From IMG/VR virus record IMGVR_UViG_3300021963_000027, positions 1 through 64,000 of that record: a stretch of 64,000 nucleotides of DNA; one strand, given 5' to 3'. This document shows, piece by piece, positions 1 through 64,000 of this stretch. A program made the translations under genes and the position numbers. The notes beneath the pieces are model-generated. The model saw nothing but the letters and a program-made list of their open reading frames with translations, had not been told where the DNA came from and made no database searches. The stretch's first letter is position 1, and each line of letters starts with the position of its first letter. The stretch is from a virus.

Positions 1-2
1 TC

Positions 3-332
3 ACAGGGCAGCTAACTGATTTTGTTGGTGCAATTGATGGTGATCGTGAAACGCGCTACAATGCCAATCCTGCTCCTAATTATTATTTTCGTGGCAGTGA
101 GATTGTGAATGAGCCGAGATATGTTCTCGTTCAATTTACTGGCATGAAAGACAAGAACAACTTGAAAGAAGTTTATGAAGGCGATATAATAGATAAACAT
201 GGAAACATCAAAGGAAGCGTCTATCAAATGGACGAAGAAGAAACTGATACAGTCATTCAAGGATTTGGAACAAAGACTTGGTGCGAGACCTACCGCAGAG
301 CAATATTACTTGGACTCAGAGACTCCGAGTAA
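3..332 (+). CDS. YopX-like protein (5' truncated by window)
   Basis: QFTGMKDKNNLKEVYEGDII motif; frame open from nt 3. Confidence 0.75.
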   Translation, partial: TGQLTDFVGAIDGDRETRYNANPAPNYYFRGSEIVNEPRYVLVQFTGMKDKNNLKEVYEGDIIDKHGNIKGSVYQMDEEETDTVIQGFGTKTWCETYRRAILLGLRDSE

Positions 333-780
333 TATGCCCATACGTCAGAGATTTGGTAATTGGACGGGATTTATAAAAGAAATGGGATTAAAACCATTAG
401 AACCTAAGTTTTCAGAACTTGCTCGTAAAAATAGCGCATTGGCACATAAGGGCAAAAGAAGTTGTGGATGGAAGGGTGGAAGAATTATAGATGCAAATGG
501 ATATGTTATGGTTTACGAACCGAATCACCCTAACACGACAAAAAAAGGTTATATCGGTGAACATAGATTAGTAATGTCTAAATATCTTGAAAGACCGCTT
601 GCTAAAGGTGAAAATGTTCACCACAAAGATGGAAATAGGCAAAATAATGAATTATCTAACCTAGAACTTTGGAATACTACGCAGCCAAGTGGACAAAGGG
701 TAGAGGATAAAATTAAATGGGCAAAAGAAATATTAAAAATATATGAGAATTTCGAGAACCCTGAACTTTTAAAACAATGA
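199..780 (+). CDS. HNH homing endonuclease with N-terminal HNH-associated repeat
   Basis: EHRLVM..HHKDGNRQNNELSNLELW; N-term LGARPT..Y..PS..RFGNW. Confidence 0.85.
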   Translation: METSKEASIKWTKKKLIQSFKDLEQRLGARPTAEQYYLDSETPSNMPIRQRFGNWTGFIKEMGLKPLEPKFSELARKNSALAHKGKRSCGWKGGRIIDANGYVMVYEPNHPNTTKKGYIGEHRLVMSKYLERPLAKGENVHHKDGNRQNNELSNLELWNTTQPSGQRVEDKIKWAKEILKIYENFENPELLKQ

Positions 781-974
781 CAGGCAACGAAACAATCACA
801 ATTACAATAGAAGACTCCGATAGAAATATTCGCCTCTCCACTCGTTACTTATTTTTGAAAGAAGATGGAGCCGTCATCACGAAAGGAAAATATCACAATT
901 TAGAACTTGACAATCTGATTGAAAGATTTGATAATTATCGAAGACAAAATAGTCAGAAAAATGAGACCCTCTAA
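777..974 (+). CDS. hypothetical protein
   Basis: ATGA-coupled ORF. Confidence 0.65.
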   Translation: MTGNETITITIEDSDRNIRLSTRYLFLKEDGAVITKGKYHNLELDNLIERFDNYRRQNSQKNETL

Positions 975-1194
975 ACAAAGACAAAAAGAAGATTTGGAAT
1001 TAGTCATCGCTGCGATGCGCAAAAATAACTTCCAACCTTACGACGAAAAACTAAATCCATTTACTGAAGGAGTTCGCAAAGAAAGATTCGAGAGATACTA
1101 TCACCGCGAACATAGAAGCTTTATCGCCGCAGACAATAACTGGAAAGATTTATGCGAAGTATATGGATACCCTTACAAAATACCAAAACTATGA
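961..1194 (+). CDS. hypothetical protein
   Basis: ORF, ATG start at 961. Confidence 0.7.
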   Translation: MRPSKQRQKEDLELVIAAMRKNNFQPYDEKLNPFTEGVRKERFERYYHREHRSFIAADNNWKDLCEVYGYPYKIPKL

Positions 1195-1319
1195 AATGGC
1201 AAGAATACAAAGAACACATGCGCGAAGAGTGGGAATTCCACAAACGCAACCCTGAACTGTTTTTTGTTTGGGCAGCATACGCAACAGCGATAATCATCGC
1301 TCTTTTCTCTGACAATTAA
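1191..1319 (+). CDS. small membrane protein (42 aa)
   Basis: ATGA-coupled, hydrophobic C-term. Confidence 0.6.
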   Translation: MKWQEYKEHMREEWEFHKRNPELFFVWAAYATAIIIALFSDN

Positions 1320-1327
1320 TCAACAAA

Positions 1328-1546
1328 ATGAAACATAAATTTTATTATTACGAATACTCCGACGATGGTGGGCAAACTTGGACAATGGGCGATTATCGCC
1401 GCTATTTGATGCCCATCATAGAGCAAGTAAGAGAACTGTCCTATCCATTTCGCGTCCTTAATCAAGATGATGAACAAATCAGTGAAGAAGAAGTTCGCGA
1501 AACAATTGATCAAATGAACACAATGGAAACAATTTTTGGAAAATAA
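1328..1546 (+). CDS. hypothetical protein
   Basis: ORF in gene-dense run. Confidence 0.75.
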   Translation: MKHKFYYYEYSDDGGQTWTMGDYRRYLMPIIEQVRELSYPFRVLNQDDEQISEEEVRETIDQMNTMETIFGK

Positions 1547-1567
1547 AAACTAAGGTATACTATAATC

Positions 1568-2035
1568 ATGAAACTTTTAGGAATAACAGACGGTGAGAAA
1601 TTCATCGCATCGCTCCATCACTATCATTATGTGACTCATGGTGACATGATGTTTGATGGTGGTCAACCCCATACTAATTTTTACGGTGGTTACAATCGCT
1701 ATTCTTTGCAAGGTGAAAGAGTTTGGTTTGAAGTTGATGAAGATTTCGCAGAAATTTATAACAAATATAATCGAAAAGAAATCAATGGTGTTTGGGATGT
1801 GAAACAAGGTAGAATCCTACCACCTGAAGAACATCCAAATTGTGATAGCATCGAAGAGCAAGTCGAGAATTTTATTTGGGGGACTCGTGGTAAAGATGGT
1901 AAATCACCTCTGAAATACGTTCTCCTAAAGAATTGCGATACTGATCATCTACAGAATATTTTGAAAGATGTTAAACATATTCAAGCAGAGACGAAGAAAG
2001 TAATTGAATACATTTTGAAAAATCGTGAAGTATGA
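1568..2035 (+). CDS. hypothetical protein
   Basis: Leaderless start after M-promoter variant. Confidence 0.85.
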   Translation: MKLLGITDGEKFIASLHHYHYVTHGDMMFDGGQPHTNFYGGYNRYSLQGERVWFEVDEDFAEIYNKYNRKEINGVWDVKQGRILPPEEHPNCDSIEEQVENFIWGTRGKDGKSPLKYVLLKNCDTDHLQNILKDVKHIQAETKKVIEYILKNREV

Positions 2036-2343
2036 AAATAACAGTTACAAAAACAGAAGTCTATGATTACGATTTGAAAAAAGAGATTCGTCGTTTGAAA
2101 AAATGCTTTAAAGGTGAACAGCTTCAAAGACAGATGGATATTCTTCATGCCGCTTTCATCGAAAGAGACGATATTAAATTTAGAGAACTTTATTATGCTT
2201 TACCTGATTGTAAAGAAAATGAGTGTAGTGAGATGGAATATGTTGGATCGTGGATTAATTTTTTTGGTGGTGGAAATTGGCGTGGGGAATATTTGGTAGA
2301 AGAGGATCATGTGGTAGATTTTGAAAAATTGGAAAAATTATGA
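2032..2343 (+). CDS. hypothetical protein
   Basis: ATGA-coupled ORF. Confidence 0.8.
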   Translation: MKITVTKTEVYDYDLKKEIRRLKKCFKGEQLQRQMDILHAAFIERDDIKFRELYYALPDCKENECSEMEYVGSWINFFGGGNWRGEYLVEEDHVVDFEKLEKL

Positions 2344-2609
2344 AAGAATGCTACTGTGGTAAAAAATCATCCGACAATTACACTTGGTGTGATGATTGCC
2401 TAATCAGGAATCACAAAGCTGTTGATGCGCTTTTTAAGGTGTGTCATGATAGTCACAGAAGCGGTGCTGGAGGCGCGAGAATGTGTATATGTGGTGCTGG
2501 TTGTGGCGGCAGTGAGGCTTGCAATGGGTTGTATTTACTACAATCAGCATTGAAGTATGGTGGTAAGCAAAAAGATGATGTGATGCGATTATTTGGATGG
2601 TATGAGTGA
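2340..2609 (+). CDS. Cys-rich hypothetical protein
   Basis: CYCG..CDDC, CICG motifs. Confidence 0.75.
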   Translation: MKECYCGKKSSDNYTWCDDCLIRNHKAVDALFKVCHDSHRSGAGGARMCICGAGCGGSEACNGLYLLQSALKYGGKQKDDVMRLFGWYE

Positions 2610-2841
2610 AGAACTTGGTAAAGAAATGTGGAGGAAACATCGCGCATTACTGGATAAACATTCTGAAGAACGCTCTTCTTTATTAGCAGAAGCTTCTAAA
2701 AAATGGTTGAAAGAAGAGGCTGAATTGTATCAAGAATGCTTTGAAAAGACAGGACACAAATTCGCTATTACACCAGAAAGAAGACGCAAATTAAATGGAA
2801 TTTTGGCAGAGCGTTGTCAATATTGTGGGAGAGAAAAATAA
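2602..2841 (+). CDS. hypothetical protein, C-terminal CxxC
   Basis: ORF ending at motif. Confidence 0.75.
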   Translation: MSEELGKEMWRKHRALLDKHSEERSSLLAEASKKWLKEEAELYQECFEKTGHKFAITPERRRKLNGILAERCQYCGREK

Positions 2842-2863
2842 AAAACTAGATTACAATAATAGC

Positions 2864-3205
2864 ATGAAAAGATTAACAAAAATAGACGTAAACCCTAACA
2901 GTCTTGTGCTTCAAGCGCAAACAATCGAAGAATATAGAATTGATCAAGAGCGTGGAGGATGGGGACAGTTCTTTGAAGGTAAATCCCCACCAATTGCTTA
3001 TGAAATGGTCGGTGAATTGATTGGTGAAATTGAAGTTGATCGACAAATTTTAATGAATCGATTTTTCCGATCTGACATCACAGGAGCATTGATTGAAATG
3101 CGTGGTGTTTTCCATAGCTCGATTGTTCGGAATGTGGAAGAGCGGAATGGCGTGACTTACGTTACGACTGATAATAGTTTATACAAAGTAGAAGATTATT
3201 CATAA
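2864..3205 (+). CDS. hypothetical protein
   Basis: Leaderless start after M-promoter (track start 2795 is upstream of it). Confidence 0.8.
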   Translation: MKRLTKIDVNPNSLVLQAQTIEEYRIDQERGGWGQFFEGKSPPIAYEMVGELIGEIEVDRQILMNRFFRSDITGALIEMRGVFHSSIVRNVEERNGVTYVTTDNSLYKVEDYS

Positions 3206-3208
3206 ACC

Positions 3209-3439
3209 ATGCAGAAACTAATTTTACGATACGATTGGTCAGTTCCTTACGAAGCGTCAGGAACTGAAGTCATCCCATTTGAATATGAATCACCTGAACG
3301 GGCTTATGTTGACTTTTGTGATTTACAAGAAAAGGCTGAATACTTTTTCTGGTTTTTGGGTCACGAATTTGAAAAAGATGTTGATGTCGAATTCTTTACT
3401 TTAGAAGAATGGTTTGAGCGTTATAAATTTAAACAATAA
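3209..3439 (+). CDS. hypothetical protein
   Basis: ORF. Confidence 0.75.
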   Translation: MQKLILRYDWSVPYEASGTEVIPFEYESPERAYVDFCDLQEKAEYFFWFLGHEFEKDVDVEFFTLEEWFERYKFKQ

Positions 3440-3831
3440 TGAAAAAAAATCAATTAATCGAACAATTGCAAAAAATCAAAGGCAATCCCGAAATCAAAAT
3501 GTGGAACGGGTATGTCGATGATTGGATGGATATTAAGCTTTGCGAACAAGAGTTTGTCAAAGAATCGGAGGACTTTATTCGTTGGGGTGTCGAGATGGCT
3601 TGGAAGGAGCGTAACCAAAAATGGGAAATCCCTGAAGAGGCACAGATTCAAATCGAAGAGGTTATAAAAGAAATGTTAAAAAATAGACAGTGGGAATTGC
3701 CGAATCAATATTTGCAAACAGAAGAAGATGAGAAGCGTTGGTATGGTAAAAATAAAAAGAAGTTTGTTTTAATCAACGGAAAAATTCGCGGCAAATCAAT
3801 TGAAGATCGACTTGGAAAAGTCAGCTACTAA
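3439..3831 (+). CDS. hypothetical protein
   Basis: TAATG-coupled ORF. Confidence 0.8.
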   Translation: MKKNQLIEQLQKIKGNPEIKMWNGYVDDWMDIKLCEQEFVKESEDFIRWGVEMAWKERNQKWEIPEEAQIQIEEVIKEMLKNRQWELPNQYLQTEEDEKRWYGKNKKKFVLINGKIRGKSIEDRLGKVSY

Positions 3832-3832
3832 T

Positions 3833-4924
3833 ATGAAACTACCAAATAAAGAAGAATTCAATTTCAAAGATTGCGTCATCGCTGGTGACGAATGTTGGCT
3901 CATTACACCAAAAGATATGAGCGTCAAATGGAACGACGAAAATACTCGTTTCCGTTCTTGTATTGTGCGTAAGTCTGACAATTTCGTAATTAGCCAAGGA
4001 TTCCGAAAATTTACAAATTTCGGAGAGCAACCAGCATTTGAACCATGGAAAGATTGTTGGAAATTTGAAGCGAGACACAAGTTGGATGGTAGTCTTTTAA
4101 TCATTTCTCGATACAAAGGTCAGTGGATTACCAGAACCCGTGGCACTGTAGATGCTCGCCAACTTCCTAATGGTCATGAGATTGACCTGTTAATTGAAAA
4201 ATATAAAAAATTTTTTGAAGATAGTGATGCTATTGATAGCATATCAGCATTAGAGCAATCTTGGTTATTTGAATGGACTACTCCGTCCAATATTATTGTA
4301 TTGAAAGAGTCCGATGAGTATGAATTAACTTTAATCGGTATTGTTTCCAATGAGGATGCAGCATACTATAGTCAGGCATATGTAGATATATGTGCGATTC
4401 AATACGATTTTAAACGTCCAGAGATGTATCATTACAATTCTGTTTCAGAGTGCATTGCTGATGTTACTGCTTGGAAAGGTAAAGAGGGCGTTGTCATTTA
4501 CTCTCCCAATGGTCAAACTCTCAAGAAAATCAAAGCAAGTGAATACTGTGAACTTCATAAAATTGCTACTGGAATTAAAAATGTAAAAAATGTTCTGGAT
4601 GTATTTATGGAGTCCCCAAAATTCACCAAATATGAAGATTTCTATAGCCATATTGAAAAGTTACTCGACTTTGAGATCGCGGAAAAATGCAAACCATTTA
4701 TCCAAGAAATCACTGATGCCTATGCTAAGTTCGTAAAGGGTGTGGATAATATGAATGAGCGTATTCCTTTTATTCAGAATTACGAAACTCGCAAAGAACA
4801 AGCAATGGCGATTCAACAAGAGTTCCGTGATTGGAAGACTGCTATTGCATTTCTTCTACTTGACAATCGTAAGGTTGATGATAAAGTTGTGCGCAAAGCA
4901 ATGGAGAAAATCTTAGAACTATGA
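3833..4924 (+). CDS. RNA ligase 1 (T4 Rnl1-like)
   Basis: Motif I HKLDGS, WLFEW, KEGVV, LKKIK nucleotidyltransferase motifs. Confidence 0.85.
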   Translation: MKLPNKEEFNFKDCVIAGDECWLITPKDMSVKWNDENTRFRSCIVRKSDNFVISQGFRKFTNFGEQPAFEPWKDCWKFEARHKLDGSLLIISRYKGQWITRTRGTVDARQLPNGHEIDLLIEKYKKFFEDSDAIDSISALEQSWLFEWTTPSNIIVLKESDEYELTLIGIVSNEDAAYYSQAYVDICAIQYDFKRPEMYHYNSVSECIADVTAWKGKEGVVIYSPNGQTLKKIKASEYCELHKIATGIKNVKNVLDVFMESPKFTKYEDFYSHIEKLLDFEIAEKCKPFIQEITDAYAKFVKGVDNMNERIPFIQNYETRKEQAMAIQQEFRDWKTAIAFLLLDNRKVDDKVVRKAMEKILEL

Positions 4925-4949
4925 AAGCGAAAAACAATAAAAAATAAAT

Positions 4950-5171
4950 ATGATCATCTGTCCATACTGCCAAAAGGTAGAAGCTAAATGGGTTTATATG
5001 CCTAATGGTGAATACGCCTGTGATGACTGTGTGCCACGAAAGTGTTCCTGTAATATGGAGCCGATAGATGGCAATTGGGAAAACGAAAATGAAAGTAATT
5101 GGGACTATATAAAAGATGAAAATGAAAAACATTTACCTTGCTGTGAATGGGAATGGATAGAAGAAATATGA
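4950..5171 (+). CDS. Cys-rich hypothetical protein
   Basis: CPYC..CDDC..CSC..PCCEW. Confidence 0.75.
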   Translation: MIICPYCQKVEAKWVYMPNGEYACDDCVPRKCSCNMEPIDGNWENENESNWDYIKDENEKHLPCCEWEWIEEI

Positions 5172-5593
5172 AGAAAATAGATTTTTTAAATAACTATATA
5201 CGACTTTATAAGAAAAATATTGCAGAAATTCTTGAAAAGAAGGTTAAACCTCTTAAAGAACTTATAGCAATCCTTGAGAAACAAAGGGATGAAATCATTT
5301 TAGATTCTCAGTTTACATGGAACGATAAGACATTCAATGTTTCTGATATGCGATGGTTTAACGACTGGATGTATGAGGATTGTCCTTATACTCCAGGATT
5401 TAAAAGTTATACGGAAACATTGCATATATTTTCCACAGACGGCAGATCTATCCATTTTAGCTTGCCTGAAAACGAACACGGATGGTATGATGAAAAACAC
5501 CAACAATTCAAAGACTTCGAAGATTTTTTTATTGACAAATTTGGAGTATCGTTTAAAATGGTATTGAAAAAAGGAGAAGTGAAAGAACAATAA
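5168..5593 (+). CDS. hypothetical protein
   Basis: ORF. Confidence 0.75.
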   Translation: MKKIDFLNNYIRLYKKNIAEILEKKVKPLKELIAILEKQRDEIILDSQFTWNDKTFNVSDMRWFNDWMYEDCPYTPGFKSYTETLHIFSTDGRSIHFSLPENEHGWYDEKHQQFKDFEDFFIDKFGVSFKMVLKKGEVKEQ

Positions 5594-5594
5594 T

Positions 5595-6032
5595 ATGTTA
5601 GAAAAAATTAAACAAGATACAATTCAAGCAATGCGCGATAAGATTCGAGTAGATTTGAGCGTATTACGTATGTTGCAGAGCGCAATTACCAATGCACAAA
5701 TTCTCAAGAGAGGCGAATTGGATAAAAATGAAATCATTGGGTTGATTCGTAAACAGATTGCACAACGACAAGATAGTGTAACACAATTTCGTGCTGGAGG
5801 TAGGGAAGAATTAGCCGATAAAGAGCTTGTGGAAATCACAGTTCTTCGACGCTACTTACCTACCGAATGGTCTGATGCTGAACTCGAACAGAACGTGCAA
5901 AACGCTATTGACAATCTTGGCGCATCAAGTAAAAAAGATATGGGTCGAGTGATCAAGGCAGTTGTTGAAGCAGCAAATGGTCAATGCGATAATAAGAGAA
6001 TCTCTCAAACAGTAGGAGCAAAATTGAATTGA
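5595..6032 (+). CDS. yqeY: GatB/YqeY domain protein
   Basis: IKQDTIQAMR..LRMLQSAI..QRQDSVTQF..GREEL..KKDMGRVIK. Confidence 0.9.
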   Translation: MLEKIKQDTIQAMRDKIRVDLSVLRMLQSAITNAQILKRGELDKNEIIGLIRKQIAQRQDSVTQFRAGGREELADKELVEITVLRRYLPTEWSDAELEQNVQNAIDNLGASSKKDMGRVIKAVVEAANGQCDNKRISQTVGAKLN

Positions 6033-6033
6033 T

Positions 6034-6435
6034 ATGAAATACAGAACAGAGAAAATTATAGATGATTTCGAATGGGATAAATTGGTGCAGGAAACCTATG
6101 GTAAACCATATATCTTTCAACAACAAAATGGTTGTGTTGGCAGAGGATTATATAGCTTAACAGTTCCAAGTGAAGAAGATTATGACGATGAAATGCCTGA
6201 CAGCATTCCTGAAGTAGTCAATGGAGAGATTCAGGGTATTAAATTTGCTAAATGGTTAGAACGAGATCCTAAACAACCTCTATCAGAGGGAGAAGAGAAT
6301 ATTAGCGAATATCAATGGGCTATTGATCTTTGGTGGGAACGTAATTTTTACCCTTGTTTGGGAACTATTGCAAACGATCTTCACAAAAAAGGTTTGTTGG
6401 AGGCTGGTGAGTATATGATTAATGTTGATTGGTGA
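6034..6435 (+). CDS. hypothetical protein
   Basis: ORF. Confidence 0.8.
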   Translation: MKYRTEKIIDDFEWDKLVQETYGKPYIFQQQNGCVGRGLYSLTVPSEEDYDDEMPDSIPEVVNGEIQGIKFAKWLERDPKQPLSEGEENISEYQWAIDLWWERNFYPCLGTIANDLHKKGLLEAGEYMINVDW

Positions 6436-6464
6436 TTCTAACTAAAAAAAAGATATAAATTAAA

Positions 6465-6707
6465 ATGAATAAAAATTTCGTATTGGCAACGAGTGCAACT
6501 TGCGGTCCATGTCACTTGCTTAAAGCAAGACTGGAGAAATTGGAATTAACTGTGGAAATTAAAAATTATAATGATCCACAAAACATTGAATGGTTTAAAA
6601 AACATGGTATTCGTAATGTGCCATGTTTGGTAGTGGAAGATGATACTACCTTCGAAATCATTCAAGGTATCGATGATATTATTGAAAAAATAAAACAAGG
6701 TGAATAA
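6465..6707 (+). CDS. glutaredoxin/thioredoxin-like protein
   Basis: TCGPC and NVP motifs. Confidence 0.85.
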   Translation: MNKNFVLATSATCGPCHLLKARLEKLELTVEIKNYNDPQNIEWFKKHGIRNVPCLVVEDDTTFEIIQGIDDIIEKIKQGE

Positions 6708-7350
6708 AATTATTAAACATAAATGGGAAGATAGAAATAAAATCTTTTTCTCAAGTGATTGGCATAATTACCATGATCCGAAGTGGGATGTTCCCATCTG
6801 GAAGATGCGTGGTTATTCGTCCCCTCAAGAATCTTTGGATGATGTAGTGAACAAAATCAATGCGAGAGTTAAAGAAGATGATTTTTTATATTTTCTTGGA
6901 GATGGATTTTTGAATGCTACAGATGAACAAGTTCTGGAATGGTTCTCACGAATCAATTGTAAGAATATTAATTACATCTATGGGAATCATGAATCAAACA
7001 TTTTCCGTATCTATCGGCGAACAGTATTGGAAAAATACGGTGATCCTGATATCGAAGTGTATCCCATGCGATTTAACAATGTAGTGTTCTTGGGTAATTA
7101 CCAAGAACTCCAAGTTGGTAAGAAAAGTGTTATCCTACAACATTTTTCGATTAAGACATGGCATAACAATTCTCGTGGGAGTATCCATCTTCATGGTCAT
7201 AGCCATAATACTGATAAAACAAGAAATCCAGAGTATCCAATGGGTAAATGCCTAGACTGCTCATGGGACTATAAGAAAGATGTGTGGTCTTGGGAAGAAA
7301 TTGAAGATATCATGTCAACGAAAGACGTTTTGATAACTGACCACCATTAA
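6700..7350 (+). CDS. calcineurin-like metallophosphoesterase
   Basis: SDWH, LGD, GNHE, HGHSH motifs. Confidence 0.9.
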   Translation: MNKIIKHKWEDRNKIFFSSDWHNYHDPKWDVPIWKMRGYSSPQESLDDVVNKINARVKEDDFLYFLGDGFLNATDEQVLEWFSRINCKNINYIYGNHESNIFRIYRRTVLEKYGDPDIEVYPMRFNNVVFLGNYQELQVGKKSVILQHFSIKTWHNNSRGSIHLHGHSHNTDKTRNPEYPMGKCLDCSWDYKKDVWSWEEIEDIMSTKDVLITDHH

Positions 7351-8353
7351 TACAATAATGAGAGATTATCATAGCTTTATCATATTTTCTTTTTAAGCAC
7401 ATGCTGTGATTATTATAAATGTATTTTACAATTTTGTTGATATTTTTATAACCACATGAGCGAACAGTGGAACTTTTACTTTTCTCATGTCTGATTCTTC
7501 TATCTATTTTGTAGCTCACTCCTATATCGTCTAATAAATTAGTGAGAGATGTCCAGTCTTGTTCGTATGTTCCTGATATAGAAAATTGAAACATTTTACG
7601 TTTTAAATTTACATAAAAACAACCATCACCATCTATCCAACCTCGAAGAAAGTCTTTATGGTATTCTTTTCTAATATTTTCTAATATTTTATTTGGTGAA
7701 ATTTTTGATTTATTACAAAAATCATTATCAAATAACCATTTAGTTAAACCATAATTTCTAATATATGCATCAATTTGTGGTTGTCTTCCGATTCTGGTTC
7801 TTTTTAGATAACTTAATTTACCTAATTTTGATAAAGAATGCTCAAAATCGTAAAAGTCTTTTTCGACGCATGAAAATTTTAATGATCTACTTTTATTAAC
7901 ATAAAGATAACCATCCGCCCAAAGTAATCCGAGAGCATATGATTGCATATCATCAAATTCTGGTGTGAAGTCTTTATATAGGGTTTTTTGTTTTTCATCC
8001 ATTCTTTGTTTTTTCGTTATTTCAAGTCCACTATCGGTTAAATTTAACCGTTTTTTAGATGCGAAAAATCTTACCAATTTTTCAGAGATATTGAGATTGT
8101 CTGCACAATAACGAGTTCCAAATTTTGGATAATTATCCAAGATAAATTTTTCTTGATCTTTTGTTATTTTCGACTCTTTCTTGGATATATCCGCAACATT
8201 TTTAATTTTTTGAGGTTTTTTAATATTATTTCTATGTGTGATGTGTCTTATCGCATTTGGAGTGGTGTTTAATTTATTCGCTATTTCTAAAGTTGTCAAT
8301 CTACCATAATTGCTTTTGATAAATTCTAAAATTTCTGGTGTTAATTTGATCAT
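7310..8353 (-). CDS. LAGLIDADG homing endonuclease
   Basis: YALGLLWADG and FLRGWIDGDG motifs; TAAATA 6 nt upstream of ATG. Confidence 0.9.
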   Translation of the reverse strand: MIKLTPEILEFIKSNYGRLTTLEIANKLNTTPNAIRHITHRNNIKKPQKIKNVADISKKESKITKDQEKFILDNYPKFGTRYCADNLNISEKLVRFFASKKRLNLTDSGLEITKKQRMDEKQKTLYKDFTPEFDDMQSYALGLLWADGYLYVNKSRSLKFSCVEKDFYDFEHSLSKLGKLSYLKRTRIGRQPQIDAYIRNYGLTKWLFDNDFCNKSKISPNKILENIRKEYHKDFLRGWIDGDGCFYVNLKRKMFQFSISGTYEQDWTSLTNLLDDIGVSYKIDRRIRHEKSKSSTVRSCGYKNINKIVKYIYNNHSMCLKRKYDKAMIISHYCINGGQLSKRLSLT

Positions 8354-8419
8354 ATTAAGTATTTAATGTAACAGGACACAAATTTTACAAAAACATAGAA
8401 AAAAATATTCCAATCTCCC

Positions 8420-8447
8420 TTGACAAATGGAAAAACAATATTAACAT
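8420..8447 (+). promoter_or_regulatory. sigma70-like promoter TTGACA-N16-TAACAT
   Basis: Upstream of ATG 8458. Confidence 0.55.
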
Positions 8448-8457
8448 AATAAAACTT

Positions 8458-8742
8458 ATGCAAACAGAAACAAAACAACAAAAAAATATGGAAAACAACA
8501 AAACAACAAAAACAGTAAAAAACAACCGAAAAAACAAACAGTGGCTACGTAGCCGTGATCAACGCAAACATCCAAAATTGTTCAATGTGCAGATGGTGCA
8601 GATGAAAGACGGATCGTTCCATATCCTTGGAGGAGGTGCTAATGTTGCCATTTCTAAGAACCAACACTCCACACAATGGGCGAGTGTAGATGTTCGAGAC
8701 TTGGCAACCGAGATTAGGATGAACGGTGTTCGTTCGTTCTGA
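8458..8742 (+). CDS. basic hypothetical protein
   Basis: ORF between promoter and terminator. Confidence 0.75.
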   Translation: MQTETKQQKNMENNKTTKTVKNNRKNKQWLRSRDQRKHPKLFNVQMVQMKDGSFHILGGGANVAISKNQHSTQWASVDVRDLATEIRMNGVRSF

Positions 8743-8749
8743 TCCCACC

Positions 8750-8785
8750 GAAAAATGCCCCTGAAATATGGGGCATTTTTCATTT
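8750..8785 (+). terminator. intrinsic terminator
   Basis: GAAAAATGCCCC-loop-GGGGCATTTTTC. Confidence 0.8.
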
Positions 8786-8798
8786 ACTATGGGAAGGG

Positions 8799-8855
8799 TT
8801 AATGTGTGGTATATACAACATTAACTCGATTTATGAGTGATATACCACACATTAA
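8799..8855. repeat. perfect 16-bp inverted repeat
   Basis: TTAATGTGTGGTATAT (8799-8814) / ATATACCACACATTAA (8840-8855). Confidence 0.9.
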
Positions 8856-8877
8856 AAAACTAGAATACACTCTGCTC

Positions 8878-9363
8878 ATGAATATTTTTTCAACTTCCGA
8901 ATCTCCTGATCAATCCGCTAGATGGTTAGTGGATAAACATTGCGTAAAAATGTTGCTCGAATCAACACAACTCTTATGCACAGCTTATCATGAGCAAGGT
9001 ATCGAAGCACCTTACAAACCATCACACCGCTCGCATCCGTCATCTATTTGGACAAGAGCAAGCTGGGATAACTTCCAATGGTTGATTGCTCATGCTCATG
9101 CTATTGCTGACGAATATACAGCACGTTATGGTAAGATACACAAGTCTCAAGCAGTATTAGAATGGTGTGAAGACCATGCTCATCTATTGGGGTTTGACTC
9201 TTGGGATTTGACACCATTCGCTATCGCTATTGCTGATGACTGCGAGTGTCGTAAGCTATCAAATTTTGAATCTTTGTCAGCAATTGACAAATACCGACAA
9301 TATATTATCTTGGACAAGAAGCATATCCATGCTTGGAAAAGAAACAAACCCGATTGGATTTAA
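8878..9363 (+). CDS. pyrimidine-dimer DNA glycosylase (DenV-like family)
   Basis: MNIF..DKHCVKMLLESTQLL..YKPSHRSHPSSIW; leaderless start. Confidence 0.8.
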   Translation: MNIFSTSESPDQSARWLVDKHCVKMLLESTQLLCTAYHEQGIEAPYKPSHRSHPSSIWTRASWDNFQWLIAHAHAIADEYTARYGKIHKSQAVLEWCEDHAHLLGFDSWDLTPFAIAIADDCECRKLSNFESLSAIDKYRQYIILDKKHIHAWKRNKPDWI

Positions 9364-9368
9364 TAATT

Positions 9369-9581
9369 ATGGAAGAAGAAATTAGCGAAGAAATTGTATT
9401 TAAAACATATAATGATAACAATCTCATTCATTTTGAGGTAACACTTGCCAAAGAAGATAAGTGGTTTGCACTCATCTCTGGATTACCAAACAATGGCGAA
9501 ATTAAAGATATTGAGACATTGAAGAGAATTATTAAGTGTTTGAAAAAAGCTAAAAAACGCTGGAAAGAATTAAAAAACTAG
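9369..9581 (+). CDS. hypothetical protein
   Basis: Ends LKN* in motif. Confidence 0.7.
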   Translation: MEEEISEEIVFKTYNDNNLIHFEVTLAKEDKWFALISGLPNNGEIKDIETLKRIIKCLKKAKKRWKELKN

Positions 9582-9595
9582 AATACAATCGGTGC

Positions 9596-10030
9596 ATGAT
9601 CAATGCCAGTGGGGTAATTAAAGTAGAAAGAGATAGACAACGCATCGTCGTTGAGACTTCTCCTGATATTATTGATTATTACCACTGGCATCTGTCAAAA
9701 AAATATTGGATTCTCTTACAACGTCCTTTACATAAAGCTCACATCACTATTACGAATCCCAAATTTCACAAAGATGTCAATTGGCAACGTGCTGTGTATT
9801 ATGATGGAGAACGTGTGAATTTTCAGTATGATCCATGTGTAATACAAGGTGGTCACACCAAAGGATTCATCATGTTTTATTTAAAAGTTTATTCGGAAGT
9901 GCTTGACAATATGAAAAAAGACCTTAATATCGTGGAGAACAATGGCTACCGTGGACTTCATATTACCCTTGCGAACGGAAAACACGGTAATGTTCATCCG
10001 TGGTGGCCTAAAATGATTACAATCAAATAA
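9596..10030 (+). CDS. 2H phosphoesterase-like protein
   Basis: Two HxT motifs (AHITI, LHITL). Confidence 0.65.
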   Translation: MINASGVIKVERDRQRIVVETSPDIIDYYHWHLSKKYWILLQRPLHKAHITITNPKFHKDVNWQRAVYYDGERVNFQYDPCVIQGGHTKGFIMFYLKVYSEVLDNMKKDLNIVENNGYRGLHITLANGKHGNVHPWWPKMITIK

Positions 10031-10034
10031 TTTT

Positions 10035-10205
10035 ATGAAAACATATACTTGGAATTATGCTGTTGAAGGTATCTTTACTTTTATGCCTCTTTACATCACG
10101 GTAGAAGCCGAAACAGAAAAAGAGGCTAAGGATGAAGCTATTGTAAAAATACAATCAACACACGGAGATAGGAAAATCATTTTCTTCACATTAGATATAA
10201 AATAA
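10035..10205 (+). CDS. hypothetical protein (56 aa)
   Basis: Fills gap, TAATG-coupled. Confidence 0.65.
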   Translation: MKTYTWNYAVEGIFTFMPLYITVEAETEKEAKDEAIVKIQSTHGDRKIIFFTLDIK

Positions 10206-10705
10206 TGAAATATAAAAAACATGCAGTTACAATGATGGATGGTTTGGAAACCTATCGCATCGGTAGTGAAGCTATCATTACACTACAACCATCTACTGGT
10301 TATGTGTCGGTATCATGCCCTCATTATCAGGAGTTGAATGGGTGTCATTGGTGGACACATCGAGGTAACTATACTCTACACGAATTTTTAATCGATTTAC
10401 ATGCCGATTACACTATGAATAAATTATTCGATTCGCGCAAATTGGAAGAATATGATGAAGATCAGACCAAAAAAGACATTCGTGACTATGTGATCAATTT
10501 GAGAGTGAATAATCGGATTTCCAAAATTAAAGCTAGAGATATTTGGACAGAGGTTGAGTATGCAGAAACAATGGATGATATTGCTAGATTGGAAGGGATT
10601 GAATGTCCATATGAATTCATTCGACACAAAGACAAATGGTGTGTGGCGTGGTTTTGGAATGAGGTTTGGTTTTCGTTTATTGAACACTTAAAAGAAAAGA
10701 AATAA
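10205..10705 (+). CDS. hypothetical protein
   Basis: ORF. Confidence 0.8.
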   Translation: MKYKKHAVTMMDGLETYRIGSEAIITLQPSTGYVSVSCPHYQELNGCHWWTHRGNYTLHEFLIDLHADYTMNKLFDSRKLEEYDEDQTKKDIRDYVINLRVNNRISKIKARDIWTEVEYAETMDDIARLEGIECPYEFIRHKDKWCVAWFWNEVWFSFIEHLKEKK

Positions 10706-10709
10706 TAAT

Positions 10710-10895
10710 ATGAATGAACATTTTATATCAGGAGCATGTGGTTTTGGGTTAGCGATTCTTCTATTGATCGTGACAGGACTTACTCCAAAAGCCACACAAG
10801 AAAAATTTGAAAAAGAAGCATTTAGCCATGGCTATATGGAAAAAATTATTAACGACAAAGACCAAGTGATCTATCGCTGGAAGGAGAAACAATAA
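10710..10895 (+). CDS. small membrane-anchored protein
   Basis: Hydrophobic N-term. Confidence 0.7.
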   Translation: MNEHFISGACGFGLAILLLIVTGLTPKATQEKFEKEAFSHGYMEKIINDKDQVIYRWKEKQ

Positions 10896-10896
10896 C

Positions 10897-11505
10897 ATGA
10901 AACCAATCAAAGGAAAAACATATCGTCTGAAAGATGGAGATCGGATTTTAAGAGGCATTTATTCTGGTGAGGAAGATGGTTCTTTCACTATTTATAAATT
11001 TTTTATTTTCGATGATACCGATGATCGTAAATGGTTTTCGGAATCTGAAATCATCGAAGAAATCGAACCTAAAGAGAGACAGCGAATCCACGGCAAAGAC
11101 CGCAACCCAAAGCATGGTGACTTCTCTGATTATGAAGTTCGCTGTATGGTGGCAAACTATTGCCGCGACATTACAGTTGGGGTGGCAGGTTGGGGCGTTC
11201 CCTTCACTGTGTGGGTAGAACTGAAAGGTCTTGCCAAATTCGAGAACGGTTCTCTCTATAAGCTAGAGAAACCTACTTGTGAATGTGAGATGTGTGATGG
11301 GCGCAGAGCAGCGCACGAAGAACTTGAGGAATGTCTTGACAATCTGGAAGTAGATGATAGAGTGAAAGTAATCAATCCTGATTATACATTATCTCTTGGT
11401 CAAGAGGGGTTTATTAGTGAGATCGTTGAGGATGAAATTATGGTTAATTTCACTGGTGGATGGAGAGGTTGGTTTAATAAAGAAGATGTAGAAAAAATAA
11501 AATAA
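10897..11505 (+). CDS. hypothetical protein
   Basis: ORF. Confidence 0.8.
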   Translation: MKPIKGKTYRLKDGDRILRGIYSGEEDGSFTIYKFFIFDDTDDRKWFSESEIIEEIEPKERQRIHGKDRNPKHGDFSDYEVRCMVANYCRDITVGVAGWGVPFTVWVELKGLAKFENGSLYKLEKPTCECEMCDGRRAAHEELEECLDNLEVDDRVKVINPDYTLSLGQEGFISEIVEDEIMVNFTGGWRGWFNKEDVEKIK

Positions 11506-11681
11506 TGATAACAGAAGAGCAACAAAAACAAATTGAATCCATCGTCAAAAACCTGATTCCTTGTCGTGCGCAAGCATATATGTTTGGATCAAAACATAAG
11601 ATTGTTCACACTAATAACCGCTATTGGGATTTGATGAGCTTTTATCAAGGACAATGGCATTACATCGCAACATTAAAATAA
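11505..11681 (+). CDS. hypothetical protein (58 aa)
   Basis: TAATG-coupled. Confidence 0.6.
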   Translation: MITEEQQKQIESIVKNLIPCRAQAYMFGSKHKIVHTNNRYWDLMSFYQGQWHYIATLK

Positions 11682-11692
11682 TAAAAAAAAAT

Positions 11693-11926
11693 ATGAAAAT
11701 TATATTTGAAAAAGAAGAAAATCAAGATAAGCATTTGACTATTGCTGATGTCGAGGACAATCAATTCTTTGTATGCGAAGTCGGTTATCTGTGTCAAAAG
11801 GTCAGCAATTCCCTTTACACTACCATCACGGATGAAGATGGATTACTTAGCTGCGAAATTTTTGATTGCGATTCTGATTACCCAATCAAGCGCATTCTTC
11901 CTAAGATCGCGAAGATTGAATTCTAA
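11693..11926 (+). CDS. hypothetical protein
   Basis: ORF. Confidence 0.7.
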   Translation: MKIIFEKEENQDKHLTIADVEDNQFFVCEVGYLCQKVSNSLYTTITDEDGLLSCEIFDCDSDYPIKRILPKIAKIEF

Positions 11927-11938
11927 TCAATAAAAAAT

Positions 11939-12181
11939 ATGAACTACTTTATACTTCTAGCAACTAACCCTCCTATGGACAATAAGATCGCTGCGATAAT
12001 TTTTCTATGCAGTGCTGTGTTGGTTGCAACACACATACTTTCCTATCTAGCTGGTGCTAATGCTGAGAGCAGCGGTGGTGGTGATGCACCAATAATGCTG
12101 CCATTCGTATTGGTCATGTTTGCTACAATCGCATCAACATTAGGCTCTCTTATTATTATCTTAATAAACATTTTATCTTAA
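11939..12181 (+). CDS. membrane protein
   Basis: Two hydrophobic segments. Confidence 0.75.
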   Translation: MNYFILLATNPPMDNKIAAIIFLCSAVLVATHILSYLAGANAESSGGGDAPIMLPFVLVMFATIASTLGSLIIILINILS

Positions 12182-12190
12182 ACTAACACT

Positions 12191-12385
12191 ATGTCAAAAA
12201 ATATATTAATCTACTTATTCGGAGCTTGGACAGCAAGCTCAATCTGGATGGCTATAACAGGTATTGGTTATAACTCAAATCAAGCACAGGCGATTCCATT
12301 TGGGCTTTTCAGCTTAATTGCTTGGGTTGGCACAATTATTGGTTTAATCTACGAGACAATGAAAACTCTTGATAACGAAGACTAA
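12191..12385 (+). CDS. membrane protein
   Basis: Two hydrophobic segments. Confidence 0.75.
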   Translation: MSKNILIYLFGAWTASSIWMAITGIGYNSNQAQAIPFGLFSLIAWVGTIIGLIYETMKTLDNED

Positions 12386-12624
12386 TGAACCATAATCCTC
12401 TCACGAAAAAACAATTAGAAGAATTAGGCTTTACAGTCACAGAGCAAAAGCTTAAAACAAAAACAAAAGTAGAAATCGAATACGAACCGTGGGGGAATAA
12501 TCACATTGATACGTTTTATCATTACCCTTCTTTTGGAGAAATTATTGATCGCATCGTCTCAAATGTGAGACAAGATGAACGTGACAGAATAAAAGCAAAA
12601 ATAACAAACAAATTATTCCAATAA
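12385..12624 (+). CDS. hypothetical protein
   Basis: ORF. Confidence 0.75.
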   Translation: MNHNPLTKKQLEELGFTVTEQKLKTKTKVEIEYEPWGNNHIDTFYHYPSFGEIIDRIVSNVRQDERDRIKAKITNKLFQ

Positions 12625-12703
12625 AAAATATGAGAACAAAACAATTTGAATTAAGCAACTACTCATCAAACGGTAAACACTTTGGAGGAATTATTATACA
12701 CCT

Positions 12704-12976
12704 ATGACATACGAAAAATTCAGAGCAAAATACCGAATCGTCAAAGTGCAATATGATGAACGACCTAATTACTTCACTTACATTGTTCAATGCCGAAAAT
12801 TTTTCTTCTGGTGGGGTGCGCCAGTCACACCATACTCAGATAAACGATTCCTATCTTTTAGAGTGTGTATGGGTGAATACCAGCACATAACTTTCTTTAG
12901 TATTGAAAAGGCTGAAGAGGCTATTAAGAAACAATACAATTATTGGTATCGTGTAACACCTGAAGTAGTAGCTTAA
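12704..12976 (+). CDS. hypothetical protein
   Basis: ORF. Confidence 0.75.
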   Translation: MTYEKFRAKYRIVKVQYDERPNYFTYIVQCRKFFFWWGAPVTPYSDKRFLSFRVCMGEYQHITFFSIEKAEEAIKKQYNYWYRVTPEVVA

Positions 12977-12991
12977 CTAACAAAACGAGAT

Positions 12992-13285
12992 ATGAGAACA
13001 AAACAATTTGAATTAGAAAACAGCAGTATTGCTTATGGTGAGTCAATTGAACAGCTAATTAAAACTCTTGAGAGCCTTAACAAACGAGCAAAGGAGCACG
13101 GAGCAATTGATACATCTGTCGATTTTTATCATGGAGACGGTGGCTATGTTCAAATTTGCGGCATTCGATACATGACACCTGAAGAGATTGCAAAAGCTGA
13201 AGCAGACGATGCAGTTAGAAACCAAAAACAACTTGATTGGGAGCGCAAACAATACGAAGCTCTTAGAGCAAAATTCGAACCATAA
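12992..13285 (+). CDS. hypothetical protein
   Basis: ORF. Confidence 0.8.
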   Translation: MRTKQFELENSSIAYGESIEQLIKTLESLNKRAKEHGAIDTSVDFYHGDGGYVQICGIRYMTPEEIAKAEADDAVRNQKQLDWERKQYEALRAKFEP

Positions 13286-13292
13286 TAAAAAT

Positions 13293-13613
13293 ATGAATTA
13301 TAATCACGAAACACACGACGAACGTAATCTCTGTGAATACTATCCAGAGGGGTTCGACTGGGAAGACGAAATGACACTTGAATATCTTATCGACGCACTT
13401 CAAAAGACATTACAAAATGCTTATGCAGATGGAATGGAAGTAGAAGACACCAGTTTCAAATGGTTTAGACATGATGGGTATATGGATATTGATGGCTTCT
13501 TCCCATATACGGAAGAGCAAATTGAGGAAAATAGAATCCGAGAAGAGCAGCGTCAGAAATGGAGAAAAGAACATCTTAAACAAGAATTGGAGAAATTAGA
13601 AAAAGGAGAATAA
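13293..13613 (+). CDS. hypothetical protein (resembles upstream neighbour)
   Basis: ORF. Confidence 0.75.
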   Translation: MNYNHETHDERNLCEYYPEGFDWEDEMTLEYLIDALQKTLQNAYADGMEVEDTSFKWFRHDGYMDIDGFFPYTEEQIEENRIREEQRQKWRKEHLKQELEKLEKGE

Positions 13614-13719
13614 TATGTGGTGCTTTATATCGTTAATCTTTTACTGTCTTTGTTTGCTTGCGGTGATTGCCATGTGCAAAGCTGCAAGTGACGAATATAA
13701 ACCCAAAAAATAAAAAAAT

Positions 13720-14223
13720 ATGAAACCATGGATGCCACAAAATCAAATTGATTTAATACAATCGTATTTAAAACCAACTGACACAATGTTGGAATATGGA
13801 GCAGGAGGATCTACTTTATATTTTTCTCAATATGTGGAAAAATATGTCAGTATTGAACATGATATAAATTGGATTGATAAAATACGTGAGAATAAAATGC
13901 CTGATAATGTTGAATTACATTATTGCGCTCCAAATAATAAAATTCAATTACCAACTTGGAAAGGAAATCCTGAAGATTTTCAAAATTATATTTCTTTTAT
14001 TGATACTTTAAATTACAAAAATTATGATAAGGTTTTTATTGATGGGAGAGTTCGGGTTGAATGTAGCGTGAAAGTATTGGATTATTTAAATACTGATTCA
14101 CTCGTATTCGTTCATGACTTCTTTGAAAGAGATAGGTATCATAAAATACTCGAATATTATAAAATTATTGATCAAGATAGAAACACTAGACCAAGTTTAG
14201 TGATACTTAAAAAACATGAATAA
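13720..14223 (+). CDS. class I SAM-dependent methyltransferase-like protein
   Basis: LEYGAGGST, VSIEHD, YDKVFIDGR, VHDF. Confidence 0.8.
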   Translation: MKPWMPQNQIDLIQSYLKPTDTMLEYGAGGSTLYFSQYVEKYVSIEHDINWIDKIRENKMPDNVELHYCAPNNKIQLPTWKGNPEDFQNYISFIDTLNYKNYDKVFIDGRVRVECSVKVLDYLNTDSLVFVHDFFERDRYHKILEYYKIIDQDRNTRPSLVILKKHE

Positions 14224-14539
14224 AAATATGGAAGAAGAACCAGAATACGAATACTATGTTGTGGAGGTGGTTAAAAAATCTTACTCCGAAATCTATATCA
14301 AAGTCCCAAAAGGAGAAGAGATTACATGGAGAGATAAGAAATTGATTTCCGAAGCAGCAGTGGAAACGCTTGAAGACTGTGATTGGGACGACTGTGGGGA
14401 TTTGGAAACCGATTCTATTCGGAAAACATCTGAAAAAACCGCTAAGTTCTACGAAGTTTATGATGCGACAGAATACTTTCCAGTAAGACCAAAACCTGAA
14501 GACCCAAATCAAATGACACTTGACTTTTTAAAAAACTAG
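14216..14539 (+). CDS. hypothetical protein
   Basis: Ends LKN* in motif. Confidence 0.8.
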   Translation: MNKNMEEEPEYEYYVVEVVKKSYSEIYIKVPKGEEITWRDKKLISEAAVETLEDCDWDDCGDLETDSIRKTSEKTAKFYEVYDATEYFPVRPKPEDPNQMTLDFLKN

Positions 14540-14571
14540 AATACAATAACCACCACAACGAAAATAATATT

Positions 14572-14925
14572 ATGGGATTAGATATGGGTTTATATTCCGC
14601 AAAGCGGAAAAATGATGAAATTGCTTATTGGAGAAAATTCAACGCACTACATCAGTGGTTTGTTGAAAATTTGGAAGGAGTTGATAATTGCGAATACTCT
14701 CCAGTATCCAAAGAAAAATTGGAAGAATTGGTGAAAACGTTGGAAGAATTACAAACAACCAAAAACACAGAACTTCTACCAACTCAAAGTGGCTTTTTCT
14801 TCGGTTCAACGGAGTATGATGAATGGTATTGGGGAAACGTTGATAGAACTATCTCCACTCTAAAAGGGATTCTTGGAGACTTTGATTTTGAAAACGACCA
14901 ATTACTTTACAGCGCAAATTGGTAA
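14572..14925 (+). CDS. conserved phage hypothetical protein
   Basis: MGLDM..YWRKFNALHQWF..DNC. Confidence 0.85.
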   Translation: MGLDMGLYSAKRKNDEIAYWRKFNALHQWFVENLEGVDNCEYSPVSKEKLEELVKTLEELQTTKNTELLPTQSGFFFGSTEYDEWYWGNVDRTISTLKGILGDFDFENDQLLYSANW

Positions 14926-14956
14926 AAATAAAAAACTAGAATACACTATGCAGACA

Positions 14957-15217
14957 ATGTTAATTAATTATATTAGAAATGAAAATCGGAAACCACACGG
15001 AGTCGTTGTGGCATTTAAACAAGACGGAAAAATTCATTATGGATACTCTCTCCATAATCCTATTGACAAATGGGATCGTGAGCTTGGTATCAAAATTGCT
15101 GTGGCTCGTGCCAATGCGAATGAATTTCAATTGCCTAAAGTTGATAATCGCCTTAAATCGGTGAGTGAAGCAATTGAACATATGAAAACCCGCTCTAACA
15201 AATACTTCAAACAATAA
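14957..15217 (+). CDS. hypothetical protein
   Basis: After M-promoter. Confidence 0.75.
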   Translation: MLINYIRNENRKPHGVVVAFKQDGKIHYGYSLHNPIDKWDRELGIKIAVARANANEFQLPKVDNRLKSVSEAIEHMKTRSNKYFKQ

Positions 15218-15218
15218 T

Positions 15219-15830
15219 ATGGGAACACGAAATTTGACATGTGCTGTCATCGATAAGAAATACAAAGTAGCTCAATACGGGCAATGGGATGGCTATCCAT
15301 CTGGTCAGGGTATTACGATTCTAAATTTCTTGAGAAATAAGCTGAATCGTCCTCTGATGGAGAAACGACTTCGCGAAGTTCAATTCCTGAATGATGCTGA
15401 AATTAAACTGATCAACGAAGCTAATAAACCATTACCCCAACAATTAAGTAGGGATTGTGGTGGTCACATCTTGGAATTTCTTCAAAATGGGGAATATACT
15501 AAAAGTGAATTGTTTAGATCAGTGACATATACATGGGAGATGGATAAGTTACATAATCGATTGGATTTTGCTGGTGATTCTTTATTCTGTGAATGGGCTT
15601 ATGTCGTGGACTTTGATGAAAATACTTTTGAAGTCTATGAGGGATTTGTTAAAGAACCTCATGAGGGTGAAAGGTTTTCTGATGTGGGATGTGTGGAGAC
15701 TGCCCAAGGGGAACGACGATACTATCCAATCAAATTGAAGAAAAAATATGATTTAAATAATCTCCCAACGGAAGAAGAATTTTTAAAAGAATTAGAACAA
15801 CAAGAAGAAGAAGAACAAGACAATGAGTGA
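15219..15830 (+). CDS. conserved phage hypothetical protein
   Basis: MGTR..QYGQWDGYP..G..CEWAYVVD. Confidence 0.85.
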   Translation: MGTRNLTCAVIDKKYKVAQYGQWDGYPSGQGITILNFLRNKLNRPLMEKRLREVQFLNDAEIKLINEANKPLPQQLSRDCGGHILEFLQNGEYTKSELFRSVTYTWEMDKLHNRLDFAGDSLFCEWAYVVDFDENTFEVYEGFVKEPHEGERFSDVGCVETAQGERRYYPIKLKKKYDLNNLPTEEEFLKELEQQEEEEQDNE

Positions 15831-16014
15831 TAATAGTAGTAGTAATGGTGGAATTGGATTTGCTGGTCTTTTGACTGTGGCATTTGTGGTTCTGAAATTG
15901 TGTGGAGTAATTGCGTGGTCGTGGTGGTGGGTTCTTTCCCCTATCTGGATTTCCATTTTATTGGTAATCGCTATTGTGGCATTGATTGTCATCGTAAAAT
16001 TATTCACTGAATGA
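15823..16014 (+). CDS. membrane protein
   Basis: GGIGFAGLLTVAFVVLKL..WSWWWV. Confidence 0.85.
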   Translation: MSDNSSSNGGIGFAGLLTVAFVVLKLCGVIAWSWWWVLSPIWISILLVIAIVALIVIVKLFTE

Positions 16015-16331
16015 TGATCCCAGAGAAGACATTACCTGTTCATGAACTCAAGTATTACCACAGTGATAATCTAGGGTTCGTGTTCATCGGTGCTTCAAAA
16101 TCCTCCGATGATGCCATTCAAAGATTAGCTCAATTTTTGGTGGATATTGGAGTATCGAACGAATTACCAGAATTTTATCAACGTGTTAAATCAAATGCAG
16201 TAGTATTCGTATATGGGGGTAATTCTGGATTTCAAAGCGGTAATTTCTATCGTGCTGCCAATCGAACCAATCTGATGGGTATTTTTAAAATTGAAACATT
16301 GGGAATATATTTAGATGGATTACAAGCTTAA
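16011..16331 (+). CDS. hypothetical protein
   Basis: ORF. Confidence 0.75.
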   Translation: MMIPEKTLPVHELKYYHSDNLGFVFIGASKSSDDAIQRLAQFLVDIGVSNELPEFYQRVKSNAVVFVYGGNSGFQSGNFYRAANRTNLMGIFKIETLGIYLDGLQA

Positions 16332-16332
16332 T

Positions 16333-16560
16333 ATGTTACCAATGGAATTAGGGGGGACTGCTGTTCTTGATTATGATCCTGAATATCATCATCTCATGGA
16401 AGAAACCTTAGTGCTTTGTGGTCGAGAGGATATTATTTTATGCTCTCGATCATATACAAACCAAGAAAAATGTTCCATGCACCTAATTAGTGAAAATTAT
16501 GACTTGACAGATTGGTGGGATGCCACTAAGATAATCAGCGAAAAGTATGCAAACAAATGA
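16333..16560 (+). CDS. hypothetical protein
   Basis: ORF. Confidence 0.7.
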   Translation: MLPMELGGTAVLDYDPEYHHLMEETLVLCGREDIILCSRSYTNQEKCSMHLISENYDLTDWWDATKIISEKYANK

Positions 16561-16981
16561 AATTACAATACCTCTGGAACTTTTTGATGGTAGATTCTCT
16601 CTTGAAGAAATCGCCACAATAAGTATGATCTTTGCCTCTCCAAATCTCTCTTTAAAAACTAGAGAACAATGGGGTGGTAATCCGAAGTGCGGTGAAATCA
16701 CTGATAAATTAGTGCAAGACGGTATCATCAAATTTCATGATGATAAAATTGAAATCGACATAACAGAAAAACAAGAACCTATGAACATCCATAAACAAAT
16801 TGAAAATATTCTTGGTAAATATCAAATCGACCAAGAAGATCAAGAAGACCTCAATGATTTGCTGGAAACCATTGGACACGAATCCTTTGGTTCTGGTTAC
16901 GAGAAAGGCTATGATGATGGTAGAATCGATTTCGCAGAACCATCGTTTTCTTCCTATGGTAATAAGGAAGACTACGTTTAA
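16547..16981 (+). CDS. hypothetical protein
   Basis: ORF. Confidence 0.75.
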   Translation: MQTNEITIPLELFDGRFSLEEIATISMIFASPNLSLKTREQWGGNPKCGEITDKLVQDGIIKFHDDKIEIDITEKQEPMNIHKQIENILGKYQIDQEDQEDLNDLLETIGHESFGSGYEKGYDDGRIDFAEPSFSSYGNKEDYV

Positions 16982-17003
16982 AAAACTAGAGTATACTATC
17001 GAC

Positions 17004-17543
17004 ATGATTTACGACGATTTTCAAAAAATCCCCCAATTCCCTCAAACGTATTATGGCATTGATGTTGGGTTGGATTATCTCGAAGACTGCCTTGCAAATT
17101 GGGACAGACCAGACACCCCTCTTATCATGAATCCAGAATGGCAACGAGGGCACGTCTGGACGCAAGAGCAACAAATTCGCTTTATGGAATTCATGTTGAT
17201 GGGTGGAACTACTGGTATGGATATTTACTTTAATTGTTCTTCGTGGCAAGGAGCATACGATACACCTGTATTTGTTGTCGATGGCTTGCAGCGTCTTACT
17301 GCTGCGATGGCATTTGTTCGAAACGAAATCCCTGCTTTTGGAACTTATCGTAAAGATTATAAGGGTAAATTGCGTAGCTTGTCTCATAACCGTTTTCGGT
17401 TTAATATGCTATGCTTAAAAAGTAAAAGAGAACTTTTGAATCTCTATATCATGTTCAATTCTGGAGGTGTTATACACAAACCAGAAGAAATTGAGCGCAT
17501 CAAAAAAATGCTTGAAGAGACATCTGAAAGCGAAATGATCTAA
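17004..17543 (+). CDS. DUF262 / ParB-Srx-like domain protein
   Basis: PEWQRGHVWT and VVDGLQRLT; leaderless start. Confidence 0.8.
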   Translation: MIYDDFQKIPQFPQTYYGIDVGLDYLEDCLANWDRPDTPLIMNPEWQRGHVWTQEQQIRFMEFMLMGGTTGMDIYFNCSSWQGAYDTPVFVVDGLQRLTAAMAFVRNEIPAFGTYRKDYKGKLRSLSHNRFRFNMLCLKSKRELLNLYIMFNSGGVIHKPEEIERIKKMLEETSESEMI

Positions 17544-17552
17544 AATATTTTC

Positions 17553-17580
17553 TTGACAAACACGAAAAACCTGTTAAATT
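17553..17580 (+). promoter_or_regulatory. sigma70-like promoter TTGACA-N16-TAAATT with TG extension
   Basis: Directly upstream of hairpin array. Confidence 0.6.
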
Positions 17581-17583
17581 AAT

Positions 17584-17820
17584 TTCAAGCAAAGAGAGTT
17601 CCTAAAAAATAATCTGTTAAATTATTACTCTCCGCTTAAAAAAATTTCAAACAAAGAAAGTTCCTAAAAAATAATCTGTTAAATTATTACTTTCCGTTTG
17701 AAACACTTTCCAATTTTGAGCAAAGGGGGTTCCTAAATAAATTTATGGAAATTCTACCCCCCGCTCTCTAACTTTGAGCATCAGAAGTTCCTAATTACGC
17801 AAAGATTTTACTTCTCGCTC
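17584..17820 (+). ncRNA. array of four covarying structured RNA hairpins
   Basis: Units 17584-17640, 17646-17702, 17718-17766, 17776-17820; compensatory stems; invariant GTTCCTAA..TAC. Confidence 0.75.
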
Positions 17821-17852
17821 TCTAACTTTAAAAACTAAAATATACTGAACTT

Positions 17853-19643
17853 ATGAAATCACTTGAATTATTCAATTGCGTACAAGCTAAAAAAGGGGGA
17901 GAATATAAAATTCTTCCTGAATATGGTGTCATCGTGGAGCCATCTGCTTCCCATGCCATCACTGAAATCAAACAATTTCTATATAAGAAACTGACAGGCA
18001 AACAATTAAATGCTACTTTCCATAAATCTTGGAAAGTGATTCAGGAGTCCAGTAGAGAAGAATTGTATCTACATCAAATTCTTCATTATCTCACTACCTA
18101 TGGTACGGGATTTCAATCGTCTTTCGTATATCTTCCCAATGAAGAATTGGATGTTCCTCAAGTGGAAACCAAATTCTTGGTGATTCGGGGTCTGACTAAA
18201 GACGAAATTATTGAAAAAGCTCTCGATCTATTCAAGTCTGGTGTTGCTCTTAAACAAGATACTATCATCAATGTTCTTGAATTGTTGAATAGCTTGGGTT
18301 ACGAATTTACTGGTAGTGAAAACATCAAGAACAAAGAAGCTCTGATGTATATCTGTAAAGAGAAAGGTATCGTTCCCACTGACCCTTCGGAATTTGTTAG
18401 ATACTTGATCTATCTAGCGACTGGCAACACTCTCCTTATCAAGAATAAGGACACTTATCTGAAAATTCGTAGCATCTCCAAAGATCAGAAATATTATGTG
18501 AACCGAGCATTTTCAAATTGTAGTGTGGAATCCTTGGCAGAGGTGTTCAACCGATTTAAGCCTATTTTCCTTACTTTCAAACAAGTGTTGTCGAACGAAT
18601 CTTCGAGAACCATTAACAAAATTTCTCGTCTTAGTAAGACTCTTCATGTTCCCATGAAGTCCAACATTCTCAATAACATTGCTGCTTGTGGTGTTACAGA
18701 GTTGATGGATCAGAAAGAGAATCTGGTGCAAAATGCTAACTTCTTCCAATTGGCGAGATGTCTTCAATTCTTGAAACAATCAGCTAATGCTGATGCGAAA
18801 GTGTATAACATTCGTAATGGTAAATCATGGGTAGAGAACGTCACTCCGAATAATAAATGGTATGGTCGTAAGATGGTAATTCTTCAAGATATCATTGCTC
18901 AAAAATTCGGAGAAAATCTGAAAGGTAAAAAGGTATATATTCCCGATGGTGTATTTTATGCTCTCCCAACATCGGAAAAGATGTTTGTTGGTAATGTGCC
19001 AATGGGTAGTATGTTCTTAACCAAATCTCCTATTGCTATGGGTGTTTATTGGGAAAATTCGGGAGGAGCAAGAGACTTGGATTTGTCTGCTGTGGCACTT
19101 AACAAAGTGGGATGGAACGCTCGTTATAATCAGGGCGAGGGTAATGTGATGTATTCTGGTGATATGACAAATGCTGAAAATGGTGCAACCGAATATATCA
19201 GAGTTGATGATGCTGATGATGATTATCTGATTCTGAATAATGTATTCTCTGGTGAACAAAAAGGTTCTATTTTCAATATCGTTATTGGTAAAGGTGGTCA
19301 TGTCGATAGAAAATATATGATGAATCCAAACGATGTTTGGTTCACTACTCAAACCGAAACGATCCAAAGACAGACTGTTGTTGGTTTGATCACCAAGCAT
19401 GGTAAAGACAATGCTGCCATTGTATTGAATTTCGCATCAGGTGCTAATCAAGTATCAACTACTGGTGGTAAGAATGATATCATGCGAAGAGCATTGGTTC
19501 AGAGATGGAAGAATTGCTTTCATGTGAATGATCTGTTGGAATTCTGTGGTGCTGTCATTGTTGATAGTTCCGAGGATTGTGATGTGGATTTGACCCCATC
19601 AAGTCTGGAAAAAGACACGATTCTGAATCTGTTTAAAAACTAG
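17853..19643 (+). CDS. 596-aa protein with C-terminal TerD-like domain
   Basis: ARDLDLSA..YSGDMTNAENGATEYI; helical N-term; leaderless start. Confidence 0.7.
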   Translation: MKSLELFNCVQAKKGGEYKILPEYGVIVEPSASHAITEIKQFLYKKLTGKQLNATFHKSWKVIQESSREELYLHQILHYLTTYGTGFQSSFVYLPNEELDVPQVETKFLVIRGLTKDEIIEKALDLFKSGVALKQDTIINVLELLNSLGYEFTGSENIKNKEALMYICKEKGIVPTDPSEFVRYLIYLATGNTLLIKNKDTYLKIRSISKDQKYYVNRAFSNCSVESLAEVFNRFKPIFLTFKQVLSNESSRTINKISRLSKTLHVPMKSNILNNIAACGVTELMDQKENLVQNANFFQLARCLQFLKQSANADAKVYNIRNGKSWVENVTPNNKWYGRKMVILQDIIAQKFGENLKGKKVYIPDGVFYALPTSEKMFVGNVPMGSMFLTKSPIAMGVYWENSGGARDLDLSAVALNKVGWNARYNQGEGNVMYSGDMTNAENGATEYIRVDDADDDYLILNNVFSGEQKGSIFNIVIGKGGHVDRKYMMNPNDVWFTTQTETIQRQTVVGLITKHGKDNAAIVLNFASGANQVSTTGGKNDIMRRALVQRWKNCFHVNDLLEFCGAVIVDSSEDCDVDLTPSSLEKDTILNLFKN

Positions 19644-19657
19644 AGTATACTCATGTC

Positions 19658-19870
19658 ATGAAAAACAAAATCGTTAAATTTTGGGATGACTTCATTTATG
19701 GTCAAGCATACCATACCATCAAACGCATGGCAGCTAGAAATAGTGGAATCCCTTATTTATTGGAATTACATATCCGTAAATGGAATGAACTGAATCCGAT
19801 TCCTGAAAGTCTAAAAAAAGCAACTGAAGATTTTTTCAATGCTATGGAAGAACACTCTGATAAAAAATAA
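19658..19870 (+). CDS. hypothetical protein
   Basis: Leaderless after M-promoter. Confidence 0.8.
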   Translation: MKNKIVKFWDDFIYGQAYHTIKRMAARNSGIPYLLELHIRKWNELNPIPESLKKATEDFFNAMEEHSDKK

Positions 19871-19874
19871 TATT

Positions 19875-20075
19875 ATGAAAGCAAGCTATCGAAAAATTAA
19901 AAACGGATTCTACCCTGTTATTATTTTTAATGACAAGTCAAGAATGACACACAAAGTATTGTGCTGCAATAAAGAATTGGCTACCAATCTGGCACAGAAC
20001 GTTATTATAGGAATTGAAAAATATCAAAAAAATGAAGTCAGAGAAGAAGGAAAAGAAAAAAAAGAATACGTTTAA
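19875..20075 (+). CDS. hypothetical protein
   Basis: ORF. Confidence 0.65.
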   Translation: MKASYRKIKNGFYPVIIFNDKSRMTHKVLCCNKELATNLAQNVIIGIEKYQKNEVREEGKEKKEYV

Positions 20076-20076
20076 G

Positions 20077-20238
20077 ATGTGGCTTGACGGTCCCGATATT
20101 ATCTTACCTGATGGTTATCATTGGAATATGGAGTCGGGAGAAGTCATCGCCAACGATGGATCATGGCGTGGTGGTCTAGTCGATTTTTATAATAAACAAA
20201 AAAATATTCAATTAAATGAACAACAAAGATCAAATTAA
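20077..20238 (+). CDS. hypothetical protein
   Basis: ORF. Confidence 0.55.
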   Translation: MWLDGPDIILPDGYHWNMESGEVIANDGSWRGGLVDFYNKQKNIQLNEQQRSN

Positions 20239-20686
20239 TCAGTCGATTAACGGCATTGCCTTGTTTGATAAGCAAGTTATCAAAAAGAAATGTCTCAAAG
20301 TAAAAGCTGTTCTCAAAAAAGTGAGAGAAAAAAAGCTTAAAGAAGCTAAAGAAAATCAAAAATCTCATGCTGATCTTCTTCGTAAAGATTATTACCTAAA
20401 ATCCTTTTGGTATCGTTTGAGATTGAAATGGGGTAGAATTGAAGATGTGAATCAAATGTCTGATAAAGACTTGATAACACAATATAAAAATGATATTCGT
20501 TCTATATCCACATATAAAGAAGTTGGTAGGTTAATCGATTTATGGTACGAAGATAAAGAAGCTATTTCCTACAAGAGAGACACAGAAAAATTATGCGATG
20601 AGCTAGTATCAGTCTGTGATGCATTGAAAGGCGATGAAATTTGGATTTCGTCTCAAACATGGAGCAAAATTAACGAAAAAATTTAA
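20216..20686 (+). CDS. hypothetical protein
   Basis: ORF. Confidence 0.8.
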   Translation: MNNKDQINQSINGIALFDKQVIKKKCLKVKAVLKKVREKKLKEAKENQKSHADLLRKDYYLKSFWYRLRLKWGRIEDVNQMSDKDLITQYKNDIRSISTYKEVGRLIDLWYEDKEAISYKRDTEKLCDELVSVCDALKGDEIWISSQTWSKINEKI

Positions 20687-20696
20687 ATGAAAATCT

Positions 20697-21071
20697 ATGC
20701 AATTAAAATTTAGAGTATGGAACGGTAAAAAATATCTACCACAAGATTCATTCTGTTTATTCCCGACCGATGACGGTGATTTTGAAGCGAGGTCTTTGGA
20801 GTCTTATGGAGTGTTAGGAGATATTCCAAATCAAAAAATCGAACAATGGACTGGTACGAAAGACAAAAATAATGAAGAAATTTATTGTGGAGATATTGTA
20901 AAAGCTACATCTGATGAATATTCGAATGAAAATTTCATAGCGCATGTGATTTTCGATGATGGTAATTATCTAACTTATATCAATTCTTGCGACATCAGAG
21001 GGTTGTGGAGCGGCGAAAACATTGAAATTATTGGCAATATTAACGAAAACTCCGAACTTATTAAAAACTAG
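20697..21071 (+). CDS. YopX family protein
   Basis: KFRVW..QWTGTKDKNNEEIYCGDIV..IIGNINEN. Confidence 0.85.
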   Translation: MQLKFRVWNGKKYLPQDSFCLFPTDDGDFEARSLESYGVLGDIPNQKIEQWTGTKDKNNEEIYCGDIVKATSDEYSNENFIAHVIFDDGNYLTYINSCDIRGLWSGENIEIIGNINENSELIKN

Positions 21072-21085
21072 AATACACTCACGAC

Positions 21086-22042
21086 ATGCAACTTAACACT
21101 TTAGAAACAAAATTCGCCAAATGCTCATCCATTGAAATTCCCGATGCGTTCTACAATCGCATGTCAACTGGTAACGATGAGATTGACACTATGTTTGGCA
21201 CTGAACAATTCAAAGGATTCATGGCAGGTAGTGCCATCACCATCACTGGCACTCCAGGTGCTGGTAAGTCCACTCTTCTCTGTCAGGTGTCACAGATGCT
21301 CACCACGCAAGGTAAACGTGCTGCAATCGCTTCTGGTGAAGAATCTCATATTCAAATCGCCTATGCTTGCAAGCGTCTCGGAGTGACTGATGTGGATGTG
21401 GCTCACATCAAGGATGTGGAAGAAATCGCTGCTGCCATGCACTCATATGATTTCATGGTCGTGGATAGCTTTCAAGCTCTTCGTTCTAACAAGAATATGA
21501 AGAAGAGAGAGTTCAACCAATATGCACAAGACTTGCTCCTTTCCACTGCTAAAGAGACTGGTTGCGTGTTGGTATTCGTTCTTCACATCACTGTCAGTGG
21601 TCTTCCCAAAGGTGGCACTGATGTTATTCATGCTGTCGATGTGAACATGCGTGTAACGGTGGATAAAGATGACAATTCCATGCGTCTGATCGATGTTTAT
21701 AAGAATCGCTTCGGTGAGACTAAGACTCACATGGCTATTATGAATGCCAATGGTTTTGATTTCAAAGGTCTTTACACTGCTCCTACTGAGGAAGTCAAAG
21801 AGAAGAAAGATAAAGAACCTGCTAACGACAAGCGTAAAGAAGAAATTCTTGCAATGGATGAACCTCCTCACTTGACATTGGATCGTATCTGTGATAAGCT
21901 GAACGTGTCAGGACAAACCGCTGGTAACATTCTACGTGAAATGGTTGGAGAAGGCAAGCTTCAAAAGTTCGGTCGTGGTGTCAATGCTGTGTGGAAAATC
22001 GCTCAAGAGTGTCAGAAATTACATAAAGAATTAACGAAATAA
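21086..22042 (+). CDS. RadA/Sms-like RecA-fold ATPase with C-terminal HTH
   Basis: GTPGAGKST, SGEES, VVDSFQ, KNRFG. Confidence 0.85.
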   Translation: MQLNTLETKFAKCSSIEIPDAFYNRMSTGNDEIDTMFGTEQFKGFMAGSAITITGTPGAGKSTLLCQVSQMLTTQGKRAAIASGEESHIQIAYACKRLGVTDVDVAHIKDVEEIAAAMHSYDFMVVDSFQALRSNKNMKKREFNQYAQDLLLSTAKETGCVLVFVLHITVSGLPKGGTDVIHAVDVNMRVTVDKDDNSMRLIDVYKNRFGETKTHMAIMNANGFDFKGLYTAPTEEVKEKKDKEPANDKRKEEILAMDEPPHLTLDRICDKLNVSGQTAGNILREMVGEGKLQKFGRGVNAVWKIAQECQKLHKELTK

Positions 22043-22129
22043 TAATTATGAGTAATATTTCTGCTTGTGTGAATATCGCAAGTTTGAAAGTAATTTTAAC
22101 CGAATTTGAAGAAAAGAAATCGACATATC

Positions 22130-22363
22130 ATGAACACAGCAGAAAAACAACAAATATCAGAATTTCGTCGATTGGAAATGGGCGAAATCGTCTTAGCAAC
22201 GGACGAAATCTACGATGACCACAAGCGGGAATGGGTAGAACCAGAATGGAGCGTGGGAGAACCCGCTCCTGACCCAGACTACACGTCTCACCGTCAATTC
22301 CGCCGTAAGATCAATTCTGCGCCAAACGCAAAAGCTAAAACATCACCACCCGAACCACAATAA
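22130..22363 (+). CDS. hypothetical protein
   Basis: ORF. Confidence 0.7.
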   Translation: MNTAEKQQISEFRRLEMGEIVLATDEIYDDHKREWVEPEWSVGEPAPDPDYTSHRQFRRKINSAPNAKAKTSPPEPQ

Positions 22364-22366
22364 ACC

Positions 22367-22573
22367 ATGCCTAACCTAGTGCAATACCCACACGACAAAT
22401 GGACTATTCATCAAAACAAAACTGGTGATGATTGTCTTGCCGCGACTTGCTCTCCATCAACCGAAGCCTTGCAATACGCAGATTACATCCTAAATCACTA
22501 CTCGCGATATAGTCATGCCGACAAATTGCGCCTTGCCATCGATTTGGAGAAGCGCGGATGGAAAAAAGGATAA
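22367..22573 (+). CDS. hypothetical protein
   Basis: ORF. Confidence 0.7.
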   Translation: MPNLVQYPHDKWTIHQNKTGDDCLAATCSPSTEALQYADYILNHYSRYSHADKLRLAIDLEKRGWKKG

Positions 22574-22723
22574 TTCTAATACCCTTAAAAAACAAATGAA
22601 CACAACAACAAATATCGGACTCCCTGCTTGCTGCGTGCAAAGCGGCGTGGCTTATCGACTCATTACAATACACAGAGAATCATACGGTTTGCACACAAAA
22701 CAATAAATCGAAGAAAAAAAATT

Positions 22724-23161
22724 ATGAAACAGAAAATAGAAGATATTAAAGGACTGGTAAATAAAGAAGCATTACTAAAACAAATTGAAATCAATGACGA
22801 TGGATACGGTTCTGCTTGTGTAAATATCGCAATCAATGTGATGCAACATTTGGATAACTTTGAAGGAGAATTCAATATTGGGTATCATCCTGATATGACG
22901 ACGACTCATGGTATCATTTGTGAATGTGATGATCAGGGTGGTATCACTGGATTTATGGCTAGTGCTGCTAGAAACATCGTAGCGCAATGCTATAAAGATG
23001 GGTGGAAATTCTGGCTTGCTGATGTGATTAGTTCATATGCTATAAACAACACTGAAGAACTTGAACGATATATTTCTAATATTTCTAAAGATGGTTTTGC
23101 GTCTGAAGAAGATGCTAGAGAATATGTAAATGCTTTGATCGATAGATATAAAAAAAAATAA
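22724..23161 (+). CDS. hypothetical protein
   Basis: ORF. Confidence 0.8.
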   Translation: MKQKIEDIKGLVNKEALLKQIEINDDGYGSACVNIAINVMQHLDNFEGEFNIGYHPDMTTTHGIICECDDQGGITGFMASAARNIVAQCYKDGWKFWLADVISSYAINNTEELERYISNISKDGFASEEDAREYVNALIDRYKKK

Positions 23162-23195
23162 TCCTCCCTCTTAAAAACTAGAATACAATGTCCCT

Positions 23196-23279
23196 GTGAA
23201 AAAAATCTTGACAATCATTGCCCTTGTGGTAATATATGGAACAGGAATTTACATCCTTTACAAACTACTTAAAAAATAA
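23196..23279 (+). CDS. 27-aa single-TM peptide
   Basis: GTG exactly at +1 of M-promoter; MKKILTIIALVVIYGTGIYILYKLLKK. Confidence 0.55.
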   Translation: MKKILTIIALVVIYGTGIYILYKLLKK

Positions 23280-23281
23280 TT

Positions 23282-24661
23282 ATGATTAGTATCTCTAAAA
23301 ATGCAGACCCGAATTACCTTGCTACGGTAATTGAATGCCCTGAATTGAAGAATCATCCAAATGCTGACCGTCTGGAGATTACTAATGTGTTTGGTGGTGA
23401 TGTGATCGTTGCCAAAGGACAGTATCAAAAAGGCGAATTGCTATGCTATTTTCCAGTGGAGTCTTGTATCTCACAGAAGTTCTTGGCATGGGCTAATCTG
23501 TTAGATAAAGCAGAATCGAATGCTGATGGTAAGACCAAGGGCTTTTTCTCATCGAAAAATGGTCGTGTTCGTGCTATTAAATTAAGAGAGATTCCAAGTC
23601 AAGGATTCCTTTTCAAAGTCTCTAAGCTTGCTGAATACTACGGTGTTAAAGAATCTGTGTTCAAATTGGGAGAGTCATTTGATACTATCAATGATGATCT
23701 ACTGGTGAAGAAATATGTATCAGGAGAACGCAAGAGTGGAAATCAGAATGAGTCTAAGAAGCGCATTCCAAAATGGATTGAAAATACTGTTCGTATCTTC
23801 CCTCTTCCCATTCGTAAGCGTCTATACACTGGTATCAATTACTTCTACGATAAGAACAAGCAAGGTATCGGTAGCTTGATTGTGGATGGGCATTGGGCAT
23901 TCCATTATAAAACAGAAGGGGCTGGTAGAAATATACACATTTTATCACCAGAGGATACAATAATTATTACAGAAAAATTACACGGTGCTAATGGGGTATA
24001 TGGTAACATTCTTTGTAAAAAACCTTTTAATATTTTTCGATACTTTGGAAAAAAAATCGGTTTTAGTGTTGAAGAGACGGAACATAAGTTGGTTTACAGT
24101 AGCAGAAACATTCTAAAAAATAGGAGAGATGGTAAATATACTGATGATGTGTGGGGCAATGTAGCACAAGATATTGATGGTAAATTACCAAAGGATATTA
24201 TTCTATATGGAGAATTAATCGGTTGGTCATCTGATAATAAATGTATTCAGAAGAATTATGACTACTCACTGCCTAATGGTAAGGTCGGGTTTAGAGTATT
24301 TCGTGGAGTTCGAAATACTCAAGAAGGTAAACAAATTGAACTATCTTGGGATGAGCTTGTGGAAATTTGTGAATATTCAAATTTGGAAATGGTTCCCATT
24401 CACTATAAAGGCTTGGTAAAAGATTTGTTTGATATTCATATTGATGATACATGGCGCGATAAATTTCTTTCAAATCTGGCGAAAAAATTCTTCAAAAATA
24501 AATGCCATTATTGTAAAAATTCTGTTGTAAATGAGGGGGTCGTGTTGAGAATCGAATCTTCCGAGCGCAAAACAGTATTAAAATATAAAAATCCGAGCTT
24601 TCTAGTACAAGAAAGTAGTGCCAGAGATATCAACGAAGAAAATATTGATGAAGAAAATTAA
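23282..24661 (+). CDS. RNA ligase (Rnl2/DRB0094-like) with N-terminal OB-like domain
   Basis: HPNADRLEI, ITEKLHG, YGEL, EGVVLR, LKYK. Confidence 0.85.
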   Translation: MISISKNADPNYLATVIECPELKNHPNADRLEITNVFGGDVIVAKGQYQKGELLCYFPVESCISQKFLAWANLLDKAESNADGKTKGFFSSKNGRVRAIKLREIPSQGFLFKVSKLAEYYGVKESVFKLGESFDTINDDLLVKKYVSGERKSGNQNESKKRIPKWIENTVRIFPLPIRKRLYTGINYFYDKNKQGIGSLIVDGHWAFHYKTEGAGRNIHILSPEDTIIITEKLHGANGVYGNILCKKPFNIFRYFGKKIGFSVEETEHKLVYSSRNILKNRRDGKYTDDVWGNVAQDIDGKLPKDIILYGELIGWSSDNKCIQKNYDYSLPNGKVGFRVFRGVRNTQEGKQIELSWDELVEICEYSNLEMVPIHYKGLVKDLFDIHIDDTWRDKFLSNLAKKFFKNKCHYCKNSVVNEGVVLRIESSERKTVLKYKNPSFLVQESSARDINEENIDEEN

Positions 24662-25428
24662 TCAACATATTTCATCATATAAGTCTCGTTTCGTTGTTTA
24701 CCAGTGCATAGGTTTCTTATACTTGTTCTACTGAGTCCAAGTGTTTTAGCGGCATAAGATACTGATTCATAAACTGTCTCGATATTAGAAACTTTATCGA
24801 GACAGTTTATCGCTCTTCTTGTGTCGGTAGAAATCGGTTCTATGTGATCTCCCATATAAGAAGATTTGAATACGTAACCACCGCATTGTTTGGTTTTATT
24901 CGATAAAACATTACAAATACCGCTATGTGAGTATAAATTTAATTGTCTAGCCGCTTCTGTATAGCCTATAAAAGAACCAACATACCCACCAGTAATGTGA
25001 TTATATACATAAACTTGTTTGCTAAGAATACATTTTTCACCTGTTTTACCCTTTGTATGCGAATTTTTACTCATTTTAATTTTAGTTTCCTCACTGTGTC
25101 GTAATCCAACGCAACCTCTACCCTTAGAACAGATATTATATCCGTTCGGTGTTAAACTATTATATTTGATTATCATTTGTTCTTCCAAATTCCATAATTG
25201 TTCTTTGTTTGCATTTGGGAAATATTCAACATGTATTTCGAAATTATCACGACCATATTTTCTTATGGCGTTGTGGATCAAGCTACGTTTTTCCGCACCG
25301 ACTCTGCTTCTATGCTCACATATTCGTTTATGGATATTTATAGTTTCTCCGATATAACATTTACCATTTATTAGATTTTTAATAATGTAAATCCCCGCAT
25401 TGTTTTCAAATTTATCGTTTAATTTCAT
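24658..25428 (-). CDS. GIY-YIG homing endonuclease with NUMOD-type repeats
   Basis: GIYIIKNLINGKCYIGET; HSEETKIKMS. Confidence 0.9.
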   Translation of the reverse strand: MKLNDKFENNAGIYIIKNLINGKCYIGETINIHKRICEHRSRVGAEKRSLIHNAIRKYGRDNFEIHVEYFPNANKEQLWNLEEQMIIKYNSLTPNGYNICSKGRGCVGLRHSEETKIKMSKNSHTKGKTGEKCILSKQVYVYNHITGGYVGSFIGYTEAARQLNLYSHSGICNVLSNKTKQCGGYVFKSSYMGDHIEPISTDTRRAINCLDKVSNIETVYESVSYAAKTLGLSRTSIRNLCTGKQRNETYMMKYVD

Positions 25429-25559
25429 TTTAAATATTCATCTAACATTCTTTTGATCAGTTCTGACATCGTGATACCCATTAAATCAGCTTTGGTTCTC
25501 AGCATTTTTTTAATGTCTGGTAGTAAATACACCTCTATTTTTTCTTTATTTTTTCTCAT
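25425..25559 (-). CDS. 44-aa ribbon-helix-helix-like protein
   Basis: MRKNKEKIEVYLLPDIKKMLRTKADLMGITMSELIKRMLDEYLK; TAAATA 7 nt upstream; ATGA-coupled to GIY-YIG. Confidence 0.7.
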   Translation of the reverse strand: MRKNKEKIEVYLLPDIKKMLRTKADLMGITMSELIKRMLDEYLK

Positions 25560-25641
25560 ACCTTATTATTTAGTGTTTTTATCATGTTTTTTTCATTACA
25601 GTATTGACTAAATTAAAAACTAAGATAATATAATCTTAATT

Positions 25642-26211
25642 ATGAAATTACTAATCACTCGTCATGGTCAGTCAGAGGGTAATATCAACAAGTCAGTGTA
25701 TTTCAAAATGCCTGATTGGTCTGTTCCTCTAACAGAAAAAGGTAAAGAGCAAGCAAATAAAGTTGGGGAAGAGATTCGTGCAGAGCTTCTCTCATCAAAT
25801 GAATTTTTATTGATTCATAGTCCTTATGTGCGAGCAAAAGAGACAATGCAAATTATCAATACACACTTTCCTCTCTATACTCCATTTTATAAAGAAGAGC
25901 ATGTCTTGATTCGCGAACGTGAATGGGGAAATCTTAGAGAAGAATACGAAACATATAAAACCAGAGAAGAACGTGAACACCTGTTTGATTTCTATCGTCG
26001 TCCTAATGGTGGAGAATCATTCGCTGATTGCTATCAAAGAGCATTCATCTTTCTGAATTGGTTGAAGACACAAGTGGCTGATACAGCTATTATCGTATCT
26101 CATGGAGAATTTATCAAAACGATGTTGATGATCATTGACAACGTGAGTGTGGAAGACTTCGATAAGATTCCCAATGTTAAGAATTGTAAATTGATTATCC
26201 GCGAAATTTAA
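25642..26211 (+). CDS. histidine phosphatase (phosphoglycerate mutase family)
   Basis: RHGQS, SPYVRA, GGES, VSHG. Confidence 0.9.
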   Translation: MKLLITRHGQSEGNINKSVYFKMPDWSVPLTEKGKEQANKVGEEIRAELLSSNEFLLIHSPYVRAKETMQIINTHFPLYTPFYKEEHVLIREREWGNLREEYETYKTREEREHLFDFYRRPNGGESFADCYQRAFIFLNWLKTQVADTAIIVSHGEFIKTMLMIIDNVSVEDFDKIPNVKNCKLIIREI

Positions 26212-26233
26212 AAAACTAGAATATACTGAACAC

Positions 26234-26629
26234 ATGACAAACGAATTGGAAACGAAATTGATTGGATGGCTTGAAACATCCGCACAGGCTATTGGAGACT
26301 TTGCTTCGAAAGAAGTGCCTCCTTTCATTCACGAATACCTTCAATGGAAATTCTTGGAGTGTTTTTATGCACCTTGTATGGCACTATTAGGATTTGTCGT
26401 ATTTGGACTTATTATGCGTAAATGTTGGAAAAAATATAAAACTGATAATGATTCTGTTCTAACAGAATTATATTTTGGTGGCACAATTTTTTCTGCTTTT
26501 TCTTTATTTATTATATTCCTTATCTTTATGATTAGCTCACTAAAAAACATACCCACAGCAATACAAATCAAAGTAGCACCAAAAGTATATCTTATGGAGA
26601 AAGCAACAGAATTTATTAAAAGTAAATAA
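26234..26629 (+). CDS. membrane protein
   Basis: Two TM segments; leaderless start. Confidence 0.8.
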   Translation: MTNELETKLIGWLETSAQAIGDFASKEVPPFIHEYLQWKFLECFYAPCMALLGFVVFGLIMRKCWKKYKTDNDSVLTELYFGGTIFSAFSLFIIFLIFMISSLKNIPTAIQIKVAPKVYLMEKATEFIKSK

Positions 26630-26630
26630 T

Positions 26631-26828
26631 ATGGTGACAAAATTAGAAAAACAATACGATGCGGGAGAAAATCTATCTTCCATTCAGAAAATTGATGAAA
26701 AGCTTTCTATTCTTCGTGAATCTTGGCAAGATGCTGGTGAGGATAAAAAAAATAAATGGATGAAAATGATTAACGAACAACTTGATCAACGCTTGACTTT
26801 GATGAGTATTCGTGATAACATGGGGTGA
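26631..26828 (+). CDS. hypothetical protein
   Basis: ORF. Confidence 0.75.
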   Translation: MVTKLEKQYDAGENLSSIQKIDEKLSILRESWQDAGEDKKNKWMKMINEQLDQRLTLMSIRDNMG

Positions 26829-26864
26829 TGGCAGAGTGGTAATGGTCTGGTCTTGAAAACCAGA
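26822..26864 (+). pseudogene. truncated tRNA-Ser(TGA) 5' part
   Basis: GGGGTGATGGCAGAGTGGTAA..CTGGT-CTTGAAA-ACCAG; no T-arm or acceptor 3' strand. Confidence 0.6.
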
Positions 26865-26926
26865 GACAACCCTGACAGGCATCTTAAAAAACTAGAATAC
26901 AATAACAACACAACAAAATAATATAT

Positions 26927-27097
26927 ATGGCTAATCGTAATACTAAATCGGCTCGCAGAGCGGGATTCGCAAGTAAAAAAGACCAGAACAACAACGGCAC
27001 TCGTATTTTCAAGGGCAAAGCTTGTGACACTGGATGGGATGCTCCTGAGAGTAAACACAAGAAGCGCAAGGTATATCAGCGCAACAATTCCAATTAA
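26927..27097 (+). CDS. 56-aa basic protein
   Basis: After M-promoter, A-rich leader. Confidence 0.65.
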   Translation: MANRNTKSARRAGFASKKDQNNNGTRIFKGKACDTGWDAPESKHKKRKVYQRNNSN

Positions 27098-27103
27098 CGA
27101 TTT

Positions 27104-27287
27104 TTCGCTTCGGCAGTATCAATAAATGACCAGAACCTCCCTCTACTATTCACTTAGCATGGAGACTGGTGGGATCGAGAAATAGAGCCTTCGGGTGCGC
27201 GGATAAAGTCAGTAATGACAGGTAGTAATTCTATCCTCCCTAAAACTCGGATACTGAAAAGGTAGGCGCAGACCGTTCCGAAGCGAA
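27104..27287 (+). ncRNA. 184-nt structured RNA of unknown class
   Basis: 10-bp closing helix, 7-bp second helix, UUCG and GUAA tetraloops. Confidence 0.65.
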
Positions 27288-27307
27288 TTAATTTTAATCA
27301 ATAAATT

Positions 27308-27508
27308 ATGAATATCATTGTAAAAAACGATAAAGGACATAGCTACTCCGACAGAGTTGAAGCTGTCGCTAGAAAAGGCGACTTCATTATTTTCGACGAA
27401 CAAGTTAAAGAAGTAAAAAGTGTTGTTTGGTATCCTGATTACGATTACATCAAAACTCATTACACATCAAACATAGGAAATATCACAGCATTCATTTGGG
27501 TAGAATAA
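27308..27508 (+). CDS. hypothetical protein
   Basis: ORF. Confidence 0.75.
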   Translation: MNIIVKNDKGHSYSDRVEAVARKGDFIIFDEQVKEVKSVVWYPDYDYIKTHYTSNIGNITAFIWVE

Positions 27509-27519
27509 TATTAAAAATT

Positions 27520-27825
27520 ATGTTTATAGAAATTGGAAAATATTTAGCAGAACAAAACATCACAGTAACACTTCATTTTAATTCAGAGACGAAACAACAC
27601 TATTGGGATTTAAACACCCAAGCAAAGTCTGATCTCCATCTATATGAAGATTTAACTTTGAAAGGTCGTTATGGTTATACTTCTAAGCTGGAAAACGAAA
27701 CTCTTGAAGAAAACATCCGAAGTCTTTGTTGGGAATTTAAAGACTGTCTTCATGGAAGAGATTACGGCTCATGTGCTTGGTTTGAGCTTTGTGAGAAAAA
27801 ACAATTTGACTATTTAAAAAACTAG
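27520..27825 (+). CDS. hypothetical protein
   Basis: Ends LKN*. Confidence 0.75.
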   Translation: MFIEIGKYLAEQNITVTLHFNSETKQHYWDLNTQAKSDLHLYEDLTLKGRYGYTSKLENETLEENIRSLCWEFKDCLHGRDYGSCAWFELCEKKQFDYLKN

Positions 27826-27839
27826 AATACAATTTCATC

Positions 27840-28214
27840 ATGAACGAACAACAAAAAGAAAACCTTAAATTGGGAATCAAAGCTTTACGCGAAAATCCCT
27901 TAAAAGCAAAAGATCAAATGCGTGACTCATCTGGAGGACGATGCTGTCTCTGTGTCTTGTCAGAAGTGGCAGAAGATATTCAGGGTGTTCCTCGCGGAAC
28001 TTTCACGTATTGCGAACCTGATGGGGAAGATGCTATAGCACCAACAAGCGATCTTGCCGAAATCTTCGGATTGCGTAATGTATCTATTTCACAGACGTTC
28101 AACTTTATGATTAATCATAAGATGGCATCTATCTGGAATGATGGTTTCGGTTATACATCTGAATTATCTCATGCAGAAATTGCTGATATGATTGAAAAAG
28201 AATTTCTAAGCTAA
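27840..28214 (+). CDS. hypothetical protein
   Basis: Leaderless; CCLC motif. Confidence 0.8.
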   Translation: MNEQQKENLKLGIKALRENPLKAKDQMRDSSGGRCCLCVLSEVAEDIQGVPRGTFTYCEPDGEDAIAPTSDLAEIFGLRNVSISQTFNFMINHKMASIWNDGFGYTSELSHAEIADMIEKEFLS

Positions 28215-28223
28215 AACAACATC

Positions 28224-28499
28224 ATGGAAACAGTTGAAACATACACACCAGTTCTACGCGAATACAAATTTGATTACTTCTCTGCTGAAATGGTGCTTGA
28301 TAGCTCTGGTGAATGGGTGCGCTATGAAGACTACAAAGAACTCTCAGAATATGCTGACAAGCTCGCAGAAGGGTTGCCATGCTTGCCAAAGGACATTGAA
28401 GTTCTCCGTGATGCTAACGCCACACTTGCTCAACGAGTCTTTGAACTTGAACAACAATTACATTATGACAAAGACTTATCCATTCTGGACAGTATTTAA
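28224..28499 (+). CDS. hypothetical protein
   Basis: ORF. Confidence 0.75.
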   Translation: METVETYTPVLREYKFDYFSAEMVLDSSGEWVRYEDYKELSEYADKLAEGLPCLPKDIEVLRDANATLAQRVFELEQQLHYDKDLSILDSI

Positions 28500-28722
28500 T
28501 CCACGCCGTATAATGCTCGGTAGTTGTGAGCATAAGATTAAAGTAACTCATCTTGGCAAAGGTATCTACGGGTGCCGAGTATTTACTAATGGTTTACTCA
28601 ATGCTGAGAATCGCTGCAAAGGTAAAGAGAACATTCGCTTTGCTTGTCGTGATCTATTGCGCTGGGAGTCTAAGTTAGGCAACATCAGCGATTTCTCTCA
28701 AGCATCTCGCTGTCGCCAATAA
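28465..28722 (+). CDS. hypothetical protein
   Basis: ORF. Confidence 0.6.
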   Translation: MTKTYPFWTVFNPRRIMLGSCEHKIKVTHLGKGIYGCRVFTNGLLNAENRCKGKENIRFACRDLLRWESKLGNISDFSQASRCRQ

Positions 28723-28743
28723 CGAACTCTGATACAATTAGGT

Positions 28744-28938
28744 ATGACCATTTCCAAACTTATTACTGAATTACAAAAGGCTCAAGCTGAACACGGAGAC
28801 GTTCCAGTTATGCTCGATGGCATGGAGTATCGAGAGGAGATTTACGACATTCGACTCTGCTATCCAACTAAGCCAGGGTATATTTGGTATGAAGAAGACA
28901 AGACTCAGCCAGTTAATGCAATCGTTCTCAATTCTTAA
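28744..28938 (+). CDS. hypothetical protein
   Basis: Flanked by 23-bp direct repeat of variant promoter. Confidence 0.8.
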   Translation: MTISKLITELQKAQAEHGDVPVMLDGMEYREEIYDIRLCYPTKPGYIWYEEDKTQPVNAIVLNS

Positions 28939-28981
28939 TAACGAACTCTGATATAATTAAAAACTAGAATACAATTGAGCC

Positions 28982-29284
28982 ATGTTTAAATTACCTTATA
29001 TTGGAGTAGGACTTATTTTGTTTCTAATCGGAATAGCTATGAATGCAGGATTATTTTCCTTTGGATTGGCTTTAATTGGTTGCTACATTCTTTCAAGAAT
29101 CATGGCACAAGATTTTGGTGTCCCTGCCTTTTTCGTTATTGGTATTTTTATTTTTGGATTAGCTTTTTTCGTAGCATCCCCTTTACTACAAGAAATTGGT
29201 GTTGATGTGGGAACAGCAAATATCGTCCGTATAGTAACAACATTGGCATCTGGTGTATTAACATGGTTATCAGTCCCGAAATAA
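28982..29284 (+). CDS. multi-pass membrane protein
   Basis: Hydrophobic; leaderless. Confidence 0.8.
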   Translation: MFKLPYIGVGLILFLIGIAMNAGLFSFGLALIGCYILSRIMAQDFGVPAFFVIGIFIFGLAFFVASPLLQEIGVDVGTANIVRIVTTLASGVLTWLSVPK

Positions 29285-29285
29285 T

Positions 29286-29558
29286 ATGAACAGAGAAGAA
29301 TCTCCTAAAACAAGCCAATTCGCATTGAATCTCTACGCTGCTGGATGCGTGGATGAAGCGATGGAATTCGAAAAGATGGAAAAAGAAATCCGCGAACTAA
29401 AAGAAAAATTTTCTTCTGGCAAGCCTGTTTGCCCTTTCTGTCTAACGGAAATGAAAACAATCGAATACCATGGATATTATGAATCGTTCCCAATGTGGGA
29501 ATGCAGATGTGAAAAATTCGAAAAACCAGATTACACAGCACATGGTGCTTACGCTTAA
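29286..29558 (+). CDS. hypothetical protein with CxxC motifs
   Basis: CPFC..CRC. Confidence 0.75.
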   Translation: MNREESPKTSQFALNLYAAGCVDEAMEFEKMEKEIRELKEKFSSGKPVCPFCLTEMKTIEYHGYYESFPMWECRCEKFEKPDYTAHGAYA

Positions 29559-29580
29559 AAAACTAGAATACAATCAACAC

Positions 29581-29898
29581 ATGACAATCGCTCAACAATT
29601 AAAGATCAAAGAATTCCCATTCAGCATCAAAGATTCCAATGGTAATGAGATTTACCACGAATATTCCGATGGATTTTGGATTAAACGTGAATACGATTCC
29701 AATGGTAATCGCAATCGCTTTGAAACGTCCACTGGTTACTGGTCAATTTGCGAGTATGACGAAGAAAATAGAGAGATTTACTGGGAGAACTCCGATGGAG
29801 AAATCCTCGACAATCGCCCCAAGACAGATGTTCAAAAAGCTATTGATCTTCTGACAAAAGAAGGATTGTTGGTGGATGGTAAGATTTTAAAAAACTAA
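29581..29898 (+). CDS. 21-aa-repeat family paralog A (3 units)
   Basis: MTIAQQLKIKEFPF..KREYDSNG..DNRPKT..ILKN. Confidence 0.9.
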   Translation: MTIAQQLKIKEFPFSIKDSNGNEIYHEYSDGFWIKREYDSNGNRNRFETSTGYWSICEYDEENREIYWENSDGEILDNRPKTDVQKAIDLLTKEGLLVDGKILKN

Positions 29899-29917
29899 GA
29901 TACAATCATAACATAAT

Positions 29918-30175
29918 ATGAAAACAATCGCACAACAACTTAACGTAAAGGAATTTCCATTCATTATCAAAGATTCTAATGGTAAAGTGATTTACTCCGA
30001 GAACTACAAAGGATATTGGATAAAGCGCGAGTGGGATTCCAAAGGTAATGTGATTTACTTCGAGAACTCCTATGGACAAATCGTTGATAATCGTCCTAAA
30101 ACAGAAATCCAAAAGGCTATTGATCTTCTCACAAAAGAAGGATTGATCGTAGATGGTAAGATTTTAAAAAACTAG
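29918..30175 (+). CDS. 21-aa-repeat family paralog B (2 units)
   Basis: Same family. Confidence 0.9.
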   Translation: MKTIAQQLNVKEFPFIIKDSNGKVIYSENYKGYWIKREWDSKGNVIYFENSYGQIVDNRPKTEIQKAIDLLTKEGLIVDGKILKN

Positions 30176-30189
30176 AATACACTTGGGAC

Positions 30190-30417
30190 ATGACACATAC
30201 ATTTGAAGTAGAAGTAGATGATGAGATTTACGAATCCGAAGTTGATATCGTTCGCATTTATAGCGATTGGGAACACGGTTACGATGGTGAGATTTGCCCT
30301 ACTGGTGATGTGATCGATTGGGAAATTGATATTCTCGATCTAACTCTCTCTCCCAAAGTTACACAAAAAATGAAAGAAGTTGCCACGAAATGGGCAGCAG
30401 AATACATGAAATATTAA
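30190..30417 (+). CDS. acidic hypothetical protein
   Basis: Leaderless. Confidence 0.8.
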   Translation: MTHTFEVEVDDEIYESEVDIVRIYSDWEHGYDGEICPTGDVIDWEIDILDLTLSPKVTQKMKEVATKWAAEYMKY

Positions 30418-30418
30418 A

Positions 30419-30919
30419 ATGCACGAAATATACAATCCCATTAATCTTTTAAACAAAGAAGTTGAAATCTCTTATCATGTTAGTGATTTGGGAGAAGATG
30501 CTAAAGTAATTGAAATTGAACCTGTAGATGGGCAAAGACGATTTGAAATTGTTTTTGCGAAATTTCCAGAGGAACAAGATGACGAACGCTTTTTTTGGAC
30601 AGATCAAAAACCGTATGAGATTGTTGGTGATAAAGCTGTATTCTCTGATATTGGTCATCCACGAAGAATTTACTTGAATATTAAAAAACTAGAGTATACT
30701 GAAGAAGTAACAAGTGAACAAACAAACAACGAATCAAATATGAAAACAACTGTTAAAGAATTGAGCGATAAATTGGGTGTTGATGTGGTCTATATCAATG
30801 GATTCCTTCAAACACTGGTCAAGATTGGTAAAGCAGAAGTGGTCGGTAAGGTTGAAAAACCTGCTGGTGCGCGTGGTAAACCATCTAACATCTATCAAAT
30901 CGCAGAAGGTATTCTGTAA
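30419..30919 (+). CDS. hypothetical protein; in-frame join of two units via internal M-promoter (second start 30740, HTH-like)
   Basis: Motif at 30683 read as KKLEYT. Confidence 0.6.
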   Translation: MHEIYNPINLLNKEVEISYHVSDLGEDAKVIEIEPVDGQRRFEIVFAKFPEEQDDERFFWTDQKPYEIVGDKAVFSDIGHPRRIYLNIKKLEYTEEVTSEQTNNESNMKTTVKELSDKLGVDVVYINGFLQTLVKIGKAEVVGKVEKPAGARGKPSNIYQIAEGIL

Positions 30920-30927
30920 ATTTTAAT

Positions 30928-31153
30928 GAAACAGCGGCGTGGAAAGTAGACACGCAGGAACAAAAGAACTGGAACAAAACCAACACGGAGATGCACCGAG
31001 ATGTGATTGTGAGTGAAGGTTGTATGACCGAAGAGAAGACCCGTGCATGGGGAGAAGACGGGAGCTTGATGTGGTGTCACATTTTAACGCTCAACAATAC
31101 GTCGATGGGTTTTAAACTCATTCTAGCAGGAGTTACACCCTGCCTGTTTCACC
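30928..31153 (+). ncRNA. tRNA-like RNA with large insertion replacing anticodon arm
   Basis: Acceptor GAAACAG/CTGTTTC+ACC, D-like arm GCGTG/CACGC, T-like arm GCAGG/CCTGC. Confidence 0.55.
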
Positions 31154-31162
31154 TTTTTTAAT

Positions 31163-31274
31163 GAAGCAACGGTGTGGATGGAGACACATAGACCTCGACC
31201 CCAGAGATGGATGATGGTCGCCTTACCCCAAAGTCAAAGGATAGGTGCAGTTGGTTCGAATCCAACTTGCTTCG
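31163..31274 (+). ncRNA. tRNA-like RNA with non-canonical anticodon domain
   Basis: Acceptor GAAGCAA/TTGCTTC, T-arm GTTGG-TTCGAAT-CCAAC. Confidence 0.65.
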
Positions 31275-31393
31275 CTTTTTTTAATATGAACTTAGAACTG
31301 AAAAACATACTAGAAAATCAAGCATGGGATGATGAATTCTATGCAGCCATGTTGGAGAAATCACAACAACAATCGCGTATAATATAAACAATA

Positions 31394-31771
31394 ATGAAGA
31401 TATTTAACTTTGGAAAATACAAAGGACTAAGCATACAAAGAGTTGCCTTTGGAAATCCAAATTATGTTAGATGGGCGATTGAAAATGTTGCTGGATTCGA
31501 AGAGTTGGCTAAAGACATTGAAATTCCAGAAACAAAAATCAAGAACATGGCAAGCCATAATCAATACAGCGAACTGTATGATGAAAAAATGCCATCCGAT
31601 CACGGATCAGAGGTTACAGATGATAGAGGATGCGTAATAGGTACAAGATACTACAGGCGATCTTCAACTGGTAGCGATCTTGAATGTCATACTGTATATC
31701 CAAATGGATCAGGAGTTTGGCATGGTGGAATGGGCGGCGATCTGTATTACGATGAATTCGGGAACACTTAA
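31394..31771 (+). CDS. hypothetical protein with FGKYKG (ExoX C-terminal-like) motif
   Basis: FNFGKYKG..PNYVRWA. Confidence 0.75.
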   Translation: MKIFNFGKYKGLSIQRVAFGNPNYVRWAIENVAGFEELAKDIEIPETKIKNMASHNQYSELYDEKMPSDHGSEVTDDRGCVIGTRYYRRSSTGSDLECHTVYPNGSGVWHGGMGGDLYYDEFGNT

Positions 31772-31797
31772 TTAAAAAACTAGATTACTATTGTGAC

Positions 31798-32154
31798 ATG
31801 CTTAAAGAAACTTTATTTGAACTTTTCGGTGAACTTAATACAGTTCATGAATTGGATGAATGCGGTTATGCTCGTTATTCCACCGATGACTTTATCATCT
31901 GTGTTGATGAATATCATGGTTTTCATATCGTCTCTGTAGATTTAAAAGAGGTCTTCAACAAGACTTCACAATCTCCCATTCACTTCGAATTCTCGGAATA
32001 CAAACCACTCTCCAAGCGTAAGAAAGATCGCATTCGTGAAGCTATGCGATTCTTGATTAAGAATCGGAAAGATGCTGGTGGTTTCTTTGGATGTATGGAT
32101 GGGTTCGACGATTTGAGTTCTGATATTCGACGAGCATTTTATCAAACAATCTAA
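31798..32154 (+). CDS. hypothetical protein
   Basis: Leaderless. Confidence 0.8.
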   Translation: MLKETLFELFGELNTVHELDECGYARYSTDDFIICVDEYHGFHIVSVDLKEVFNKTSQSPIHFEFSEYKPLSKRKKDRIREAMRFLIKNRKDAGGFFGCMDGFDDLSSDIRRAFYQTI

Positions 32155-32242
32155 CAATTTTGGTGGGGAGGTGGGATACCATGAGTGTGGTCATTCTGTC
32201 ATTGTCTTTTTCATACCCTCCTCACCATCAATTTTCAAATAT

Positions 32243-32476
32243 ATGGAACTGATTCCTATAGAATATAAAATAAAACACGATTTCAACGAATACACTTACT
32301 ACATCGTGTCGAGAAATACCAATAAAGGGAACCAAAAATGGTTTATCACTATGTATCGTAAAGAAATTTATTTTAATATTGAAGATATGTCTTGGACGTA
32401 TTTTGCTTTGGATTGGTGCGGTTTCAACAAACCTGAAGAAGCTTTGGAAGCTTTTGAAAAATATCTTAAAAACTAG
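32243..32476 (+). CDS. hypothetical protein
   Basis: Ends LKN*. Confidence 0.7.
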   Translation: MELIPIEYKIKHDFNEYTYYIVSRNTNKGNQKWFITMYRKEIYFNIEDMSWTYFALDWCGFNKPEEALEAFEKYLKN

Positions 32477-32490
32477 AATACAATCGTGTC

Positions 32491-32757
32491 ATGCAGAAAC
32501 GTTATTACATGTATCTCCCAATGAATATCGACAAAGAAAAGAATACTCGCTTTGTCGTGGAAACTGATGGCATCCCTCAAAGTGATTTGTTCACTGGTAG
32601 AGTCGTCGCTCGTAATTCCAAAGCTTATTTCCATCTTGGTCGTGTAATGAATGAGTGGGTCAATCCCATGGCAGACTTGCGAAATGGTATGCAACCATCT
32701 TTTATTCCTATCAGTCTATCAGAGGTCAAAGAGAAATTTGAACAACACATTTTATAA
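32491..32757 (+). CDS. hypothetical protein
   Basis: Leaderless. Confidence 0.8.
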   Translation: MQKRYYMYLPMNIDKEKNTRFVVETDGIPQSDLFTGRVVARNSKAYFHLGRVMNEWVNPMADLRNGMQPSFIPISLSEVKEKFEQHIL

Positions 32758-32759
32758 TT

Positions 32760-33038
32760 ATGAAAAAAGAAATCGCAGAACTTATTGTTGAAAATAGCTA
32801 CGACATGGACATTCGTGAGGATTACAGTGGTCGAGGAATGTTTGGGAATACCACTACTGGTATCGTGTGTGATAGCGAGAAAGATTTTTATAACGCCATT
32901 GGTGAACTTTACATGGAAATGATCAAAGATGCTATGATTGAAGCTGAAAATTATGATATGGAGCCAGCACAAGAACTAACAGAAACAATCGGTCGAATTC
33001 GCGTTGATAACATGGGATATCGTTATATTTTTTACTGA
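32760..33038 (+). CDS. hypothetical protein
   Basis: YSGRGMFG motif. Confidence 0.8.
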   Translation: MKKEIAELIVENSYDMDIREDYSGRGMFGNTTTGIVCDSEKDFYNAIGELYMEMIKDAMIEAENYDMEPAQELTETIGRIRVDNMGYRYIFY

Positions 33039-33256
33039 TGATAGAAGAACGATCAATATTCATCGAAGAAGGACAAAGCGTATTCTTCCCCAGAGTTGGT
33101 CTTTGTTTTCATAAATCATTTTCGGATAAATTTAAAGGACTGACATTCCCCCAAGCAAGGCGTAAATTGAAGAAGTCTTTCACACATAGTCAGCAAGATC
33201 ACATCATGCACTATCTGAAACAAAAAGGAATCACAATATCACCATTAAAAAACTAG
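33038..33256 (+). CDS. hypothetical protein
   Basis: Ends LKN*. Confidence 0.7.
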   Translation: MIEERSIFIEEGQSVFFPRVGLCFHKSFSDKFKGLTFPQARRKLKKSFTHSQQDHIMHYLKQKGITISPLKN

Positions 33257-33299
33257 AATAAAATCGTAGCACAACAACGAACCAACAGAATAACACATT

Positions 33300-34328
33300 A
33301 TGGCACACGAAATTGAAATCGGAACTGATCGGGTAATCACATTTGGCGAACGCGCATGGCATCGTCTCGATGAGAATCACCAGACTCCTCTTACTAAAGA
33401 GATTATCAATCCTTTGTTCATTCCTTATCTGGAAGGGCAAGCTAACGTCAACATCGATGGGGTAGAAGTACCTCTTGAGGGTTGGAAGACTATTGTTGCT
33501 GATCTTCGTAACAGTGACATTGAAGGCGATTTCCGTCCTGTTCATGTTGCGTCTGATCGCTATGAGATTCTCCAAAATGAAGTCTTGTTCGATGCACTGC
33601 AAGAGGCACTGCGTGGAATCAATTACAATATCGTATCTGCTGGCACACTGGCAGGTCTAAAGAACTTCTTCGTATCGGTGGAATTCAATGGAGAATCGAA
33701 TATCAATCTACCTGATGGTAGTGAGTGCAAAGCGTTCTTCTCCCTCTTTACTTCTCATGATGGCACGAAAAATGCTTCCTACTACGATACGACACATCGC
33801 ACTGTTTGCATGAACACTGTTCGTTCTTCTTATCAAGCTCGCGGTAATCAAGGGTTCAACATCGCTCACACCAAAAACGCAAGTGTGCGTATCATGAACA
33901 TGGCTCAAATCTTCAATGATACTCTCCATGGTCGTCGTGTCTTCGAAGAGAATATGGCTGAATTGTATTCCATTGAATGCGATTTGTCCAAAGCAGAACG
34001 ATTCGTTGCTGGTTTCTTGGCAGACAAGACAAAAGCCGAAGAGAAGCTTTCCACACGCTCTTTCAACCAAATGACAGAGATTGTCGCTCTTGCTTGGAAC
34101 GGTGCTGGTAATCGCGGTGGCAATCTGTTCTACCTTGCCCAAGGTGCTACTGAGTATTGGACTCGCGGCAATGGCACTGGTGGTGCAAACAAAGACCTCG
34201 GACGCAAAGCATTCTCTTCTGAGTTCGGTCTTGGCATGGATAACAAGTGCAATTTCCTCTCTGCTCTTAGCAATCCATCGCAACGTGAGAAATTCATCAA
34301 GCGGGGAGATTTGGTTCTTAGCAACTGA
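33300..34328 (+). CDS. DUF932 family protein
   Basis: MAHEI..AWHRL..SHDGT..RTVCMNT. Confidence 0.85.
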   Translation: MAHEIEIGTDRVITFGERAWHRLDENHQTPLTKEIINPLFIPYLEGQANVNIDGVEVPLEGWKTIVADLRNSDIEGDFRPVHVASDRYEILQNEVLFDALQEALRGINYNIVSAGTLAGLKNFFVSVEFNGESNINLPDGSECKAFFSLFTSHDGTKNASYYDTTHRTVCMNTVRSSYQARGNQGFNIAHTKNASVRIMNMAQIFNDTLHGRRVFEENMAELYSIECDLSKAERFVAGFLADKTKAEEKLSTRSFNQMTEIVALAWNGAGNRGGNLFYLAQGATEYWTRGNGTGGANKDLGRKAFSSEFGLGMDNKCNFLSALSNPSQREKFIKRGDLVLSN

Positions 34329-34385
34329 TCCCTACGCCCCCCCCCCCCTCCCTCCCTAATTAAAAAACTAGAATAAAATAATCGC

Positions 34386-34778
34386 ATGAATGAATCACGA
34401 ATGTATTTCTTTGTCATGAGACAATTAAACGGTTTAAATAAAGGAATCCAAGCAGGTCACGCAGCAATCGAATATCAACTGGAACACGGTAATAAAAAAG
34501 TTTATAAGGACTTTGCAAAATATCACAAGACATTCATCATCTTGGATGGTGGTGGGTCAAAAGATATGGAATCGCGCCTGACTGAATTGGAATATTTCAA
34601 AGTTGATCATGCACCATTTTATGAGCCTGATCTGAACAATTCTTTGAGCGCAATCGCTTTTATTGTTCCTGAAAGTATCTATGGTATGGATATTAAAACA
34701 ATCGATGATCCTATCTTTGTTACCAGAAATGAAGAATTCGCACGGTATCTCAAATCTTTCAAATTAGCAAGTAATTAA
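34386..34778 (+). CDS. peptidyl-tRNA hydrolase 2-like protein
   Basis: GIQAGHAA..FYEPDLNNSLSAIAF. Confidence 0.65.
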   Translation: MNESRMYFFVMRQLNGLNKGIQAGHAAIEYQLEHGNKKVYKDFAKYHKTFIILDGGGSKDMESRLTELEYFKVDHAPFYEPDLNNSLSAIAFIVPESIYGMDIKTIDDPIFVTRNEEFARYLKSFKLASN

Positions 34779-34803
34779 AAAACTAGAATACAATAATCAC
34801 ATC

Positions 34804-35298
34804 ATGAAAATTACAACAAACATTCAGTCATTGACTGCCACAGACACCATTTCTAACTTCTTCAAAGGGAAAGGTCAATTCATGCGAGCAGCATGGAAAA
34901 GTAATCCGAAACCAGCAGCAGCGTTTAAAGGTGTTGTTTTGGAAAAACGCACCACCACTATCGTTCGCTCTGGATTGGAATTCCAAAATCTTTCGAGTGT
35001 TAAAGAAGCTATCGAATCTGGTGAACGTGGAGAAGTTCAAGAGCTTCCTTGGGGTGAATGGGTTTATTATCCTTACCTTATCAAGCACAACGAATCGTAT
35101 TATCTGCGAATGTATCCCACTGATTCTATTCCTATCGTGCGATATTTTGTCGATGATGTTGAAGTCACAAAAGATGTTTTCGCGACATATCTCACACCAT
35201 CGGAAGCTAAGAAATTGCTGAGTGAAGATAAAGAAAAACCCGAATGCTTCACGATCAAAATGGAAAACGTTCTCTCAACTGAGGAATTCATTGGCTAA
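34804..35298 (+). CDS. hypothetical protein
   Basis: After M-promoter. Confidence 0.85.
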   Translation: MKITTNIQSLTATDTISNFFKGKGQFMRAAWKSNPKPAAAFKGVVLEKRTTTIVRSGLEFQNLSSVKEAIESGERGEVQELPWGEWVYYPYLIKHNESYYLRMYPTDSIPIVRYFVDDVEVTKDVFATYLTPSEAKKLLSEDKEKPECFTIKMENVLSTEEFIG

Positions 35299-35335
35299 TC
35301 AATCCCAAACAAACAACACAAATACACAAATACAC

Positions 35336-35572
35336 ATGAATAACAAACTAAATTGCTGTGCATACAACATCGGTCGTCCACAAAAAACCCATACAGGTTG
35401 GGTAAACAGAGGGGCAACTGAAGTATTGAATGCTAATCGTAAAGGTATCGCCAAACTTCGTCAACGTGGATTCACTTGGGCGCAGATCAACCAATGCCTT
35501 GAGCGTGTCGGTGTTAATGTTGGTTACAATAACCTTTATCAGTGGTCTTTGAATCATTACAATAAACGCTAA
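35336..35572 (+). CDS. basic hypothetical protein
   Basis: ORF. Confidence 0.7.
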   Translation: MNNKLNCCAYNIGRPQKTHTGWVNRGATEVLNANRKGIAKLRQRGFTWAQINQCLERVGVNVGYNNLYQWSLNHYNKR

Positions 35573-35581
35573 TCTGTAGGA

Positions 35582-35634
35582 CTTGGCTGATTCCCTCTCT
35601 CCCATAGCCAAGGGGACTCATATCAGAGAGGGAA
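35582..35634 (+). other. pseudoknot-capable stem-loop
   Basis: CTTGGCT/AGCCAAG crossing TTCCCTCTCT/AGAGAGGGAA. Confidence 0.55.
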
Positions 35635-35666
35635 TTACTTTTAAAAAACTAGAATAGACTCTTCAC

Positions 35667-35846
35667 ATGCACGTTGCCGAAGCTATCCAACACCTCAAAA
35701 AAGTTCTTCCTTACATTCACACCATCGAGCCGATTGGTAAGAATCTATTCACTGTCAAGTATGCAAGCTACAATGGAATCAGATCGTGGAGATGTCCAAC
35801 TTGCTTTGCGGAACATAGAAAGCGCATAGCCGATCTTAAAAACTAG
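35667..35846 (+). CDS. hypothetical protein (59 aa, CxxC)
   Basis: Leaderless, ends LKN*. Confidence 0.7.
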   Translation: MHVAEAIQHLKKVLPYIHTIEPIGKNLFTVKYASYNGIRSWRCPTCFAEHRKRIADLKN

Positions 35847-35860
35847 AATACACTTGAGAC

Positions 35861-36013
35861 ATGATAAAAAGTATATTAGAAATTGAAAAATTGATTGATG
35901 ATGCCAAAGATTGCGGTAGAAATTTTAACGGTATGACATATCTCGAAGGTGTTATAGTTGCTTTGGAATGGGTTCTCGGTAATCTTGAAGATGACGAATC
36001 ACCAATCGAATAA
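35861..36013 (+). CDS. hypothetical protein (50 aa)
   Basis: Leaderless. Confidence 0.7.
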   Translation: MIKSILEIEKLIDDAKDCGRNFNGMTYLEGVIVALEWVLGNLEDDESPIE

Positions 36014-36019
36014 AATATT

Positions 36020-36259
36020 ATGAAAGACGATCACCCATTTGATGATTTTAAATTTACTATTGATTTCACACCAGAGAATGAAAAGTATCTGAAAAGTAAA
36101 GGTTACGAAAAACGCAATGGTTCTTGTGCATATACGAGAACAGTTCTTACGGTAGTGCCTTTTAAAAAGTGGTATTGGGAAGATGCTTATAAATCTAAAA
36201 TCCATTTAAATATCGAAACAGAAACGATTGTGAAAGCACGTTTGGTAATTAAAAACTAG
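36020..36259 (+). CDS. hypothetical protein
   Basis: Ends IKN*. Confidence 0.75.
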   Translation: MKDDHPFDDFKFTIDFTPENEKYLKSKGYEKRNGSCAYTRTVLTVVPFKKWYWEDAYKSKIHLNIETETIVKARLVIKN

Positions 36260-36273
36260 AATACACCCAAATT

Positions 36274-36558
36274 ATGGAAAATATCAAATTTATTAATAAC
36301 GATGAGTGGTCTGGTTGTTTTGTGAATAATAATCACCCACCTTACAAATCAAATCCATTGCATCAATATACCTATACTGGAAGTGTGGAGGGTAATAATA
36401 TTGTATTTTATCAATTATACGAACACACATTTCTCTACGAAGAAATAATGCTTTATAAAATTCTTCGATGGGAACCAATTTCGGTGAAAAGACATTGCGT
36501 GTCAATGCTTCGAAATGTCATCGATGGTTTGAATGCTTGTACAGAATTTAAAAACTAG
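36274..36558 (+). CDS. hypothetical protein
   Basis: Motif-bounded. Confidence 0.75.
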   Translation: MENIKFINNDEWSGCFVNNNHPPYKSNPLHQYTYTGSVEGNNIVFYQLYEHTFLYEEIMLYKILRWEPISVKRHCVSMLRNVIDGLNACTEFKN

Positions 36559-36572
36559 AATACACTTGAGAC

Positions 36573-37331
36573 ATGACAAATAACCTTGCTACCATCGCCA
36601 AAGCATTCCGTCACAACACTGGTAAGTCTTTTCTTGACTCTGGTGATCACTATGGTCGTCACTATGAAAAACCTCCCATTACTGATGAGACTCCATTGGT
36701 GTCTATTGATACATGGAGAACGGAAATCACTGCCACAATCGACACTGCTCGCTTTCTGGCTGAAACCTGTAAAGTCGATACTGAACTTCAAAATCAATTT
36801 GATAAGTGGGTTGAACTGGAAGAGAATTCTGAATTGAATTGGTTCGAAGCGGGAGAGACATTTGCTACAGAAGTGTTAGGTCTAACACAATTGGCGAGAG
36901 ACAATACTTACAATGGTGAGAATGATTTATCTCAAACGTATGTTTGGGAAGTCTATGCCGATGAGGATGATGGTGATTGGATTTACAATGACGATGCTCT
37001 GATGGTCGTCTATGCTCACACTGGTTGCGATGTACGCGGTGGTTATGCTTATCCCTTGTTCCTACGATGCCAAGGGGATTATTCGATTCCCATGGATTTG
37101 GTAGCTGAATTTTTCATCACCGATGCTCGTTTGAATGGTGAAGACTTGGAAGACGAAGCATGTCGATCATTGGATGAACAATGGCAATGTGGCTATACTT
37201 CCAATCCTGCTTACCATATGTCCAAGGACATTGAGCGCGTATTTGAATTCACCAAGACAGTGAACACGGTGGTCGTGAAGCTGACAAGCGGTGAGATTGT
37301 CAGAATCATGGCAGGAGCAAGAACATATTAA
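36573..37331 (+). CDS. hypothetical protein
   Basis: Leaderless; LDSGDHYGRH, HTGCDVRGGY. Confidence 0.85.
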   Translation: MTNNLATIAKAFRHNTGKSFLDSGDHYGRHYEKPPITDETPLVSIDTWRTEITATIDTARFLAETCKVDTELQNQFDKWVELEENSELNWFEAGETFATEVLGLTQLARDNTYNGENDLSQTYVWEVYADEDDGDWIYNDDALMVVYAHTGCDVRGGYAYPLFLRCQGDYSIPMDLVAEFFITDARLNGEDLEDEACRSLDEQWQCGYTSNPAYHMSKDIERVFEFTKTVNTVVVKLTSGEIVRIMAGARTY

Positions 37332-37353
37332 AAAACTAGATTAAAATTTGGAC

Positions 37354-37551
37354 ATGATGAAGATCGTCAAACTCGACATGGAGTATGTCAATAAAGGAAC
37401 TCCAATGCATGAACTACCCGTTATCTTTAAAGGTAATTCAAAACAATGTAAGGGTATGTTGTTACGCTATCAATTTGTTAAAGAGAGTAATCTCTATGGA
37501 GGTTACTGGAACGATGAAGAAGGAAACAGTTATTTTATTTTACCCTCATGA
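37354..37551 (+). CDS. hypothetical protein
   Basis: Leaderless. Confidence 0.75.
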   Translation: MMKIVKLDMEYVNKGTPMHELPVIFKGNSKQCKGMLLRYQFVKESNLYGGYWNDEEGNSYFILPS

Positions 37552-37802
37552 ATGATCTTACTTTACGTATGAATAATCTTGCACGATATGTGAAATGCCC
37601 GATCTACATTGATTACTATACTCATGATAGTTGTGATTGTTACAAGATCGATGTACCATATACTACATATGCCAAAGAAACACGGGTTTTGTGTCGAGTC
37701 GATGAAGGTATCGAACTGGCAAGACAACGAGCAAAACAAATTTTGTTTAACAGAATTGAAGAATCTCTCACCTTAAATCCAATTGAAAGTTATGAACGAT
37801 GA
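37548..37802 (+). CDS. hypothetical protein
   Basis: ATGA-coupled. Confidence 0.75.
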   Translation: MNDLTLRMNNLARYVKCPIYIDYYTHDSCDCYKIDVPYTTYAKETRVLCRVDEGIELARQRAKQILFNRIEESLTLNPIESYER

Positions 37803-38007
37803 TGATTTAGATATGTTTCGCGCCATTGCGAACGAATGTGATTATGATGAATGTGTTTTGATCATGGAGGATTGTTTGGAATCTGATTCGGAAATCATGC
37901 GAACATCTGTGTATGAAATCTATAAAAGTAGGCTTAGATATTTGAAGGATTTGGAGGATGAACTTGAATACTACGAATATCTTAGCGAATCAGGAAATTG
38001 GGATTAA
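37792..38007 (+). CDS. acidic hypothetical protein
   Basis: ORF. Confidence 0.7.
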   Translation: MNDDDLDMFRAIANECDYDECVLIMEDCLESDSEIMRTSVYEIYKSRLRYLKDLEDELEYYEYLSESGNWD

Positions 38008-38028
38008 AAACTAAAACATAATTAAGCC

Positions 38029-38172
38029 ATGAAATACATTCTAACAAAACGCTGCCCTGATGGTCAAATCGTAATTGTGCATCTCGCATCTGAACAGGAA
38101 CTCAAATTTCATCTTACTGGTATGTGGCATCACACCACTGGTTACGAAATCATTTCCATCGTCAAAGCATAA
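38029..38172 (+). CDS. hypothetical protein (47 aa)
   Basis: Leaderless. Confidence 0.65.
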   Translation: MKYILTKRCPDGQIVIVHLASEQELKFHLTGMWHHTTGYEIISIVKA

Positions 38173-38176
38173 TCCT

Positions 38177-38389
38177 ATGAAAAGACTCACTAAAGAAGAA
38201 ATAGAACGATTTGCCAATGCATCCACAAACAAAGATGCTGTGTGGAATTTCCTTGGCACTGCTCATCACTGTGGTAATTATGTCAATGCGATTGCCAATC
38301 TGTTAGACGATGCGGCACTGTATGGTTGGAACAATTTGACTGTGATGGCAATCTATGAGGGATTGAAATACGCAAATTTAAAAAACTAG
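38177..38389 (+). CDS. hypothetical protein
   Basis: Ends LKN*. Confidence 0.75.
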   Translation: MKRLTKEEIERFANASTNKDAVWNFLGTAHHCGNYVNAIANLLDDAALYGWNNLTVMAIYEGLKYANLKN

Positions 38390-38403
38390 AATATACTTGG
38401 GAC

Positions 38404-38604
38404 ATGAACATTACAGCAGAAGCAGGAGAATCGGTGTTTAATTTAGCAAAGAGAGCCATACAAGAAGCAGCATATAAAAACATTGCAATTGGGATGACTC
38501 ATAATGGAGATACTGTATCGGTTTATCCAGAAAGTCATATTCATGATATTCTTGAAAAAATGCATTATCTTCGGGAGTATAAAAGATTAAAAACTAGAGC
38601 ATAA
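38404..38604 (+). CDS. hypothetical protein
   Basis: Leaderless. Confidence 0.8.
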   Translation: MNITAEAGESVFNLAKRAIQEAAYKNIAIGMTHNGDTVSVYPESHIHDILEKMHYLREYKRLKTRA

Positions 38605-38611
38605 TCAGGAT

Positions 38612-38758
38612 ATGATAGTTGAAAACAATCCAATCGATGGTAGTATTCAAATTACTACGATTAAATTCAATCGTCTGATTACCCGAACATACTTCGACTT
38701 CACGCATGACGAAGCAGTTGCGGCATTCGATGAATATCTCAAATCTCTAAAAAAATGA
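38612..38758 (+). CDS. hypothetical protein (48 aa)
   Basis: Leaderless. Confidence 0.65.
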   Translation: MIVENNPIDGSIQITTIKFNRLITRTYFDFTHDEAVAAFDEYLKSLKK

Positions 38759-38970
38759 AAATTAAATTTATACCAGCAAAGGAATATCCGAAAGAATCGG
38801 GGCAATATTTATGGAAATCTTGCTTTGGGGATGTTATGCTTGTGAATGTTCGCAAGTTGTCTTCTGAATTTGGCTATGGGGACTGGTTTGGAGTATCTGA
38901 ATTCGGGGGTAAGAATGTTGAGAGATACAATGCGAATCAATTCAGTGAGAAAGTAGAATTTGAACAATGA
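38755..38970 (+). CDS. hypothetical protein
   Basis: ATGA-coupled. Confidence 0.75.
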   Translation: MKIKFIPAKEYPKESGQYLWKSCFGDVMLVNVRKLSSEFGYGDWFGVSEFGGKNVERYNANQFSEKVEFEQ

Positions 38971-39164
38971 AAGACAAATTTACAACCCAAGAAGTGTGGC
39001 GATACGTGGAAGGATTCATGTCTACCCAATCGAATAGTCAAGAGCTATCCATGAATGAAATCCTTGCCATGTTGAAAAATGCGTTGGCATGTATCGAAGA
39101 TGGTGATGATGGTCTTGTTGCTTATCTTGATCGCATGGAATACTACAAAAATTTAAAAAACTAG
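38967..39164 (+). CDS. hypothetical protein
   Basis: Ends LKN*. Confidence 0.75.
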   Translation: MKDKFTTQEVWRYVEGFMSTQSNSQELSMNEILAMLKNALACIEDGDDGLVAYLDRMEYYKNLKN

Positions 39165-39178
39165 ACTACACTTGGGAC

Positions 39179-39727
39179 ATGACAACGACACGAAAAGTAA
39201 TCGAATCAATCGATCTTGAAAAACATGGGAAAGAAGTCCATGGAAATGAGGATCTTTGTAATGTGTTTGGTATCTACGAATACTTACATTTTGATGATAG
39301 AATCAAAATGGTGTTTGTTCGCCCTCATCTTTGCACAGACTCTTGGGTTGGTGTTAGAGCATACTTTCTTGATGGAGAATTCGTAGCAATCTCCACACAA
39401 GTTGGTCGAAAATGGGATGAAGAATTTAAATTCGTTTCCAACGAAGCGGCAATGAAAGTTAAAGATTATGTATTGTCTTTCGTAGAAGAACCTCGATACG
39501 ATATTAGCATTGCTGATGATCTGGATGTCGAAATTGATGATTTTTATACCGTTGAGTATGCTGAACAAATTCTACACAAGCATGGTGTATATCAAGGAGA
39601 ACGTGTTGCAATCAAACGCAAGCATAGAAATTGGAATGATTTGCACACTGCAACAATTATGCTGAATGTGAAAGAATGTGATGTGGATTGTCGCGAAATT
39701 CAATTGGCTTACGTCGATCTTTCTTAA
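39179..39727 (+). CDS. hypothetical protein
   Basis: Leaderless. Confidence 0.85.
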   Translation: MTTTRKVIESIDLEKHGKEVHGNEDLCNVFGIYEYLHFDDRIKMVFVRPHLCTDSWVGVRAYFLDGEFVAISTQVGRKWDEEFKFVSNEAAMKVKDYVLSFVEEPRYDISIADDLDVEIDDFYTVEYAEQILHKHGVYQGERVAIKRKHRNWNDLHTATIMLNVKECDVDCREIQLAYVDLS

Positions 39728-39749
39728 AAAACTAGAATATACTTGGGAC

Positions 39750-40091
39750 ATGACAGGACGGGACATGACAGGAGAACAAAATGAATTCATTAACAATCAT
39801 TTCTTCAAAAATTATGATAATCATGGTTGGGATAATATCGCACGGAAGCTTATCAAAGATGGGAAATGTATTGTAGCGGGAAATAGTAAACTTTGGCATG
39901 GTGGTATTGGAAACTTTATCAAATGCGCCCCTGCTGAAAATGCCATTGGTTGTTCTCTATTGACTTTCGATAAAGAATCTTTTTTACAATCAGCATGGTT
40001 CAAAGAACAAGTAGGATACTATCTCAAAGAATTGACACATCAAATTGATTCTTTACAAGATGAGCGATACGCAATCACGAATCTACTTTAA
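39750..40091 (+). CDS. hypothetical protein
   Basis: Leaderless (track start 39678 crosses motif). Confidence 0.8.
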   Translation: MTGRDMTGEQNEFINNHFFKNYDNHGWDNIARKLIKDGKCIVAGNSKLWHGGIGNFIKCAPAENAIGCSLLTFDKESFLQSAWFKEQVGYYLKELTHQIDSLQDERYAITNLL

Positions 40092-40113
40092 AAAACTAGA
40101 ATATACTTGGGAC

Positions 40114-40284
40114 ATGACGAGAGACGAATTACTACCAATCATTGAAAAGATGGAACAATACGGTGGAAGCTTTGCGAAATCGCTGGCAGTTGCCATGCGT
40201 TATGCTGATTCAAACAATCTTCAACGTATTGTGAATGCCTTCCCCGAAATGATTAAAAGCTACTCAGAATTTTTAAAAAACTAA
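40114..40284 (+). CDS. hypothetical protein
   Basis: Leaderless; YGGSFAKSLA..ADSNN. Confidence 0.8.
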   Translation: MTRDELLPIIEKMEQYGGSFAKSLAVAMRYADSNNLQRIVNAFPEMIKSYSEFLKN

Positions 40285-40298
40285 ATTAGAATAATAAC

Positions 40299-40595
40299 AT
40301 GAACATCGACAACATCGAAAAAGCATTATTTATCAAACAAAGAATTGACAATAACAACATCGCAATTAAAAAAATTGATTCTCTACTCGCGAAATATCCT
40401 AATGGAAACTCCGATGGTAAGTCATTTAATGGAGATGGTAAAATTTACGCTCTTTATTTGGGAGAGTATAAAGATGGTAGTGGAATTTCGATTGAACTTA
40501 CTGGTTCATTGATTCAAACCCAATTATTGGAAAATGCGATGCGATTATTGGAAGCTCAAATCGAAAATGATATCAAAATTATCGAATCTCTATAA
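40299..40595 (+). CDS. hypothetical protein
   Basis: Leaderless. Confidence 0.8.
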   Translation: MNIDNIEKALFIKQRIDNNNIAIKKIDSLLAKYPNGNSDGKSFNGDGKIYALYLGEYKDGSGISIELTGSLIQTQLLENAMRLLEAQIENDIKIIESL

Positions 40596-40618
40596 AAACT
40601 AGAATACACTAAAAGCAC

Positions 40619-40753
40619 ATGAAATACATATATCGAATCTGGAACTTCTTCTCTCCCCCTGCCACTCCCACCTATGGTTGGAAAATCCTTGAACAACGGT
40701 CTTGGCTTGAAAAACAAGTGCAAGAAGAATTACTGAAACGCCGCGAATACTAA
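40619..40753 (+). CDS. hypothetical protein (44 aa)
   Basis: After M-promoter. Confidence 0.65.
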   Translation: MKYIYRIWNFFSPPATPTYGWKILEQRSWLEKQVQEELLKRREY

Positions 40754-40754
40754 T

Positions 40755-41072
40755 ATGACAATCGCTCAACAATTAAAGATTAAAGAATTCCCATTCAGCA
40801 TCAAAGATTCCAAAGGTAATGTGATTTACTTCGAGAACTCCGATGGATATTGGATTAAACGTGAATACGATTCCAATGGTAATCGGATTTACTACGAGGA
40901 CTCTGATGGAGGTTGGATTAAGCGTGAATACGATTCTGATGGTAAAGAGATTTACTACGAATCTTCTTTCGGAACAGTCATTGATAATCGTCCCAAGACA
41001 GAAATCCAGAAAGCAATTGAACTTCTCACGAAAGAAGGGTTGATCGTGGATGGTAAGATTTTAAAAAACTAG
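40755..41072 (+). CDS. 21-aa-repeat family paralog C (3 units)
   Basis: Same family. Confidence 0.9.
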   Translation: MTIAQQLKIKEFPFSIKDSKGNVIYFENSDGYWIKREYDSNGNRIYYEDSDGGWIKREYDSDGKEIYYESSFGTVIDNRPKTEIQKAIELLTKEGLIVDGKILKN

Positions 41073-41086
41073 AGTATAATCAACAC

Positions 41087-41278
41087 ATGAACAAACCATA
41101 TTTATATCAGGCAGGTTACTCCCTTGACACCGTAGAGGCTGGAAAATGCCAAATCCGAACCACGGACATTCGTGGGAATACTGTGAAATTGTCAGGCTGG
41201 TTTAAAGATGACAAGGCAGCACAAAAAGAGTTAATACGCCGCCAACGTGAATTTGGCAGCGCATACGGTTGCCGATAA
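41087..41278 (+). CDS. hypothetical protein
   Basis: Leaderless. Confidence 0.75.
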   Translation: MNKPYLYQAGYSLDTVEAGKCQIRTTDIRGNTVKLSGWFKDDKAAQKELIRRQREFGSAYGCR

Positions 41279-41300
41279 AAAACTAGAGTATAATAACGAC

Positions 41301-41528
41301 ATGGTAACTAATGAACATTTGATTCAATGGGCAAAACACAGATGTGCAAGCGAAAATAGTTCTCCTGAATACCAACTATTTGCTGAAATCACCGCACGAT
41401 ATGAAGCGTCTTTAGAAATGTTGGATATTGTTTCTCGACATTGTTTGATGTTTAGTAATGATCGCAAGATTTTCATGGAAAATCTTATAATTTGGGCTAA
41501 AAAATATAATAATATACCAGATGCCTAA
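41301..41528 (+). CDS. hypothetical protein
   Basis: Leaderless. Confidence 0.75.
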   Translation: MVTNEHLIQWAKHRCASENSSPEYQLFAEITARYEASLEMLDIVSRHCLMFSNDRKIFMENLIIWAKKYNNIPDA

Positions 41529-41644
41529 GATTAAAGTCTATCTCGATACAAACCAAGCTAAGGGATTCCCAATCTCTGAAAAGAATCGTAAGCGGTCTTT
41601 TTTCACTAGACTTTTACGAAAGATTTGGTAAGTATCATAATAAT

Positions 41645-41739
41645 AAGGGTGTACCAGTACGCACTTCTAATGCGTGGACGTTTAAATATACTGTAATTGG
41701 ATATGTCCTATGTAGGTTCGAATCCTATCATCCTTGCCA
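41645..41739 (+). tRNA. atypical tRNA-Arg(TCT)-like RNA, no D-arm, 36-nt variable region
   Basis: Acceptor AAGGGTG/CATCCTT+GCCA; ACGCA-CTTCTAA-TGCGT; GTAGG-TTCGAAT-CCTAT. Confidence 0.65.
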
Positions 41740-42655
41740 CTTTTCTAATGAAATAACCTCTTGGTGGGTAATCTATAATACCATATGATTTACACCACTT
41801 TCTAACAGCATTATCTGATATATTATATTTCTTTCCTATTTTTGTGAATGGTAATTCCCATAGTAAATTCTCCAATTCTTCTTTACTAGGTTTTATTCGA
41901 TGTGAATATTGTTTGATCGCAGAACATCGTTTACACCTATAAGACGTTTTGGATATATCAACACCGCAATCTAAACACTTTTTAACCACTTTGTTTTTTG
42001 GAACATAATTGAAGTAATCAAATTCAACTTTAACATTCGCATTTGATAACTTATCTATAAAATCACTCCACTTATCTAAATTAAAACATGCTGAATAATG
42101 AATCTCATATACATCCCATCCACTAAATTCTAACAAATCATGTCTTTCCTGATAGTAAGCTTTCAATGTTCCATCTCTTTCATAATGTTGATTACCATTG
42201 ATTTCTAAAGCTATCATCTTATCGGGTAATGCTATATCAATTGAAAAAGCTCTCCCATTAATCTCTGGTTGATATTCTTCTATAAATGGTATATTCAATT
42301 GAGATAGAAATTCTTTCACTTTCTCACAAGGTTTTGATTTGAACTTGTCTTTATTTCTCCATGGATGTTTATCGGGATTATCTTTCAACCATTGCTTTCT
42401 CTTCTCTGATAGATTCCTTTTTGTTTCCTCTGTATGTTTTTTTCTTATGTTGATATTTTCATTGACGATGAATAATTTTTGTTCTCTCGCATTTTTAAGT
42501 GCTGCATATGGTAATTTATATTCCTTCCTTAATTTAGACATTGTAACGCCTCTATCGTGTAACTCTTGAATATGATTCCAGTCGTATCTATCTTCTAATT
42601 TACCCCATCGCAACTCATTCATGATTTTTGCTCTATCTTTATCAATCGAACTCAT
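41708..42655 (-). CDS. PD-(D/E)XK (DUF559/Vsr-like) endonuclease with NUMOD3-like, Zn-ribbon and HTH parts
   Basis: FSIDIALPDKMIALEINGNQHY; CLDCG..CKRC; TAAATA 5 nt upstream of ATG 42655. Confidence 0.8.
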   Translation of the reverse strand: MSSIDKDRAKIMNELRWGKLEDRYDWNHIQELHDRGVTMSKLRKEYKLPYAALKNAREQKLFIVNENINIRKKHTEETKRNLSEKRKQWLKDNPDKHPWRNKDKFKSKPCEKVKEFLSQLNIPFIEEYQPEINGRAFSIDIALPDKMIALEINGNQHYERDGTLKAYYQERHDLLEFSGWDVYEIHYSACFNLDKWSDFIDKLSNANVKVEFDYFNYVPKNKVVKKCLDCGVDISKTSYRCKRCSAIKQYSHRIKPSKEELENLLWELPFTKIGKKYNISDNAVRKWCKSYGIIDYPPRGYFIRKVARMIGFEPT

Positions 42656-42748
42656 ATTATTATTTATCTCCAATGTTAATATTTTTGCTCTATCCAATAA
42701 ATAAAGATATTGACTAATTAAAAAACTAGAATACACTTTTCATACAAT

Positions 42749-42820
42749 GCGCTTGTAGCTAATTGGTCTAGCGATCTGCTCATAACGGATGGCAAGCAGG
42801 TTCGATTCCTGTCGGGCGCA
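42749..42820 (+). tRNA. tRNA-Met/Ile2 (CAT)
   Basis: Cloverleaf, ATCTG-CTCATAA-CGGAT; no encoded CCA. Confidence 0.85.
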
Positions 42821-42854
42821 TCAACTTTTTAAAAAACTAGAATACAATCAACAC

Positions 42855-43109
42855 ATGACAATCGCCAAACAATTAAAGATTAAAGAATTCCCATTCATCA
42901 TCAAAGATTCTAATGGTGAAGGGATTTACCGTGAGGACTCTGATGGATATTGGGAGAAGATAGAACGAAATTCAAAGGGTAAAGTGATTTTCTTCAAAAA
43001 CTCCAATGGAACAATCTATGATAATCGTCCCAAGACAGATGTTCAGAAAGCCATTGAACTTCTCACGAAAGAAGGATTGATCGTGGATGGTAAGATTTTA
43101 AAAAACTAG
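42855..43109 (+). CDS. 21-aa-repeat family paralog D (2 units)
   Basis: Same family; leaderless. Confidence 0.9.
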   Translation: MTIAKQLKIKEFPFIIKDSNGEGIYREDSDGYWEKIERNSKGKVIFFKNSNGTIYDNRPKTDVQKAIELLTKEGLIVDGKILKN

Positions 43110-43123
43110 AATACAATCATAAC

Positions 43124-43504
43124 ATGACAATCGCCAAACAATTAAAGATTAAAGAATTCCCATTTGAAATCAACGATTCCAAGGGTGATCGGATTTACTG
43201 GGAGGACTCTGATGGATATTGGATTAAACGTGAATACGATTCCAATGGTAATATGATTTACTGGGAGAACTCTGATGGACTTTGTGAGAAGCGTGGATAC
43301 GATTCCAAAGGTAATGAGATTTACGTAGAGTATTCCAACGGAAGTTGGGAGAAGCGTGAATACGATTCCAAGAGTAATCAGATTTACTACGAGGACTCTG
43401 ATGGCTTGATCGTTGATAATCGTCCCAAGACAGATGTTCAGAAAGCAATTGAACTTCTCACGAAAGAAGGGTTGATCGTAGATGGTAAGATTTTAAAAAA
43501 CTAG
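43124..43504 (+). CDS. 21-aa-repeat family paralog E (4 units)
   Basis: Same family; leaderless. Confidence 0.9.
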   Translation: MTIAKQLKIKEFPFEINDSKGDRIYWEDSDGYWIKREYDSNGNMIYWENSDGLCEKRGYDSKGNEIYVEYSNGSWEKREYDSKSNQIYYEDSDGLIVDNRPKTDVQKAIELLTKEGLIVDGKILKN

Positions 43505-43518
43505 AATACAATCAACAC

Positions 43519-43698
43519 ATGACAACTCAAGAAATAGACTCATTGGAAAGCACATTTGATAGCGTGGCATCTGAAATTCTCGATACTCTACGTGATCATC
43601 CTGACTATGTTTCGATTAAAGTTAAATTTGATTCAATGCAAACGATGATGCAGAAAGCTATCGGAGAAAAATTTCCTGATAGTTGGATGGCAAAATAA
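43519..43698 (+). CDS. hypothetical protein (59 aa)
   Basis: Leaderless. Confidence 0.7.
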   Translation: MTTQEIDSLESTFDSVASEILDTLRDHPDYVSIKVKFDSMQTMMQKAIGEKFPDSWMAK

Positions 43699-43720
43699 AA
43701 AACTAAAATACACTTACAAT

Positions 43721-43879
43721 ATGTTCAAAATACTCGGTTCAGGCGTTGGCGGAATTTCTTCTGCTCTTATCACAGGTGGAAATTGCTTCCAATCAACTTA
43801 TCACTTCGGCGTGTTCATCGCATTCCTTTTTGTGGGTATGGTGTTGGGTATTATTGCTGATATAGTAATTGAAAACTAA
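43721..43879 (+). CDS. small membrane protein
   Basis: Leaderless. Confidence 0.7.
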   Translation: MFKILGSGVGGISSALITGGNCFQSTYHFGVFIAFLFVGMVLGIIADIVIEN

Positions 43880-43885
43880 AATACT

Positions 43886-44242
43886 ATGGGATTATTCAGT
43901 TGGAAAACACAAGACACAGATCGCTCAATTCCCTGCGAGGGAGCAAGCAGACCTACTTTCAAAGTGGTGATGCATGACAACAACGGTAAAAAATGGATTG
44001 AAGATTGTTATGAGGGTTACGGTGTTTTTGGAGGAAAGGATTACTACGAACTTCTAGCAGAAATGAATGGAGAAGAACGGAGTGATCCCGAATTGGCAAG
44101 AGCAAAAGGTATCAACATCGCATATGGTAAAAACCCATTCATTGCGCCCAACCTAACAGAAACCGAGGATTGAGAATGGATTGACGAGGAACCTGAAAAT
44201 TGTGAATATCAAGGGTATTTCTACGATGACGAAGATTTTTAA
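43886..44242 (+). pseudogene. hypothetical gene interrupted by in-frame TGA at 44171
   Basis: Frame continues EWIDEEPENCEYQGYFYD after TGA. Confidence 0.5.
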
Positions 44243-44267
44243 TTAAAAACTAATATATCATAATAAC

Positions 44268-44429
44268 ATGCAACCTATCATCAAGCTTATTATAGCACCT
44301 TCAATTTATTGCGTATTGTCAATCATTCATGCGATTGTTGACACTCCATACAATTTCCAAAATGTTGCGCTGACAATCATTCTATCAATCGTGGTGTTTT
44401 TGGCTATTGATAAAATCTTTGGGAATTAA
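44268..44429 (+). CDS. small membrane protein
   Basis: Leaderless. Confidence 0.7.
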   Translation: MQPIIKLIIAPSIYCVLSIIHAIVDTPYNFQNVALTIILSIVVFLAIDKIFGN

Positions 44430-44451
44430 AAAACTAGAATACACTGATACC

Positions 44452-44598
44452 ATGGACACTATTGATACTATCATTAAAAAAATCGATCTTATTGAAGAAC
44501 AAACCATCAATCTTATCAAAGAGCGTGACGAGTGGAAACGCATGTATTACGAGTTGAAACAAGAATGTGAGGAGACGATCAAAGCTTTTAAAAACTAG
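44452..44598 (+). CDS. small coiled-coil protein
   Basis: Leaderless, ends FKN*. Confidence 0.7.
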   Translation: MDTIDTIIKKIDLIEEQTINLIKERDEWKRMYYELKQECEETIKAFKN

Positions 44599-44612
44599 AA
44601 TACAATTGAGAC

Positions 44613-44984
44613 ATGCGATTCAATAACACCGCAGAATTCCCTCAGTGGGTCAAGGATTACAAAGACTCACAGAATACCTATCCAACAGGGTATCAAGAAA
44701 TTGCCAACGCATTGAAGGTCAAGGGTAACGAAATGGCTAAAAAATGGCGTGGTGTTGGCTTGAAAGAAATGCCTTTCACACGATGTGAAGTTGACAACAA
44801 GTTGGGATGTGATTACGATACGTATGATTCTTATCAAGTCTTTTGCGCATCCAAAGGTTCTCGCCCATCAGAGTGGGATCATCTGCATGATTCTGATGAT
44901 CAGTATGACTTTTGCCGAACTGGTTACTTCGAAGAGGCACAAATCGGAGAGTGGTATCTGGTAGTGGGATTTGATTTTGATTAA
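44613..44984 (+). CDS. hypothetical protein
   Basis: Leaderless. Confidence 0.8.
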   Translation: MRFNNTAEFPQWVKDYKDSQNTYPTGYQEIANALKVKGNEMAKKWRGVGLKEMPFTRCEVDNKLGCDYDTYDSYQVFCASKGSRPSEWDHLHDSDDQYDFCRTGYFEEAQIGEWYLVVGFDFD

Positions 44985-45008
44985 AAAACTAGACTAATAT
45001 AAACGCAT

Positions 45009-45296
45009 ATGGAATACGAACTTATACAAGTAGCTTACGACACAAAACAACGGATTGAGCGAAATTCAAAATTACACTCTCTGTTACTGGAGAGAGTCAA
45101 TCAAGGTGAGCAATTCCCACCTACGGAGAAAAATCATCAATTTGGACAAGACTTTGGTTATCTATCAATTGGCGATGGTTTTAATTTTCAGATTGGTTTC
45201 GCCTCAACAGGATGTAACAAAGCAATCATCGACGCAATTCTGGATATTCTGGAGAAGAAAGTGGCAGAAGACAAGGAATTCATCGAAAATATTTAA
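45009..45296 (+). CDS. hypothetical protein
   Basis: Motif-bounded. Confidence 0.8.
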   Translation: MEYELIQVAYDTKQRIERNSKLHSLLLERVNQGEQFPPTEKNHQFGQDFGYLSIGDGFNFQIGFASTGCNKAIIDAILDILEKKVAEDKEFIENI

Positions 45297-45318
45297 AAAA
45301 CTAGAATACAATTGAGCC

Positions 45319-45540
45319 ATGACATTACAAGAACATATCGCTTACCAAGAAGACAAGATTGATCGCCTTTATGAGCAGTATTATCAGACTCAGGGTTATA
45401 TTCACAAAGAAACAAGTATCAATTCTCATTTGAAAGCGGGAACTTTATTGGAATTGGTGAAACAACTCTATTCTTTAGAGATTGAGTTACGCTCTGCCAT
45501 TGACACTCGCATGACACTTATCAATATTAAAAGCAATTAA
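45319..45540 (+). CDS. hypothetical protein
   Basis: Leaderless. Confidence 0.8.
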   Translation: MTLQEHIAYQEDKIDRLYEQYYQTQGYIHKETSINSHLKAGTLLELVKQLYSLEIELRSAIDTRMTLINIKSN

Positions 45541-45562
45541 AAAACTAGAATACAATTTACAC

Positions 45563-45958
45563 ATGAACTTTATAATTCTTACAAAAACAAAAGTCGAAAA
45601 ATTCACAGCAATTCAACTCATCCACAAATTTACAGGAGCGGAATTGGATGTATATACCAACGAAGAAGTTGGGGATATGTGGATGAGTTTTCCATATTTG
45701 AAAATCGACGAACACGAAAAGGTTGTCAATGCATACAGCGATGATCAAGGATTGGAAGTTCTGGTATGGGAGACGCAATTGAATGAAATCGTTGAAAGAC
45801 TCACTGTCTTGAATGATAATACTATCGAGGATTTTGCTGGTAACAAAGTGGAAATCACGAAATCAGGAATTCTAATCGGAAATGAAAAAGTTTCATTTGA
45901 AAAGTTTGAAGAACTGGCAAAAAAGGTTGAAAAATTCCTAAGCTCGACAAAAGCTTAA
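45563..45958 (+). CDS. hypothetical protein
   Basis: Leaderless. Confidence 0.8.
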   Translation: MNFIILTKTKVEKFTAIQLIHKFTGAELDVYTNEEVGDMWMSFPYLKIDEHEKVVNAYSDDQGLEVLVWETQLNEIVERLTVLNDNTIEDFAGNKVEITKSGILIGNEKVSFEKFEELAKKVEKFLSSTKA

Positions 45959-45987
45959 TTAAAAAACTAGATTACAATTATACCATC

Positions 45988-46323
45988 ATGAAAGTTACTA
46001 CAGAAAACGTTATCAATGCCATCGTTCGGGAAAAAATCAGTCACCGTGGTGGTGGAGTGGAAATCGATTTGAGCCAATTTGGATTCCCCGATGGTTCTCT
46101 CATGTCTGCTTATCAAAATTACCTTGGTGGTGGCATGTTGGGAGCAATCCAAAGCAATCACAACATGTTCCGCATGGAATTCACTAAAGCACAAGAGAAA
46201 AAGATTGAGAACTTGTCAGAGATTCTCAAGCGTTATCTCCATGATCAAACGAATCATGAAGATGATGAATGGGAAAGCGCAACATATTTCCAAAATCAAA
46301 TGCGCCCAACCTCTGCTTATTAA
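45988..46323 (+). CDS. hypothetical protein
   Basis: Motif-bounded. Confidence 0.8.
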   Translation: MKVTTENVINAIVREKISHRGGGVEIDLSQFGFPDGSLMSAYQNYLGGGMLGAIQSNHNMFRMEFTKAQEKKIENLSEILKRYLHDQTNHEDDEWESATYFQNQMRPTSAY

Positions 46324-46348
46324 AAAACTAGACTAAAATTGCACCATC

Positions 46349-46594
46349 ATGAAATACTTACCGACTATCGACCTCTGGAATCCCGCTGTGAATTACGCTG
46401 TTCGCACAGGACAATTGAAATTACAAGCGGGACAATGGGTGAAATGTGGCAATGAGAAGAAATCCCGCTTCGTCTGTGTAAAGCCTAAGAGCGGCACAAT
46501 CTGGGCAAGCCATTGGCAAGGGAATAGTAAAAGCACCAACGAGCGTTTCAAAACGTTGTTGGAAGCATCCAAAGGAATTAAAAAACTAGCTTAA
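46349..46594 (+). CDS. hypothetical protein
   Basis: Motif-bounded. Confidence 0.8.
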   Translation: MKYLPTIDLWNPAVNYAVRTGQLKLQAGQWVKCGNEKKSRFVCVKPKSGTIWASHWQGNSKSTNERFKTLLEASKGIKKLA

Positions 46595-46603
46595 TATTGA
46601 GGC

Positions 46604-46768
46604 ATGACAAAAGAATTAACTGAAAAATACCTTGAAACAGCAATCAGAAGAAAATCTTATCTTCTTGATCGTATCTCGAAAGTGACAGATATTCTCGAAG
46701 AATTGGAAGGCGATCTGGAGGATGTGGAGAACGAAATCCAAGACTTGCAAAGCGTTTTAAAAAACTAA
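46604..46768 (+). CDS. small coiled-coil protein
   Basis: Leaderless, ends LKN*. Confidence 0.7.
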   Translation: MTKELTEKYLETAIRRKSYLLDRISKVTDILEELEGDLEDVENEIQDLQSVLKN

Positions 46769-46787
46769 GATACAATCATAACATAAC

Positions 46788-47168
46788 ATGACAATCGCTC
46801 AACAACTTAACGTAAAGGAATTTCCATTCATTATCAAAGATTCCAATGGTAAAGAGATTTACTGGGAGAACTCTGATGGACTTTGGGAGAAGCGTGAATA
46901 CGATTCTAATGGTAAAGAGATTTACTACGAGGACTCCTATGGATTTTGGATTAAGCGTGAATACGATTCTAATGGTAAAGTGATTTACTCCGAGAACTAC
47001 AAAGGATATTGGATAAAGCGCGAGTGGGATTCCAAAGGTAATGTGATTTACTTCGAGAACTCCTATGGACAAATCGTTGATAATCGTCCCAAGACAGATG
47101 TTCAGAAAGCTATTGAACTTCTCACGAAAGAAGGATTGCTGGAAGATGGTGAGATTTTAAAAAACTAG
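46788..47168 (+). CDS. 21-aa-repeat family paralog F (4 units)
   Basis: Same family. Confidence 0.9.
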   Translation: MTIAQQLNVKEFPFIIKDSNGKEIYWENSDGLWEKREYDSNGKEIYYEDSYGFWIKREYDSNGKVIYSENYKGYWIKREWDSKGNVIYFENSYGQIVDNRPKTDVQKAIELLTKEGLLEDGEILKN

Positions 47169-47182
47169 AATACAATCAACAC

Positions 47183-47452
47183 ATGTTCTTTACATATCGT
47201 CAAAACAACTCAGGTGGTAGATTCATTGGTGAAATCAATATCATCATCGAAGCCGATTCAGCAAAAGAAGCTGATGAAATTGCACAAGAAAACGGTGTAT
47301 ATTTCGATGGCGTTGATGAGGGTCACGACTGCGGATGCTGCGGTGATCGCTGGTCACGCGCATGGGAAAGTGATGGCACGGAAAATCCTGAAATTTACGA
47401 TGAAGCAGTAGGTGAAAGTCACAATTGCAAAATCGTTAGAAAACAAGCTTAA
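47183..47452 (+). CDS. conserved phage hypothetical protein
   Basis: YRQNNSGG..DCGCCGDRWS. Confidence 0.85.
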   Translation: MFFTYRQNNSGGRFIGEINIIIEADSAKEADEIAQENGVYFDGVDEGHDCGCCGDRWSRAWESDGTENPEIYDEAVGESHNCKIVRKQA

Positions 47453-47458
47453 TCTTGG

Positions 47459-47509
47459 TAACATGGTAAAGACCTCTCCCTTGGTGGTTCTTGGGAGAGG
47501 CAAATGTTA
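47459..47509 (+). other. GC-rich stem-loop (family with 53565 and 56376)
   Basis: CCTCTCCC/GGGAGAGG followed by CAA. Confidence 0.7.
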
Positions 47510-47543
47510 CAACAATTAAAAAACTAGACTATCATTGAGCCAT

Positions 47544-47798
47544 ATGAAAAACGAAATTCAATCTTATCGCGAAACAATTAAAAAGCTTGAAGAAACCAGA
47601 CAAAACACAGCAATTCTCGAAGTGGGTTGCGAGGTAACTTTAGCTAACGGAACGAAACAAATCATTTCAAAAGTAGAATTCGATGAAGCATATGGTGAGA
47701 ATGCATTTTACCGATGGGACAGATTCTTTCCGTATGAAATCGAACACGCTGCGATGTATGGCTCGAACTTGGAAATCGTGGATGTAAAACACAATTAA
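47544..47798 (+). CDS. hypothetical protein
   Basis: Motif-bounded. Confidence 0.8.
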   Translation: MKNEIQSYRETIKKLEETRQNTAILEVGCEVTLANGTKQIISKVEFDEAYGENAFYRWDRFFPYEIEHAAMYGSNLEIVDVKHN

Positions 47799-47823
47799 AA
47801 AACTAGATTAGAATTAGAGCATC

Positions 47824-48003
47824 ATGAAACAATATCCCACTCACGAAGAAATCTATGAGCAAATCAGAAAGCTTGTCCTTGGCAATGTCAATCACGCATC
47901 CATGCACAATCGCGAATCATTGGATGATTTGATTGCTGATCTGGAGCAATATCGTGATACTCTTCCAAGTGTCGATGAATACATGAAGGTAAACAAACTC
48001 TGA
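47824..48003 (+). CDS. hypothetical protein (59 aa)
   Basis: Motif-bounded. Confidence 0.7.
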   Translation: MKQYPTHEEIYEQIRKLVLGNVNHASMHNRESLDDLIADLEQYRDTLPSVDEYMKVNKL

Positions 48004-48030
48004 ATTAAAAAACTAGAATACAATTACATC

Positions 48031-48189
48031 ATGCAATCCATTTACATTATCGCAGCTTTCTTCGCTGGTTATCTTTTGCCAGAATTTATTAAGATGCTCG
48101 CACCTCGCAATTACACTGTTCCATTTATGATGAACATTATGTGCGGTTTCATCGCCTCTGCAATTCTCCACTACATCCTTACTCACTAA
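48031..48189 (+). CDS. small membrane protein
   Basis: Leaderless. Confidence 0.7.
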   Translation: MQSIYIIAAFFAGYLLPEFIKMLAPRNYTVPFMMNIMCGFIASAILHYILTH

Positions 48190-48229
48190 TATCGAACTCA
48201 GAATTAAAAAACTAGATTAGAATTGAGCC

Positions 48230-48460
48230 ATGACAAACAACATCGTAGTAATCAAAATCCACAATGCAAGAGTATCATCTGTTTACAGTGTAGATACCAT
48301 AGAAAATGCCAAAGCACTGGTGAGTGATCTATTCTTTAGCCAATTCCATCGCTCCCTCAATGAAGAGGAAATTGATGATCTGGAAGTATTCATGGAATTG
48401 TATAATGACGAAGACCATGACAATCAATTCACATTCTCCATCTCATTCGTTGACAATTAA
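48230..48460 (+). CDS. hypothetical protein (paralog of 52175)
   Basis: Leaderless. Confidence 0.8.
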   Translation: MTNNIVVIKIHNARVSSVYSVDTIENAKALVSDLFFSQFHRSLNEEEIDDLEVFMELYNDEDHDNQFTFSISFVDN

Positions 48461-48484
48461 AAAACTAGAGTAACATTGAGCCAT

Positions 48485-48694
48485 ATGAAAAAACAATATC
48501 TCATAATCCAATTGGAAACCAAAGAGAGTCAAGTTCCTGATGGTTATCACATGACTACGAGAACAGAGTATTTTGGCGTTACTAATGGTTATCCTATCAC
48601 TTTCGATACACTGGAAGAAGCAGAAAAAGAATTGGCACTGCGGATTGGTAAATGGTCTAAATACACGATCATCCCCCTTTACACTCAAGAATAA
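48485..48694 (+). CDS. hypothetical protein
   Basis: Motif-bounded. Confidence 0.75.
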   Translation: MKKQYLIIQLETKESQVPDGYHMTTRTEYFGVTNGYPITFDTLEEAEKELALRIGKWSKYTIIPLYTQE

Positions 48695-48717
48695 AAAAAC
48701 TAGATTAAAATTAGGAC

Positions 48718-48912
48718 ATGGAAAGTATTAAACGATACAATTGGACAATCCGCAACACTGTTACTGATAAGATAGTTGGGTATAATTGTCGGTTCTGCGC
48801 TTGTGACGAAAATCATGTTCGTAGTAGTCCATCGGTTCAAATTTGGGCAAATGGTGATGAAATCGAAGTGATTGCAGAATCATTCAGTGACTTCGATGAA
48901 TTAGTGGGATAA
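48718..48912 (+). CDS. hypothetical protein
   Basis: Leaderless. Confidence 0.75.
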   Translation: MESIKRYNWTIRNTVTDKIVGYNCRFCACDENHVRSSPSVQIWANGDEIEVIAESFSDFDELVG

Positions 48913-48934
48913 AAAACTAGATTAGAATTGGGAC

Positions 48935-49117
48935 ATGGAAACAACCAAAGAAAAGATGGAGAAAGCTTACGAGAGCTTGAAAAACATTCAAGAAATCCTA
49001 AGCACTGTAGTTGCCTCTGAAATTGATCAGACTTTCGACTTCTATCGCATGACAAATAACGTTTTCATTGCAAAAATGCACATGGAACATATTCTCCAAC
49101 ACCCAATTAAAAACTAG
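48935..49117 (+). CDS. hypothetical protein
   Basis: Leaderless, ends IKN*. Confidence 0.75.
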   Translation: METTKEKMEKAYESLKNIQEILSTVVASEIDQTFDFYRMTNNVFIAKMHMEHILQHPIKN

Positions 49118-49133
49118 AACATACTTTCATTCT

Positions 49134-49201
49134 ACGGAGAAATAGGGTTCAAGTCCCTTAGTCTAGCAATCGCTAGTCATAGCATACTGGTCATGCGCCG
49201 T
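49134..49201 (+). ncRNA. circularly permuted tRNA-like RNA (T-arm, loop-closed acceptor, D-arm)
   Basis: ACGG..AGGG-TTCAAGT-CCCT..CTAGC-AATC-GCTAG..TA-GCAT-ACTGGTC-ATGC-G-CCGT; own M-promoter. Confidence 0.7.
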
Positions 49202-49232
49202 TTTTCTTTAAAAACTAGATTAGAATTAGGAC

Positions 49233-49619
49233 ATGCAAAAGATCAGCACAACACAATTCGGTGGTATCAAAGTCACCATGTTTCTCTCCAACACCAAGCA
49301 ACCAACTTGGTCAAACGGTAATCATGATCATTATCGAGTGAAGATTGAACATGAGGGAAAATCCCACACTTTCGATTTTTGGGGTAGCATTGCCAATAAA
49401 GAAAATAATCAATTGGAGAATGTAAAAAATGCTCTGAATTGCTTTGCCAGTGATTGCGATCTGGGAGAGGGTGAATTCAAAGACTTCATCTGGAAAACAG
49501 GTGGATTCGAAGATTCAAAGAATTTGAAAATCTTCAAAGCTTGTCAGAAATCCCATAAAGCAATGAAACGCTTGAACATTCCCAACGATGTTTTCCTTGG
49601 ATGGTTGGACGGTGAATAA
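49233..49619 (+). CDS. hypothetical protein
   Basis: Leaderless. Confidence 0.85.
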   Translation: MQKISTTQFGGIKVTMFLSNTKQPTWSNGNHDHYRVKIEHEGKSHTFDFWGSIANKENNQLENVKNALNCFASDCDLGEGEFKDFIWKTGGFEDSKNLKIFKACQKSHKAMKRLNIPNDVFLGWLDGE

Positions 49620-49641
49620 AAAACTAGATTAGAATTGGGAC

Positions 49642-49923
49642 ATGACAACAATCCATCTAATCAACCTTTGTAGAGAATCAGATTTTCAAAAGAAATACGG
49701 TTCGCAAGTCTATTACGATATTTCAAAGGCTAAAAAGGAATCAAATTGTTTCGATGATGTTATTCGTTCCCTACAACAAGAACACGATGATTTTGTTGGG
49801 TTCTCAGGAGAAGAACACACTAAACAACGCAAGCAAGACATTCAAAACGCAATTCAATTTTTGAACGATTACAAAGAAAATGTCAATCTCGCCAACATGA
49901 CAGTTCAATTTGTAGAATATTAA
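49642..49923 (+). CDS. hypothetical protein
   Basis: Leaderless. Confidence 0.8.
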   Translation: MTTIHLINLCRESDFQKKYGSQVYYDISKAKKESNCFDDVIRSLQQEHDDFVGFSGEEHTKQRKQDIQNAIQFLNDYKENVNLANMTVQFVEY

Positions 49924-49945
49924 AAAACTAGATTAGAATTAGGAC

Positions 49946-50212
49946 ATGCGAACATACATTCAATATAAAGACGGAAAACAAAAAGAAGTCAAGAATCTGG
50001 GTTGGTTAGCTCGTAATATCACCCGTGTCGAAGGTATCACAATCAGCGATAGAAACGATGGTGCGAAATGCGGATGCCAATTCGTGGCAACTCTATCGGG
50101 AGGGGATTACTACCACACTGCATTCAATTCTTACGATGTTTGTAAAGATTGGATTGCAAGCCGTAGAGGACTGAAAAACGTTCGTGTCATTGATCTTGTC
50201 GATCTCATTTAA
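49946..50212 (+). CDS. hypothetical protein
   Basis: Leaderless. Confidence 0.8.
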   Translation: MRTYIQYKDGKQKEVKNLGWLARNITRVEGITISDRNDGAKCGCQFVATLSGGDYYHTAFNSYDVCKDWIASRRGLKNVRVIDLVDLI

Positions 50213-50234
50213 AAAACTAGAATAGAATTAGAAC

Positions 50235-50447
50235 ATGACAGAGACTATTATCATAAATCATTTTACTGGTTATCGTAAGTTGATCCTTACAAAAGGTTTA
50301 CCCAAGATTGGAACTCTAAGAAAACACCTGCGAGCAAGTAAAGCCCAAGGATGCCAAAGCGTAACCCATATTTTCACGGAACAAGGTGTAATTGATGTCA
50401 CACGATTCGGGGAAGTTCTAATCAATGGAAGACAATTAAAAAACTAG
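50235..50447 (+). CDS. hypothetical protein
   Basis: Leaderless, ends LKN*. Confidence 0.8.
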   Translation: MTETIIINHFTGYRKLILTKGLPKIGTLRKHLRASKAQGCQSVTHIFTEQGVIDVTRFGEVLINGRQLKN

Positions 50448-50461
50448 AATACAATTACACC

Positions 50462-50755
50462 ATGCCTATTATTGAACCAAATTTAAGCAAAGAAGTCAAA
50501 GCATACATTGCTAAAGAATGTCACCGCATCTTGAAAGCAGTGGAAGAGGGTCGTGCAATCAAATACGTGGGACTGTGCTCCAATTCCAAGATGGATGAAA
50601 AATTACTAATCAGCCTTAAAGATGTTTTCCATAAATCCTACCCTTTCAATAGTAGTGGTGGGGAATATGGAGCGGAAGCTATGTCACAATCAATCTTTAA
50701 AAATAAAAAGCGCATGGCATTTCTTCGTCGATGGGCAAAGAAACATAAAAACTAG
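50462..50755 (+). CDS. basic hypothetical protein
   Basis: Leaderless. Confidence 0.8.
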   Translation: MPIIEPNLSKEVKAYIAKECHRILKAVEEGRAIKYVGLCSNSKMDEKLLISLKDVFHKSYPFNSSGGEYGAEAMSQSIFKNKKRMAFLRRWAKKHKN

Positions 50756-50769
50756 AATACACTTGGGAC

Positions 50770-50973
50770 ATGAAAAGATACAGATACGATCCTTATTGTG
50801 ATAGCTTCAAGTGCTTCCAAGGAATGGAAGAATCACCTGATGGTGATTGGGTGAACATCGAAGCAAGAGAACTCCTGAAACGTGCGATGGATTTACTACA
50901 AGATTATTGCACGGAACTCAATGGCATGAATTGCTATCTCAGCAAAGAGATTGAAGAATTTCTTAAAAACTAA
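50770..50973 (+). CDS. hypothetical protein
   Basis: Leaderless. Confidence 0.8.
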   Translation: MKRYRYDPYCDSFKCFQGMEESPDGDWVNIEARELLKRAMDLLQDYCTELNGMNCYLSKEIEEFLKN

Positions 50974-50987
50974 GATTCAATAAACAC

Positions 50988-51191
50988 ATGAACAGAAGCA
51001 GAATCGCATTGGTTTACATGGATGATGGAAACAATTTCTTCATCGAAAATCCCCCGAATGGTAATCCCGAAACATGGATTGATCATCATGTTTATTCCAT
51101 CTCTAATGTGGAGAATGTCATAGTTTATGATTTGGGAGGGGTGGTAGAGAATTGGGTAAATCCTGATGTGTCATCCGAAGAAGAGGAATAA
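50988..51191 (+). CDS. acidic hypothetical protein
   Basis: Leaderless. Confidence 0.75.
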   Translation: MNRSRIALVYMDDGNNFFIENPPNGNPETWIDHHVYSISNVENVIVYDLGGVVENWVNPDVSSEEEE

Positions 51192-51213
51192 AAAACTAGA
51201 TTAAAATAAACAC

Positions 51214-51351
51214 ATGATGACACTTGAACAAATTATCAATTTCTTCAAATCTCTGGAAGAAATCACCCATGAAAACATGGAATCTGAATCAGATAGAACG
51301 GAATTGTTGCGCTGTGTTGCTCTAGCAGAAAATGCTCTTCGCGGTGGTTAA
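51214..51351 (+). CDS. hypothetical protein (45 aa)
   Basis: Leaderless. Confidence 0.65.
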   Translation: MMTLEQIINFFKSLEEITHENMESESDRTELLRCVALAENALRGG

Positions 51352-51395
51352 TCAACATGATTAAAAACATTGATAAACCAAGGAAAAACGACTGC

Positions 51396-51433
51396 GACAA
51401 AATGACGCAGGGGTGTGACAAAATGACGCAGGG
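51396..51433. repeat. 17-bp direct repeat GACAAAATGACGCAGGG x2, period 21 bp
   Basis: 51396-51412 and 51417-51433; related copy at 53704-53724. Confidence 0.85.
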
Positions 51434-51485
51434 ATAGACGGATATAGAAAAGAATATAAATAAAAAACTAGAGTAAAATTTTACT

Positions 51486-51728
51486 ATGCTCAACATCACC
51501 ATTGATCCCAAAGAAATCCGCGCTGAATATCGTGAAGACCAAAGCAATCGCGGATGGTTGTATATCTCAGTTCCTAACGGATGGGATGACGTATCAAAAT
51601 TGTGTAAGAAAGTTCTCACGTATGACAATCGCAAATTCTTTTATAGTGGTTGGAATTCCGATAGAAATGATTGTTTCTTCAAGGAAGAACTGGTAGGAAG
51701 TTCCACGGTGGTAGCACGAATCAATTAA
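51486..51728 (+). CDS. hypothetical protein
   Basis: Leaderless. Confidence 0.8.
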   Translation: MLNITIDPKEIRAEYREDQSNRGWLYISVPNGWDDVSKLCKKVLTYDNRKFFYSGWNSDRNDCFFKEELVGSSTVVARIN

Positions 51729-51749
51729 AAACTAGAATAAACTGATAAC

Positions 51750-51929
51750 ATGATAAGACAATACACCAATCAACTACTGGAAATGATCGACAACGGAATC
51801 CTTGATGCTGAAACGGTTCTCCGTTCGTGTCTCTCTTATATGTCCGAAGCAGAAGTGCAGGACATGGCAGAATCCGAGGGATTCATCGAAGAAGAGGAAG
51901 AGGAAGAGGAAGAGGACGAAGAAGAGTAA
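51750..51929 (+). CDS. acidic protein with poly-Glu tail
   Basis: Leaderless. Confidence 0.75.
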   Translation: MIRQYTNQLLEMIDNGILDAETVLRSCLSYMSEAEVQDMAESEGFIEEEEEEEEEDEEE

Positions 51930-51939
51930 AATCCCCCCT

Positions 51940-52029
51940 CAGTCTCAATAAGGGCATTTTCAAGAATCCTTGATATATCAATGAAAAAAGTCATTTTGCT
52001 CTAGGACTATTTGAAGCTTATTGAGACTG
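51940..52029. repeat. 90-bp element with 13-bp terminal inverted repeats
   Basis: CAGTCTCAATAAG / CTTATTGAGACTG; internal palindrome TTGATATATCAA. Confidence 0.85.
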
Positions 52030-52066
52030 GAAAACACAAATTAAAAAACTAGACTAATATGTGTAT

Positions 52067-52141
52067 GTTGTCGGTGGCGAAGTGGTAACGCGAGGCTGAA
52101 TTAACAGCAAGAAACGTGAGTTCGATTCTCACCCGACGACA
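52067..52141 (+). ncRNA. tRNA-like RNA with 6-nt AATTAA anticodon loop
   Basis: Acceptor GTTGTCGG/CCGACGAC, D-arm, GTGAG-TTCGATT-CTCAC; starts at +1 of M-promoter. Confidence 0.7.
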
Positions 52142-52174
52142 CACTCTTTAAAAACTAACCTAAAATAATACCAC

Positions 52175-52402
52175 ATGAAAGACATCGCAGTAATCAAACT
52201 TCATAATAGCACAGTAAGTTCCGTTTATAGCACGGACACTGTAGAAGGTGCAAAAGAACTGGTGCGGGATTTGTTCTATTTCCAATTCAAACGCACTCTA
52301 AATGATGAAGAAAATGACCAATTGGAAGACATGTTAGAAGTTTACAATGATGAAGATCATGATAATATTTTCACATTCAGCATCGCATTTGTCAATCCTT
52401 AA
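52175..52402 (+). CDS. hypothetical protein (paralog of 48230)
   Basis: Motif-bounded. Confidence 0.8.
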   Translation: MKDIAVIKLHNSTVSSVYSTDTVEGAKELVRDLFYFQFKRTLNDEENDQLEDMLEVYNDEDHDNIFTFSIAFVNP

Positions 52403-52423
52403 AAACTAGACTAAACTGATACC

Positions 52424-52756
52424 ATGACCAACACCGACCTACAACAACCAAACGATCTATCAAACAAAGGCAAACAAGCCCATGCTGCAATCGTGGCATT
52501 TCTTGAGAAGCACAAACTCACCTACACAGGGGGATGCAAAGCGTTCTATTCACCTAAAGAGTGGAAGGAGCGGGAAGAGGATTACGGGTGTGACAGTGAG
52601 CTTGTCGTGGTGTATGATGGGGGTGATCACGGAGACGCTTTCTCATACAGCCGTGAGAATTACAAGATGATCGAAGCAATGAATGAGATTCTGAAACCGC
52701 TCGGTCTTTACAGTGAACCATGCACCTGCTGGTACACAGCGATCTACCTCAGTTAA
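52424..52756 (+). CDS. hypothetical protein
   Basis: Leaderless. Confidence 0.85.
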   Translation: MTNTDLQQPNDLSNKGKQAHAAIVAFLEKHKLTYTGGCKAFYSPKEWKEREEDYGCDSELVVVYDGGDHGDAFSYSRENYKMIEAMNEILKPLGLYSEPCTCWYTAIYLS

Positions 52757-52778
52757 AAAACTAGACTAACATTGCACC

Positions 52779-52982
52779 ATGATCATTCGATACACTAGCA
52801 AGATGGGATATAAAGCAATGCCAGATGAGAAGTTCAAAGGAACAGTTCTTGAGGCGAAAGCTCATGCGATGGGGAAAATGAATGATGATACTTACACCAT
52901 CTCCATTGAAGACAAGAAAAACAAAATTGTTTTTAACTATGGCTACACGGGAGTATCTCTCGGACAAAATAAAGTGAAATAA
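52779..52982 (+). CDS. hypothetical protein
   Basis: Leaderless. Confidence 0.8.
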   Translation: MIIRYTSKMGYKAMPDEKFKGTVLEAKAHAMGKMNDDTYTISIEDKKNKIVFNYGYTGVSLGQNKVK

Positions 52983-53003
52983 AAACTAGACTAACATTGC
53001 ACC

Positions 53004-53114
53004 ATGACATACCTATTCATTCCGACACTCATCATATCATTCATAGCTATCGGCTCCCGCAGCTTCATATTCTATGCTACTGCGATAGTCATGTGGTGTC
53101 TGACACTCAGCTAA
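53004..53114 (+). CDS. 36-aa hydrophobic peptide
   Basis: Leaderless. Confidence 0.65.
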   Translation: MTYLFIPTLIISFIAIGSRSFIFYATAIVMWCLTLS

Positions 53115-53146
53115 GAATTAAAAAACTAGACTAAACTGATTCCGTT

Positions 53147-53272
53147 ATGAAATACAAACACTGCACAATCCTCAAAGCAATCGCTGGTTACAATGTATAT
53201 GCCAGCAATGACATCTTGAATGTTCCTACCATCGCAGCAGCAAAGGCACTGATCGACGGATTAAAAAACTAG
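53147..53272 (+). CDS. 41-aa peptide
   Basis: Motif-bounded, ends LKN*. Confidence 0.65.
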   Translation: MKYKHCTILKAIAGYNVYASNDILNVPTIAAAKALIDGLKN

Positions 53273-53309
53273 ACTAAACTGATAACGTAACCAATAACCA
53301 CTGAATACC

Positions 53310-53567
53310 ATGACCAATAAAGAAATCATTACAAAATTCGTAAAAGGCGCAACCACTGGCAAGATCACCCGCAACAATCCATATGCAGGGGGCAAGCTCA
53401 CTCCGCTCTTCATCGAGGGTGACACTATCTACTCTTATGGACACCACTTCCCCCTCGCTCGTCGCAATGGCGATGGCACTTTCTGGGTGAATCCCGACAA
53501 GTATAGCGTCACCACCAGCAAGCATCAGTCGCTTGTGCGCTACGCAATCAGCAAATTTTCGGTGTAA
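53310..53567 (+). CDS. hypothetical protein
   Basis: IYSYGHHFPLA..YSVTTSKHQS. Confidence 0.85.
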   Translation: MTNKEIITKFVKGATTGKITRNNPYAGGKLTPLFIEGDTIYSYGHHFPLARRNGDGTFWVNPDKYSVTTSKHQSLVRYAISKFSV

Positions 53568-53611
53568 CATGGCAAAGTCCCCTCTCTTCCGTGGTAGGAA
53601 GAGAGGGGCAA
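53565..53611 (+). other. GC-rich stem-loop
   Basis: CCCCTCTCTTCC/GGAAGAGAGGGG then CAA. Confidence 0.75.
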
Positions 53612-53643
53612 CCCTTTTTAAAAAACTAGACTAAACTGTTACC

Positions 53644-53718
53644 ATGCCTGACATCACCGACCTATCCGACAGCGACCTGCAAGACCTGATTGACTACTTG
53701 CAAGGTGTGACAAAATGA
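53644..53718 (+). CDS. 24-aa acidic peptide
   Basis: Leaderless. Confidence 0.55.
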   Translation: MPDITDLSDSDLQDLIDYLQGVTK

Positions 53719-53769
53719 CGCACCTGAAAAACCAATCCAATTAAAAAACTAGCATAGAATAGCTATACC

Positions 53770-53931
53770 ATGCAAGACTTTAAAGAATATATTCAATCCG
53801 CTCTCGACTCCAACGTTCTCTGTGAGGTTATGGGATGGGACACAAAACACGGTCCAACAGTGGAACAAATGCAAGCACTGGACACCCTTTTGGGTGAGAG
53901 TCTCGAATCTTTAAAAACTAGACTAAACTGA
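53770..53931 (+). CDS. hypothetical protein (53 aa)
   Basis: Motif-bounded. Confidence 0.65.
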   Translation: MQDFKEYIQSALDSNVLCEVMGWDTKHGPTVEQMQALDTLLGESLESLKTRLN

Positions 53932-53938
53932 TTACGTC

Positions 53939-54079
53939 ATGAAAACTTACTACGCGCATATCCGTCTGACTAACCGCGAGCGCAGTCTGCTCGCGCAAGC
54001 AATCCGCATCAATCGCCACCAGCGCAAAACCTTCACCCGTAAAGATGCCCACAATCTGGCATGGGTGCTGTTCGCATAA
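53939..54079 (+). CDS. basic peptide (46 aa)
   Basis: Motif-bounded. Confidence 0.65.
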   Translation: MKTYYAHIRLTNRERSLLAQAIRINRHQRKTFTRKDAHNLAWVLFA

Positions 54080-54108
54080 TTAAAAAACTAGAGTAAACTG
54101 ATTACGTC

Positions 54109-54396
54109 ATGAAAACACAAAAAGAGATTAAATTAAAAGACGGTTCAACGCTTGCCAAAGGTCTGCCAGTATCATTCGTTGCTGGCAGTGATAGCCGATG
54201 CCTTGTGCATTCTCCCGCGCATTCTGAGCCGTTGCAAGTGCGCATCACAAGCGCGTTCAAAGCACCTTCCATGGCTTCTCTGGAACGCTGGGGAATGGAT
54301 GGCGTGTGCAAGACTCCCACGGGCAAGCGTGTCGAGCCTGATGGATACGGTTCTGATGGTAGCCCGTCATGGCTGCTGGTTTTCGGACTCATCTGA
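54109..54396 (+). CDS. hypothetical protein
   Basis: CKTPTGKRVEPDG..DGSPSWLL. Confidence 0.85.
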   Translation: MKTQKEIKLKDGSTLAKGLPVSFVAGSDSRCLVHSPAHSEPLQVRITSAFKAPSMASLERWGMDGVCKTPTGKRVEPDGYGSDGSPSWLLVFGLI

Positions 54397-54456
54397 ATCC
54401 AAGGGGGGAGCGCATCCTACACGCTCATTAAAAAACTAGACTAAACTGATTGCACC

Positions 54457-54612
54457 ATGAAAGTCTATATCTCTTACAACTGTGGTTTCGCTTGCATCCG
54501 TGAAATGGGAACTGACAAAGTTCTCCACGAACTCAAAGGCAAGCGTTCTATTGAACAGCACTTTGCTACTGGTAAAACCTATGCCAAGAAAATGGGATGG
54601 GAACTCGCATAA
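54457..54612 (+). CDS. hypothetical protein (51 aa)
   Basis: Motif-bounded. Confidence 0.65.
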   Translation: MKVYISYNCGFACIREMGTDKVLHELKGKRSIEQHFATGKTYAKKMGWELA

Positions 54613-54640
54613 TTAAAAACTAGCCTAAACTGATTGCACC

Positions 54641-54805
54641 ATGAAATACAACGTAACTAATATTCAATGGGATACCGATGGTATCCCTAACAAATCCCTT
54701 CCGACAAGCATCACCCTTGAAGTGGAAGATGAAGATGATGTGATAGATGATCTTTCCGATGAATATGGCTTTTGCATATTCTCTGCTGACATTGAAGAAG
54801 CGTAA
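54641..54805 (+). CDS. acidic hypothetical protein (54 aa)
   Basis: IQWDTDG..LSDEYGFC. Confidence 0.75.
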   Translation: MKYNVTNIQWDTDGIPNKSLPTSITLEVEDEDDVIDDLSDEYGFCIFSADIEEA

Positions 54806-54833
54806 TTAAAAACTAGCCTAAACTGATTGCACC

Positions 54834-54929
54834 ATGAAACTCGACACTAACAAATGCAAGGGACTTCCAATGGGAGTCCGCAATCGCAAGCGCACGATCC
54901 TATCCAAGATCATCCGCTGGTTCAATTAA
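54834..54929 (+). CDS. basic peptide (31 aa)
   Basis: Motif-bounded. Confidence 0.6.
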   Translation: MKLDTNKCKGLPMGVRNRKRTILSKIIRWFN

Positions 54930-54951
54930 AAAACTAGACTAAACTACTACC

Positions 54952-55254
54952 ATGTCCAACACCATCAACACCCTGTCAGGCAAGTGCGCGAAATCATTCG
55001 CGTGGAAACCATTCGCGTCCGCGACTATCGCAAAAGGTAAAATTCCCTTTGCTTTCTGGGAGTCAAACCGATCAAAACGTGAGTGCAATAGCATCACGGT
55101 GATTGAGTTCGACTCGGAGCATGAAATTTCATCATGGATCTCGGATCTCTGCTCTGGTGCAATCATTTGCGATTCCAACTATTTCTGGTGCGTCTCAGTG
55201 AATGGTAAATTCGAATCATCAAAATCTCGCTACGGTGGATACCTCAGTGCCTAA
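54952..55254 (+). CDS. hypothetical protein
   Basis: Leaderless. Confidence 0.8.
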   Translation: MSNTINTLSGKCAKSFAWKPFASATIAKGKIPFAFWESNRSKRECNSITVIEFDSEHEISSWISDLCSGAIICDSNYFWCVSVNGKFESSKSRYGGYLSA

Positions 55255-55297
55255 CGGTGCTGGGGCTTTTAAAAAACTAGACTAAACTGTTACTACC

Positions 55298-55504
55298 ATG
55301 AGACTTCAAACCATCATCAATCAATTCGCCATCACCACGCGCAAAACACGCGAGGGCAATACCATCGTGGAAGCACCCATCGGCACTGAGTATCGTCGCT
55401 TTCTTTTCAACCTTCAGGACTACGTTGTCACGGGTTGCGCTGGTGATATGGTATGGCTTAGTCCACGCCAAGGTTTCTATGGCGGTGTCCCATACGGCAA
55501 TTAA
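55298..55504 (+). CDS. hypothetical protein
   Basis: Motif-bounded. Confidence 0.8.
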   Translation: MRLQTIINQFAITTRKTREGNTIVEAPIGTEYRRFLFNLQDYVVTGCAGDMVWLSPRQGFYGGVPYGN

Positions 55505-55529
55505 AAAACTAGACTAAACTGTTACTACC

Positions 55530-55766
55530 ATGAGAAAAGGATACGGACCAACCAACGTTAGCTACCACCTCCCCCTTCAGCGTTTCACCGAGATGGTGAA
55601 GCAGGGGATCAACATCGCTCAGGGAGTCGATGACAATAACAAAGTGCTTTCCAGCACACTGCCGCAAAACCTATCGGAAAATTCAATCAAAAGAATTTTC
55701 GACGATGCGGATTGCGTCTGCTACCACGGAGGTGTTCAGATGATCATCCCCCGTCATCTTGCTTAA
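55530..55766 (+). CDS. hypothetical protein
   Basis: Motif-bounded. Confidence 0.8.
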   Translation: MRKGYGPTNVSYHLPLQRFTEMVKQGINIAQGVDDNNKVLSSTLPQNLSENSIKRIFDDADCVCYHGGVQMIIPRHLA

Positions 55767-55826
55767 AGACTAGGGGGGAGCGCATCCTACACGCTCATTA
55801 AAAAACTAGAGTAAACTGTTACTACC

Positions 55827-56039
55827 ATGATTACTGTATTGACCATCGAAGACCTTGAAACAATCATCACCAAAACGTCCCCGCGCCTTAGTGCGCTCGG
55901 AATCGTGTACGCAATCATCAATGATGATACTGATGAAGAAGTCACAAGCCGATACCCCACAATCGAGGAAGCGTGGGATGAATTTAAAAAGACTTGGGTT
56001 GTCGGGACGTTCACCGTTCTCACAATCTTTAGATCCTGA
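55827..56039 (+). CDS. hypothetical protein
   Basis: Motif-bounded. Confidence 0.8.
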   Translation: MITVLTIEDLETIITKTSPRLSALGIVYAIINDDTDEEVTSRYPTIEEAWDEFKKTWVVGTFTVLTIFRS

Positions 56040-56068
56040 TTAAAAAACTAGAGTAAACTGTTACTACC

Positions 56069-56305
56069 ATGAATACTACCACTGCTACCACCGCCACCGC
56101 CAAGAACTTCATCGTTGCCTTCCACGACTGGCAAGGCAATCGCCATACAGTTCAAGTCAAAGCTTCCGATAAAACGTCCGCATACGATGCGGCGTGGCAA
56201 TGGATTGAAGAGAATCGCGGCGACCAACTGGAAATTGAATTTGCGGGTGTTAAAGAGATTGTCTATCTCAAAGACATCATCGCAGAAGCACTGGCTGCAA
56301 ATTAA
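56069..56305 (+). CDS. hypothetical protein
   Basis: Motif-bounded. Confidence 0.8.
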   Translation: MNTTTATTATAKNFIVAFHDWQGNRHTVQVKASDKTSAYDAAWQWIEENRGDQLEIEFAGVKEIVYLKDIIAEALAAN

Positions 56306-56327
56306 AAAACTAGAGTAAAATAGCTCT

Positions 56328-56420
56328 GTCAACCCCTTCCAACTATCGCGAAGGGTCAACCTGAACCATCAACTACCCCGTCTCTCCCGACCACAGGGAG
56401 GGGCGGGGCAACCAATCTGC
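56328..56420 (+). ncRNA. ORF-less M-promoter cassette with two hairpins
   Basis: No ATG; CCCTT/AAGGG and 13-bp GC stem 56376-56408. Confidence 0.45.
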
Positions 56421-56451
56421 TTTTAAAAAACTAGAGTAGACTGCTACTACC

Positions 56452-56670
56452 ATGAATTACATCACTCCAGAATACGACTTCACAGGACGCTGCACTCCAT
56501 CGGAGGAAGCACAACGCAAGGAAGCGCAAGCGTTCGCCGCCTATCGCGAAAAGGAAGAAGCTAAAAAATTCAAGGTGCGCGATGCCTTCGGGTTCTCCCG
56601 CTACGCCACCTTGGAAGAAGCGCAAGCGTTCGCCGCCACCCTCAAGAATGCAGAGATCATCATCCTATAA
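56452..56670 (+). CDS. hypothetical protein with internal repeat EEAQRK/AFAA
   Basis: Motif-bounded. Confidence 0.75.
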   Translation: MNYITPEYDFTGRCTPSEEAQRKEAQAFAAYREKEEAKKFKVRDAFGFSRYATLEEAQAFAATLKNAEIIIL

Positions 56671-56699
56671 TTAAAAAACTAGAGTAAACTGATTACGCC

Positions 56700-56909
56700 A
56701 TGAATGAAATTACTGCTGACGAGGCACTTGCCCAAATTCGCTCCATGTCCGATAGAGAGTTAGTTGCTTTCTGGAATGTCTTGCAATTCTCTTCCCGTAT
56801 GGTAGGGAGCGGTCGCGACACTTTCAGAGAACCACTGGTTTCTCTTGTCATGAGTGAGCGCAAAATCCCTCATGAGATTGGGAAGCGAACTCTAACATCT
56901 AACATCTAA
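56700..56909 (+). CDS. hypothetical protein
   Basis: Motif-bounded. Confidence 0.75.
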   Translation: MNEITADEALAQIRSMSDRELVAFWNVLQFSSRMVGSGRDTFREPLVSLVMSERKIPHEIGKRTLTSNI

Positions 56910-56942
56910 CATCTAACGCCCACGGTCTAACAGATCGTGGGC
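56891..56942 (+). repeat. 52-bp direct repeat copy 1: (TCTAACA)3 + hairpin
   Basis: Identical to 58097-58148. Confidence 0.9.
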
Positions 56943-56969
56943 TTTTAAAAACTAGAGCAAACTGTTGCC

Positions 56970-58094
56970 ATGCCTACTACCAATACTACCACTGCTACCA
57001 TCCCCGCCTCCGCCCGTGCAGCATTCATCGCTGCCCTCGTCAAACTCAATCGTCGCGCTGCTCGCTTGGGCTGCGCACCACTGACAATCGTATCGACAGT
57101 CGATACGATCGTGGAGATCGACAGAGTGAAGTTCCCTGCGCTCCGTCTCGAAATCGCAGGTACAACACCAACTTTTTCAGGTTGGACGTTTGCCGCCTCT
57201 GTCGAAGCACTTGACACTGGAAAAAACATCTTCCATGGTGCTAGCGACATCCCTGCGCGATTCGCTAGCACTGGTCACGCCTGTGAGCATTGCAACCAAA
57301 ATCGCAAGCGCAACTCCAGCTTCATCTTGAGCCATGAAGCAGGTGACTACAAGCAGGTTGGTTCGACCTGCATCAACGACTTCCTCGGTGGTAATCACTT
57401 GCCAGTGTTCAATTTCCTCTCGAATGCGCGTGAGATTCTCAGCGAGTTTGAGAGCTTCGCAAACGCTACCATTGACAGCGTGAGCGTGATCACCACCCTC
57501 GTGGCATCCGCCGCCACGATTCGAGAGCATGGCTTCGCGAAGAAAACAGGATGGGATGGTGAAGGTGCGCGTCCCACGGCATCTCTCGTCGAATCGTTTC
57601 TTTTGGACGTTCGCAACCCTAAGCGTTTCGTTCCTGACATCACGGAAAACGATGAGGCGAAAGCAGAAGCCGTTCGCGCTTGGTTGGTCAACCACGAAGG
57701 AACGCAAAGCGATTACCTGCAAAAGCTGATCGACTTGGCAGCAGCAACACGGGTGTCATCTCGAAACATCGGTATCCTCGCATCGTCCATCGCCGCCTAT
57801 GATCGCGAGTTAGAGCGCAAAGCACAAGTCCTTGCCAGTCCTTCCAATCACGTTGGAACGGTGGGCAAGCGTGAGTCGTTCACCGTCTCTCTCACTGGTT
57901 GCAAGGTGCTTCCCGACTATGGCTATGGTTGCTCAAATCTCTATTCATTCAAGGACGAAAACGGCAACATCCTGAAGTGGAAAACACAAGCGCAACTCGA
58001 ACGCACTGGCACGTTCCAGATCACTGGAACGGTGAAATCACACGGTGCGTGGAACGGCGTGAGTGAAACCGAACTGACTCGGTGCAAAGTCTAA
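56970..58094 (+). CDS. 374-aa protein with CxxC Zn motif and C-terminal OB-fold-like region
   Basis: CEHCNQNRKRN..VGSTC; HVGTVGKRESF..FKDENGNILKW..ITGTVKSH. Confidence 0.8.
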   Translation: MPTTNTTTATIPASARAAFIAALVKLNRRAARLGCAPLTIVSTVDTIVEIDRVKFPALRLEIAGTTPTFSGWTFAASVEALDTGKNIFHGASDIPARFASTGHACEHCNQNRKRNSSFILSHEAGDYKQVGSTCINDFLGGNHLPVFNFLSNAREILSEFESFANATIDSVSVITTLVASAATIREHGFAKKTGWDGEGARPTASLVESFLLDVRNPKRFVPDITENDEAKAEAVRAWLVNHEGTQSDYLQKLIDLAAATRVSSRNIGILASSIAAYDRELERKAQVLASPSNHVGTVGKRESFTVSLTGCKVLPDYGYGCSNLYSFKDENGNILKWKTQAQLERTGTFQITGTVKSHGAWNGVSETELTRCKV

Positions 58095-58159
58095 CATCTA
58101 ACATCTAACATCTAACATCTAACGCCCACGGTCTAACAGATCGTGGGCGTTTTTTTTTT
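58090..58159 (+). terminator. direct repeat copy 2 with intrinsic terminator
   Basis: AACGCCCACG-loop-CGTGGGCGTT plus long T tract. Confidence 0.85.
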
Positions 58160-58164
58160 GCGTA

Positions 58165-58390
58165 CTGGTAGTCTAGTTTTTTAATTCAACTTTTTAAAAA
58201 CTAGGGGGGTCTGTTTGGATTTGCTTTAGTTTTTAAAAACTAGGGTAGGGGGGGTGTATGCCATGGCTAAATAATTTTTTATATAATTCTTGGAAATTCG
58301 CCCATTGAAAAAAATTTTTTTTATATGAAATTTTCCAATTTTCCTATATTCGCGCCCTCCTCAAAAAATTTTTTTTGGTATTTTTTAGCG
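58165..58390. other. strand-switch junction with inverted/palindromic motif copies, G-runs and A/T palindromes
   Basis: TAGTCTAGTTTTTTAATT (inverted motif), TAGTTTTTAAAAACTA palindrome, AAAAAATTTTTT blocks. Confidence 0.6.
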
Positions 58391-58392
58391 AA

Positions 58393-59247
58393 TCACATAA
58401 TGGACATTGTTCTCATATGCTTACCGATCATGACATTGAACATTTCATCTAGAGCATATTTAAATTGATTAATATATTCCCAAGCTTCGTCTTCATCTTC
58501 CAATCGATAATTACGTGCTGTCGATTTACCCCATGCTTGTTTGTTACTGTCTTGTAGAATTTTTGGGGGATCATTGAAGTCCAATTCTCCATCATGTAGT
58601 AACCAATAGGCAAATGCTTCGTGATAGAATTCTGCGGGTCTTACGAGCTTACCCATTCTTGCGCTACGGAACTTACCGATCTTTTGGAAGAAGTCTCTTA
58701 CATAATAATCAGATGAATAGCGTAAATCTCTGGAATTACTTGTGTTTATATTATAAGCTTGTTCAAAAAGATTTTTAAGGATGTTTGATATATTTCTATT
58801 AATATAATTTAAATCATTATTCCTTCTAAATGTTGCTGCAAAGCTATGACCGATTCTATGAGCGATTGTCCATGGAGTCAGAGGGACTTTTTCTGCTGCT
58901 GCGTTATTGGTGAAGAATACTGTGATTTGGTCGTTCTGTGGTTCGGGAAAATCTTTACCTACTTCCAGACCCAAATGTTCTTTTACAAATTCGGGAGTCA
59001 CTAGACCTTTTTCTGCTTCTTTCCATGCATTAGGTAACTTTACGAAATATAAATTAAAATCCCAATTACCAATTCTATTGAAAGTATTTTCCAATTTCTT
59101 CAGACCAGCAGGAGATGACAAAATACCAATGGATGCTTTGTCATAACCGTGTCTGTTCTTTCTGTCCTCCCACTTTCCAATCTTTTGGAGATTGGTCAGA
59201 GCCATTTCTTGGTAGATTTGTTGTAGGGAGATTTCGTCTCTATTCAT
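58393..59247 (-). CDS. hypothetical protein, late-type promoter
   Basis: TAAATA 5 nt upstream; N-term MNRDEISLQQIYQEM. Confidence 0.85.
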   Translation of the reverse strand: MNRDEISLQQIYQEMALTNLQKIGKWEDRKNRHGYDKASIGILSSPAGLKKLENTFNRIGNWDFNLYFVKLPNAWKEAEKGLVTPEFVKEHLGLEVGKDFPEPQNDQITVFFTNNAAAEKVPLTPWTIAHRIGHSFAATFRRNNDLNYINRNISNILKNLFEQAYNINTSNSRDLRYSSDYYVRDFFQKIGKFRSARMGKLVRPAEFYHEAFAYWLLHDGELDFNDPPKILQDSNKQAWGKSTARNYRLEDEDEAWEYINQFKYALDEMFNVMIGKHMRTMSIM

Positions 59248-59286
59248 TCTATTATTTAATCAATAGACCATTCGACTTCTTTTATT

Positions 59287-60390
59287 TTAAGGGAATATGT
59301 CTTCTTGGTGAAAGAAATAGTAAATTGCTGCTTGGGAGATAATTAAGATAATGAATGCTGCAATGACCCATCCCGTAGGAATCAGGAAATCTGTGTCTTT
59401 ATACATTGTCCATTCATGGGATTGGAAGTCTTTGCGGACAATCGCTTTCAATTCTTTTAGGATATCATCGTTTACGGGATTTGTTAAGAACAGAGTTTGG
59501 ATATTTTGTTTCACCAATTCACTCTTAGACCAACCAAAGACATAGCACCAATCAGCGGAAGCGTTTTTAGTCCCTCCATGACAGATCACCAGATCATTCT
59601 TTTTACCGTTTTGCCAGTGAGCCTGAATATATTTCGCCTTTTCAATGCTATCTGTCTTTACTAGAATGAGGTTGACATGTTTCTGCGGTCCGAGCGCACT
59701 ATTCATTTTGTCCCAATTCCAGATATCAATGGCAGTGTCACCGATGATTCTCGATGAACTGAACGTGGCATTGTCGGGATAATTTGGTAGTCCCATTTTT
59801 TGAGCCTCTTCTTTGGAGATCTTTTGATAATTATGTAGTGTTTTACTATTTTTCAGAGGGTTCATCCATGTTCTGATTTTCGTTACAGGGTAATCACAAA
59901 ATTCAGGATCATCATTCACATAGGAAATATAATCGTTTCTATCACCGCTATCATAATCAGGACGATAACCCTTTTCTACGGAGATTCCGTGTTTCTCCGA
60001 GATTTGATCAAAGAACCAAGGCTCGATATCATACCTACCCAAAGTCGTTTCCACCCACCATTTGGGGTAATGTGTCTCCCGTTTTGTTTCAGGGACTGTG
60101 TATGATGTGGTGTTGCCTTTGCTGTCAGTAGAATAATGTGTTACCAATTCTATCCACTCTGCTTCCCACTTGGGAATATGAACTGCTTTTTCAACCTTTC
60201 CTGAATGAGTCTCTGTATCTCTTTGATTGGAACACTTCGACAAACCCAAGACCATCGAAATTGTTACCAGAGCAGCGGCGATTCCCACACCGCTTTCTCT
60301 GATATCAATCGTATGGAATTTAATCCATGCGAAAACCCCCGCCGCAACGGGGATAATCATCAATAAGAATAACCAATATCCGAATGTCAT
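59287..60390 (-). CDS. membrane protein (2 N-terminal + 1 C-terminal TM)
   Basis: Hydrophobic segments; coupled to upstream ORF. Confidence 0.85.
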   Translation of the reverse strand: MTFGYWLFLLMIIPVAAGVFAWIKFHTIDIRESGVGIAAALVTISMVLGLSKCSNQRDTETHSGKVEKAVHIPKWEAEWIELVTHYSTDSKGNTTSYTVPETKRETHYPKWWVETTLGRYDIEPWFFDQISEKHGISVEKGYRPDYDSGDRNDYISYVNDDPEFCDYPVTKIRTWMNPLKNSKTLHNYQKISKEEAQKMGLPNYPDNATFSSSRIIGDTAIDIWNWDKMNSALGPQKHVNLILVKTDSIEKAKYIQAHWQNGKKNDLVICHGGTKNASADWCYVFGWSKSELVKQNIQTLFLTNPVNDDILKELKAIVRKDFQSHEWTMYKDTDFLIPTGWVIAAFIILIISQAAIYYFFHQEDIFP

Positions 60391-60950
60391 TACTTGATCC
60401 AGTTGGAGTTATCTTCCCCTGTTTGGAAATTCTCTTTGGTTTCCGCACTTGTCACGATCACGACTTGGATTTCCTGTTTACCAAACATCTTGAGAATGAT
60501 GCCTGATGGGAATTGAGTGATCATATCGTCTCCTTGTCTTTTGATTTCCAAAAGACGGGTTTGAGAGAATTGCCAATCCTTACGACCAGCCACAATGATA
60601 TTCTGTAGATTAGTCAAAGTCTTGACTTCCGTAATCGTCGGAACCGCTTCTTGAACCATACCCACAGTCACCAATTGACCTTCTCCTGCTGTGTTACCCC
60701 CTCTTGCCTGAGCATAACCAGTAATAATATTCGTCAGAGCTTCCACTTCCTTATCGGATACAGATGCTGCTTCTCGAATCGCCTTTCGTGTATTATCCAA
60801 CACGTTCTTATTATCTTCCTGTGTAGCTTTCGCCAAATTCTCCAATTTCGTGTAGCCATTGAAGCTACCGATAGCGGAGAACAAGAAGATAAGACCAAGG
60901 AAGACAATACTTCCACCTGCAACCAATGATGTAATTAATGTTTTATTCAT
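60390..60950 (-). CDS. LemA-like membrane-anchored protein
   Basis: N-terminal TM followed by helical domain, ending FPSGIILKMFG. Confidence 0.6.
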   Translation of the reverse strand: MNKTLITSLVAGGSIVFLGLIFLFSAIGSFNGYTKLENLAKATQEDNKNVLDNTRKAIREAASVSDKEVEALTNIITGYAQARGGNTAGEGQLVTVGMVQEAVPTITEVKTLTNLQNIIVAGRKDWQFSQTRLLEIKRQGDDMITQFPSGIILKMFGKQEIQVVIVTSAETKENFQTGEDNSNWIK

Positions 60951-60983
60951 TTCGCAAGTATCTTACCCTATTTTTTTATTTTG

Positions 60984-61373
60984 TCAATAGGGTTGCCATT
61001 CCCAATCACCGTTTTTCATTTCCCAACAATTACTCAAAAATGTTTCTCGGTATGCCGAGTGATTACCCTTTTCAATAATAACATCATCTGTATTAATAGC
61101 GTATTTTGTCCAATCTCCATCAATATTTTTAATATTTACAATATCCCATAAACGATTTTCTATTTCCACTGTCTCCATCTGTCCTTTATTCCTACGCATT
61201 TGGGGTACGATAATTTTGAGTAATTCCGTATCCTCCGACTTCAAAAAATGTCGTTCCCAATTCTCAAAAAGAGTCGCAAGATACAATCTTTCAAATTCGC
61301 TCAATTCGGGAGTGACATCATCTCTGTAATCCAACACCTTTTTCCATTTTTTCAATAATTCGTCGCTCGACAT
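60984..61373 (-). CDS. protein resembling N-terminal propeptide of T4-type major capsid gp23
   Basis: ELLKKWKKVLDY..ATLFEN. Confidence 0.55.
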   Translation of the reverse strand: MSSDELLKKWKKVLDYRDDVTPELSEFERLYLATLFENWERHFLKSEDTELLKIIVPQMRRNKGQMETVEIENRLWDIVNIKNIDGDWTKYAINTDDVIIEKGNHSAYRETFLSNCWEMKNGDWEWQPY

Positions 61374-61445
61374 AGAAAAATATTACTCCATTTTTTATTT
61401 TTGTCAACCCCTTGACTTATTTAAAAACTAGAATACAATCAGAAC

Positions 61446-61640
61446 ATGAAAGACAGATATACATTATACACAGAACCTAATGGAGATCGATGGATTTCCG
61501 CTCCCATAAATGGGGGAGACATTGGTGATCTTTCTGATATCGTGGAAGAACTCAACATGCTTTACAATAAAAACAAAGCATATGCAAAAATAATTGAATC
61601 ATACGAGAAAAGACTTGACAAATCGGAATCTCGTGATTAA
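61446..61640 (+). CDS. hypothetical protein
   Basis: Leaderless after TTGACT-N16-TACAAT M-promoter. Confidence 0.8.
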   Translation: MKDRYTLYTEPNGDRWISAPINGGDIGDLSDIVEELNMLYNKNKAYAKIIESYEKRLDKSESRD

Positions 61641-61653
61641 ATACTTACTCAAT

Positions 61654-61725
61654 TGCGGGATGGAGCAGTGGTAGCTCGTCTGGCTCATAACCAGAAGGTC
61701 GTCGGTTCGACCCCGACTCCCGCTA
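61654..61725 (+). tRNA. tRNA-Met(CAT), initiator-like (1:72 mismatch)
   Basis: Cloverleaf, TCTGG-CTCATAA-CCAGA. Confidence 0.9.
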
Positions 61726-61731
61726 CATAAA

Positions 61732-61802
61732 GCGTCCTTGATGTAATGGTAACATGCCTTCCTTCCAAGTAGGTTACGTGGGTTCGAGTCCCACAGGACG
61801 CT
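61732..61802 (+). tRNA. tRNA-Gly(TCC)
   Basis: Cloverleaf. Confidence 0.9.
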
Positions 61803-61858
61803 CCCAAAAATAAAAAAACTTGAAAAAGTTGAAACAAATGCTAAATACTAATAACAAC

Positions 61859-61921
61859 ATGAAATACGAACAATATAATCAAGAGAAGGCAGCGACACCG
61901 AATAGGTGGCGGCGTGAATGA
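61859..61921 (+). CDS. 20-aa putative leader peptide MKYEQYNQEKAATPNRWRRE
   Basis: After TAAATA, before terminator. Confidence 0.5.
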   Translation: MKYEQYNQEKAATPNRWRRE

Positions 61922-61949
61922 TTGTGTTTTAGTGCATATTGAATTTCGC

Positions 61950-61980
61950 GCCTCATCTGAAAAGATGAGGTTTTTTATTT
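61950..61980 (+). terminator. intrinsic terminator/attenuator upstream of tRNA cluster
   Basis: CCTCATCT-GAAA-AGATGAGG-TTTTTTATTT. Confidence 0.85.
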
Positions 61981-62055
61981 TAGAGGTGAACGAAGCAACC
62001 TGAATTGCTAGAGAGTGGTGAAAGACTAATAGAGAATGTTGAAGTATATTTTAAT

Positions 62056-62128
62056 TCCCAAGTAGCTCAGTTGGTAGAGCGCGTGACTGTTAATCACGTT
62101 GTCGTAGGTTCGAACCCTACCTTGGGAG
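62056..62128 (+). tRNA. tRNA-Asn(GTT)
   Basis: Cloverleaf. Confidence 0.95.
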
Positions 62129-62133
62129 CAGAA

Positions 62134-62209
62134 GGGTGTGTAGCTCAGTTGGTAGAGCAAGAAGCTTTTAACTTCGTGGTCATAGGTTCAAATCCTGTCA
62201 CACCCACCA
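62134..62209 (+). tRNA. tRNA-Lys(TTT)
   Basis: Cloverleaf with CCA. Confidence 0.95.
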
Positions 62210-62210
62210 T

Positions 62211-62285
62211 GCTTCTATCGTCTAATGGTTAGGACAGGTGGTTTTCATCCACCAAATAAGGGTTCGATTCCCTTTAGAAGTGCCA
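62211..62285 (+). tRNA. tRNA-Glu(TTC)
   Basis: Cloverleaf with CCA. Confidence 0.95.
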
Positions 62286-62287
62286 AT

Positions 62288-62358
62288 GCCTCCATAGTTC
62301 AATGGTAGAACCCCCGATTTGTAATCGGGAGATACAGATTCGAATTCTGTTGGAGGCT
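62288..62358 (+). tRNA. tRNA-Thr(TGT)
   Basis: Cloverleaf. Confidence 0.9.
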
Positions 62359-62386
62359 CTTGACAAAATAATTTTTATGATACAAT

Positions 62387-62473
62387 GTGTTACCGCCAAA
62401 GTTGGAGAGTTGGGAATGACTGTAAATCATTTGCCTTCGGGCTGAGTAGGTTCGAATCCTATGTAACACACCA
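62387..62473 (+). tRNA. tRNA-Tyr(GTA)
   Basis: Cloverleaf, long variable arm, CCA. Confidence 0.9.
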
Positions 62474-62476
62474 TAT

Positions 62477-62549
62477 CGGGAGTTGATGTAACTTGGTAGC
62501 ATGAGGCATTTGGATTGCTTTCGTCAGAGTTCAAATCTCTGGCTCCCGA
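62477..62549 (+). tRNA. tRNA-Pro(TGG)
   Basis: Cloverleaf. Confidence 0.9.
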
Positions 62550-63111
62550 CTATTTTTTTCATATTCCAAAATCCATCACCAGCTAAAAAATGATCTTCTA
62601 TATGACAAGTGGGACATAATATTTTTAAATTTTCTAATGTGTTATTGTGTCTATTTCTATCTATGTGATGCACTTGTAAAATTTCTGGATATTTATCATA
62701 TCCACACCCAAAACATTTTTTATCATTAGCCCTAAAAGCTATATCTCTGTAATTAGTAATACCAGTTCCATAATGATCTGGTCTTATTTCTGGAAAATGA
62801 TTTTCTAATCGTTGTGCATTATCTTTACACACTCTACTACAAAAATATAACCCAGATTTACTTTTATTAAGATGTGATTGTCTCCTTTTAAATAAATTTT
62901 TACAAAAAGAACACGATATATTAACCATACTTCTTCGAGAAGTAGTATCTGCCCAGCATTTATGGGAACAAAAATTTTCAGAATTATTTTTGAAAATTCT
63001 TTTAGGTCTATCAGAAACTTCACCACATCCATCACATTTAAATTCTACGAATGTTCTCAACTTCCCTTCGGTATCTCTCTTTTTAAAATCTCTAATAATT
63101 AAAGTGGGCAT
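62524..63111 (-). CDS. HNH homing endonuclease with Zn ribbons
   Basis: CFGCG..VHHIDRNRHNN..LCPTCH. Confidence 0.9.
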   Translation of the reverse strand: MPTLIIRDFKKRDTEGKLRTFVEFKCDGCGEVSDRPKRIFKNNSENFCSHKCWADTTSRRSMVNISCSFCKNLFKRRQSHLNKSKSGLYFCSRVCKDNAQRLENHFPEIRPDHYGTGITNYRDIAFRANDKKCFGCGYDKYPEILQVHHIDRNRHNNTLENLKILCPTCHIEDHFLAGDGFWNMKKIVGSQRFEL

Positions 63112-63169
63112 AATATAATACTTACACTTTTATCCACTTTTTACAAATATATTTATCCACATTTTTAAT

Positions 63170-63243
63170 TGGGCGTTAGTGTAATGGTAGCACCGCAGAT
63201 TTTGATTCTGTTAGTAGAGGTTCAAGTCCTCTACGCCCTACCA
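63170..63243 (+). tRNA. tRNA-Gln(TTG)
   Basis: Cloverleaf with CCA. Confidence 0.9.
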
Positions 63244-63284
63244 CAATAACTTCAATTTCTCAAGTCAATATATTAAATAATATT

Positions 63285-63659
63285 ATGATTACATTTTCAA
63301 AATTTTTCGAATTGTTTTTAGAAAATTACAATGAAGTTCGGATATACAATAGTGTGGTGCGTCTTCCCATGGATAAACCTTATGGCTTTTGGATGGATAA
63401 GCATGGTAATTTCGCAGTTGTTAAAGGTGGAATGGGAGCGCATGAAAAAATTGGTAATTTGATTTTGGATCAACTTGGTATAGATTCAGGAGGAAGTGTG
63501 TATGAAACATTATTTGAAAATGGTTGGGTTCGTGTCATGTTAGACAGGGGTAAAACATATTATGAGATTCAACATGGAAGAAGATTAACTCCTATTCAAA
63601 GACGTAATTTATCTTTTATTAACGAATTCTACGAATTAAAAGGAGTTGAAGAAGGTTAA
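63285..63659 (+). CDS. hypothetical protein, late-type promoter, internal-protein-like N-terminus
   Basis: TAAATA 5 nt upstream; MITFSKFFELFLE. Confidence 0.8.
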   Translation: MITFSKFFELFLENYNEVRIYNSVVRLPMDKPYGFWMDKHGNFAVVKGGMGAHEKIGNLILDQLGIDSGGSVYETLFENGWVRVMLDRGKTYYEIQHGRRLTPIQRRNLSFINEFYELKGVEEG

Positions 63660-63666
63660 TATTTTT

Positions 63667-64000
63667 ATGAGAACATTTCTAGAATCCTTTTATGATATCC
63701 AAGAGCTATCTCCGAATAGTAAGCTACAGGATATCTTGAATACTCACTATCTCAAAGTCTATCGTTCATCGGCTCGTCCCAATAAGAGTGATTATACTTC
63801 AGGTTCTCATGCAGGAACTAAACAACAAGCTCTAATTCGTGCCGATTATATGATCAATGATGAAGGGAAATACGACAAGTATTATCTTTATGAATTGACA
63901 ATTCGAATTGATAAAGTGTATCCCAAGTTACTATCTGATGATGGAACAGATCATGGATATGATTATGTAAAAGATTTAGGTGATTATGATATTGCTTTCT
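63667..64000 (+). CDS. hypothetical protein (3' truncated), possible ART-like fold
   Basis: MRTFLE..VYRS..GSHAGTKQQALIRA. Confidence 0.65.
   Translation, partial: MRTFLESFYDIQELSPNSKLQDILNTHYLKVYRSSARPNKSDYTSGSHAGTKQQALIRADYMINDEGKYDKYYLYELTIRIDKVYPKLLSDDGTDHGYDYVKDLGDYDIAF

What the first reader, a model, noticed from the sequence alone, without database searches (positions are those of the whole stretch)
17584..17820. Tandem array of four covarying RNA hairpins directly upstream of a TerD-domain gene
Seen: four units share the layout outer stem - 3-nt (AAA/ATC) x bulged C - 6-bp stem - invariant TCCTAA - variable loop - T. Stems covary across units: AAGC/GCTT, AAAC/GTTT, GAGC/GCTC; GAGAGT/ACTCTC, GAAAGT/ACTTTC, GGGGGT/ACCCCC, AGAAGT/ACTTCT. 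The array has its own TTGACA promoter (17553), while the downstream gene has a separate leaderless promoter (17830), so the array need not be a 5' UTR. Inference: a small-RNA array processed into ~55-nt units that bind the adjacent 596-aa protein (an RNP loosely analogous to Ro60-Y RNA), or a multivalent protein sponge. I do not recognise it as a known family.
Basis: partly seen in the sequence, partly recalled or inferred. Interest (0 to 1): 0.9.

Follow-up and report, generated by a model that had tools for sequence, protein, structure and literature searches.

The report
Handle RNAs of a TerD-fold protein
The four hairpins are real copies of a widespread, undescribed small-RNA "handle" that is found only beside one uncharacterised 590-residue protein, in phages among tRNA genes and in flavobacteria beside the RNA ligase RtcB, so the pair is probably a new RNA-protein particle that works like Ro60 with its Y RNAs.

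Summary
Four co-oriented hairpins at 17587-17820 share one layout: outer stem, 3-nt 5' bulge, 6-bp stem ending GU, UCCUA, variable loop, U, 3' strand, bulged C, outer stem.

This is not chance. A strict pattern scan of 164 sources that encode a homologue of the adjacent ORF found 400 units on the gene's strand, 2 on the other strand and 3 in shuffles. A covariance model finds only these four sites in the 184-kb phage. It gave 219 hits in 83 viral loci, all on the gene's strand. Among 151 Flavobacteriales genomes it gave strong hits in exactly the six that encode the protein.

Rfam 15 has no matching family, and I found no paper describing the motif.

The ORF has no Pfam or PHROG family. Its model shows a helical N-terminal domain plus a TerD-like beta-sandwich, and it shows no relation to Ro60/TROVE.

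In bacteria the module lies beside RtcB. In phages it lies among tRNA and tmRNA genes. In relatives, units with large loops carry YrlA-like tRNA mimics.

My best reading is a Ro60/Y-RNA-like RNP built from unrelated parts. Binding, processing and transcription remain untested.

The scan noted the same system earlier on other DNA (e1-5165873, e1-5954027).

The parts
17553..17580 (+). Sigma-70-like promoter candidate for the array (TTGACA, 16 nt, TG-n-TAAATT). The predicted start is about 17587, the first base of unit 1.
   Evidence: Consensus scan gives 10 of 12 matches with an upstream TG. The scan count is not significant by itself (13 found, 9.8 expected). Both hexamers and the TG are invariant in L004, L005 and L007, while the sequence upstream of them diverges.
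17587..17637 (+). Handle RNA unit 1: outer stem 17587-90/17634-37, bulge AAA, stem 17594-99/17627-32, UCCUAA, bulged C at 17633. The loop holds an inner hairpin AATAAT/ATTATT.
   Evidence: R1 scores 56.7 bits, E 1.5e-16.
17645..17703 (+). Handle RNA unit 2: 8-bp outer stem, bulge AAA, stem GAAAGT/ACTTTC, bulged C at 17695. The loop is identical to that of unit 1.
   Evidence: R1 scores 57.4 bits, E 8.5e-17.
17718..17766 (+). Handle RNA unit 3: GAGC/GCTC, bulge AAA, stem GGGGGT/ACCCCC, bulged C at 17762. A loop GGAAA could pair with the UUCC.
   Evidence: R1 scores 53.6 bits. The orthologous units in L005 and L007 have GGAAGT/ACTTCC and GGAC/GTCC, which are compensatory changes.
17776..17820 (+). 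Handle RNA unit 4: GAGC/GCTC, bulge AUC, stem AGAAGT/ACTTCT, bulged C at 17816.
   Evidence: R1 scores 42.4 bits, E 1.3e-11.
17827..17837 (+). Copy of the phage-wide pre-ORF motif TTTAAAAACTA, 16 nt before the ATG. It lies between the array and the gene.
   Evidence: 92 matches in the window against 4.5 expected, nearly all on the + strand and just upstream of ORFs.
17853..19643 (+). 596-aa partner protein: helical N-terminal domain (about residues 1-355) plus TerD-like beta-sandwich (about 360-530). It has no Pfam or PHROG family.
   Evidence: More than 1,485 homologues. AF2 model with pLDDT 88. TerD fold matches. The N-terminal domain has no clear match. hhalign against flavobacterial TROVE proteins gives probability 0.15%.

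Best explanation
The four hairpins are genes for small structured RNAs of a new, widespread family.

Each RNA has a conserved 'handle': outer helix, A-N-A bulge on the 5' strand, a 6-bp purine-rich helix ending G-C/U-A, an invariant UCCUA just inside it, a U before the 3' strand and one bulged C. The handle closes a freely variable loop.

Inferred mechanism:
1. The handle is the docking site for the protein encoded next to it, a helical domain plus a TerD-fold domain.
2. Each unit therefore forms an RNA-protein particle with that protein.
3. The variable loop is the functional or adaptor end. In relatives it sometimes carries a YrlA-type tRNA mimic.
4. The particle acts in tRNA or RNA damage surveillance and repair. 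In Bacteroidota it acts alongside RtcB. In large phages it acts alongside the phage's own tRNA set.

In this phage the array is probably transcribed from its own conserved sigma-70-like promoter. The transcript probably also runs on into the gene.

Shown here: the structure, its covariation, the strict co-occurrence and co-orientation with the protein, and the genomic company it keeps. Inferred only: binding, processing and biochemical role.
For: 1. Structure. In 100 diverse units, 10 of the 12 modelled pairs change on both sides. 361 cells have double-sided changes against 119 in shuffles (0 of 500 shuffles reach this). Sliding the partners lowers pairing from 94% to 35-49%. Units were picked by a scan that demands pairing, so the independent measure is the scan count: 400 on the + strand, 2 on the - strand, 3 in shuffles.

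2. Conservation that the scan did not require: bulge A97%/N/A94%, loop positions 4-6 U99%/A91%/U83%, last loop base U97%.

3. Coupling to the protein.
- 159 of 164 sources have a unit.
- All 219 R1 hits in 83 viral loci are on the gene's strand.
- The own genome has only these four hits.
- In 151 Flavobacteriales genomes, strong hits occur in exactly the 6 genomes that have the protein, adjacent to it and on the same strand.

4. The RNAs can stand apart from the gene's 5' end.
- Units lie only downstream of the gene in 3 loci, and both upstream and downstream in 6.
- One unit lies between tRNA-Pro and tRNA-Glu, 2.5 kb upstream, in S-CBWM1.
- Three units lie about 10 kb away in Phass-1.

5. Units with large loops contain YrlA-like tRNA mimics: RF02553 at 33-46 bits, below the gathering score, in L001, L027, L030, L058, L062 and L068.

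6. Context.
- RtcB lies within 3 kb in 64 of 80 bacterial loci, upstream in Chryseobacterium and downstream in Winogradskyella and Algibacter.
- 30 viral loci hold 176 tRNA genes.
- A tmRNA gene lies next to the arrays in L003 and L024.

7. Orthologous arrays keep the handles and promoter hexamers while the loops diverge.
Against: - There is no evidence of transcription, of unit-length products or of binding. The only RNA-library contig found covers 19053-19236, inside the ORF.
- In most loci the last unit ends only about 15-20 nt before the start codon. That fits a 5'-UTR operator as well.
- The window's own four units have short loops with no tRNA-like module, and the loops have no stable fold beyond chance (-6.29 against -6.03 kcal/mol for shuffled loops).
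- No RtcB is found in this phage or in five other carrier phages.
- Locus L016 has the gene but no unit within 3 kb.
- The N-terminal domain matches no known RNA-binding fold clearly.
Confidence: 0.62

Rival explanations
1. Cis-acting leader. The hairpins are operator sites in the 5' UTR of the mRNA. The encoded protein, or another factor, binds them to feed back on its own translation or mRNA stability. No separate small RNA has a function. This can coexist with the RNP reading if the same handle serves both roles.
For: 148 of 164 sources have units within 600 nt upstream of the gene, same strand (142 of them only there). The median gap from the last unit to the coding region is 20 nt. No terminator-like site lies between array and gene in the window. 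In Bacteroidota the unit nearest the ATG is a distinct conserved type, ATAGGT/aaa/AGGAGT...ACTCCT/c/ACTTAT.
Against: Units also occur only downstream of the gene, inside tRNA arrays kilobases away, and 10 kb away. Some units carry tRNA mimics, which have no obvious use in an operator. Copy number varies from 1 to 4 or more, and unit sequences within one array are divergent. In the window the array lies upstream of the gene's own copy of the per-gene motif.
Confidence: 0.22
2. RNA antidote or sponge, like a type III toxin-antitoxin pair. The tandem RNAs are cut into units that bind and neutralise a harmful activity of the adjacent protein, as ToxI does with ToxN.
For: The layout is a tandem array of structured RNA units directly upstream of and co-oriented with a protein gene. 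Co-inheritance is strict. The module occurs in phages and in variable bacterial neighbourhoods.
Against: Units within an array are not near-identical repeats; they covary. No terminator lies between RNA and gene. The protein has about 590 residues and shows no nuclease family or fold hit. Single-copy units are common (25 loci). The conserved linkage to RtcB and to tRNA arrays points to RNA metabolism.
Confidence: 0.08
3. The element works as DNA. The repeats are protein-binding or recombination sites that fold in single-stranded DNA (attC-like or origin-like) and are not RNA.
For: The hairpins have conserved extrahelical bases and a variable centre, which loosely recalls folded attC sites. This comparison rests on my own knowledge.
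Against: There are 400 units on the gene's strand against 2 on the other. G-U pairs are tolerated, for example 21 of 100 units at one outer pair. tRNA-like modules lie inside loops. A conserved promoter sits at the array's 5' edge. The few neighbouring ORFs I scanned against Pfam gave no integrase or replication-initiator family.
Confidence: 0.03

Closest known systems
Ro60 (Rsr) with bacterial Y RNAs YrlA and YrlB, as in the Salmonella rsr-yrlBA-rtcBA operon (Chen et al. 2014, PMC4201824)
   Same: One to several small structured RNAs are encoded in tandem beside, and co-oriented with, a protein of about 550-600 aa. The RNA is modular: a conserved bulged helix at the paired ends plus a variable module, which in some members is a YrlA-type tRNA mimic. 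The module is linked to RtcB in bacteria and occurs in phages. The handle core GUUCCUA resembles the metazoan Ro-contacted GGUCCGA quoted in PMC4201824; this is a resemblance only.
   Different: The protein is not TROVE plus vWA. There is no Pfam hit, hhalign probability against flavobacterial Ro60 is 0.15%, and the C-terminal domain is TerD-like. The handle lacks the bacterial GNCGAAN0-1G motif, and the window's units match neither Y_RNA nor YrlA in Rfam. Two of the six carrier genomes also encode a true TROVE protein at another locus with no handle RNA beside it, so the systems coexist. The carrier phages examined have no RtcB.
Rfam YrlA (RF02553)
   Same: The tRNA-like T-arm/closed-acceptor/D-arm module inside large-loop units of relatives aligns to the YrlA model over its full length (L001 2619-2733; L068 2496-2590).
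   Different: All scores (33-46 bits) are below the gathering score of 69. The match comes from the tRNA-like part only, and the closing stem differs. The window's four units have no such module.
TerD family proteins (PF02342; structures 2qz7, 2kxt, 3ibz)
   Same: The C-terminal beta-sandwich (about 390-548) superposes on TerD: Z 9.1, rmsd 3.0 A over 136 residues; Foldseek probability 1.0. Invariant D408, D410, S435-G436-D437 and E447 recall TerD calcium-site residues; that comparison rests on my own knowledge and was not tested.
   Different: There is no Pfam TerD hit at E 0.01 or better. The domain is fused to a 355-residue helical domain that typical ~190-aa TerD proteins lack. I saw no other Ter genes among the few neighbouring ORFs I scanned. 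To my knowledge an RNA partner is not described for TerD proteins.
Type III toxin-antitoxin systems (ToxIN and relatives)
   Same: A tandem array of structured RNA units lies immediately upstream of a protein gene on the same strand.
   Different: The units are diverged and covarying, not identical repeats. No intervening terminator is present. The protein is large and not ToxN-like. See the rival explanations.

Membership tests
Ro60/Y RNA ribonucleoprotein (Rsr with YrlA/YrlB) | The protein has a TROVE domain detectable by sequence | tested here: not met
   No Pfam family at E 0.01 or better. hhalign of family alignment A1 against 7 flavobacterial TROVE proteins (A4) gives probability 0.15%, E 0.39.
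Ro60/Y RNA ribonucleoprotein (Rsr with YrlA/YrlB) | The protein has the Ro60 fold: a HEAT-repeat ring followed by a vWA domain | tested here: inconclusive
   No Ro60 chain appears among the listed matches for the whole model or the N-terminal model. The helical matches are weak and generic (Z 7.5 or less). The C-terminal domain is TerD-like, not vWA.
Ro60/Y RNA ribonucleoprotein (Rsr with YrlA/YrlB) | The RNA carries the Ro-binding motif near its 5' end (GNCGAAN0-1G in bacteria, GGUCCGA in metazoa; PMC4201824) | tested here: not met
   The handle consensus is RRNAGU-UCCUAU. Rfam Y_RNA and YrlA do not match the window region even at E up to 10.
Ro60/Y RNA ribonucleoprotein (Rsr with YrlA/YrlB) | At least one partner RNA per genome has a tRNA-like domain | tested here: inconclusive
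   Present below threshold in several relatives. Absent from the window's four units. The phage has a separate permuted tRNA mimic at 49132-49206 that lacks the handle.
Ro60/Y RNA ribonucleoprotein (Rsr with YrlA/YrlB) | The RNA physically binds the protein | not testable with these tools
   Needs EMSA, RIP or a solved structure.
Rfam YrlA (RF02553) | Score at or above the gathering threshold of 69 bits | tested here: not met
   The best score is 46.1 bits, in L068. There is no hit in the window array.
TerD domain (PF02342) | Match to the Pfam profile | tested here: not met
   hmmscan found 0 families at E 0.01 or better.
TerD domain (PF02342) | TerD beta-sandwich fold | tested here: met
   Foldseek probability 1.0 to 3ibz, 2kxt and 2qng. 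VIA Z 9.1 to 2qz7 and 8.3 to 2kxt over about 136 residues. The query is a predicted model with pLDDT 88.
Type III toxin-antitoxin (ToxIN-like) | Near-identical tandem RNA repeats, a terminator before the toxin gene, and a ToxN-type endoribonuclease | tested here: not met
   The units differ and covary. No terminator-like site is found. The protein has no nuclease family or fold match.
Any Rfam 15 family | A covariance-model match | tested here: not met
   The gathering-threshold scan of the window gives tRNAs only. The scan of 17400-18000 at E up to 10 gives only noise hits of 14-19 bits. Chryseobacterium locus L116 gave no hit on its array.

The most novel reading that the evidence does not exclude
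This is a previously undescribed and widespread ribonucleoprotein class. A non-TROVE protein (helical domain plus TerD fold) is loaded through a dedicated RNA handle with interchangeable RNA modules, including tRNA mimics. It acts in tRNA or RNA damage surveillance with RtcB in Bacteroidota. Large phages have captured it into their tRNA islands to protect or manipulate the tRNA pool during infection. It would be a convergent counterpart of Ro60/Y RNA built from unrelated protein and RNA parts.
Probability: 0.5. Interest if true: 0.9.

Novelty: new variant of a known kind. Interest (0 to 1): 0.8.

Why it matters
Ro60 with its Y RNAs is so far the model for a protein whose action is set by dedicated structured small RNAs in RNA quality control. 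Its bacterial biology, and the purpose of the tRNA mimicry, are still poorly understood.

This finding is a second system with the same logic, built from unrelated parts. It has tandem partner RNAs beside the gene, a conserved bulged-helix handle, optional tRNA-mimic modules and an RtcB neighbourhood. It also has more than a thousand protein homologues and hundreds of covarying RNA examples.

That gives an independent test of what such particles do. It assigns a first candidate role to a large orphan protein family and to an RNA-linked TerD fold. It also explains unannotated gaps in phage tRNA islands, including a probably spurious ORF in the S-CRM01 record.

The handle is short, has a sharply defined consensus and is easy to mutate. 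Binding and structural studies should therefore be straightforward.

Tried and rejected
- **Known RNA family.** Rfam at gathering and permissive thresholds gave nothing for the array. The GUCCY-hairpin and Pedo-repair motifs of Weinberg et al. 2010 were read and differ. [quoted passage not shown] Pedo-repair is a three-stem junction before radC operons.
- **Literature.** Searches for RtcB+TerD, YrlA, TerD domain with RNA-binding, and RtcB with flavobacterial structured RNA found no description of this system. Burroughs & Aravind 2016 (PMC5062991) is not held, so I could not check it.
- **Near-identical phage DNA.** Megablast against 50,697 phage records found nothing. tblastn found the protein in only three cultured phages: S-CRM01, S-CBWM1 and Phass-1.
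- **Expression.** One metatranscriptome run holds a 184-nt contig inside the ORF (19053-19236) and nothing on the array. These are contigs only, so this says nothing about the hairpins.
- **N-terminal domain fold.** Foldseek's best E-value is 0.027. The VIA-align best Z is 7.5 over about 75 residues. Both are generic helical or PPR/HEAT-like matches, and no family can be assigned.
- **ESM Atlas.** It returned only unnamed viral clusters, plus a weak lead to a cluster in which 22% of members carry TerD.
- **Conserved inner structure of short loops.** They are no more stable than shuffled loops. A UGG(A) 7-10 nt before the 3' strand is enriched (GG in 41% of loops against 17% in shuffles) and could pair with UCC in some units, but it is optional.
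- **Replacement of Ro60.** Mutual exclusion is rejected, because 2 of the 6 carrier genomes also have TROVE.

Full report
**1.

The + strand between 17587 and 17820 carries four hairpins with one common plan. The plan is:
- an outer stem of 4-8 bp;
- a 3-nt bulge on the 5' strand (AAA three times, AUC once);
- a 6-bp stem whose last two pairs are always G-C and U-A;
- the sequence UCCUAA;
- a variable loop that ends in U;
- the 3' strand of the 6-bp stem;
- one bulged C;
- the 3' strand of the outer stem.

Exact unit coordinates are in the parts list.

ViennaRNA folds 17575-17852 into these four hairpins (z = -3.74; no shuffle folds as well). GTTCCTAA occurs five times in 64 kb, and four of those are here.

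**2. The adjacent gene**

ORF 17853-19643 (596 aa) has no Pfam and no PHROG family. It does have more than 1,485 homologues of similar length in metagenomes, phages and Bacteroidota, none with a precomputed Pfam domain.

An AlphaFold model built on 30 homologues is confident (pLDDT 88, pTM 0.85). It has two parts.
- Residues ~360-548 form a beta-sandwich that matches TerD structures. Foldseek gives probability 1.0 to 3ibz, 2kxt and 2qng.
- Residues 1-355 are helical. Folded alone, they match nothing clearly (Foldseek best E 0.027; VIA best Z 7.5 over ~75 residues; generic repeat and PPR-like rows).

A profile-profile comparison with seven flavobacterial TROVE (Ro60) proteins is negative (probability 0.15%).

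**3. The hairpins belong to a large RNA family tied to this protein**

The three cultured phages that encode a homologue all carry the same motif beside the gene.
- S-CRM01 has five or six units upstream and one downstream.
- S-CBWM1 has one unit directly upstream and one between tRNA-Pro and tRNA-Glu, 2.5 kb away.
- Phass-1 has a tandem set 1.3 kb downstream, ending at a tmRNA gene.

I then fetched 80 viral and 80 bacterial loci that encode homologues.

*Pattern scan.* The scan demanded the full layout. It found 400 units on the gene's strand, 2 on the opposite strand and 3 in shuffled sequence. Units were present in 159 of 164 sources.

*Conservation the scan did not require.* Several positions are nonetheless nearly invariant:
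- the bulge is A97%/N/A94%;
- loop positions 4-6 are U99%/A91%/U83%;
- the last loop base is U97%;
- the 5' strand of the inner stem is purine-rich.

*Covariation.* In an alignment of 100 diverse units, 10 of the 12 pairs change on both sides. Cells with double-sided changes number 361 against 119 in column shuffles (0 of 500 shuffles reach this). Sliding the partners by 1-3 columns drops pairing from 94% to 35-49%. The units were selected for pairing, so the percentage paired is circular. The strand asymmetry and the shuffle counts are not.

*Covariance model R1.*
- It finds only the four units in the window and in the whole 184-kb phage record.
- It gives 219 hits in 83 viral loci, all on the gene's strand.
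- In whole genomes of five other carrier phages the hits cluster at the gene. Phass-1 has three additional hits ~10 kb away.

*Presence and absence.* I searched 151 evenly drawn Flavobacteriales genomes. Strong R1 hits (E 8e-9 or lower) occur in exactly six genomes. The same six are the only ones with the full-length protein. In each, the RNAs lie just upstream on the same strand.

*Exceptions.*
- L016 has intact flanks and no unit within 3 kb.
- L010 has only a weak hit 1.8 kb upstream.
- L012 and L031 lack upstream sequence.

**4. What the company says**

*Bacteria.* In Chryseobacterium the order is rtcB, a terminator-like hairpin, three handle RNAs, then the gene. RtcB lies within 3 kb in 64 of the 80 bacterial loci. 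It is upstream in Chryseobacterium and downstream in Winogradskyella, Algibacter and a Flavobacteriaceae MAG, so the linkage survives rearrangement. Most of these loci are from one genus, so the count is phylogenetically redundant. In Epilithonimonas a WYL/WCX regulator lies divergently upstream.

*Phages.* No RtcB is found within the 83 viral loci, in this phage, or in five other carrier phages. Instead the module sits in tRNA islands: 30 viral loci hold 176 tRNA genes within 3 kb. Two loci also have a tmRNA gene nearby.

*tRNA mimics.* Units with large loops (60-140 nt) contain a circularly permuted tRNA-like module. It aligns to Rfam YrlA over the model's full length in L001 and L068, but below the gathering score (33-46 bits against 69). 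This holds in L001, L027, L030, L058, L062 and L068.

*Overall architecture.* The family is modular: one handle, interchangeable heads. This mirrors Salmonella YrlA (tRNA-like) and YrlB (short), which lie beside rsr and rtcBA (PMC4201824).

*Coexistence with Ro60.* True TROVE proteins exist in 7 of the 151 Flavobacteriales genomes, including 2 of the 6 carriers. They sit at other loci with no handle RNA. The new module therefore coexists with Ro60 and does not simply replace it.

**5. This phage's array in detail**

*Promoter.* A TTGACA-16-TG-n-TAAATT site sits at 17553-17580. On a consensus scan alone it is unremarkable. However, both hexamers and the TG are invariant in relatives whose protein is only 71-76% identical, while the sequence upstream of them diverges. 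The predicted start falls at the first base of unit 1.

*Orthologous arrays.* In the same alignment the handles are kept and the loops diverge. Unit 3 shows compensatory changes between orthologues: GGGGGU/ACCCCC against GGAAGU/ACUUCC, and GAGC/GCUC against GGAC/GUCC.

*Between array and gene.* A copy of TTTAAAAACTA lies between unit 4 and the ATG. The motif occurs 92 times in the window, almost always just before an ORF. It is the phage's general gene-start signal. It is not evidence for a private or leaderless promoter. No terminator-like site separates array and gene.

*Loops.* The four loops are short (21-27 nt) and carry no tRNA-like module. Across the family, short loops have no stable fold beyond chance. 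An optional UGG(A) is enriched and could pair with UCC.

**6. Interpretation**

The data show a structured RNA element under strong selection, functionally coupled to one protein family. The most economical mechanism is that the protein recognises the handle.

*In favour of free-standing partner RNAs (an RNP; confidence 0.62):*
- units lie downstream of the gene, inside tRNA arrays, or kilobases away;
- some units carry tRNA-mimic heads;
- copy number varies;
- the parallel with rsr-yrl-rtcB is close.

*In favour of a cis-acting operator (confidence 0.22; not exclusive of the RNP reading):*
- the usual position is directly before the start codon, with a median gap of 20 nt;
- in Bacteroidota the unit nearest the ATG is a distinct conserved type.

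A ToxIN-like antidote reading (0.08) and a DNA-level reading (0.03) fit poorly, for the reasons given under the rival explanations.

Transcription, processing and binding were not tested. The one RNA-library contig found lies inside the ORF.

**7. Novelty**

Rfam 15 has no match. The papers I could search describe nothing like it. Burroughs & Aravind 2016 could not be read.

The same scan noted this system twice before on other DNA: a flavobacterial locus (e1-5165873) and another large phage (e1-5954027).

I class it as a new variant of a known kind. The system logic is that of Ro60/Y RNA, but the protein family and the RNA handle are both new and are not detectably related to Ro60 or to Y RNA stems.

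Noticed in passing
window, 92 sites, e.g. 17827-17837, 19632-19642, 49106-49116, 49207-49217: The motif TTAAAAAACTA (one mismatch allowed) occurs 92 times against 4.5 expected. It is almost always on the + strand and a short distance upstream of ORF starts. It is probably a phage-specific promoter or translation-start signal. It also flanks the tRNA-mimic cassette at about 49.1 kb.
   Followed up: partly
window 16800-17543 (+): The ORF just upstream of the array has a GmrSD_N (DUF262-type) domain (PF03235, E 2.7e-9; phrog_1583, E 1e-20). It may be a nuclease-related protein next to the RNA module.
   Followed up: no
window 49132-49206 (+): A permuted, anticodon-less tRNA mimic was noted by an earlier agent (e1-5830179). 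I read the sequence: it lacks the GUUCCUA handle and R1 does not match it. In this phage the tRNA-mimic module and the handle RNAs are therefore separate genes. In relatives the two can be fused.
   Followed up: partly
L001 2788-2934 (Synechococcus phage S-CRM01, annotated CDS g173c, minus strand): This annotated 48-aa hypothetical ORF lies antisense across three handle-RNA units (L001 2744-2804, 2812-2875, 2886-2965). It is probably a spurious gene call.
   Followed up: partly
L003 5987-6453 and 6461-6899 (Phage Phass-1); L024 3530-3806: A tmRNA gene directly follows the tandem handle-RNA set in Phass-1, and a tmRNA gene lies just after the protein gene in L024. Phass-1 also has three further handle RNAs about 10 kb from the gene (record positions 105672-107239).
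   Followed up: partly
G045 and G058 (Flavobacteriales genomes); loci L169, L174, L175: Two of the six carrier genomes also encode a canonical TROVE/Ro60 protein on another contig, with no R1 hit beside it. The two systems coexist.
   Followed up: partly
L087 1165-2178 (-), Epilithonimonas hungarica: A WYL/WCX-domain regulator is encoded divergently upstream of the array and gene in a locus that has no RtcB within 3 kb. It is a possible dedicated regulator. I saw it in one locus only.
   Followed up: no
L016 (IMGVR_UViG_3300022695_000124): This locus has a homologue of the protein and full 3-kb flanks but no handle RNA, even with filters off. It is the only clear exception among the viral loci.
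   Followed up: no
window 20697-21071 and 21086-22042 (+): Downstream neighbours are a YopX-family protein (E 4e-14) and a KaiC/RecA-like P-loop ATPase (E 2e-11). I examined no link between them and the RNA module.
   Followed up: no

Follow-up and report, generated by a model that had tools for sequence, protein, structure and literature searches.

Six tRNA-derived sequences (elements A–F; Table 1) are dispersed over the early genome region of a T4-like phage that has not been cultured. They are of mixed kinds: a dead gene, an arginine tRNA that has been re-wired and probably works, two tRNA-ended RNAs that are conserved, and two tRNA look-alikes each seen just once. We consider it probable (roughly a two in three chance) that these elements arose independently as tRNA genes turned over rapidly in the promoter-cassette (early) region of this T4-like clade, whose tRNA genes are mosaic, and that they do not constitute one system. 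The analysis covered a window of 64,000 nt, the whole stretch of DNA presented here, within 184 kb of examined phage genome. A first-pass annotation had listed six tRNA-derived RNAs, and all six are present where it placed them and related to tRNA by ARAGORN, Rfam and comparison with relatives. Its further proposal of a coordinated set was not borne out: the elements are distributed patchily, and each differently, among relatives.

Table 1. Positions of elements A–F and of associated or contextual features, with the basis of each assignment
Feature	Position	Strand	Basis
A: 3'-truncated tRNA-Ser(UGA) pseudogene	26822..26885	+	similarity to intact G002 gene
B: 226-nt structured RNA	30928..31153	+	covariation with G006 homolog
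C: 113-nt tRNA-like RNA, then U run	31163..31275	+	ARAGORN with inserts allowed
D: permuted-core tRNA-Arg(UCU), most likely assignment; CCA end encoded	41645..41739	+	Rfam tRNA, 31.3 bits
HNH homing-endonuclease gene between D and tRNA-Met	41708..42655	-	PHROG HNH families
Canonical tRNA-Met(CAU), own motif promoter (motif at 42721)	42748..42822	+	ARAGORN; Rfam, 51.4 bits
Motif promoter of F: AAAAACTAGA then CATACT	49109..49125	+	motif match
F: circularly permuted tRNA-like RNA	49132..49208	+	ARAGORN after circularising
Motif promoter of E: AAAAACTAGA then TAATAT	52044..52060	+	motif match
E: pseudo-tRNA	52067..52140	+	Rfam tRNA, 36.7 bits
Rnl1/gp63-like RNA ligase (context)	3833..4924	+	phrog_562, E = 5e-35
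YqeY-domain gene (context)	5601..6026	+	PF09424, 143 bits
Second RNA ligase (context)	23282..24661	+	phrog_968, E = 2e-52; Pfam RNA_ligase + PHA02142 OB-fold domain

Results

The gathering score of the Rfam tRNA model (RF00005, 29 bits) was reached by E and D, with A, B, C and F falling below it. A complete anticodon arm, with five stem pairs and a 7-nt loop that has U33 and a purine at 37, was found in D, and B, C and F possess no such arm. No tmRNA was detected by ARAGORN, including at a threshold of 80% on B and C, nor was there any Rfam match to one.

Element A retains the 5' strand of the acceptor stem, the D arm, the anticodon arm and part of the variable arm, and over 65 nt it is 95% identical to the 5' part of the intact 88-nt tRNA-Ser(UGA) gene of relative G002 (L017:6099-6186). 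It has no Rfam match; further relatives were found by ARAGORN to carry tRNA-Ser(UGA) genes. To judge from its sequence, A is a dead tRNA-Ser gene: the T arm and 3' acceptor strand have been deleted, and it shows the unconstrained decay that the first-pass annotation had named as grounds for refutation, G003, a 98%-identical phage, having a separate internal deletion at this site.

Element D had been counted amongst the anticodon-defective RNAs, which is wrong, its anticodon arm (ACGCA-CUUCUAA-UGCGU) being perfect. Between the acceptor stem and this arm there is just UACCAGU and no D arm; the D-stem strand CAGU lies 5' of the anticodon arm, with its partner ACUG and the D-loop UAAUUGGAUA on the 3' side, enclosed by an extra 6-bp helix (GGACGU/AUGUCC) that is part of a total length of 95 nt. 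Rfam scores D as a tRNA that lacks a D arm and has a long variable arm. A compact 81-nt RNA of the same layout (in relative L087, at L087:4510-4590) shows covariation in the D-stem, with CAG/CUG in D versus CGG/CCG in the L087 copy. Across the copies in the window, G001 and L087, which are three sequences of which two are nearly identical, 94.8% of cells in the proposed structure are paired, with nine compensatory pairs, compared with slid controls, in which the paired share is about 40% and compensatory pairs number 0-2; two of the three sequences break the fourth pair of the a.b helix.

The sequence GGAUA occurs in three of four tRNA-Arg D-loops and in none of the 72 other tRNAs of the clade, and in D it is located 3' of the anticodon arm. 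The arginine identity set is complete in D (A20 in the GGAUA D-loop, C35, U36 and the discriminator G73). Moreover, at the same locus G002 has a canonical tRNA-Arg(UCU), likewise next to this endonuclease gene, the HNH product of our phage being 73% identical in amino acids to that encoded between the canonical tRNA-Arg and tRNA-Met of G002. AGA is the commonest arginine codon (48% of all Arg codons), and no tRNA-Arg other than D was found in the genome. Most likely, therefore, on the sequence evidence, D serves the phage as a functional tRNA for AGA, with a 'permuted core' instead of a cloverleaf. In such a molecule the D-stem would enclose the anticodon arm, and the D-loop strand bearing the identity base A20 would continue to the T arm, so that an L-shape with the usual elbow could still form. 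The canonical tRNA-Met on the far side of the HNH gene is a seventh dispersed gene, left out of the earlier count.

Elements B and C lie in a variable tandem array of structured RNAs whose ends resemble those of a tRNA; the content of the array differs between close relatives. Common to the array is a tRNA-like acceptor stem, a D hairpin and a T-type hairpin that together enclose an unrelated inner domain. In B, a 7-bp acceptor-like stem and a D-like hairpin are followed by an internal domain of ~170 nt, a T-like hairpin with a non-canonical 8-nt 'T loop' (AGUUACAC) and a terminal ACC plus U run. Comparison with a distant homolog in G006 (L023:7826-8056, minus strand) revealed 11 compensatory pairs, against 0-1 in slid controls, backing the acceptor-like, D-like and T-like helices; B and D are both under structural constraint. 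The G003 copy of B has kept the ends around a different interior. A 56-aa ORF inside B is not conserved, and B matches no Rfam family. In element C the 7-bp acceptor stem, D arm and canonical T arm are present, and two hairpins, or a 32-nt insert, occupy the site of the anticodon arm; ARAGORN calls it a tRNA only when that 32-nt insert is allowed in the anticodon loop. For C, as for B, there was no match to a known family. Its fold is predicted, the homologs being near-identical only: the G003 copy is 100% and the G007 copy 96% identical, the latter scoring 20 bits on the tRNA model.

The closest parallel to B and C is provided by RNA C and RNA D of T4 (species 1 and 2; rnaC and rnaD), which are likewise tandem non-coding RNAs of a T4-like phage and adjoin tRNA genes and a homing-endonuclease gene. 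RNA C resembles C and B in having a canonical T arm and an acceptor-type stem at the 3' end, together with a long inner domain. The phage array differs in its clear D-type hairpins, in its variable content and in its position away from the main tRNA cluster, and apart from an 11-nt T loop no sequence similarity was found between rnaC/rnaD and B/C. No role is known for either of these T4 RNAs (PMC3014915). We suggest that through their tRNA-like ends B and C attract RNase P, the CCA-adding enzyme and 3' trimming, and so would acquire defined ends and stability in the manner of their T4 counterparts.

Two elements had been credited with a motif promoter of their own, and this was confirmed for E and F, each of which occupies its own promoter cassette behind a copy of the AAAAACTAGA-TAnAAT motif that places the predicted start at the first base of the element. 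Element E combines a 7-bp acceptor stem, extended by G-1:C73, with normal D and T arms and no encoded CCA, and its anticodon arm is replaced by a 4-bp stem with the 6-nt loop AAUUAA, reported by ARAGORN as 'tRNA-???' with a 2-nt anticodon (tt). The loop contains GAATTAA, a string that is common just upstream of the promoter motif.

Element F had been described as lacking an anticodon arm; it indeed has no decoding arm, but this is not a simple loss, F being circularly permuted. It runs from the 3' strand of the anticodon stem through the variable loop and T arm to an acceptor stem capped by the tetraloop AAUC, and on through the D arm to the 5' strand of the anticodon stem and a U run. Circularised F gives a cloverleaf at the default ARAGORN threshold, which linear F does not, and it is the sole such case outside the tRNA cluster in the 184-kb genome, the background of this circularise-and-scan test being a few weak matches per Mb. 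Between its halves F keeps six of seven acceptor pairs and four anticodon-stem pairs, and it matches the CAU tRNA of G001 and G004 in D arm, anticodon stem and variable loop. We take F to have arisen from a CAU tRNA through circular permutation, probably out of a tandem duplicate. There is no match of F to any Rfam family. Homologs of E and F were found neither in about 1.6 Mb of related contigs nor in pattern scans. Both appear to be lineage-specific, promoter-driven, non-decoding tRNA shapes; they may also be recent debris that happens to sit behind a promoter, like everything in this region.

Two known classes of RNA resemble F. [quoted passage not shown] Those genes, however, need a BHB motif and a splicing endonuclease, the latter absent from this phage, and the loop remnants of F restore no normal anticodon loop. 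No report of a permuted tRNA gene in a phage was found in a literature search. [quoted passage not shown] F shares this arm order, with the variable region first and a terminal stem, here of 4-5 pairs, closing the whole; it differs from YrlA in having neither the long Ro60-binding stem nor the GNCGAA motif. No Ro60/TROVE domain was found in the genome.

Discussion

The first-pass annotation had united the six elements as anticodon-defective tRNA mimics, that is, as non-decoding tRNA shapes serving as decoys that soak up anticodon nucleases or other tRNA-directed immunity, with ligases for repair and the tRNA cluster for resupply. In part this description holds: B, C, E and F are tRNA-shaped and cannot decode, keeping an acceptor stem, a D hairpin and a T-type hairpin without a usable anticodon loop. 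Furthermore, non-canonical tRNA-like RNAs recur in the clade, two RNA ligases and a YqeY-domain protein are encoded as had been stated (Table 1), and phage tRNAs are known to counter tRNA-cleaving defences. Nevertheless, we regard the decoy explanation as improbable. An anticodon nuclease recognizes the anticodon loop, exactly the part that these RNAs lack; D has an intact UCU anticodon and is most likely a decoder, A is decaying, and the elements do not co-occur in relatives. The supposed PTH2-like protein has no detectable PTH2 domain, neither a Pnk-type kinase (AAA_33) to complete a T4-style repair nor RtcB was found in the genome, and the proteins adjoining the elements have no informative Pfam match. 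No defence or anti-defence gene, and no trigger, was found linked to any of A–F.

A more serious contender, although one that we place well short of even odds, is that E, F and perhaps C are non-functional recombination by-products of tRNA cassettes, transcribed only via the ubiquitous cassette motif promoter. E and F are singletons without homologs, the tRNA genes of the clade are mosaic and one is visibly decaying, and the GAATTAA string in E is of the kind found upstream of the motif. Against such an origin, the damage to E and F is limited to the anticodon region, with near-perfect acceptor, D and T helices and loops; both exactly fill their own cassette from the predicted start; and F retains the pairs noted above between its halves. 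If E and F are functional at all, they would offer the tRNA elbow and acceptor stem to tRNA-binding proteins. A broader proposal, which we think doubtful, is that the clade produces tRNA-shaped RNAs of non-cloverleaf topology. D, its core permuted non-circularly, would be charged and would decode as a tRNA-Arg, and F (circularly permuted, with its closed acceptor stem) and E (with its His-type G-1:C73) would be expressed mimics, unable to decode, that sequester host tRNA-binding proteins or lead them astray, defence nucleases or sensors possibly among them.

Least likely, in our estimation, is that F and C represent split or interrupted tRNA genes whose transcripts are restored to functional tRNAs, with the phage ligase joining the ends of F in the anticodon loop, RNase P then opening its acceptor loop, and C losing its 32-nt insert. 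An Rnl1-like ligase is encoded, and T4 Rnl1 seals breaks in anticodon loops; C is accepted by ARAGORN as an insert-bearing tRNA, and the permuted tRNA genes of algae and one archaeon do mature via circular RNA (PMC3978253). Set against this, no tRNA-splicing endonuclease (PF01974) was found in the genome, which also lacks the RtcB and Pnk-type kinase mentioned above, the remnants of F fail to rebuild a 7-nt loop of the proper kind (U33, purine 37), and the insert of C is far below group I intron length, with no group I intron found by Rfam.

Independent turnover of tRNA genes remains our preferred reading of the six elements, and because one of them, A, is plainly decaying, caution is advisable before calling every odd tRNA relic an anti-defence weapon. 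Should D prove to be charged and decoding, the cloverleaf arm order would not be obligatory for a tRNA, and one class of phage tRNAs would be escaping the standard tRNA finders. F would be the first permuted tRNA-type gene seen in a bacterial virus, and may connect permuted tRNA genes with Y-RNA-like tRNA mimics. With B and C, finally, the puzzle that T4 RNA C and RNA D have posed for 50 years widens to a family for which comparative data exist, and so becomes testable.

Genomic setting and relatives

The window covers the opening 64 kb of an IMG/VR contig that spans 184 kb, belongs to a T4-like phage and is estimated to be 89 % complete. Nearly all small genes on the plus strand between ∼9.5 and 57 kb have the promoter motif TTAAAAAACTAGAATACAAT in front of them, giving ∼90 one-gene cassettes between positions 9500 and 57000; the 10-mer core of this motif, with no more than one mismatch, was matched 104 times, against 11 expected. 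Within these cassettes a −10-like TAnAAT ends ∼7 nt 5' of the ATG, which gives each gene the look of a leaderless cassette of its own, an arrangement that implies per-gene promoters and leaderless transcripts throughout this region. Seven related contigs (G001–G007) were retrieved via flanking proteins and DNA patterns, and a scan for the promoter motif, which is also present in more than 60 other IMG/VR contigs, added ∼1 Mb of relatives from these further contigs. All relative sequence was searched locally using blastn, ARAGORN and a test in which sequences were circularized before being submitted to ARAGORN.

Outside the main tRNA cluster, ARAGORN and Rfam together reported a canonical tRNA-Met at 42748, as well as odd tRNAs at 41645 and 52067 (elements D and E). 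Rfam searches of the window and relatives, at both gathering and lax thresholds, returned tRNA matches only and no other RNA family. A C-rich tract, CCCCCCCCCCCCTCCCTCCC, was seen at 34340–34363, directly 5' of a cassette promoter.

tRNA-derived elements (A–F), other tRNA loci, the HNH gene and accessory genes with Pfam matches in the window
Feature	Position	Strand	Description
A	26822–26885		tRNA-Ser(UGA) remnant
B	30928–31153		Structured RNA with tRNA-like ends, 226 nt
C	31163–31275		Structured RNA with tRNA-like ends
D	41645–41739		tRNA-Arg(UCU)-type, permuted core
E	52067–52140		Pseudo-tRNA
F	49132–49208		Circularly permuted tRNA-like RNA
tRNA-Met(CAU)	42748–42822		Dispersed tRNA
Main tRNA cluster	61.6–63.2 kb		
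HNH gene	41708–42655	minus	Homing endonuclease
Accessory gene	25642–26211		Histidine phosphatase (His_Phos_1)
Accessory gene	31394–31771		N-terminal ExoX-like_C motif; just 3' of the B/C array
Accessory gene	33300–34328		DUF932 protein

A decaying tRNA-Ser and a permuted-core tRNA-Arg

The 5'-terminal 65 nt of a tRNA-Ser(UGA) that is intact, at 88 nt, at the same site in G002 match element A with 95 % identity; A is also 95 % identical to sequences in two further motif-bearing loci and 83 % identical to a length-matching, untyped 87-nt tRNA in G007. The window copy has lost its T arm and 3' acceptor strand, whilst the copy at this site in G003, a relative with 98 % identity, lacks the D and anticodon arms instead. 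That such closely similar phages carry two distinct deletions amounts to unconstrained decay.

For D, the Rfam alignment describes a tRNA with no D arm and a 33-nt variable arm, the latter containing UAAUUGGAUA. D has a perfect anticodon arm (CUUCUAA, Arg UCU), G73 as discriminator and an encoded CCA end. The string GGAUA occurs in the D-loop of three of four tRNA-Arg of this clade and in none of 72 other tRNAs; in D, pairing is possible between CAGU, which precedes the anticodon arm, and ACUG, immediately 5' of the D-loop string. A compact 81-nt RNA of the same layout was found by a regex over fetched loci in a motif-bearing phage (L087:4510–4590, minus strand); ARAGORN missed this permuted-core tRNA-Arg(UCU), which has the same promoter motif after it. 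When the three sequences are aligned, 94.8 % of cells are paired and nine pairs are compensatory, one of them in the split D-stem, compared with ∼40 % paired and zero to two compensatory pairs in slid controls. The layout was verified on the sequences named here (the window, G001 and L087), and an IMG/VR pattern scan for the family returned G001 and G004 only, plus two chance coding matches. In G002 a canonical tRNA-Arg(UCU) occupies the locus, adjoining the same HNH endonuclease gene. In the long ORFs, 48 % of arginine codons are AGA, and D has no other tRNA-Arg beside it in the genome. On the strength of its anticodon arm, GGAUA, covariation, locus and codon use, we read D as probably a functional decoder and not a mimic.

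In the window, G001 and G002 alike, the tRNA-Arg-type gene and tRNA-Met flank the HNH gene, a position that parallels T4 SegB beside tRNA-Arg. The last ∼10 codons of the window's HNH gene overlap the 3' end of D. The idea that D was rearranged as a shield from this endonuclease is unsupported, as the enzyme's gene has a canonical tRNA-Arg for its neighbour in G002. The dispersed tRNA-Met(CAU) is a mosaic relative to the G001 copy (L007:1505–1577), sharing its acceptor and T stems and differing in the D and anticodon arms.

Tandem RNAs with tRNA-like ends

Elements B and C lie in tandem 3' of a 59-aa gene. Both start with AAUGAARCARCGG and finish with an acceptor 3' strand, ACC or GC, and a U run. 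C combines an acceptor stem of 7 bp with a D arm and a T arm of the canonical GGUUCGAAUCC type. It passes in ARAGORN as a tRNA whose anticodon loop carries a 32-nt insert, and the Rfam tRNA model scores the G007 copy at 20 bits, the window copy going unreported. Every predicted helix of B is kept in the homologue of the more distant G006, with 11 compensatory pairs versus zero to one in slid controls, a test that is partly circular as the structure was predicted from the same window/G006 alignment. G003 retains the ends of B around a different interior. Array content varies among relatives, with B and C in the window, another set in G007 and four units in G003 (L009:5291–5760); the last include two extra tRNA-like units, one upstream of B' and the other, nested in a longer stem, identified by ARAGORN as tRNA-Val(AAC) even though C33 replaces U33.

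As to what these RNAs might be, a 56-aa ORF in B has no counterpart in G006, and B was rejected as a protein gene for this lack of conservation. A group I intron in B or C was dismissed because the inserts are too short and without an Rfam match; ARAGORN detected no tmRNA, and no Rfam family or intron model fits either element. Closest among known cases are RNA C and RNA D of T4, tandem tRNA-like stable RNAs that adjoin tRNA-Arg and the SegB endonuclease gene and whose roles are still not known (PMC3014915). B and C have no sequence homology to them. Scans for sigma-70 promoters and intrinsic terminators around B, C and D gave chance-level results.

Further candidate RNAs were noted in the relatives. 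Between tRNA-Met and the B homologue of G006 are ∼330 nt of apparently non-coding sequence (L023:8060–8390, minus strand), where long-range complementarity of CCACATTCCAGCC with GGTTGGAATGTGG suggests another structured RNA. A 102-nt tRNA-like class, found in G006 (134939–135040, minus strand) and G007 (85132–85233) with Rfam scores of 41 and 36 bits, respectively, has normal acceptor, D and T arms, with ∼50 nt replacing the anticodon arm; it is missing from the window's genome.

A circularly permuted tRNA-like RNA and a pseudo-tRNA

At default settings, ARAGORN finds a 74-nt cloverleaf in F only when the sequence is circularized. Among 26,301 circularized windows covering the whole genome, only F and artefacts in the real tRNA cluster scored; across 1.6 Mb of relatives the test gave few, weak matches, all of which lie in coding genes and have poor T loops, and these were rejected as false positives. 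F runs from the anticodon-stem 3' strand through an AGAAA variable loop, a T arm (UUCAAGU loop) and an acceptor stem closed by AAUC to the D arm, the anticodon-stem 5' strand and a U run. In its D arm, anticodon stem and variable loop, F matches the dispersed CAU tRNA of G001 and G004, such that the G001-type module recurs here; immediately 5' of the predicted start there is a UCAU remnant. No homologue was found in two pattern scans (IMG/VR and metagenomes) or by blastn over ∼1.6 Mb of relatives.

The arm order of F is that of the tRNA-like module of YrlA, and in one YrlA a closed stem of 7 bp is cut by RNase P (PMC4201824). F, however, is without the Ro60-binding stem, and a YrlA/Ro60 particle was rejected because no TROVE gene (Ro60) was found in the phage genome. 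Elsewhere, permuted tRNA genes have been described in algae, a nucleomorph and one archaeon, where they require the splicing endonuclease (PMC3978253); as neither a tRNA-splicing endonuclease nor RtcB was found in the genome, archaeal-type splicing was also rejected.

In E, the anticodon region forms a register-shifted stem of 4 bp (GCUG/CAGC) with a 6-nt loop, AAUUAA, and the region is two or more indels away from a normal arm. The remainder comprises seven acceptor pairs plus G-1:C73, the identity mark of bacterial tRNA-His, together with U8 and D and T arms that are both normal (T loop UUCGAUU); transcription is predicted to start at the first G of E. Neither the searches of the relatives nor pattern scans yielded a homologue of E; all that the D-arm pattern matched were genes for tRNA-Cys, His, Met and Asn that are unrelated to it.

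The elements as a set

The first-pass annotation had described six dispersed tRNA-derived elements, an observation that holds, and had joined them with two RNA ligases, YqeY and a PTH2-like protein into a coordinated counter-defence of tRNA decoys. Both ligases and YqeY are indeed present; the PTH2-like protein is not borne out, having no PF01981 match. There was likewise no AAA_33 match for a T4-type Pnk kinase, a result that comes from one Pfam model and so is not conclusive, and no tRNA-related Pfam match among the proteins adjoining the elements. The coordinated synthesis does not hold. Origin, age, conservation and likely function vary from one element to the next, A is decaying, D is probably a decoder, and nothing ties the elements to a defence system. 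For B, C, E and F, a decoy role is possible.

Follow-up and report, generated by a model that had tools for sequence, protein, structure and literature searches.

A conserved multibranched RNA gene of T4-like freshwater phages and the possible circularization of its product

Introduction

To our knowledge, the circular RNAs of bacteria and of their DNA viruses are so far mainly by-products of self-splicing introns, and the roles of phage RNA ligases beyond tRNA repair are largely unknown. In T4-type phages, group I introns and permuted intron-exon circles are the known route to circular RNA. Phage T4 also encodes two small stable RNAs, rnaC (species 1) and rnaD (species 2), at positions 70908-71171 of its genome (NC_000866). 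Archaeal noncoding RNAs, for example the circular C/D-box sRNAs of Thermococcus, are circularized by the ATP-dependent RNA ligase Rnl3 (PMC9014305; for MthRnl, PMC2577357). A literature search, outside which many subscription journals lay, found no description of a circular noncoding RNA encoded by a DNA phage.

The RNA gene described here lies in the first 64 kb (64,000 nucleotides, called the window below) of the 184-kb IMG/VR record IMGVR_UViG_3300021963_000027, which is 89% complete. A preliminary description of the window, made from its letters, had pointed to a multibranched structured RNA and suggested a novel phage noncoding RNA or a ribozyme. The best explanation of the data, with a probability of roughly 0.6, is that the locus is a gene for a trans-acting, multibranched noncoding RNA of about 191 nt, which is cut from an mRNA and the ends of which are sealed by a ligase.

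The phage and the locus

The record contains a T4-type major capsid gene (PF07068, E 1e-85), and the phage that hosts the RNA gene is T4-like and of freshwater origin. The carriers of the gene are a clade of T4-like freshwater and estuarine phages with one copy per genome. In the window the RNA element is placed between a 56-aa basic ORF (ORF56) and a 66-aa ORF (27308-27508, +), and a search of the genome with the model R1 shows that it is single-copy (Table 1). The stretch had been described as free of open reading frames, and two mechanical ORFs (27024-27125, +; 27209-27460, -) merely clip its edges. It had also been called GC-rich amid AT-rich genes. The enrichment is mild: GC is 0.45 compared with 0.25-0.40 nearby, and it is 0.47 in the upstream ORF.

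Table 1. Positions of the RNA gene, its helices and associated features in the window
Feature	Positions	Strand	Description
Second RNA ligase	3800-4924	+	T4 gp63/Rnl1-like by PHROG (phrog_562, E 1e-34)
ATP-dependent RNA ligase	23282-24661	+	459 aa; PF09414 RNA_ligase and PF21189 N-terminal OB fold; phrog_968
Promoter-like motif	26888-26903	+	AAAACTAGAATACAAT; precedes ORF56; putative promoter
ORF56	26927-27097	+	Small basic protein, 56 aa; stop codon a few bases before the RNA
RNA gene	27100-27295	+	Unit of 191 nt, e.g. 27101-27291; model R1, 241.5 bits
P1, 5' strand	27104-27113	+	Pairs with 27278-27287; 10 pairs, 2 changed on both sides
P2, 5' strand	27114-27120	+	Pairs with 27250-27256; 7 pairs, 2 compensatory
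P3 arm	27129-27170	+	ACCAG/CTGGT, CTCC/GGAG, tip C..TA/TAG (27146-48/27155-57) with conserved loop
P4 arm	27171-27240	+	GGGA/TCCC, GA/TC, TRGA/TCYA, GCCT/AGGY, then fork
P2, 3' strand	27250-27256	+	Partner of 27114-27120
P5 mini-hairpin	27261-27274	+	GGT/ACC (27261-63/27272-74), between P2 and P1 in the 3' strand
P1, 3' strand	27278-27287	+	Followed by the U-rich tail 27288-27295

The tRNA genes beside the RNA cassette are decaying. A remnant at 26822-26874 (+) of the window scores 19.6 bits with the Rfam tRNA family, which is below threshold; it has kept the acceptor, D and anticodon arms and has no T arm. At the same site one relative (L011) has an intact tRNA-Ser and tRNA-Cys directly upstream, another (L005) keeps another fragment, and a third (L017) has four tRNAs within 1 kb of the RNA. 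On the other side of the RNA, directly downstream of it in L070, a relative of the divergent lineage, lies a gene (6538-7185, -) whose 215-aa product has the motifs GDSHFGHG, GNHN and GHSHG, by which it looks like a calcineurin-type metallophosphoesterase.

Structure of the RNA

The folding energy of the single sequence is unremarkable. On the + strand z is -1.42 and 16 of 200 shuffled sequences fold equally well, and on the minus strand z is -1.93, values that do not separate the RNA from chance. The structure is accepted as real because of the comparison across variants, not because of its energy. The comparison is based on 23 distinct variants from related phage and metagenome DNA contigs (alignment A2, mean column identity 89%), from which a consensus structure was derived by RNAalifold and pair counting. 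It has 53 pairs in 11 helices, and 98.9% of the cells are paired. A search for covariation in homologues had been proposed in the preliminary description, and covariation is present: both-sided, compensatory changes occur in 12 of the 53 pairs, a number that none of 500 shuffles reached, and control structures slid by 1-3 columns gave 0-2.

On the + strand, P1 and P2 close a junction that bears two long arms, P3 and P4, and the small P5. Several of these helices had been proposed from the single sequence and are used in the minimum free energy fold as well: the outer helix P1, TTCGCTTCGG opposite CCGAAGCGAA; P2, CAGTATC opposite GATACTG; the ACCAG/CTGGT (27129-33/27166-70) and CTCC/GGAG (27137-40/27161-64) helices of P3; and the GTCA-GTAA-TGAC hairpin of P4. 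The proposed GCC-TTCG-GGT tetraloop hairpin is not supported, its place in the 23-sequence consensus being taken by GCCT/AGGY (27187-90/27220-23) and TCG/CGG (27191-93/27200-02). The latter helix has one compensatory change, from C-G to U-A in a single relative (L060).

The compensatory changes are spread over the whole structure. Those of P1 fall at alignment columns 10/198 and 12/196. At the P2 pair 27116/27254, 16 variants have G-U and 7 have G-C. Read on the opposite strand, the frequent G-U pairs would become A-C, and the RNA is therefore on the + strand. Four pairs of the P3 arm have compensatory changes, among them A-U to G-C in 6 variants and CTCC/GGAG to CCCG/CGGG in 3. The P4 arm is built of the helices 27171-78/27234-40, 27183-86/27230-33 and 27187-90/27220-23, and forks into TCG/CGG and the GNRA-loop hairpin at 27208-27219. 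At its pair 27184/27232, 17 variants have G-C and 5 have A-U, and each of the two tip hairpins has one compensatory change. P5, with one compensatory change in its three pairs, is the weakest helix. In L070, the variant that diverges most, pairs of both P1 and P2 are flipped, which indicates that the terminal helices, too, are kept as RNA pairs.

Relatives and conservation

Relatives were sought in IMG/VR with ORF56 and with conserved words of the RNA, and in JGI metagenomes with a core pattern. The first IMG/VR pattern, GGAGCCTTCGGGTGCG, gave 39 loci, about half of which (20) were unrelated chance matches. The RNA element was present in every true relative found, once per contig. The INPHARED/GenBank phage collection gave no DNA match to the RNA in either near or distant mode. 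No match to the core pattern was found in the GTDB genomes, which therefore give no clue to a host or a prophage.

The RNA is better conserved than the protein gene next to it. Over the same contig pairs, mean pairwise nucleotide identity is 88.9% for the RNA and 74.5% for the DNA of ORF56, and the RNA is the better conserved of the two in 158 of 171 pairs. Purifying selection on the RNA is thus stronger than on the neighbouring protein gene. The conservation of the unpaired nucleotides is extreme, loops and junctions being near-invariant.

ORF56 immediately precedes the RNA in every relative whose flank is long enough, except in the L070/L074 lineage, where a different, 60-aa ORF does so. The persistence of the RNA behind another ORF indicates that it is an independent unit. 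Its other neighbours, upstream and downstream, vary among the relatives. The ORF and the RNA do not always share their degree of identity either. At L062 the RNA is 94% identical to that of the window and the DNA of ORF56 just 62%; for L010 the values are 88% and 78%. Such mismatches, seen for example at L062, L073 and L004, suggest recombination between the ORF and the RNA.

ORF56 belongs to no Pfam or PHROG family, and the ESM Atlas gave nothing useful for it. Its AlphaFold model is mostly disordered (pLDDT 55). The protein could be a partner of the RNA, though it is dispensable in one lineage.

A comparison with Rfam had been suggested as a check, and its outcome supports the novelty of the RNA. 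With Rfam 15 at gathering thresholds over the whole window no match fell inside 27100-27295, and at E <= 10 over 26700-27500 there was again no match inside the RNA. The families covered include 6S (RF00013), YrlA (RF02553), group I introns (RF00028), hammerhead, twister, hatchet, pistol, HDV, phi29 pRNA, tmRNA, tRNA and others.

Accumulation and head-to-tail junction in environmental RNA

Contigs of two freshwater metatranscriptomes with different study codes (X16 and X17) were mapped on positions 25000-30000 of the window. The two studies are of the same year and the same habitat and may be one campaign. Two further RNA runs (X18 and X20), the kind of which was guessed and which gave partial linear pieces, were excluded from the evidence. 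In both X16 and X17 the RNA element is covered and the surrounding 5 kb is essentially empty. Since the flanking genes have essentially no cover, the signal cannot come from carried-over phage DNA, and the RNA persists far longer than its precursor. In environmental RNA the element accumulates far above its flanks, and its 3' end is joined to its 5' end.

The topology was read from assembled contigs (k = 31), not from raw reads. The X16 contig is 221 nt long, has a depth of 42.7 and 3 differences, and covers 27100-27295. Before 27100 it reads AAGCGAATTA (= 27281-90) and behind 27295 it reads TCGCTTCGGCAGTAT (= 27105-19); an identical 30-mer stands at both ends, which gives a cycle of 221-30 = 191 nt. 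The X17 contig (217 nt, depth 7) is a different variant, in which the joint runs from 27284 through AT to 27101 and so goes back 184 positions. With its 30-nt terminal repeat it makes a 187-nt cycle. A contig whose first 30 letters recur as its last 30 is, in a k = 31 graph, the signature of an unbranched cycle, and an unbranched cycle at depth 7 means that the junction words are not rare relative to the body.

The junction sequence, GCGAATTAA/TTTTTCGC, lies in the U-rich tails directly outside P1. Because ATTTT is common to both flanks, the junction can be placed only between 27290/27100 and 27295/27105. It was absent from the DNA contigs, all 23 DNA variants being colinear, and a search of IMG/VR with the junction pattern gave unrelated hairpins only. 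Folding of the RNA as a circle retains all helices. As read from the contigs, the RNA is probably a circle or a head-to-tail multimer.

The same contigs could, however, derive from a small RNA that is linear and very stable and has its defined ends near 27100-27105 and near 27290-27295; the junctions would then be template switches of the reverse transcriptase. The switches would occur end-to-end or at microhomology, and the graph would close because a linear RNA has no words beyond its ends. The ATTTT direct repeat on the two flanks is microhomology of the kind that allows such a switch, the 3' strand of P1 with the U tract resembles the end of a terminator in several variants, and the topology data consist of contigs only. 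However, the same closure is seen in two runs with different sequence variants; at the mean depth of 7 in X17 a rare artefact should drop below the word threshold of the assembler; and the flank words of a precursor, which would branch the graph, are absent, whereas the junction words are present. A linear RNA is considered unlikely, and the circle or multimer is preferred.

Whatever its topology, the element is almost certainly a real gene for a structured, conserved and novel noncoding RNA. This was the proposal of the preliminary description, and it has held: the element is conserved, covaries on the + strand, matches no Rfam family and stands far above its flanks in RNA libraries. An absence of both expression and covariation had been named as what would speak against it, and both are seen.

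Transcription and proposed biogenesis

The motif AAAACTAGAATACAAT, 16 nt long, has 63 matches in the window with at most 2 mismatches, all on the + strand, compared with 0.19 expected. It stands in front of nearly every small + strand gene (for example at 9574, 14532, 23174, 26888, 27818 and 61424) and is built like a promoter type specific to the phage: it ends in a -10-like TACAAT, and a conserved CTAGA block replaces the standard -35. Upstream of the RNA the copy at 26888 stands alone, and the next copy is at 27818. Between ORF56 and the RNA there is no AAAACTAGAATACAAT motif and no promoter motif of the RNA's own, and no simple terminator was found downstream of the RNA. ORF56 and the RNA are therefore presumably co-transcribed, and the RNA, having neither a promoter of its own nor a simple terminator, would have to be released from a longer transcript.

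The following pathway is proposed as the most economical one. Transcription would start at the promoter-type motif in front of ORF56 and include the RNA as part of the ORF56 mRNA. Endonucleolytic cuts, or one such cut together with termination, would then free the RNA within the unpaired U-rich stretches that border P1 on the outside, and would leave 5'-P and 3'-OH ends. These ends would be kept next to each other by P1 and sealed by an ATP-dependent RNA ligase of the phage. The tails would then become a U-rich loop of 6-8 nt that caps P1, and the product would be an exonuclease-resistant circle.

Two ligases of the phage are candidates for the last step. The PF09414 enzyme is a candidate sealing enzyme, with the gp63-like one as an alternative; neither matched a PDB sequence. 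Most relatives keep the PF09414 ligase gene in synteny, 1.5-3.5 kb ahead of the RNA, the usual order being ligase, histidine phosphatase, small ORFs, ORF56 and RNA. In L070/L074 the ligase gene that precedes the RNA, at a distance of about 1.8-2.4 kb, is instead a homologue of the Rnl1-like one. In both lineages one of the two ligase genes is thus about 2-3.5 kb or less from the RNA, but this is gene proximity among relatives and so does not count as independent evidence. Neither RtcB nor a Pnk-type kinase was found in the genome, which fits 5'-P/3'-OH ends. Sealing by a phage ligase is tentatively proposed, with the odds slightly against it.

The histidine phosphatase gene (PF00300; 25642-26211, +) is syntenic between the ligase and the RNA in most relatives, and a part of its product in healing the RNA ends is conceivable. 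A GIY-YIG/NUMOD homing-endonuclease gene (24658-25428, -) lies between the ligase and the phosphatase genes. It is absent in L011, L050, L031 and L007, in which the spacing between ligase and phosphatase is shorter, and it therefore looks like a mobile insertion.

A circle could also arise without a ligase, if the RNA were a new self-processing ribozyme that excises itself from the mRNA and joins its own ends or, as a variant of this, a viroid-like RNA copied as multimers. The extreme conservation of the unpaired nucleotides, the GNRA loop with the multi-way junction, and the head-to-tail junctions would suit such an RNA, and phages commonly carry self-cleaving ribozymes (Lee et al., bioRxiv 10.1101/2022.07.19.500677). 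However, hammerhead, twister, hatchet, pistol, HDV, hairpin and group I families gave no match to the linear locus even at E <= 10, and neither strand of the head-to-tail dimer contains a hammerhead core (CUGANGA). Moreover, a single genomic copy needs two cleavage sites, and the flanks, which vary from variant to variant, have only about 5 nt in common. Self-processing is thus distinctly improbable, and excision followed by sealing with a ligase is the preferred route.

The position of the RNA, almost always directly behind ORF56 and with no promoter of its own, would suit a cis-acting element in the 3'-UTR of the ORF56 mRNA, acting as a stabilizer, a terminator or a translational regulator. 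This is highly improbable, as the RNA contigs contain the element without ORF56, its conservation is far above that of ORF56, a different ORF precedes it in L070/L074, and a 190-nt fold of five helices far exceeds what a terminator needs. An element acting at the DNA level (a miniature transposon with inverted ends, a recombination site or an origin) would account for the 10-bp terminal inverted repeat and the short ATTTT repeat on both sides, but is hardly credible for an element that is single-copy in the genome, the many G-U pairs of which would turn into A-C mismatches in DNA hairpins or on the opposite strand, the internal helices of which carry compensatory changes, and which occurs in RNA libraries without its flanks.

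With these alternatives weighed, the trans-acting, ligase-sealed RNA remains the best explanation. The complete account, in which a dsDNA phage makes a dedicated circular noncoding RNA by cutting it out of an early-type mRNA and closing it with an RNA ligase that the phage itself encodes, is put forward as a possibility that stands just short of even chances.

Possible function and significance

The near-invariant loops and junctions, the GNRA loop and the multi-way junction speak for a three-dimensional fold that is well defined and has a specific partner. This pattern of conservation fits a specific three-dimensional partner better than simple antisense pairing; a search for antisense targets in the phage genome gave chance-level matches of 10-12 nt only. 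The working guess, a rather doubtful one, is that the RNA may be a long-lived, nuclease-resistant scaffold or decoy that binds an RNA-binding factor of the host or of the phage.

If the proposal is true, a DNA phage with a conserved, dedicated and gene-encoded circular noncoding RNA would add a new class to the known phage RNAs, and the enigmatic phage RNA ligases would have a natural substrate outside repair. Circular RNAs would then be among the tools of phage-host interplay, where one might serve, for instance, as a nuclease-proof scaffold or decoy that counters an RNA-targeting factor of the host. Furthermore, DNA phages may be the source of some of the circular contigs that are read as 'viroid-like' in metatranscriptomes, these being phage transcripts. 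The very high conservation of the RNA, for its part, points to a specific molecular partner.

Comparison with known systems

Two kinds of phage or bacterial element were considered and rejected. A group I intron or permuted intron-exon arrangement does not apply: the RNA has no match to RF00028, no gene is interrupted, and the upstream flank is a conserved protein gene while the downstream flank is variable. Unlike the circles of group I introns, moreover, the putative circle of the phage RNA has no G at its 3' end. A retron msr-msd or DRT template was set aside too, since the record has no reverse transcriptase (PF00078, 0 matches), neither unit length, 191 or 187 nt, is divisible by 3, and the units contain stop codons.

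The YrlA and Y RNAs (RF02553), the partners of Ro60, are similar in that a long terminal stem of the 5' and 3' ends closes a branched module, and the setting is comparable in that the present phage is rich in RNA-repair enzymes. Assignment to the Y RNAs was rejected for want of an Rfam match, of a TROVE/Ro60 gene and of a tRNA-like module. TROVE/Ro60 (PF05731) had 0 matches in the 184-kb record (89% complete), and controls matched in 2 genomes. ARAGORN, run on the monomer and on the head-to-tail dimer, found no tRNA-like module and no permuted tRNA or tmRNA.

The preliminary description had brought up the stable RNAs of T4. Of these, rnaC and rnaD are likewise small stable RNAs of a T4-type phage without a promoter of their own. 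They adjoin tRNA genes; in the present clade tRNAs lie directly upstream of the RNA in L011 and within 1 kb of it in L017, and the window has just the remnant, with a protein gene intervening. The comparison holds for position at most and does not extend to sequence or structure: the best hit of the model R1 over T4 68000-75000, with filters off, was 7.4 bits, which is noise, and over rnaC it scored 2.5 bits. Unlike rnaC and rnaD, the phage RNA is longer, lies behind a protein gene and has a head-to-tail junction.

With the viroid-like RNAs (bioRxiv 10.1101/2022.07.19.500677) the element shares a branched structure, a length of about 190 nt and a circular contig from metatranscriptomes. Unlike a viroid-like cccRNA or a retrozyme, it has no detected self-cleaving ribozyme, it is encoded by a single colinear gene in the DNA of a dsDNA phage (23 DNA variants), and its RNA variants track the phage DNA variants.

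The archaeal RNAs circularized by Rnl3 differ in not being phage-borne and in their C/D-box families, to none of which the inside of the phage RNA gave a match. The ligases differ as well, those of the phage belonging to other families (PF09414 with an N-terminal OB fold, and a gp63-like PHROG), and the dependence on a ligase is in the phage a proposal. In both systems, however, a terminal helix brings the 5' and 3' ends of a small structured noncoding RNA close to each other, these ends are joined head to tail, and an ATP-dependent RNA ligase is encoded in the genome. By this analogy the phage RNA would work most like the noncoding RNAs that Rnl3 circularizes in archaea (PMC9014305).
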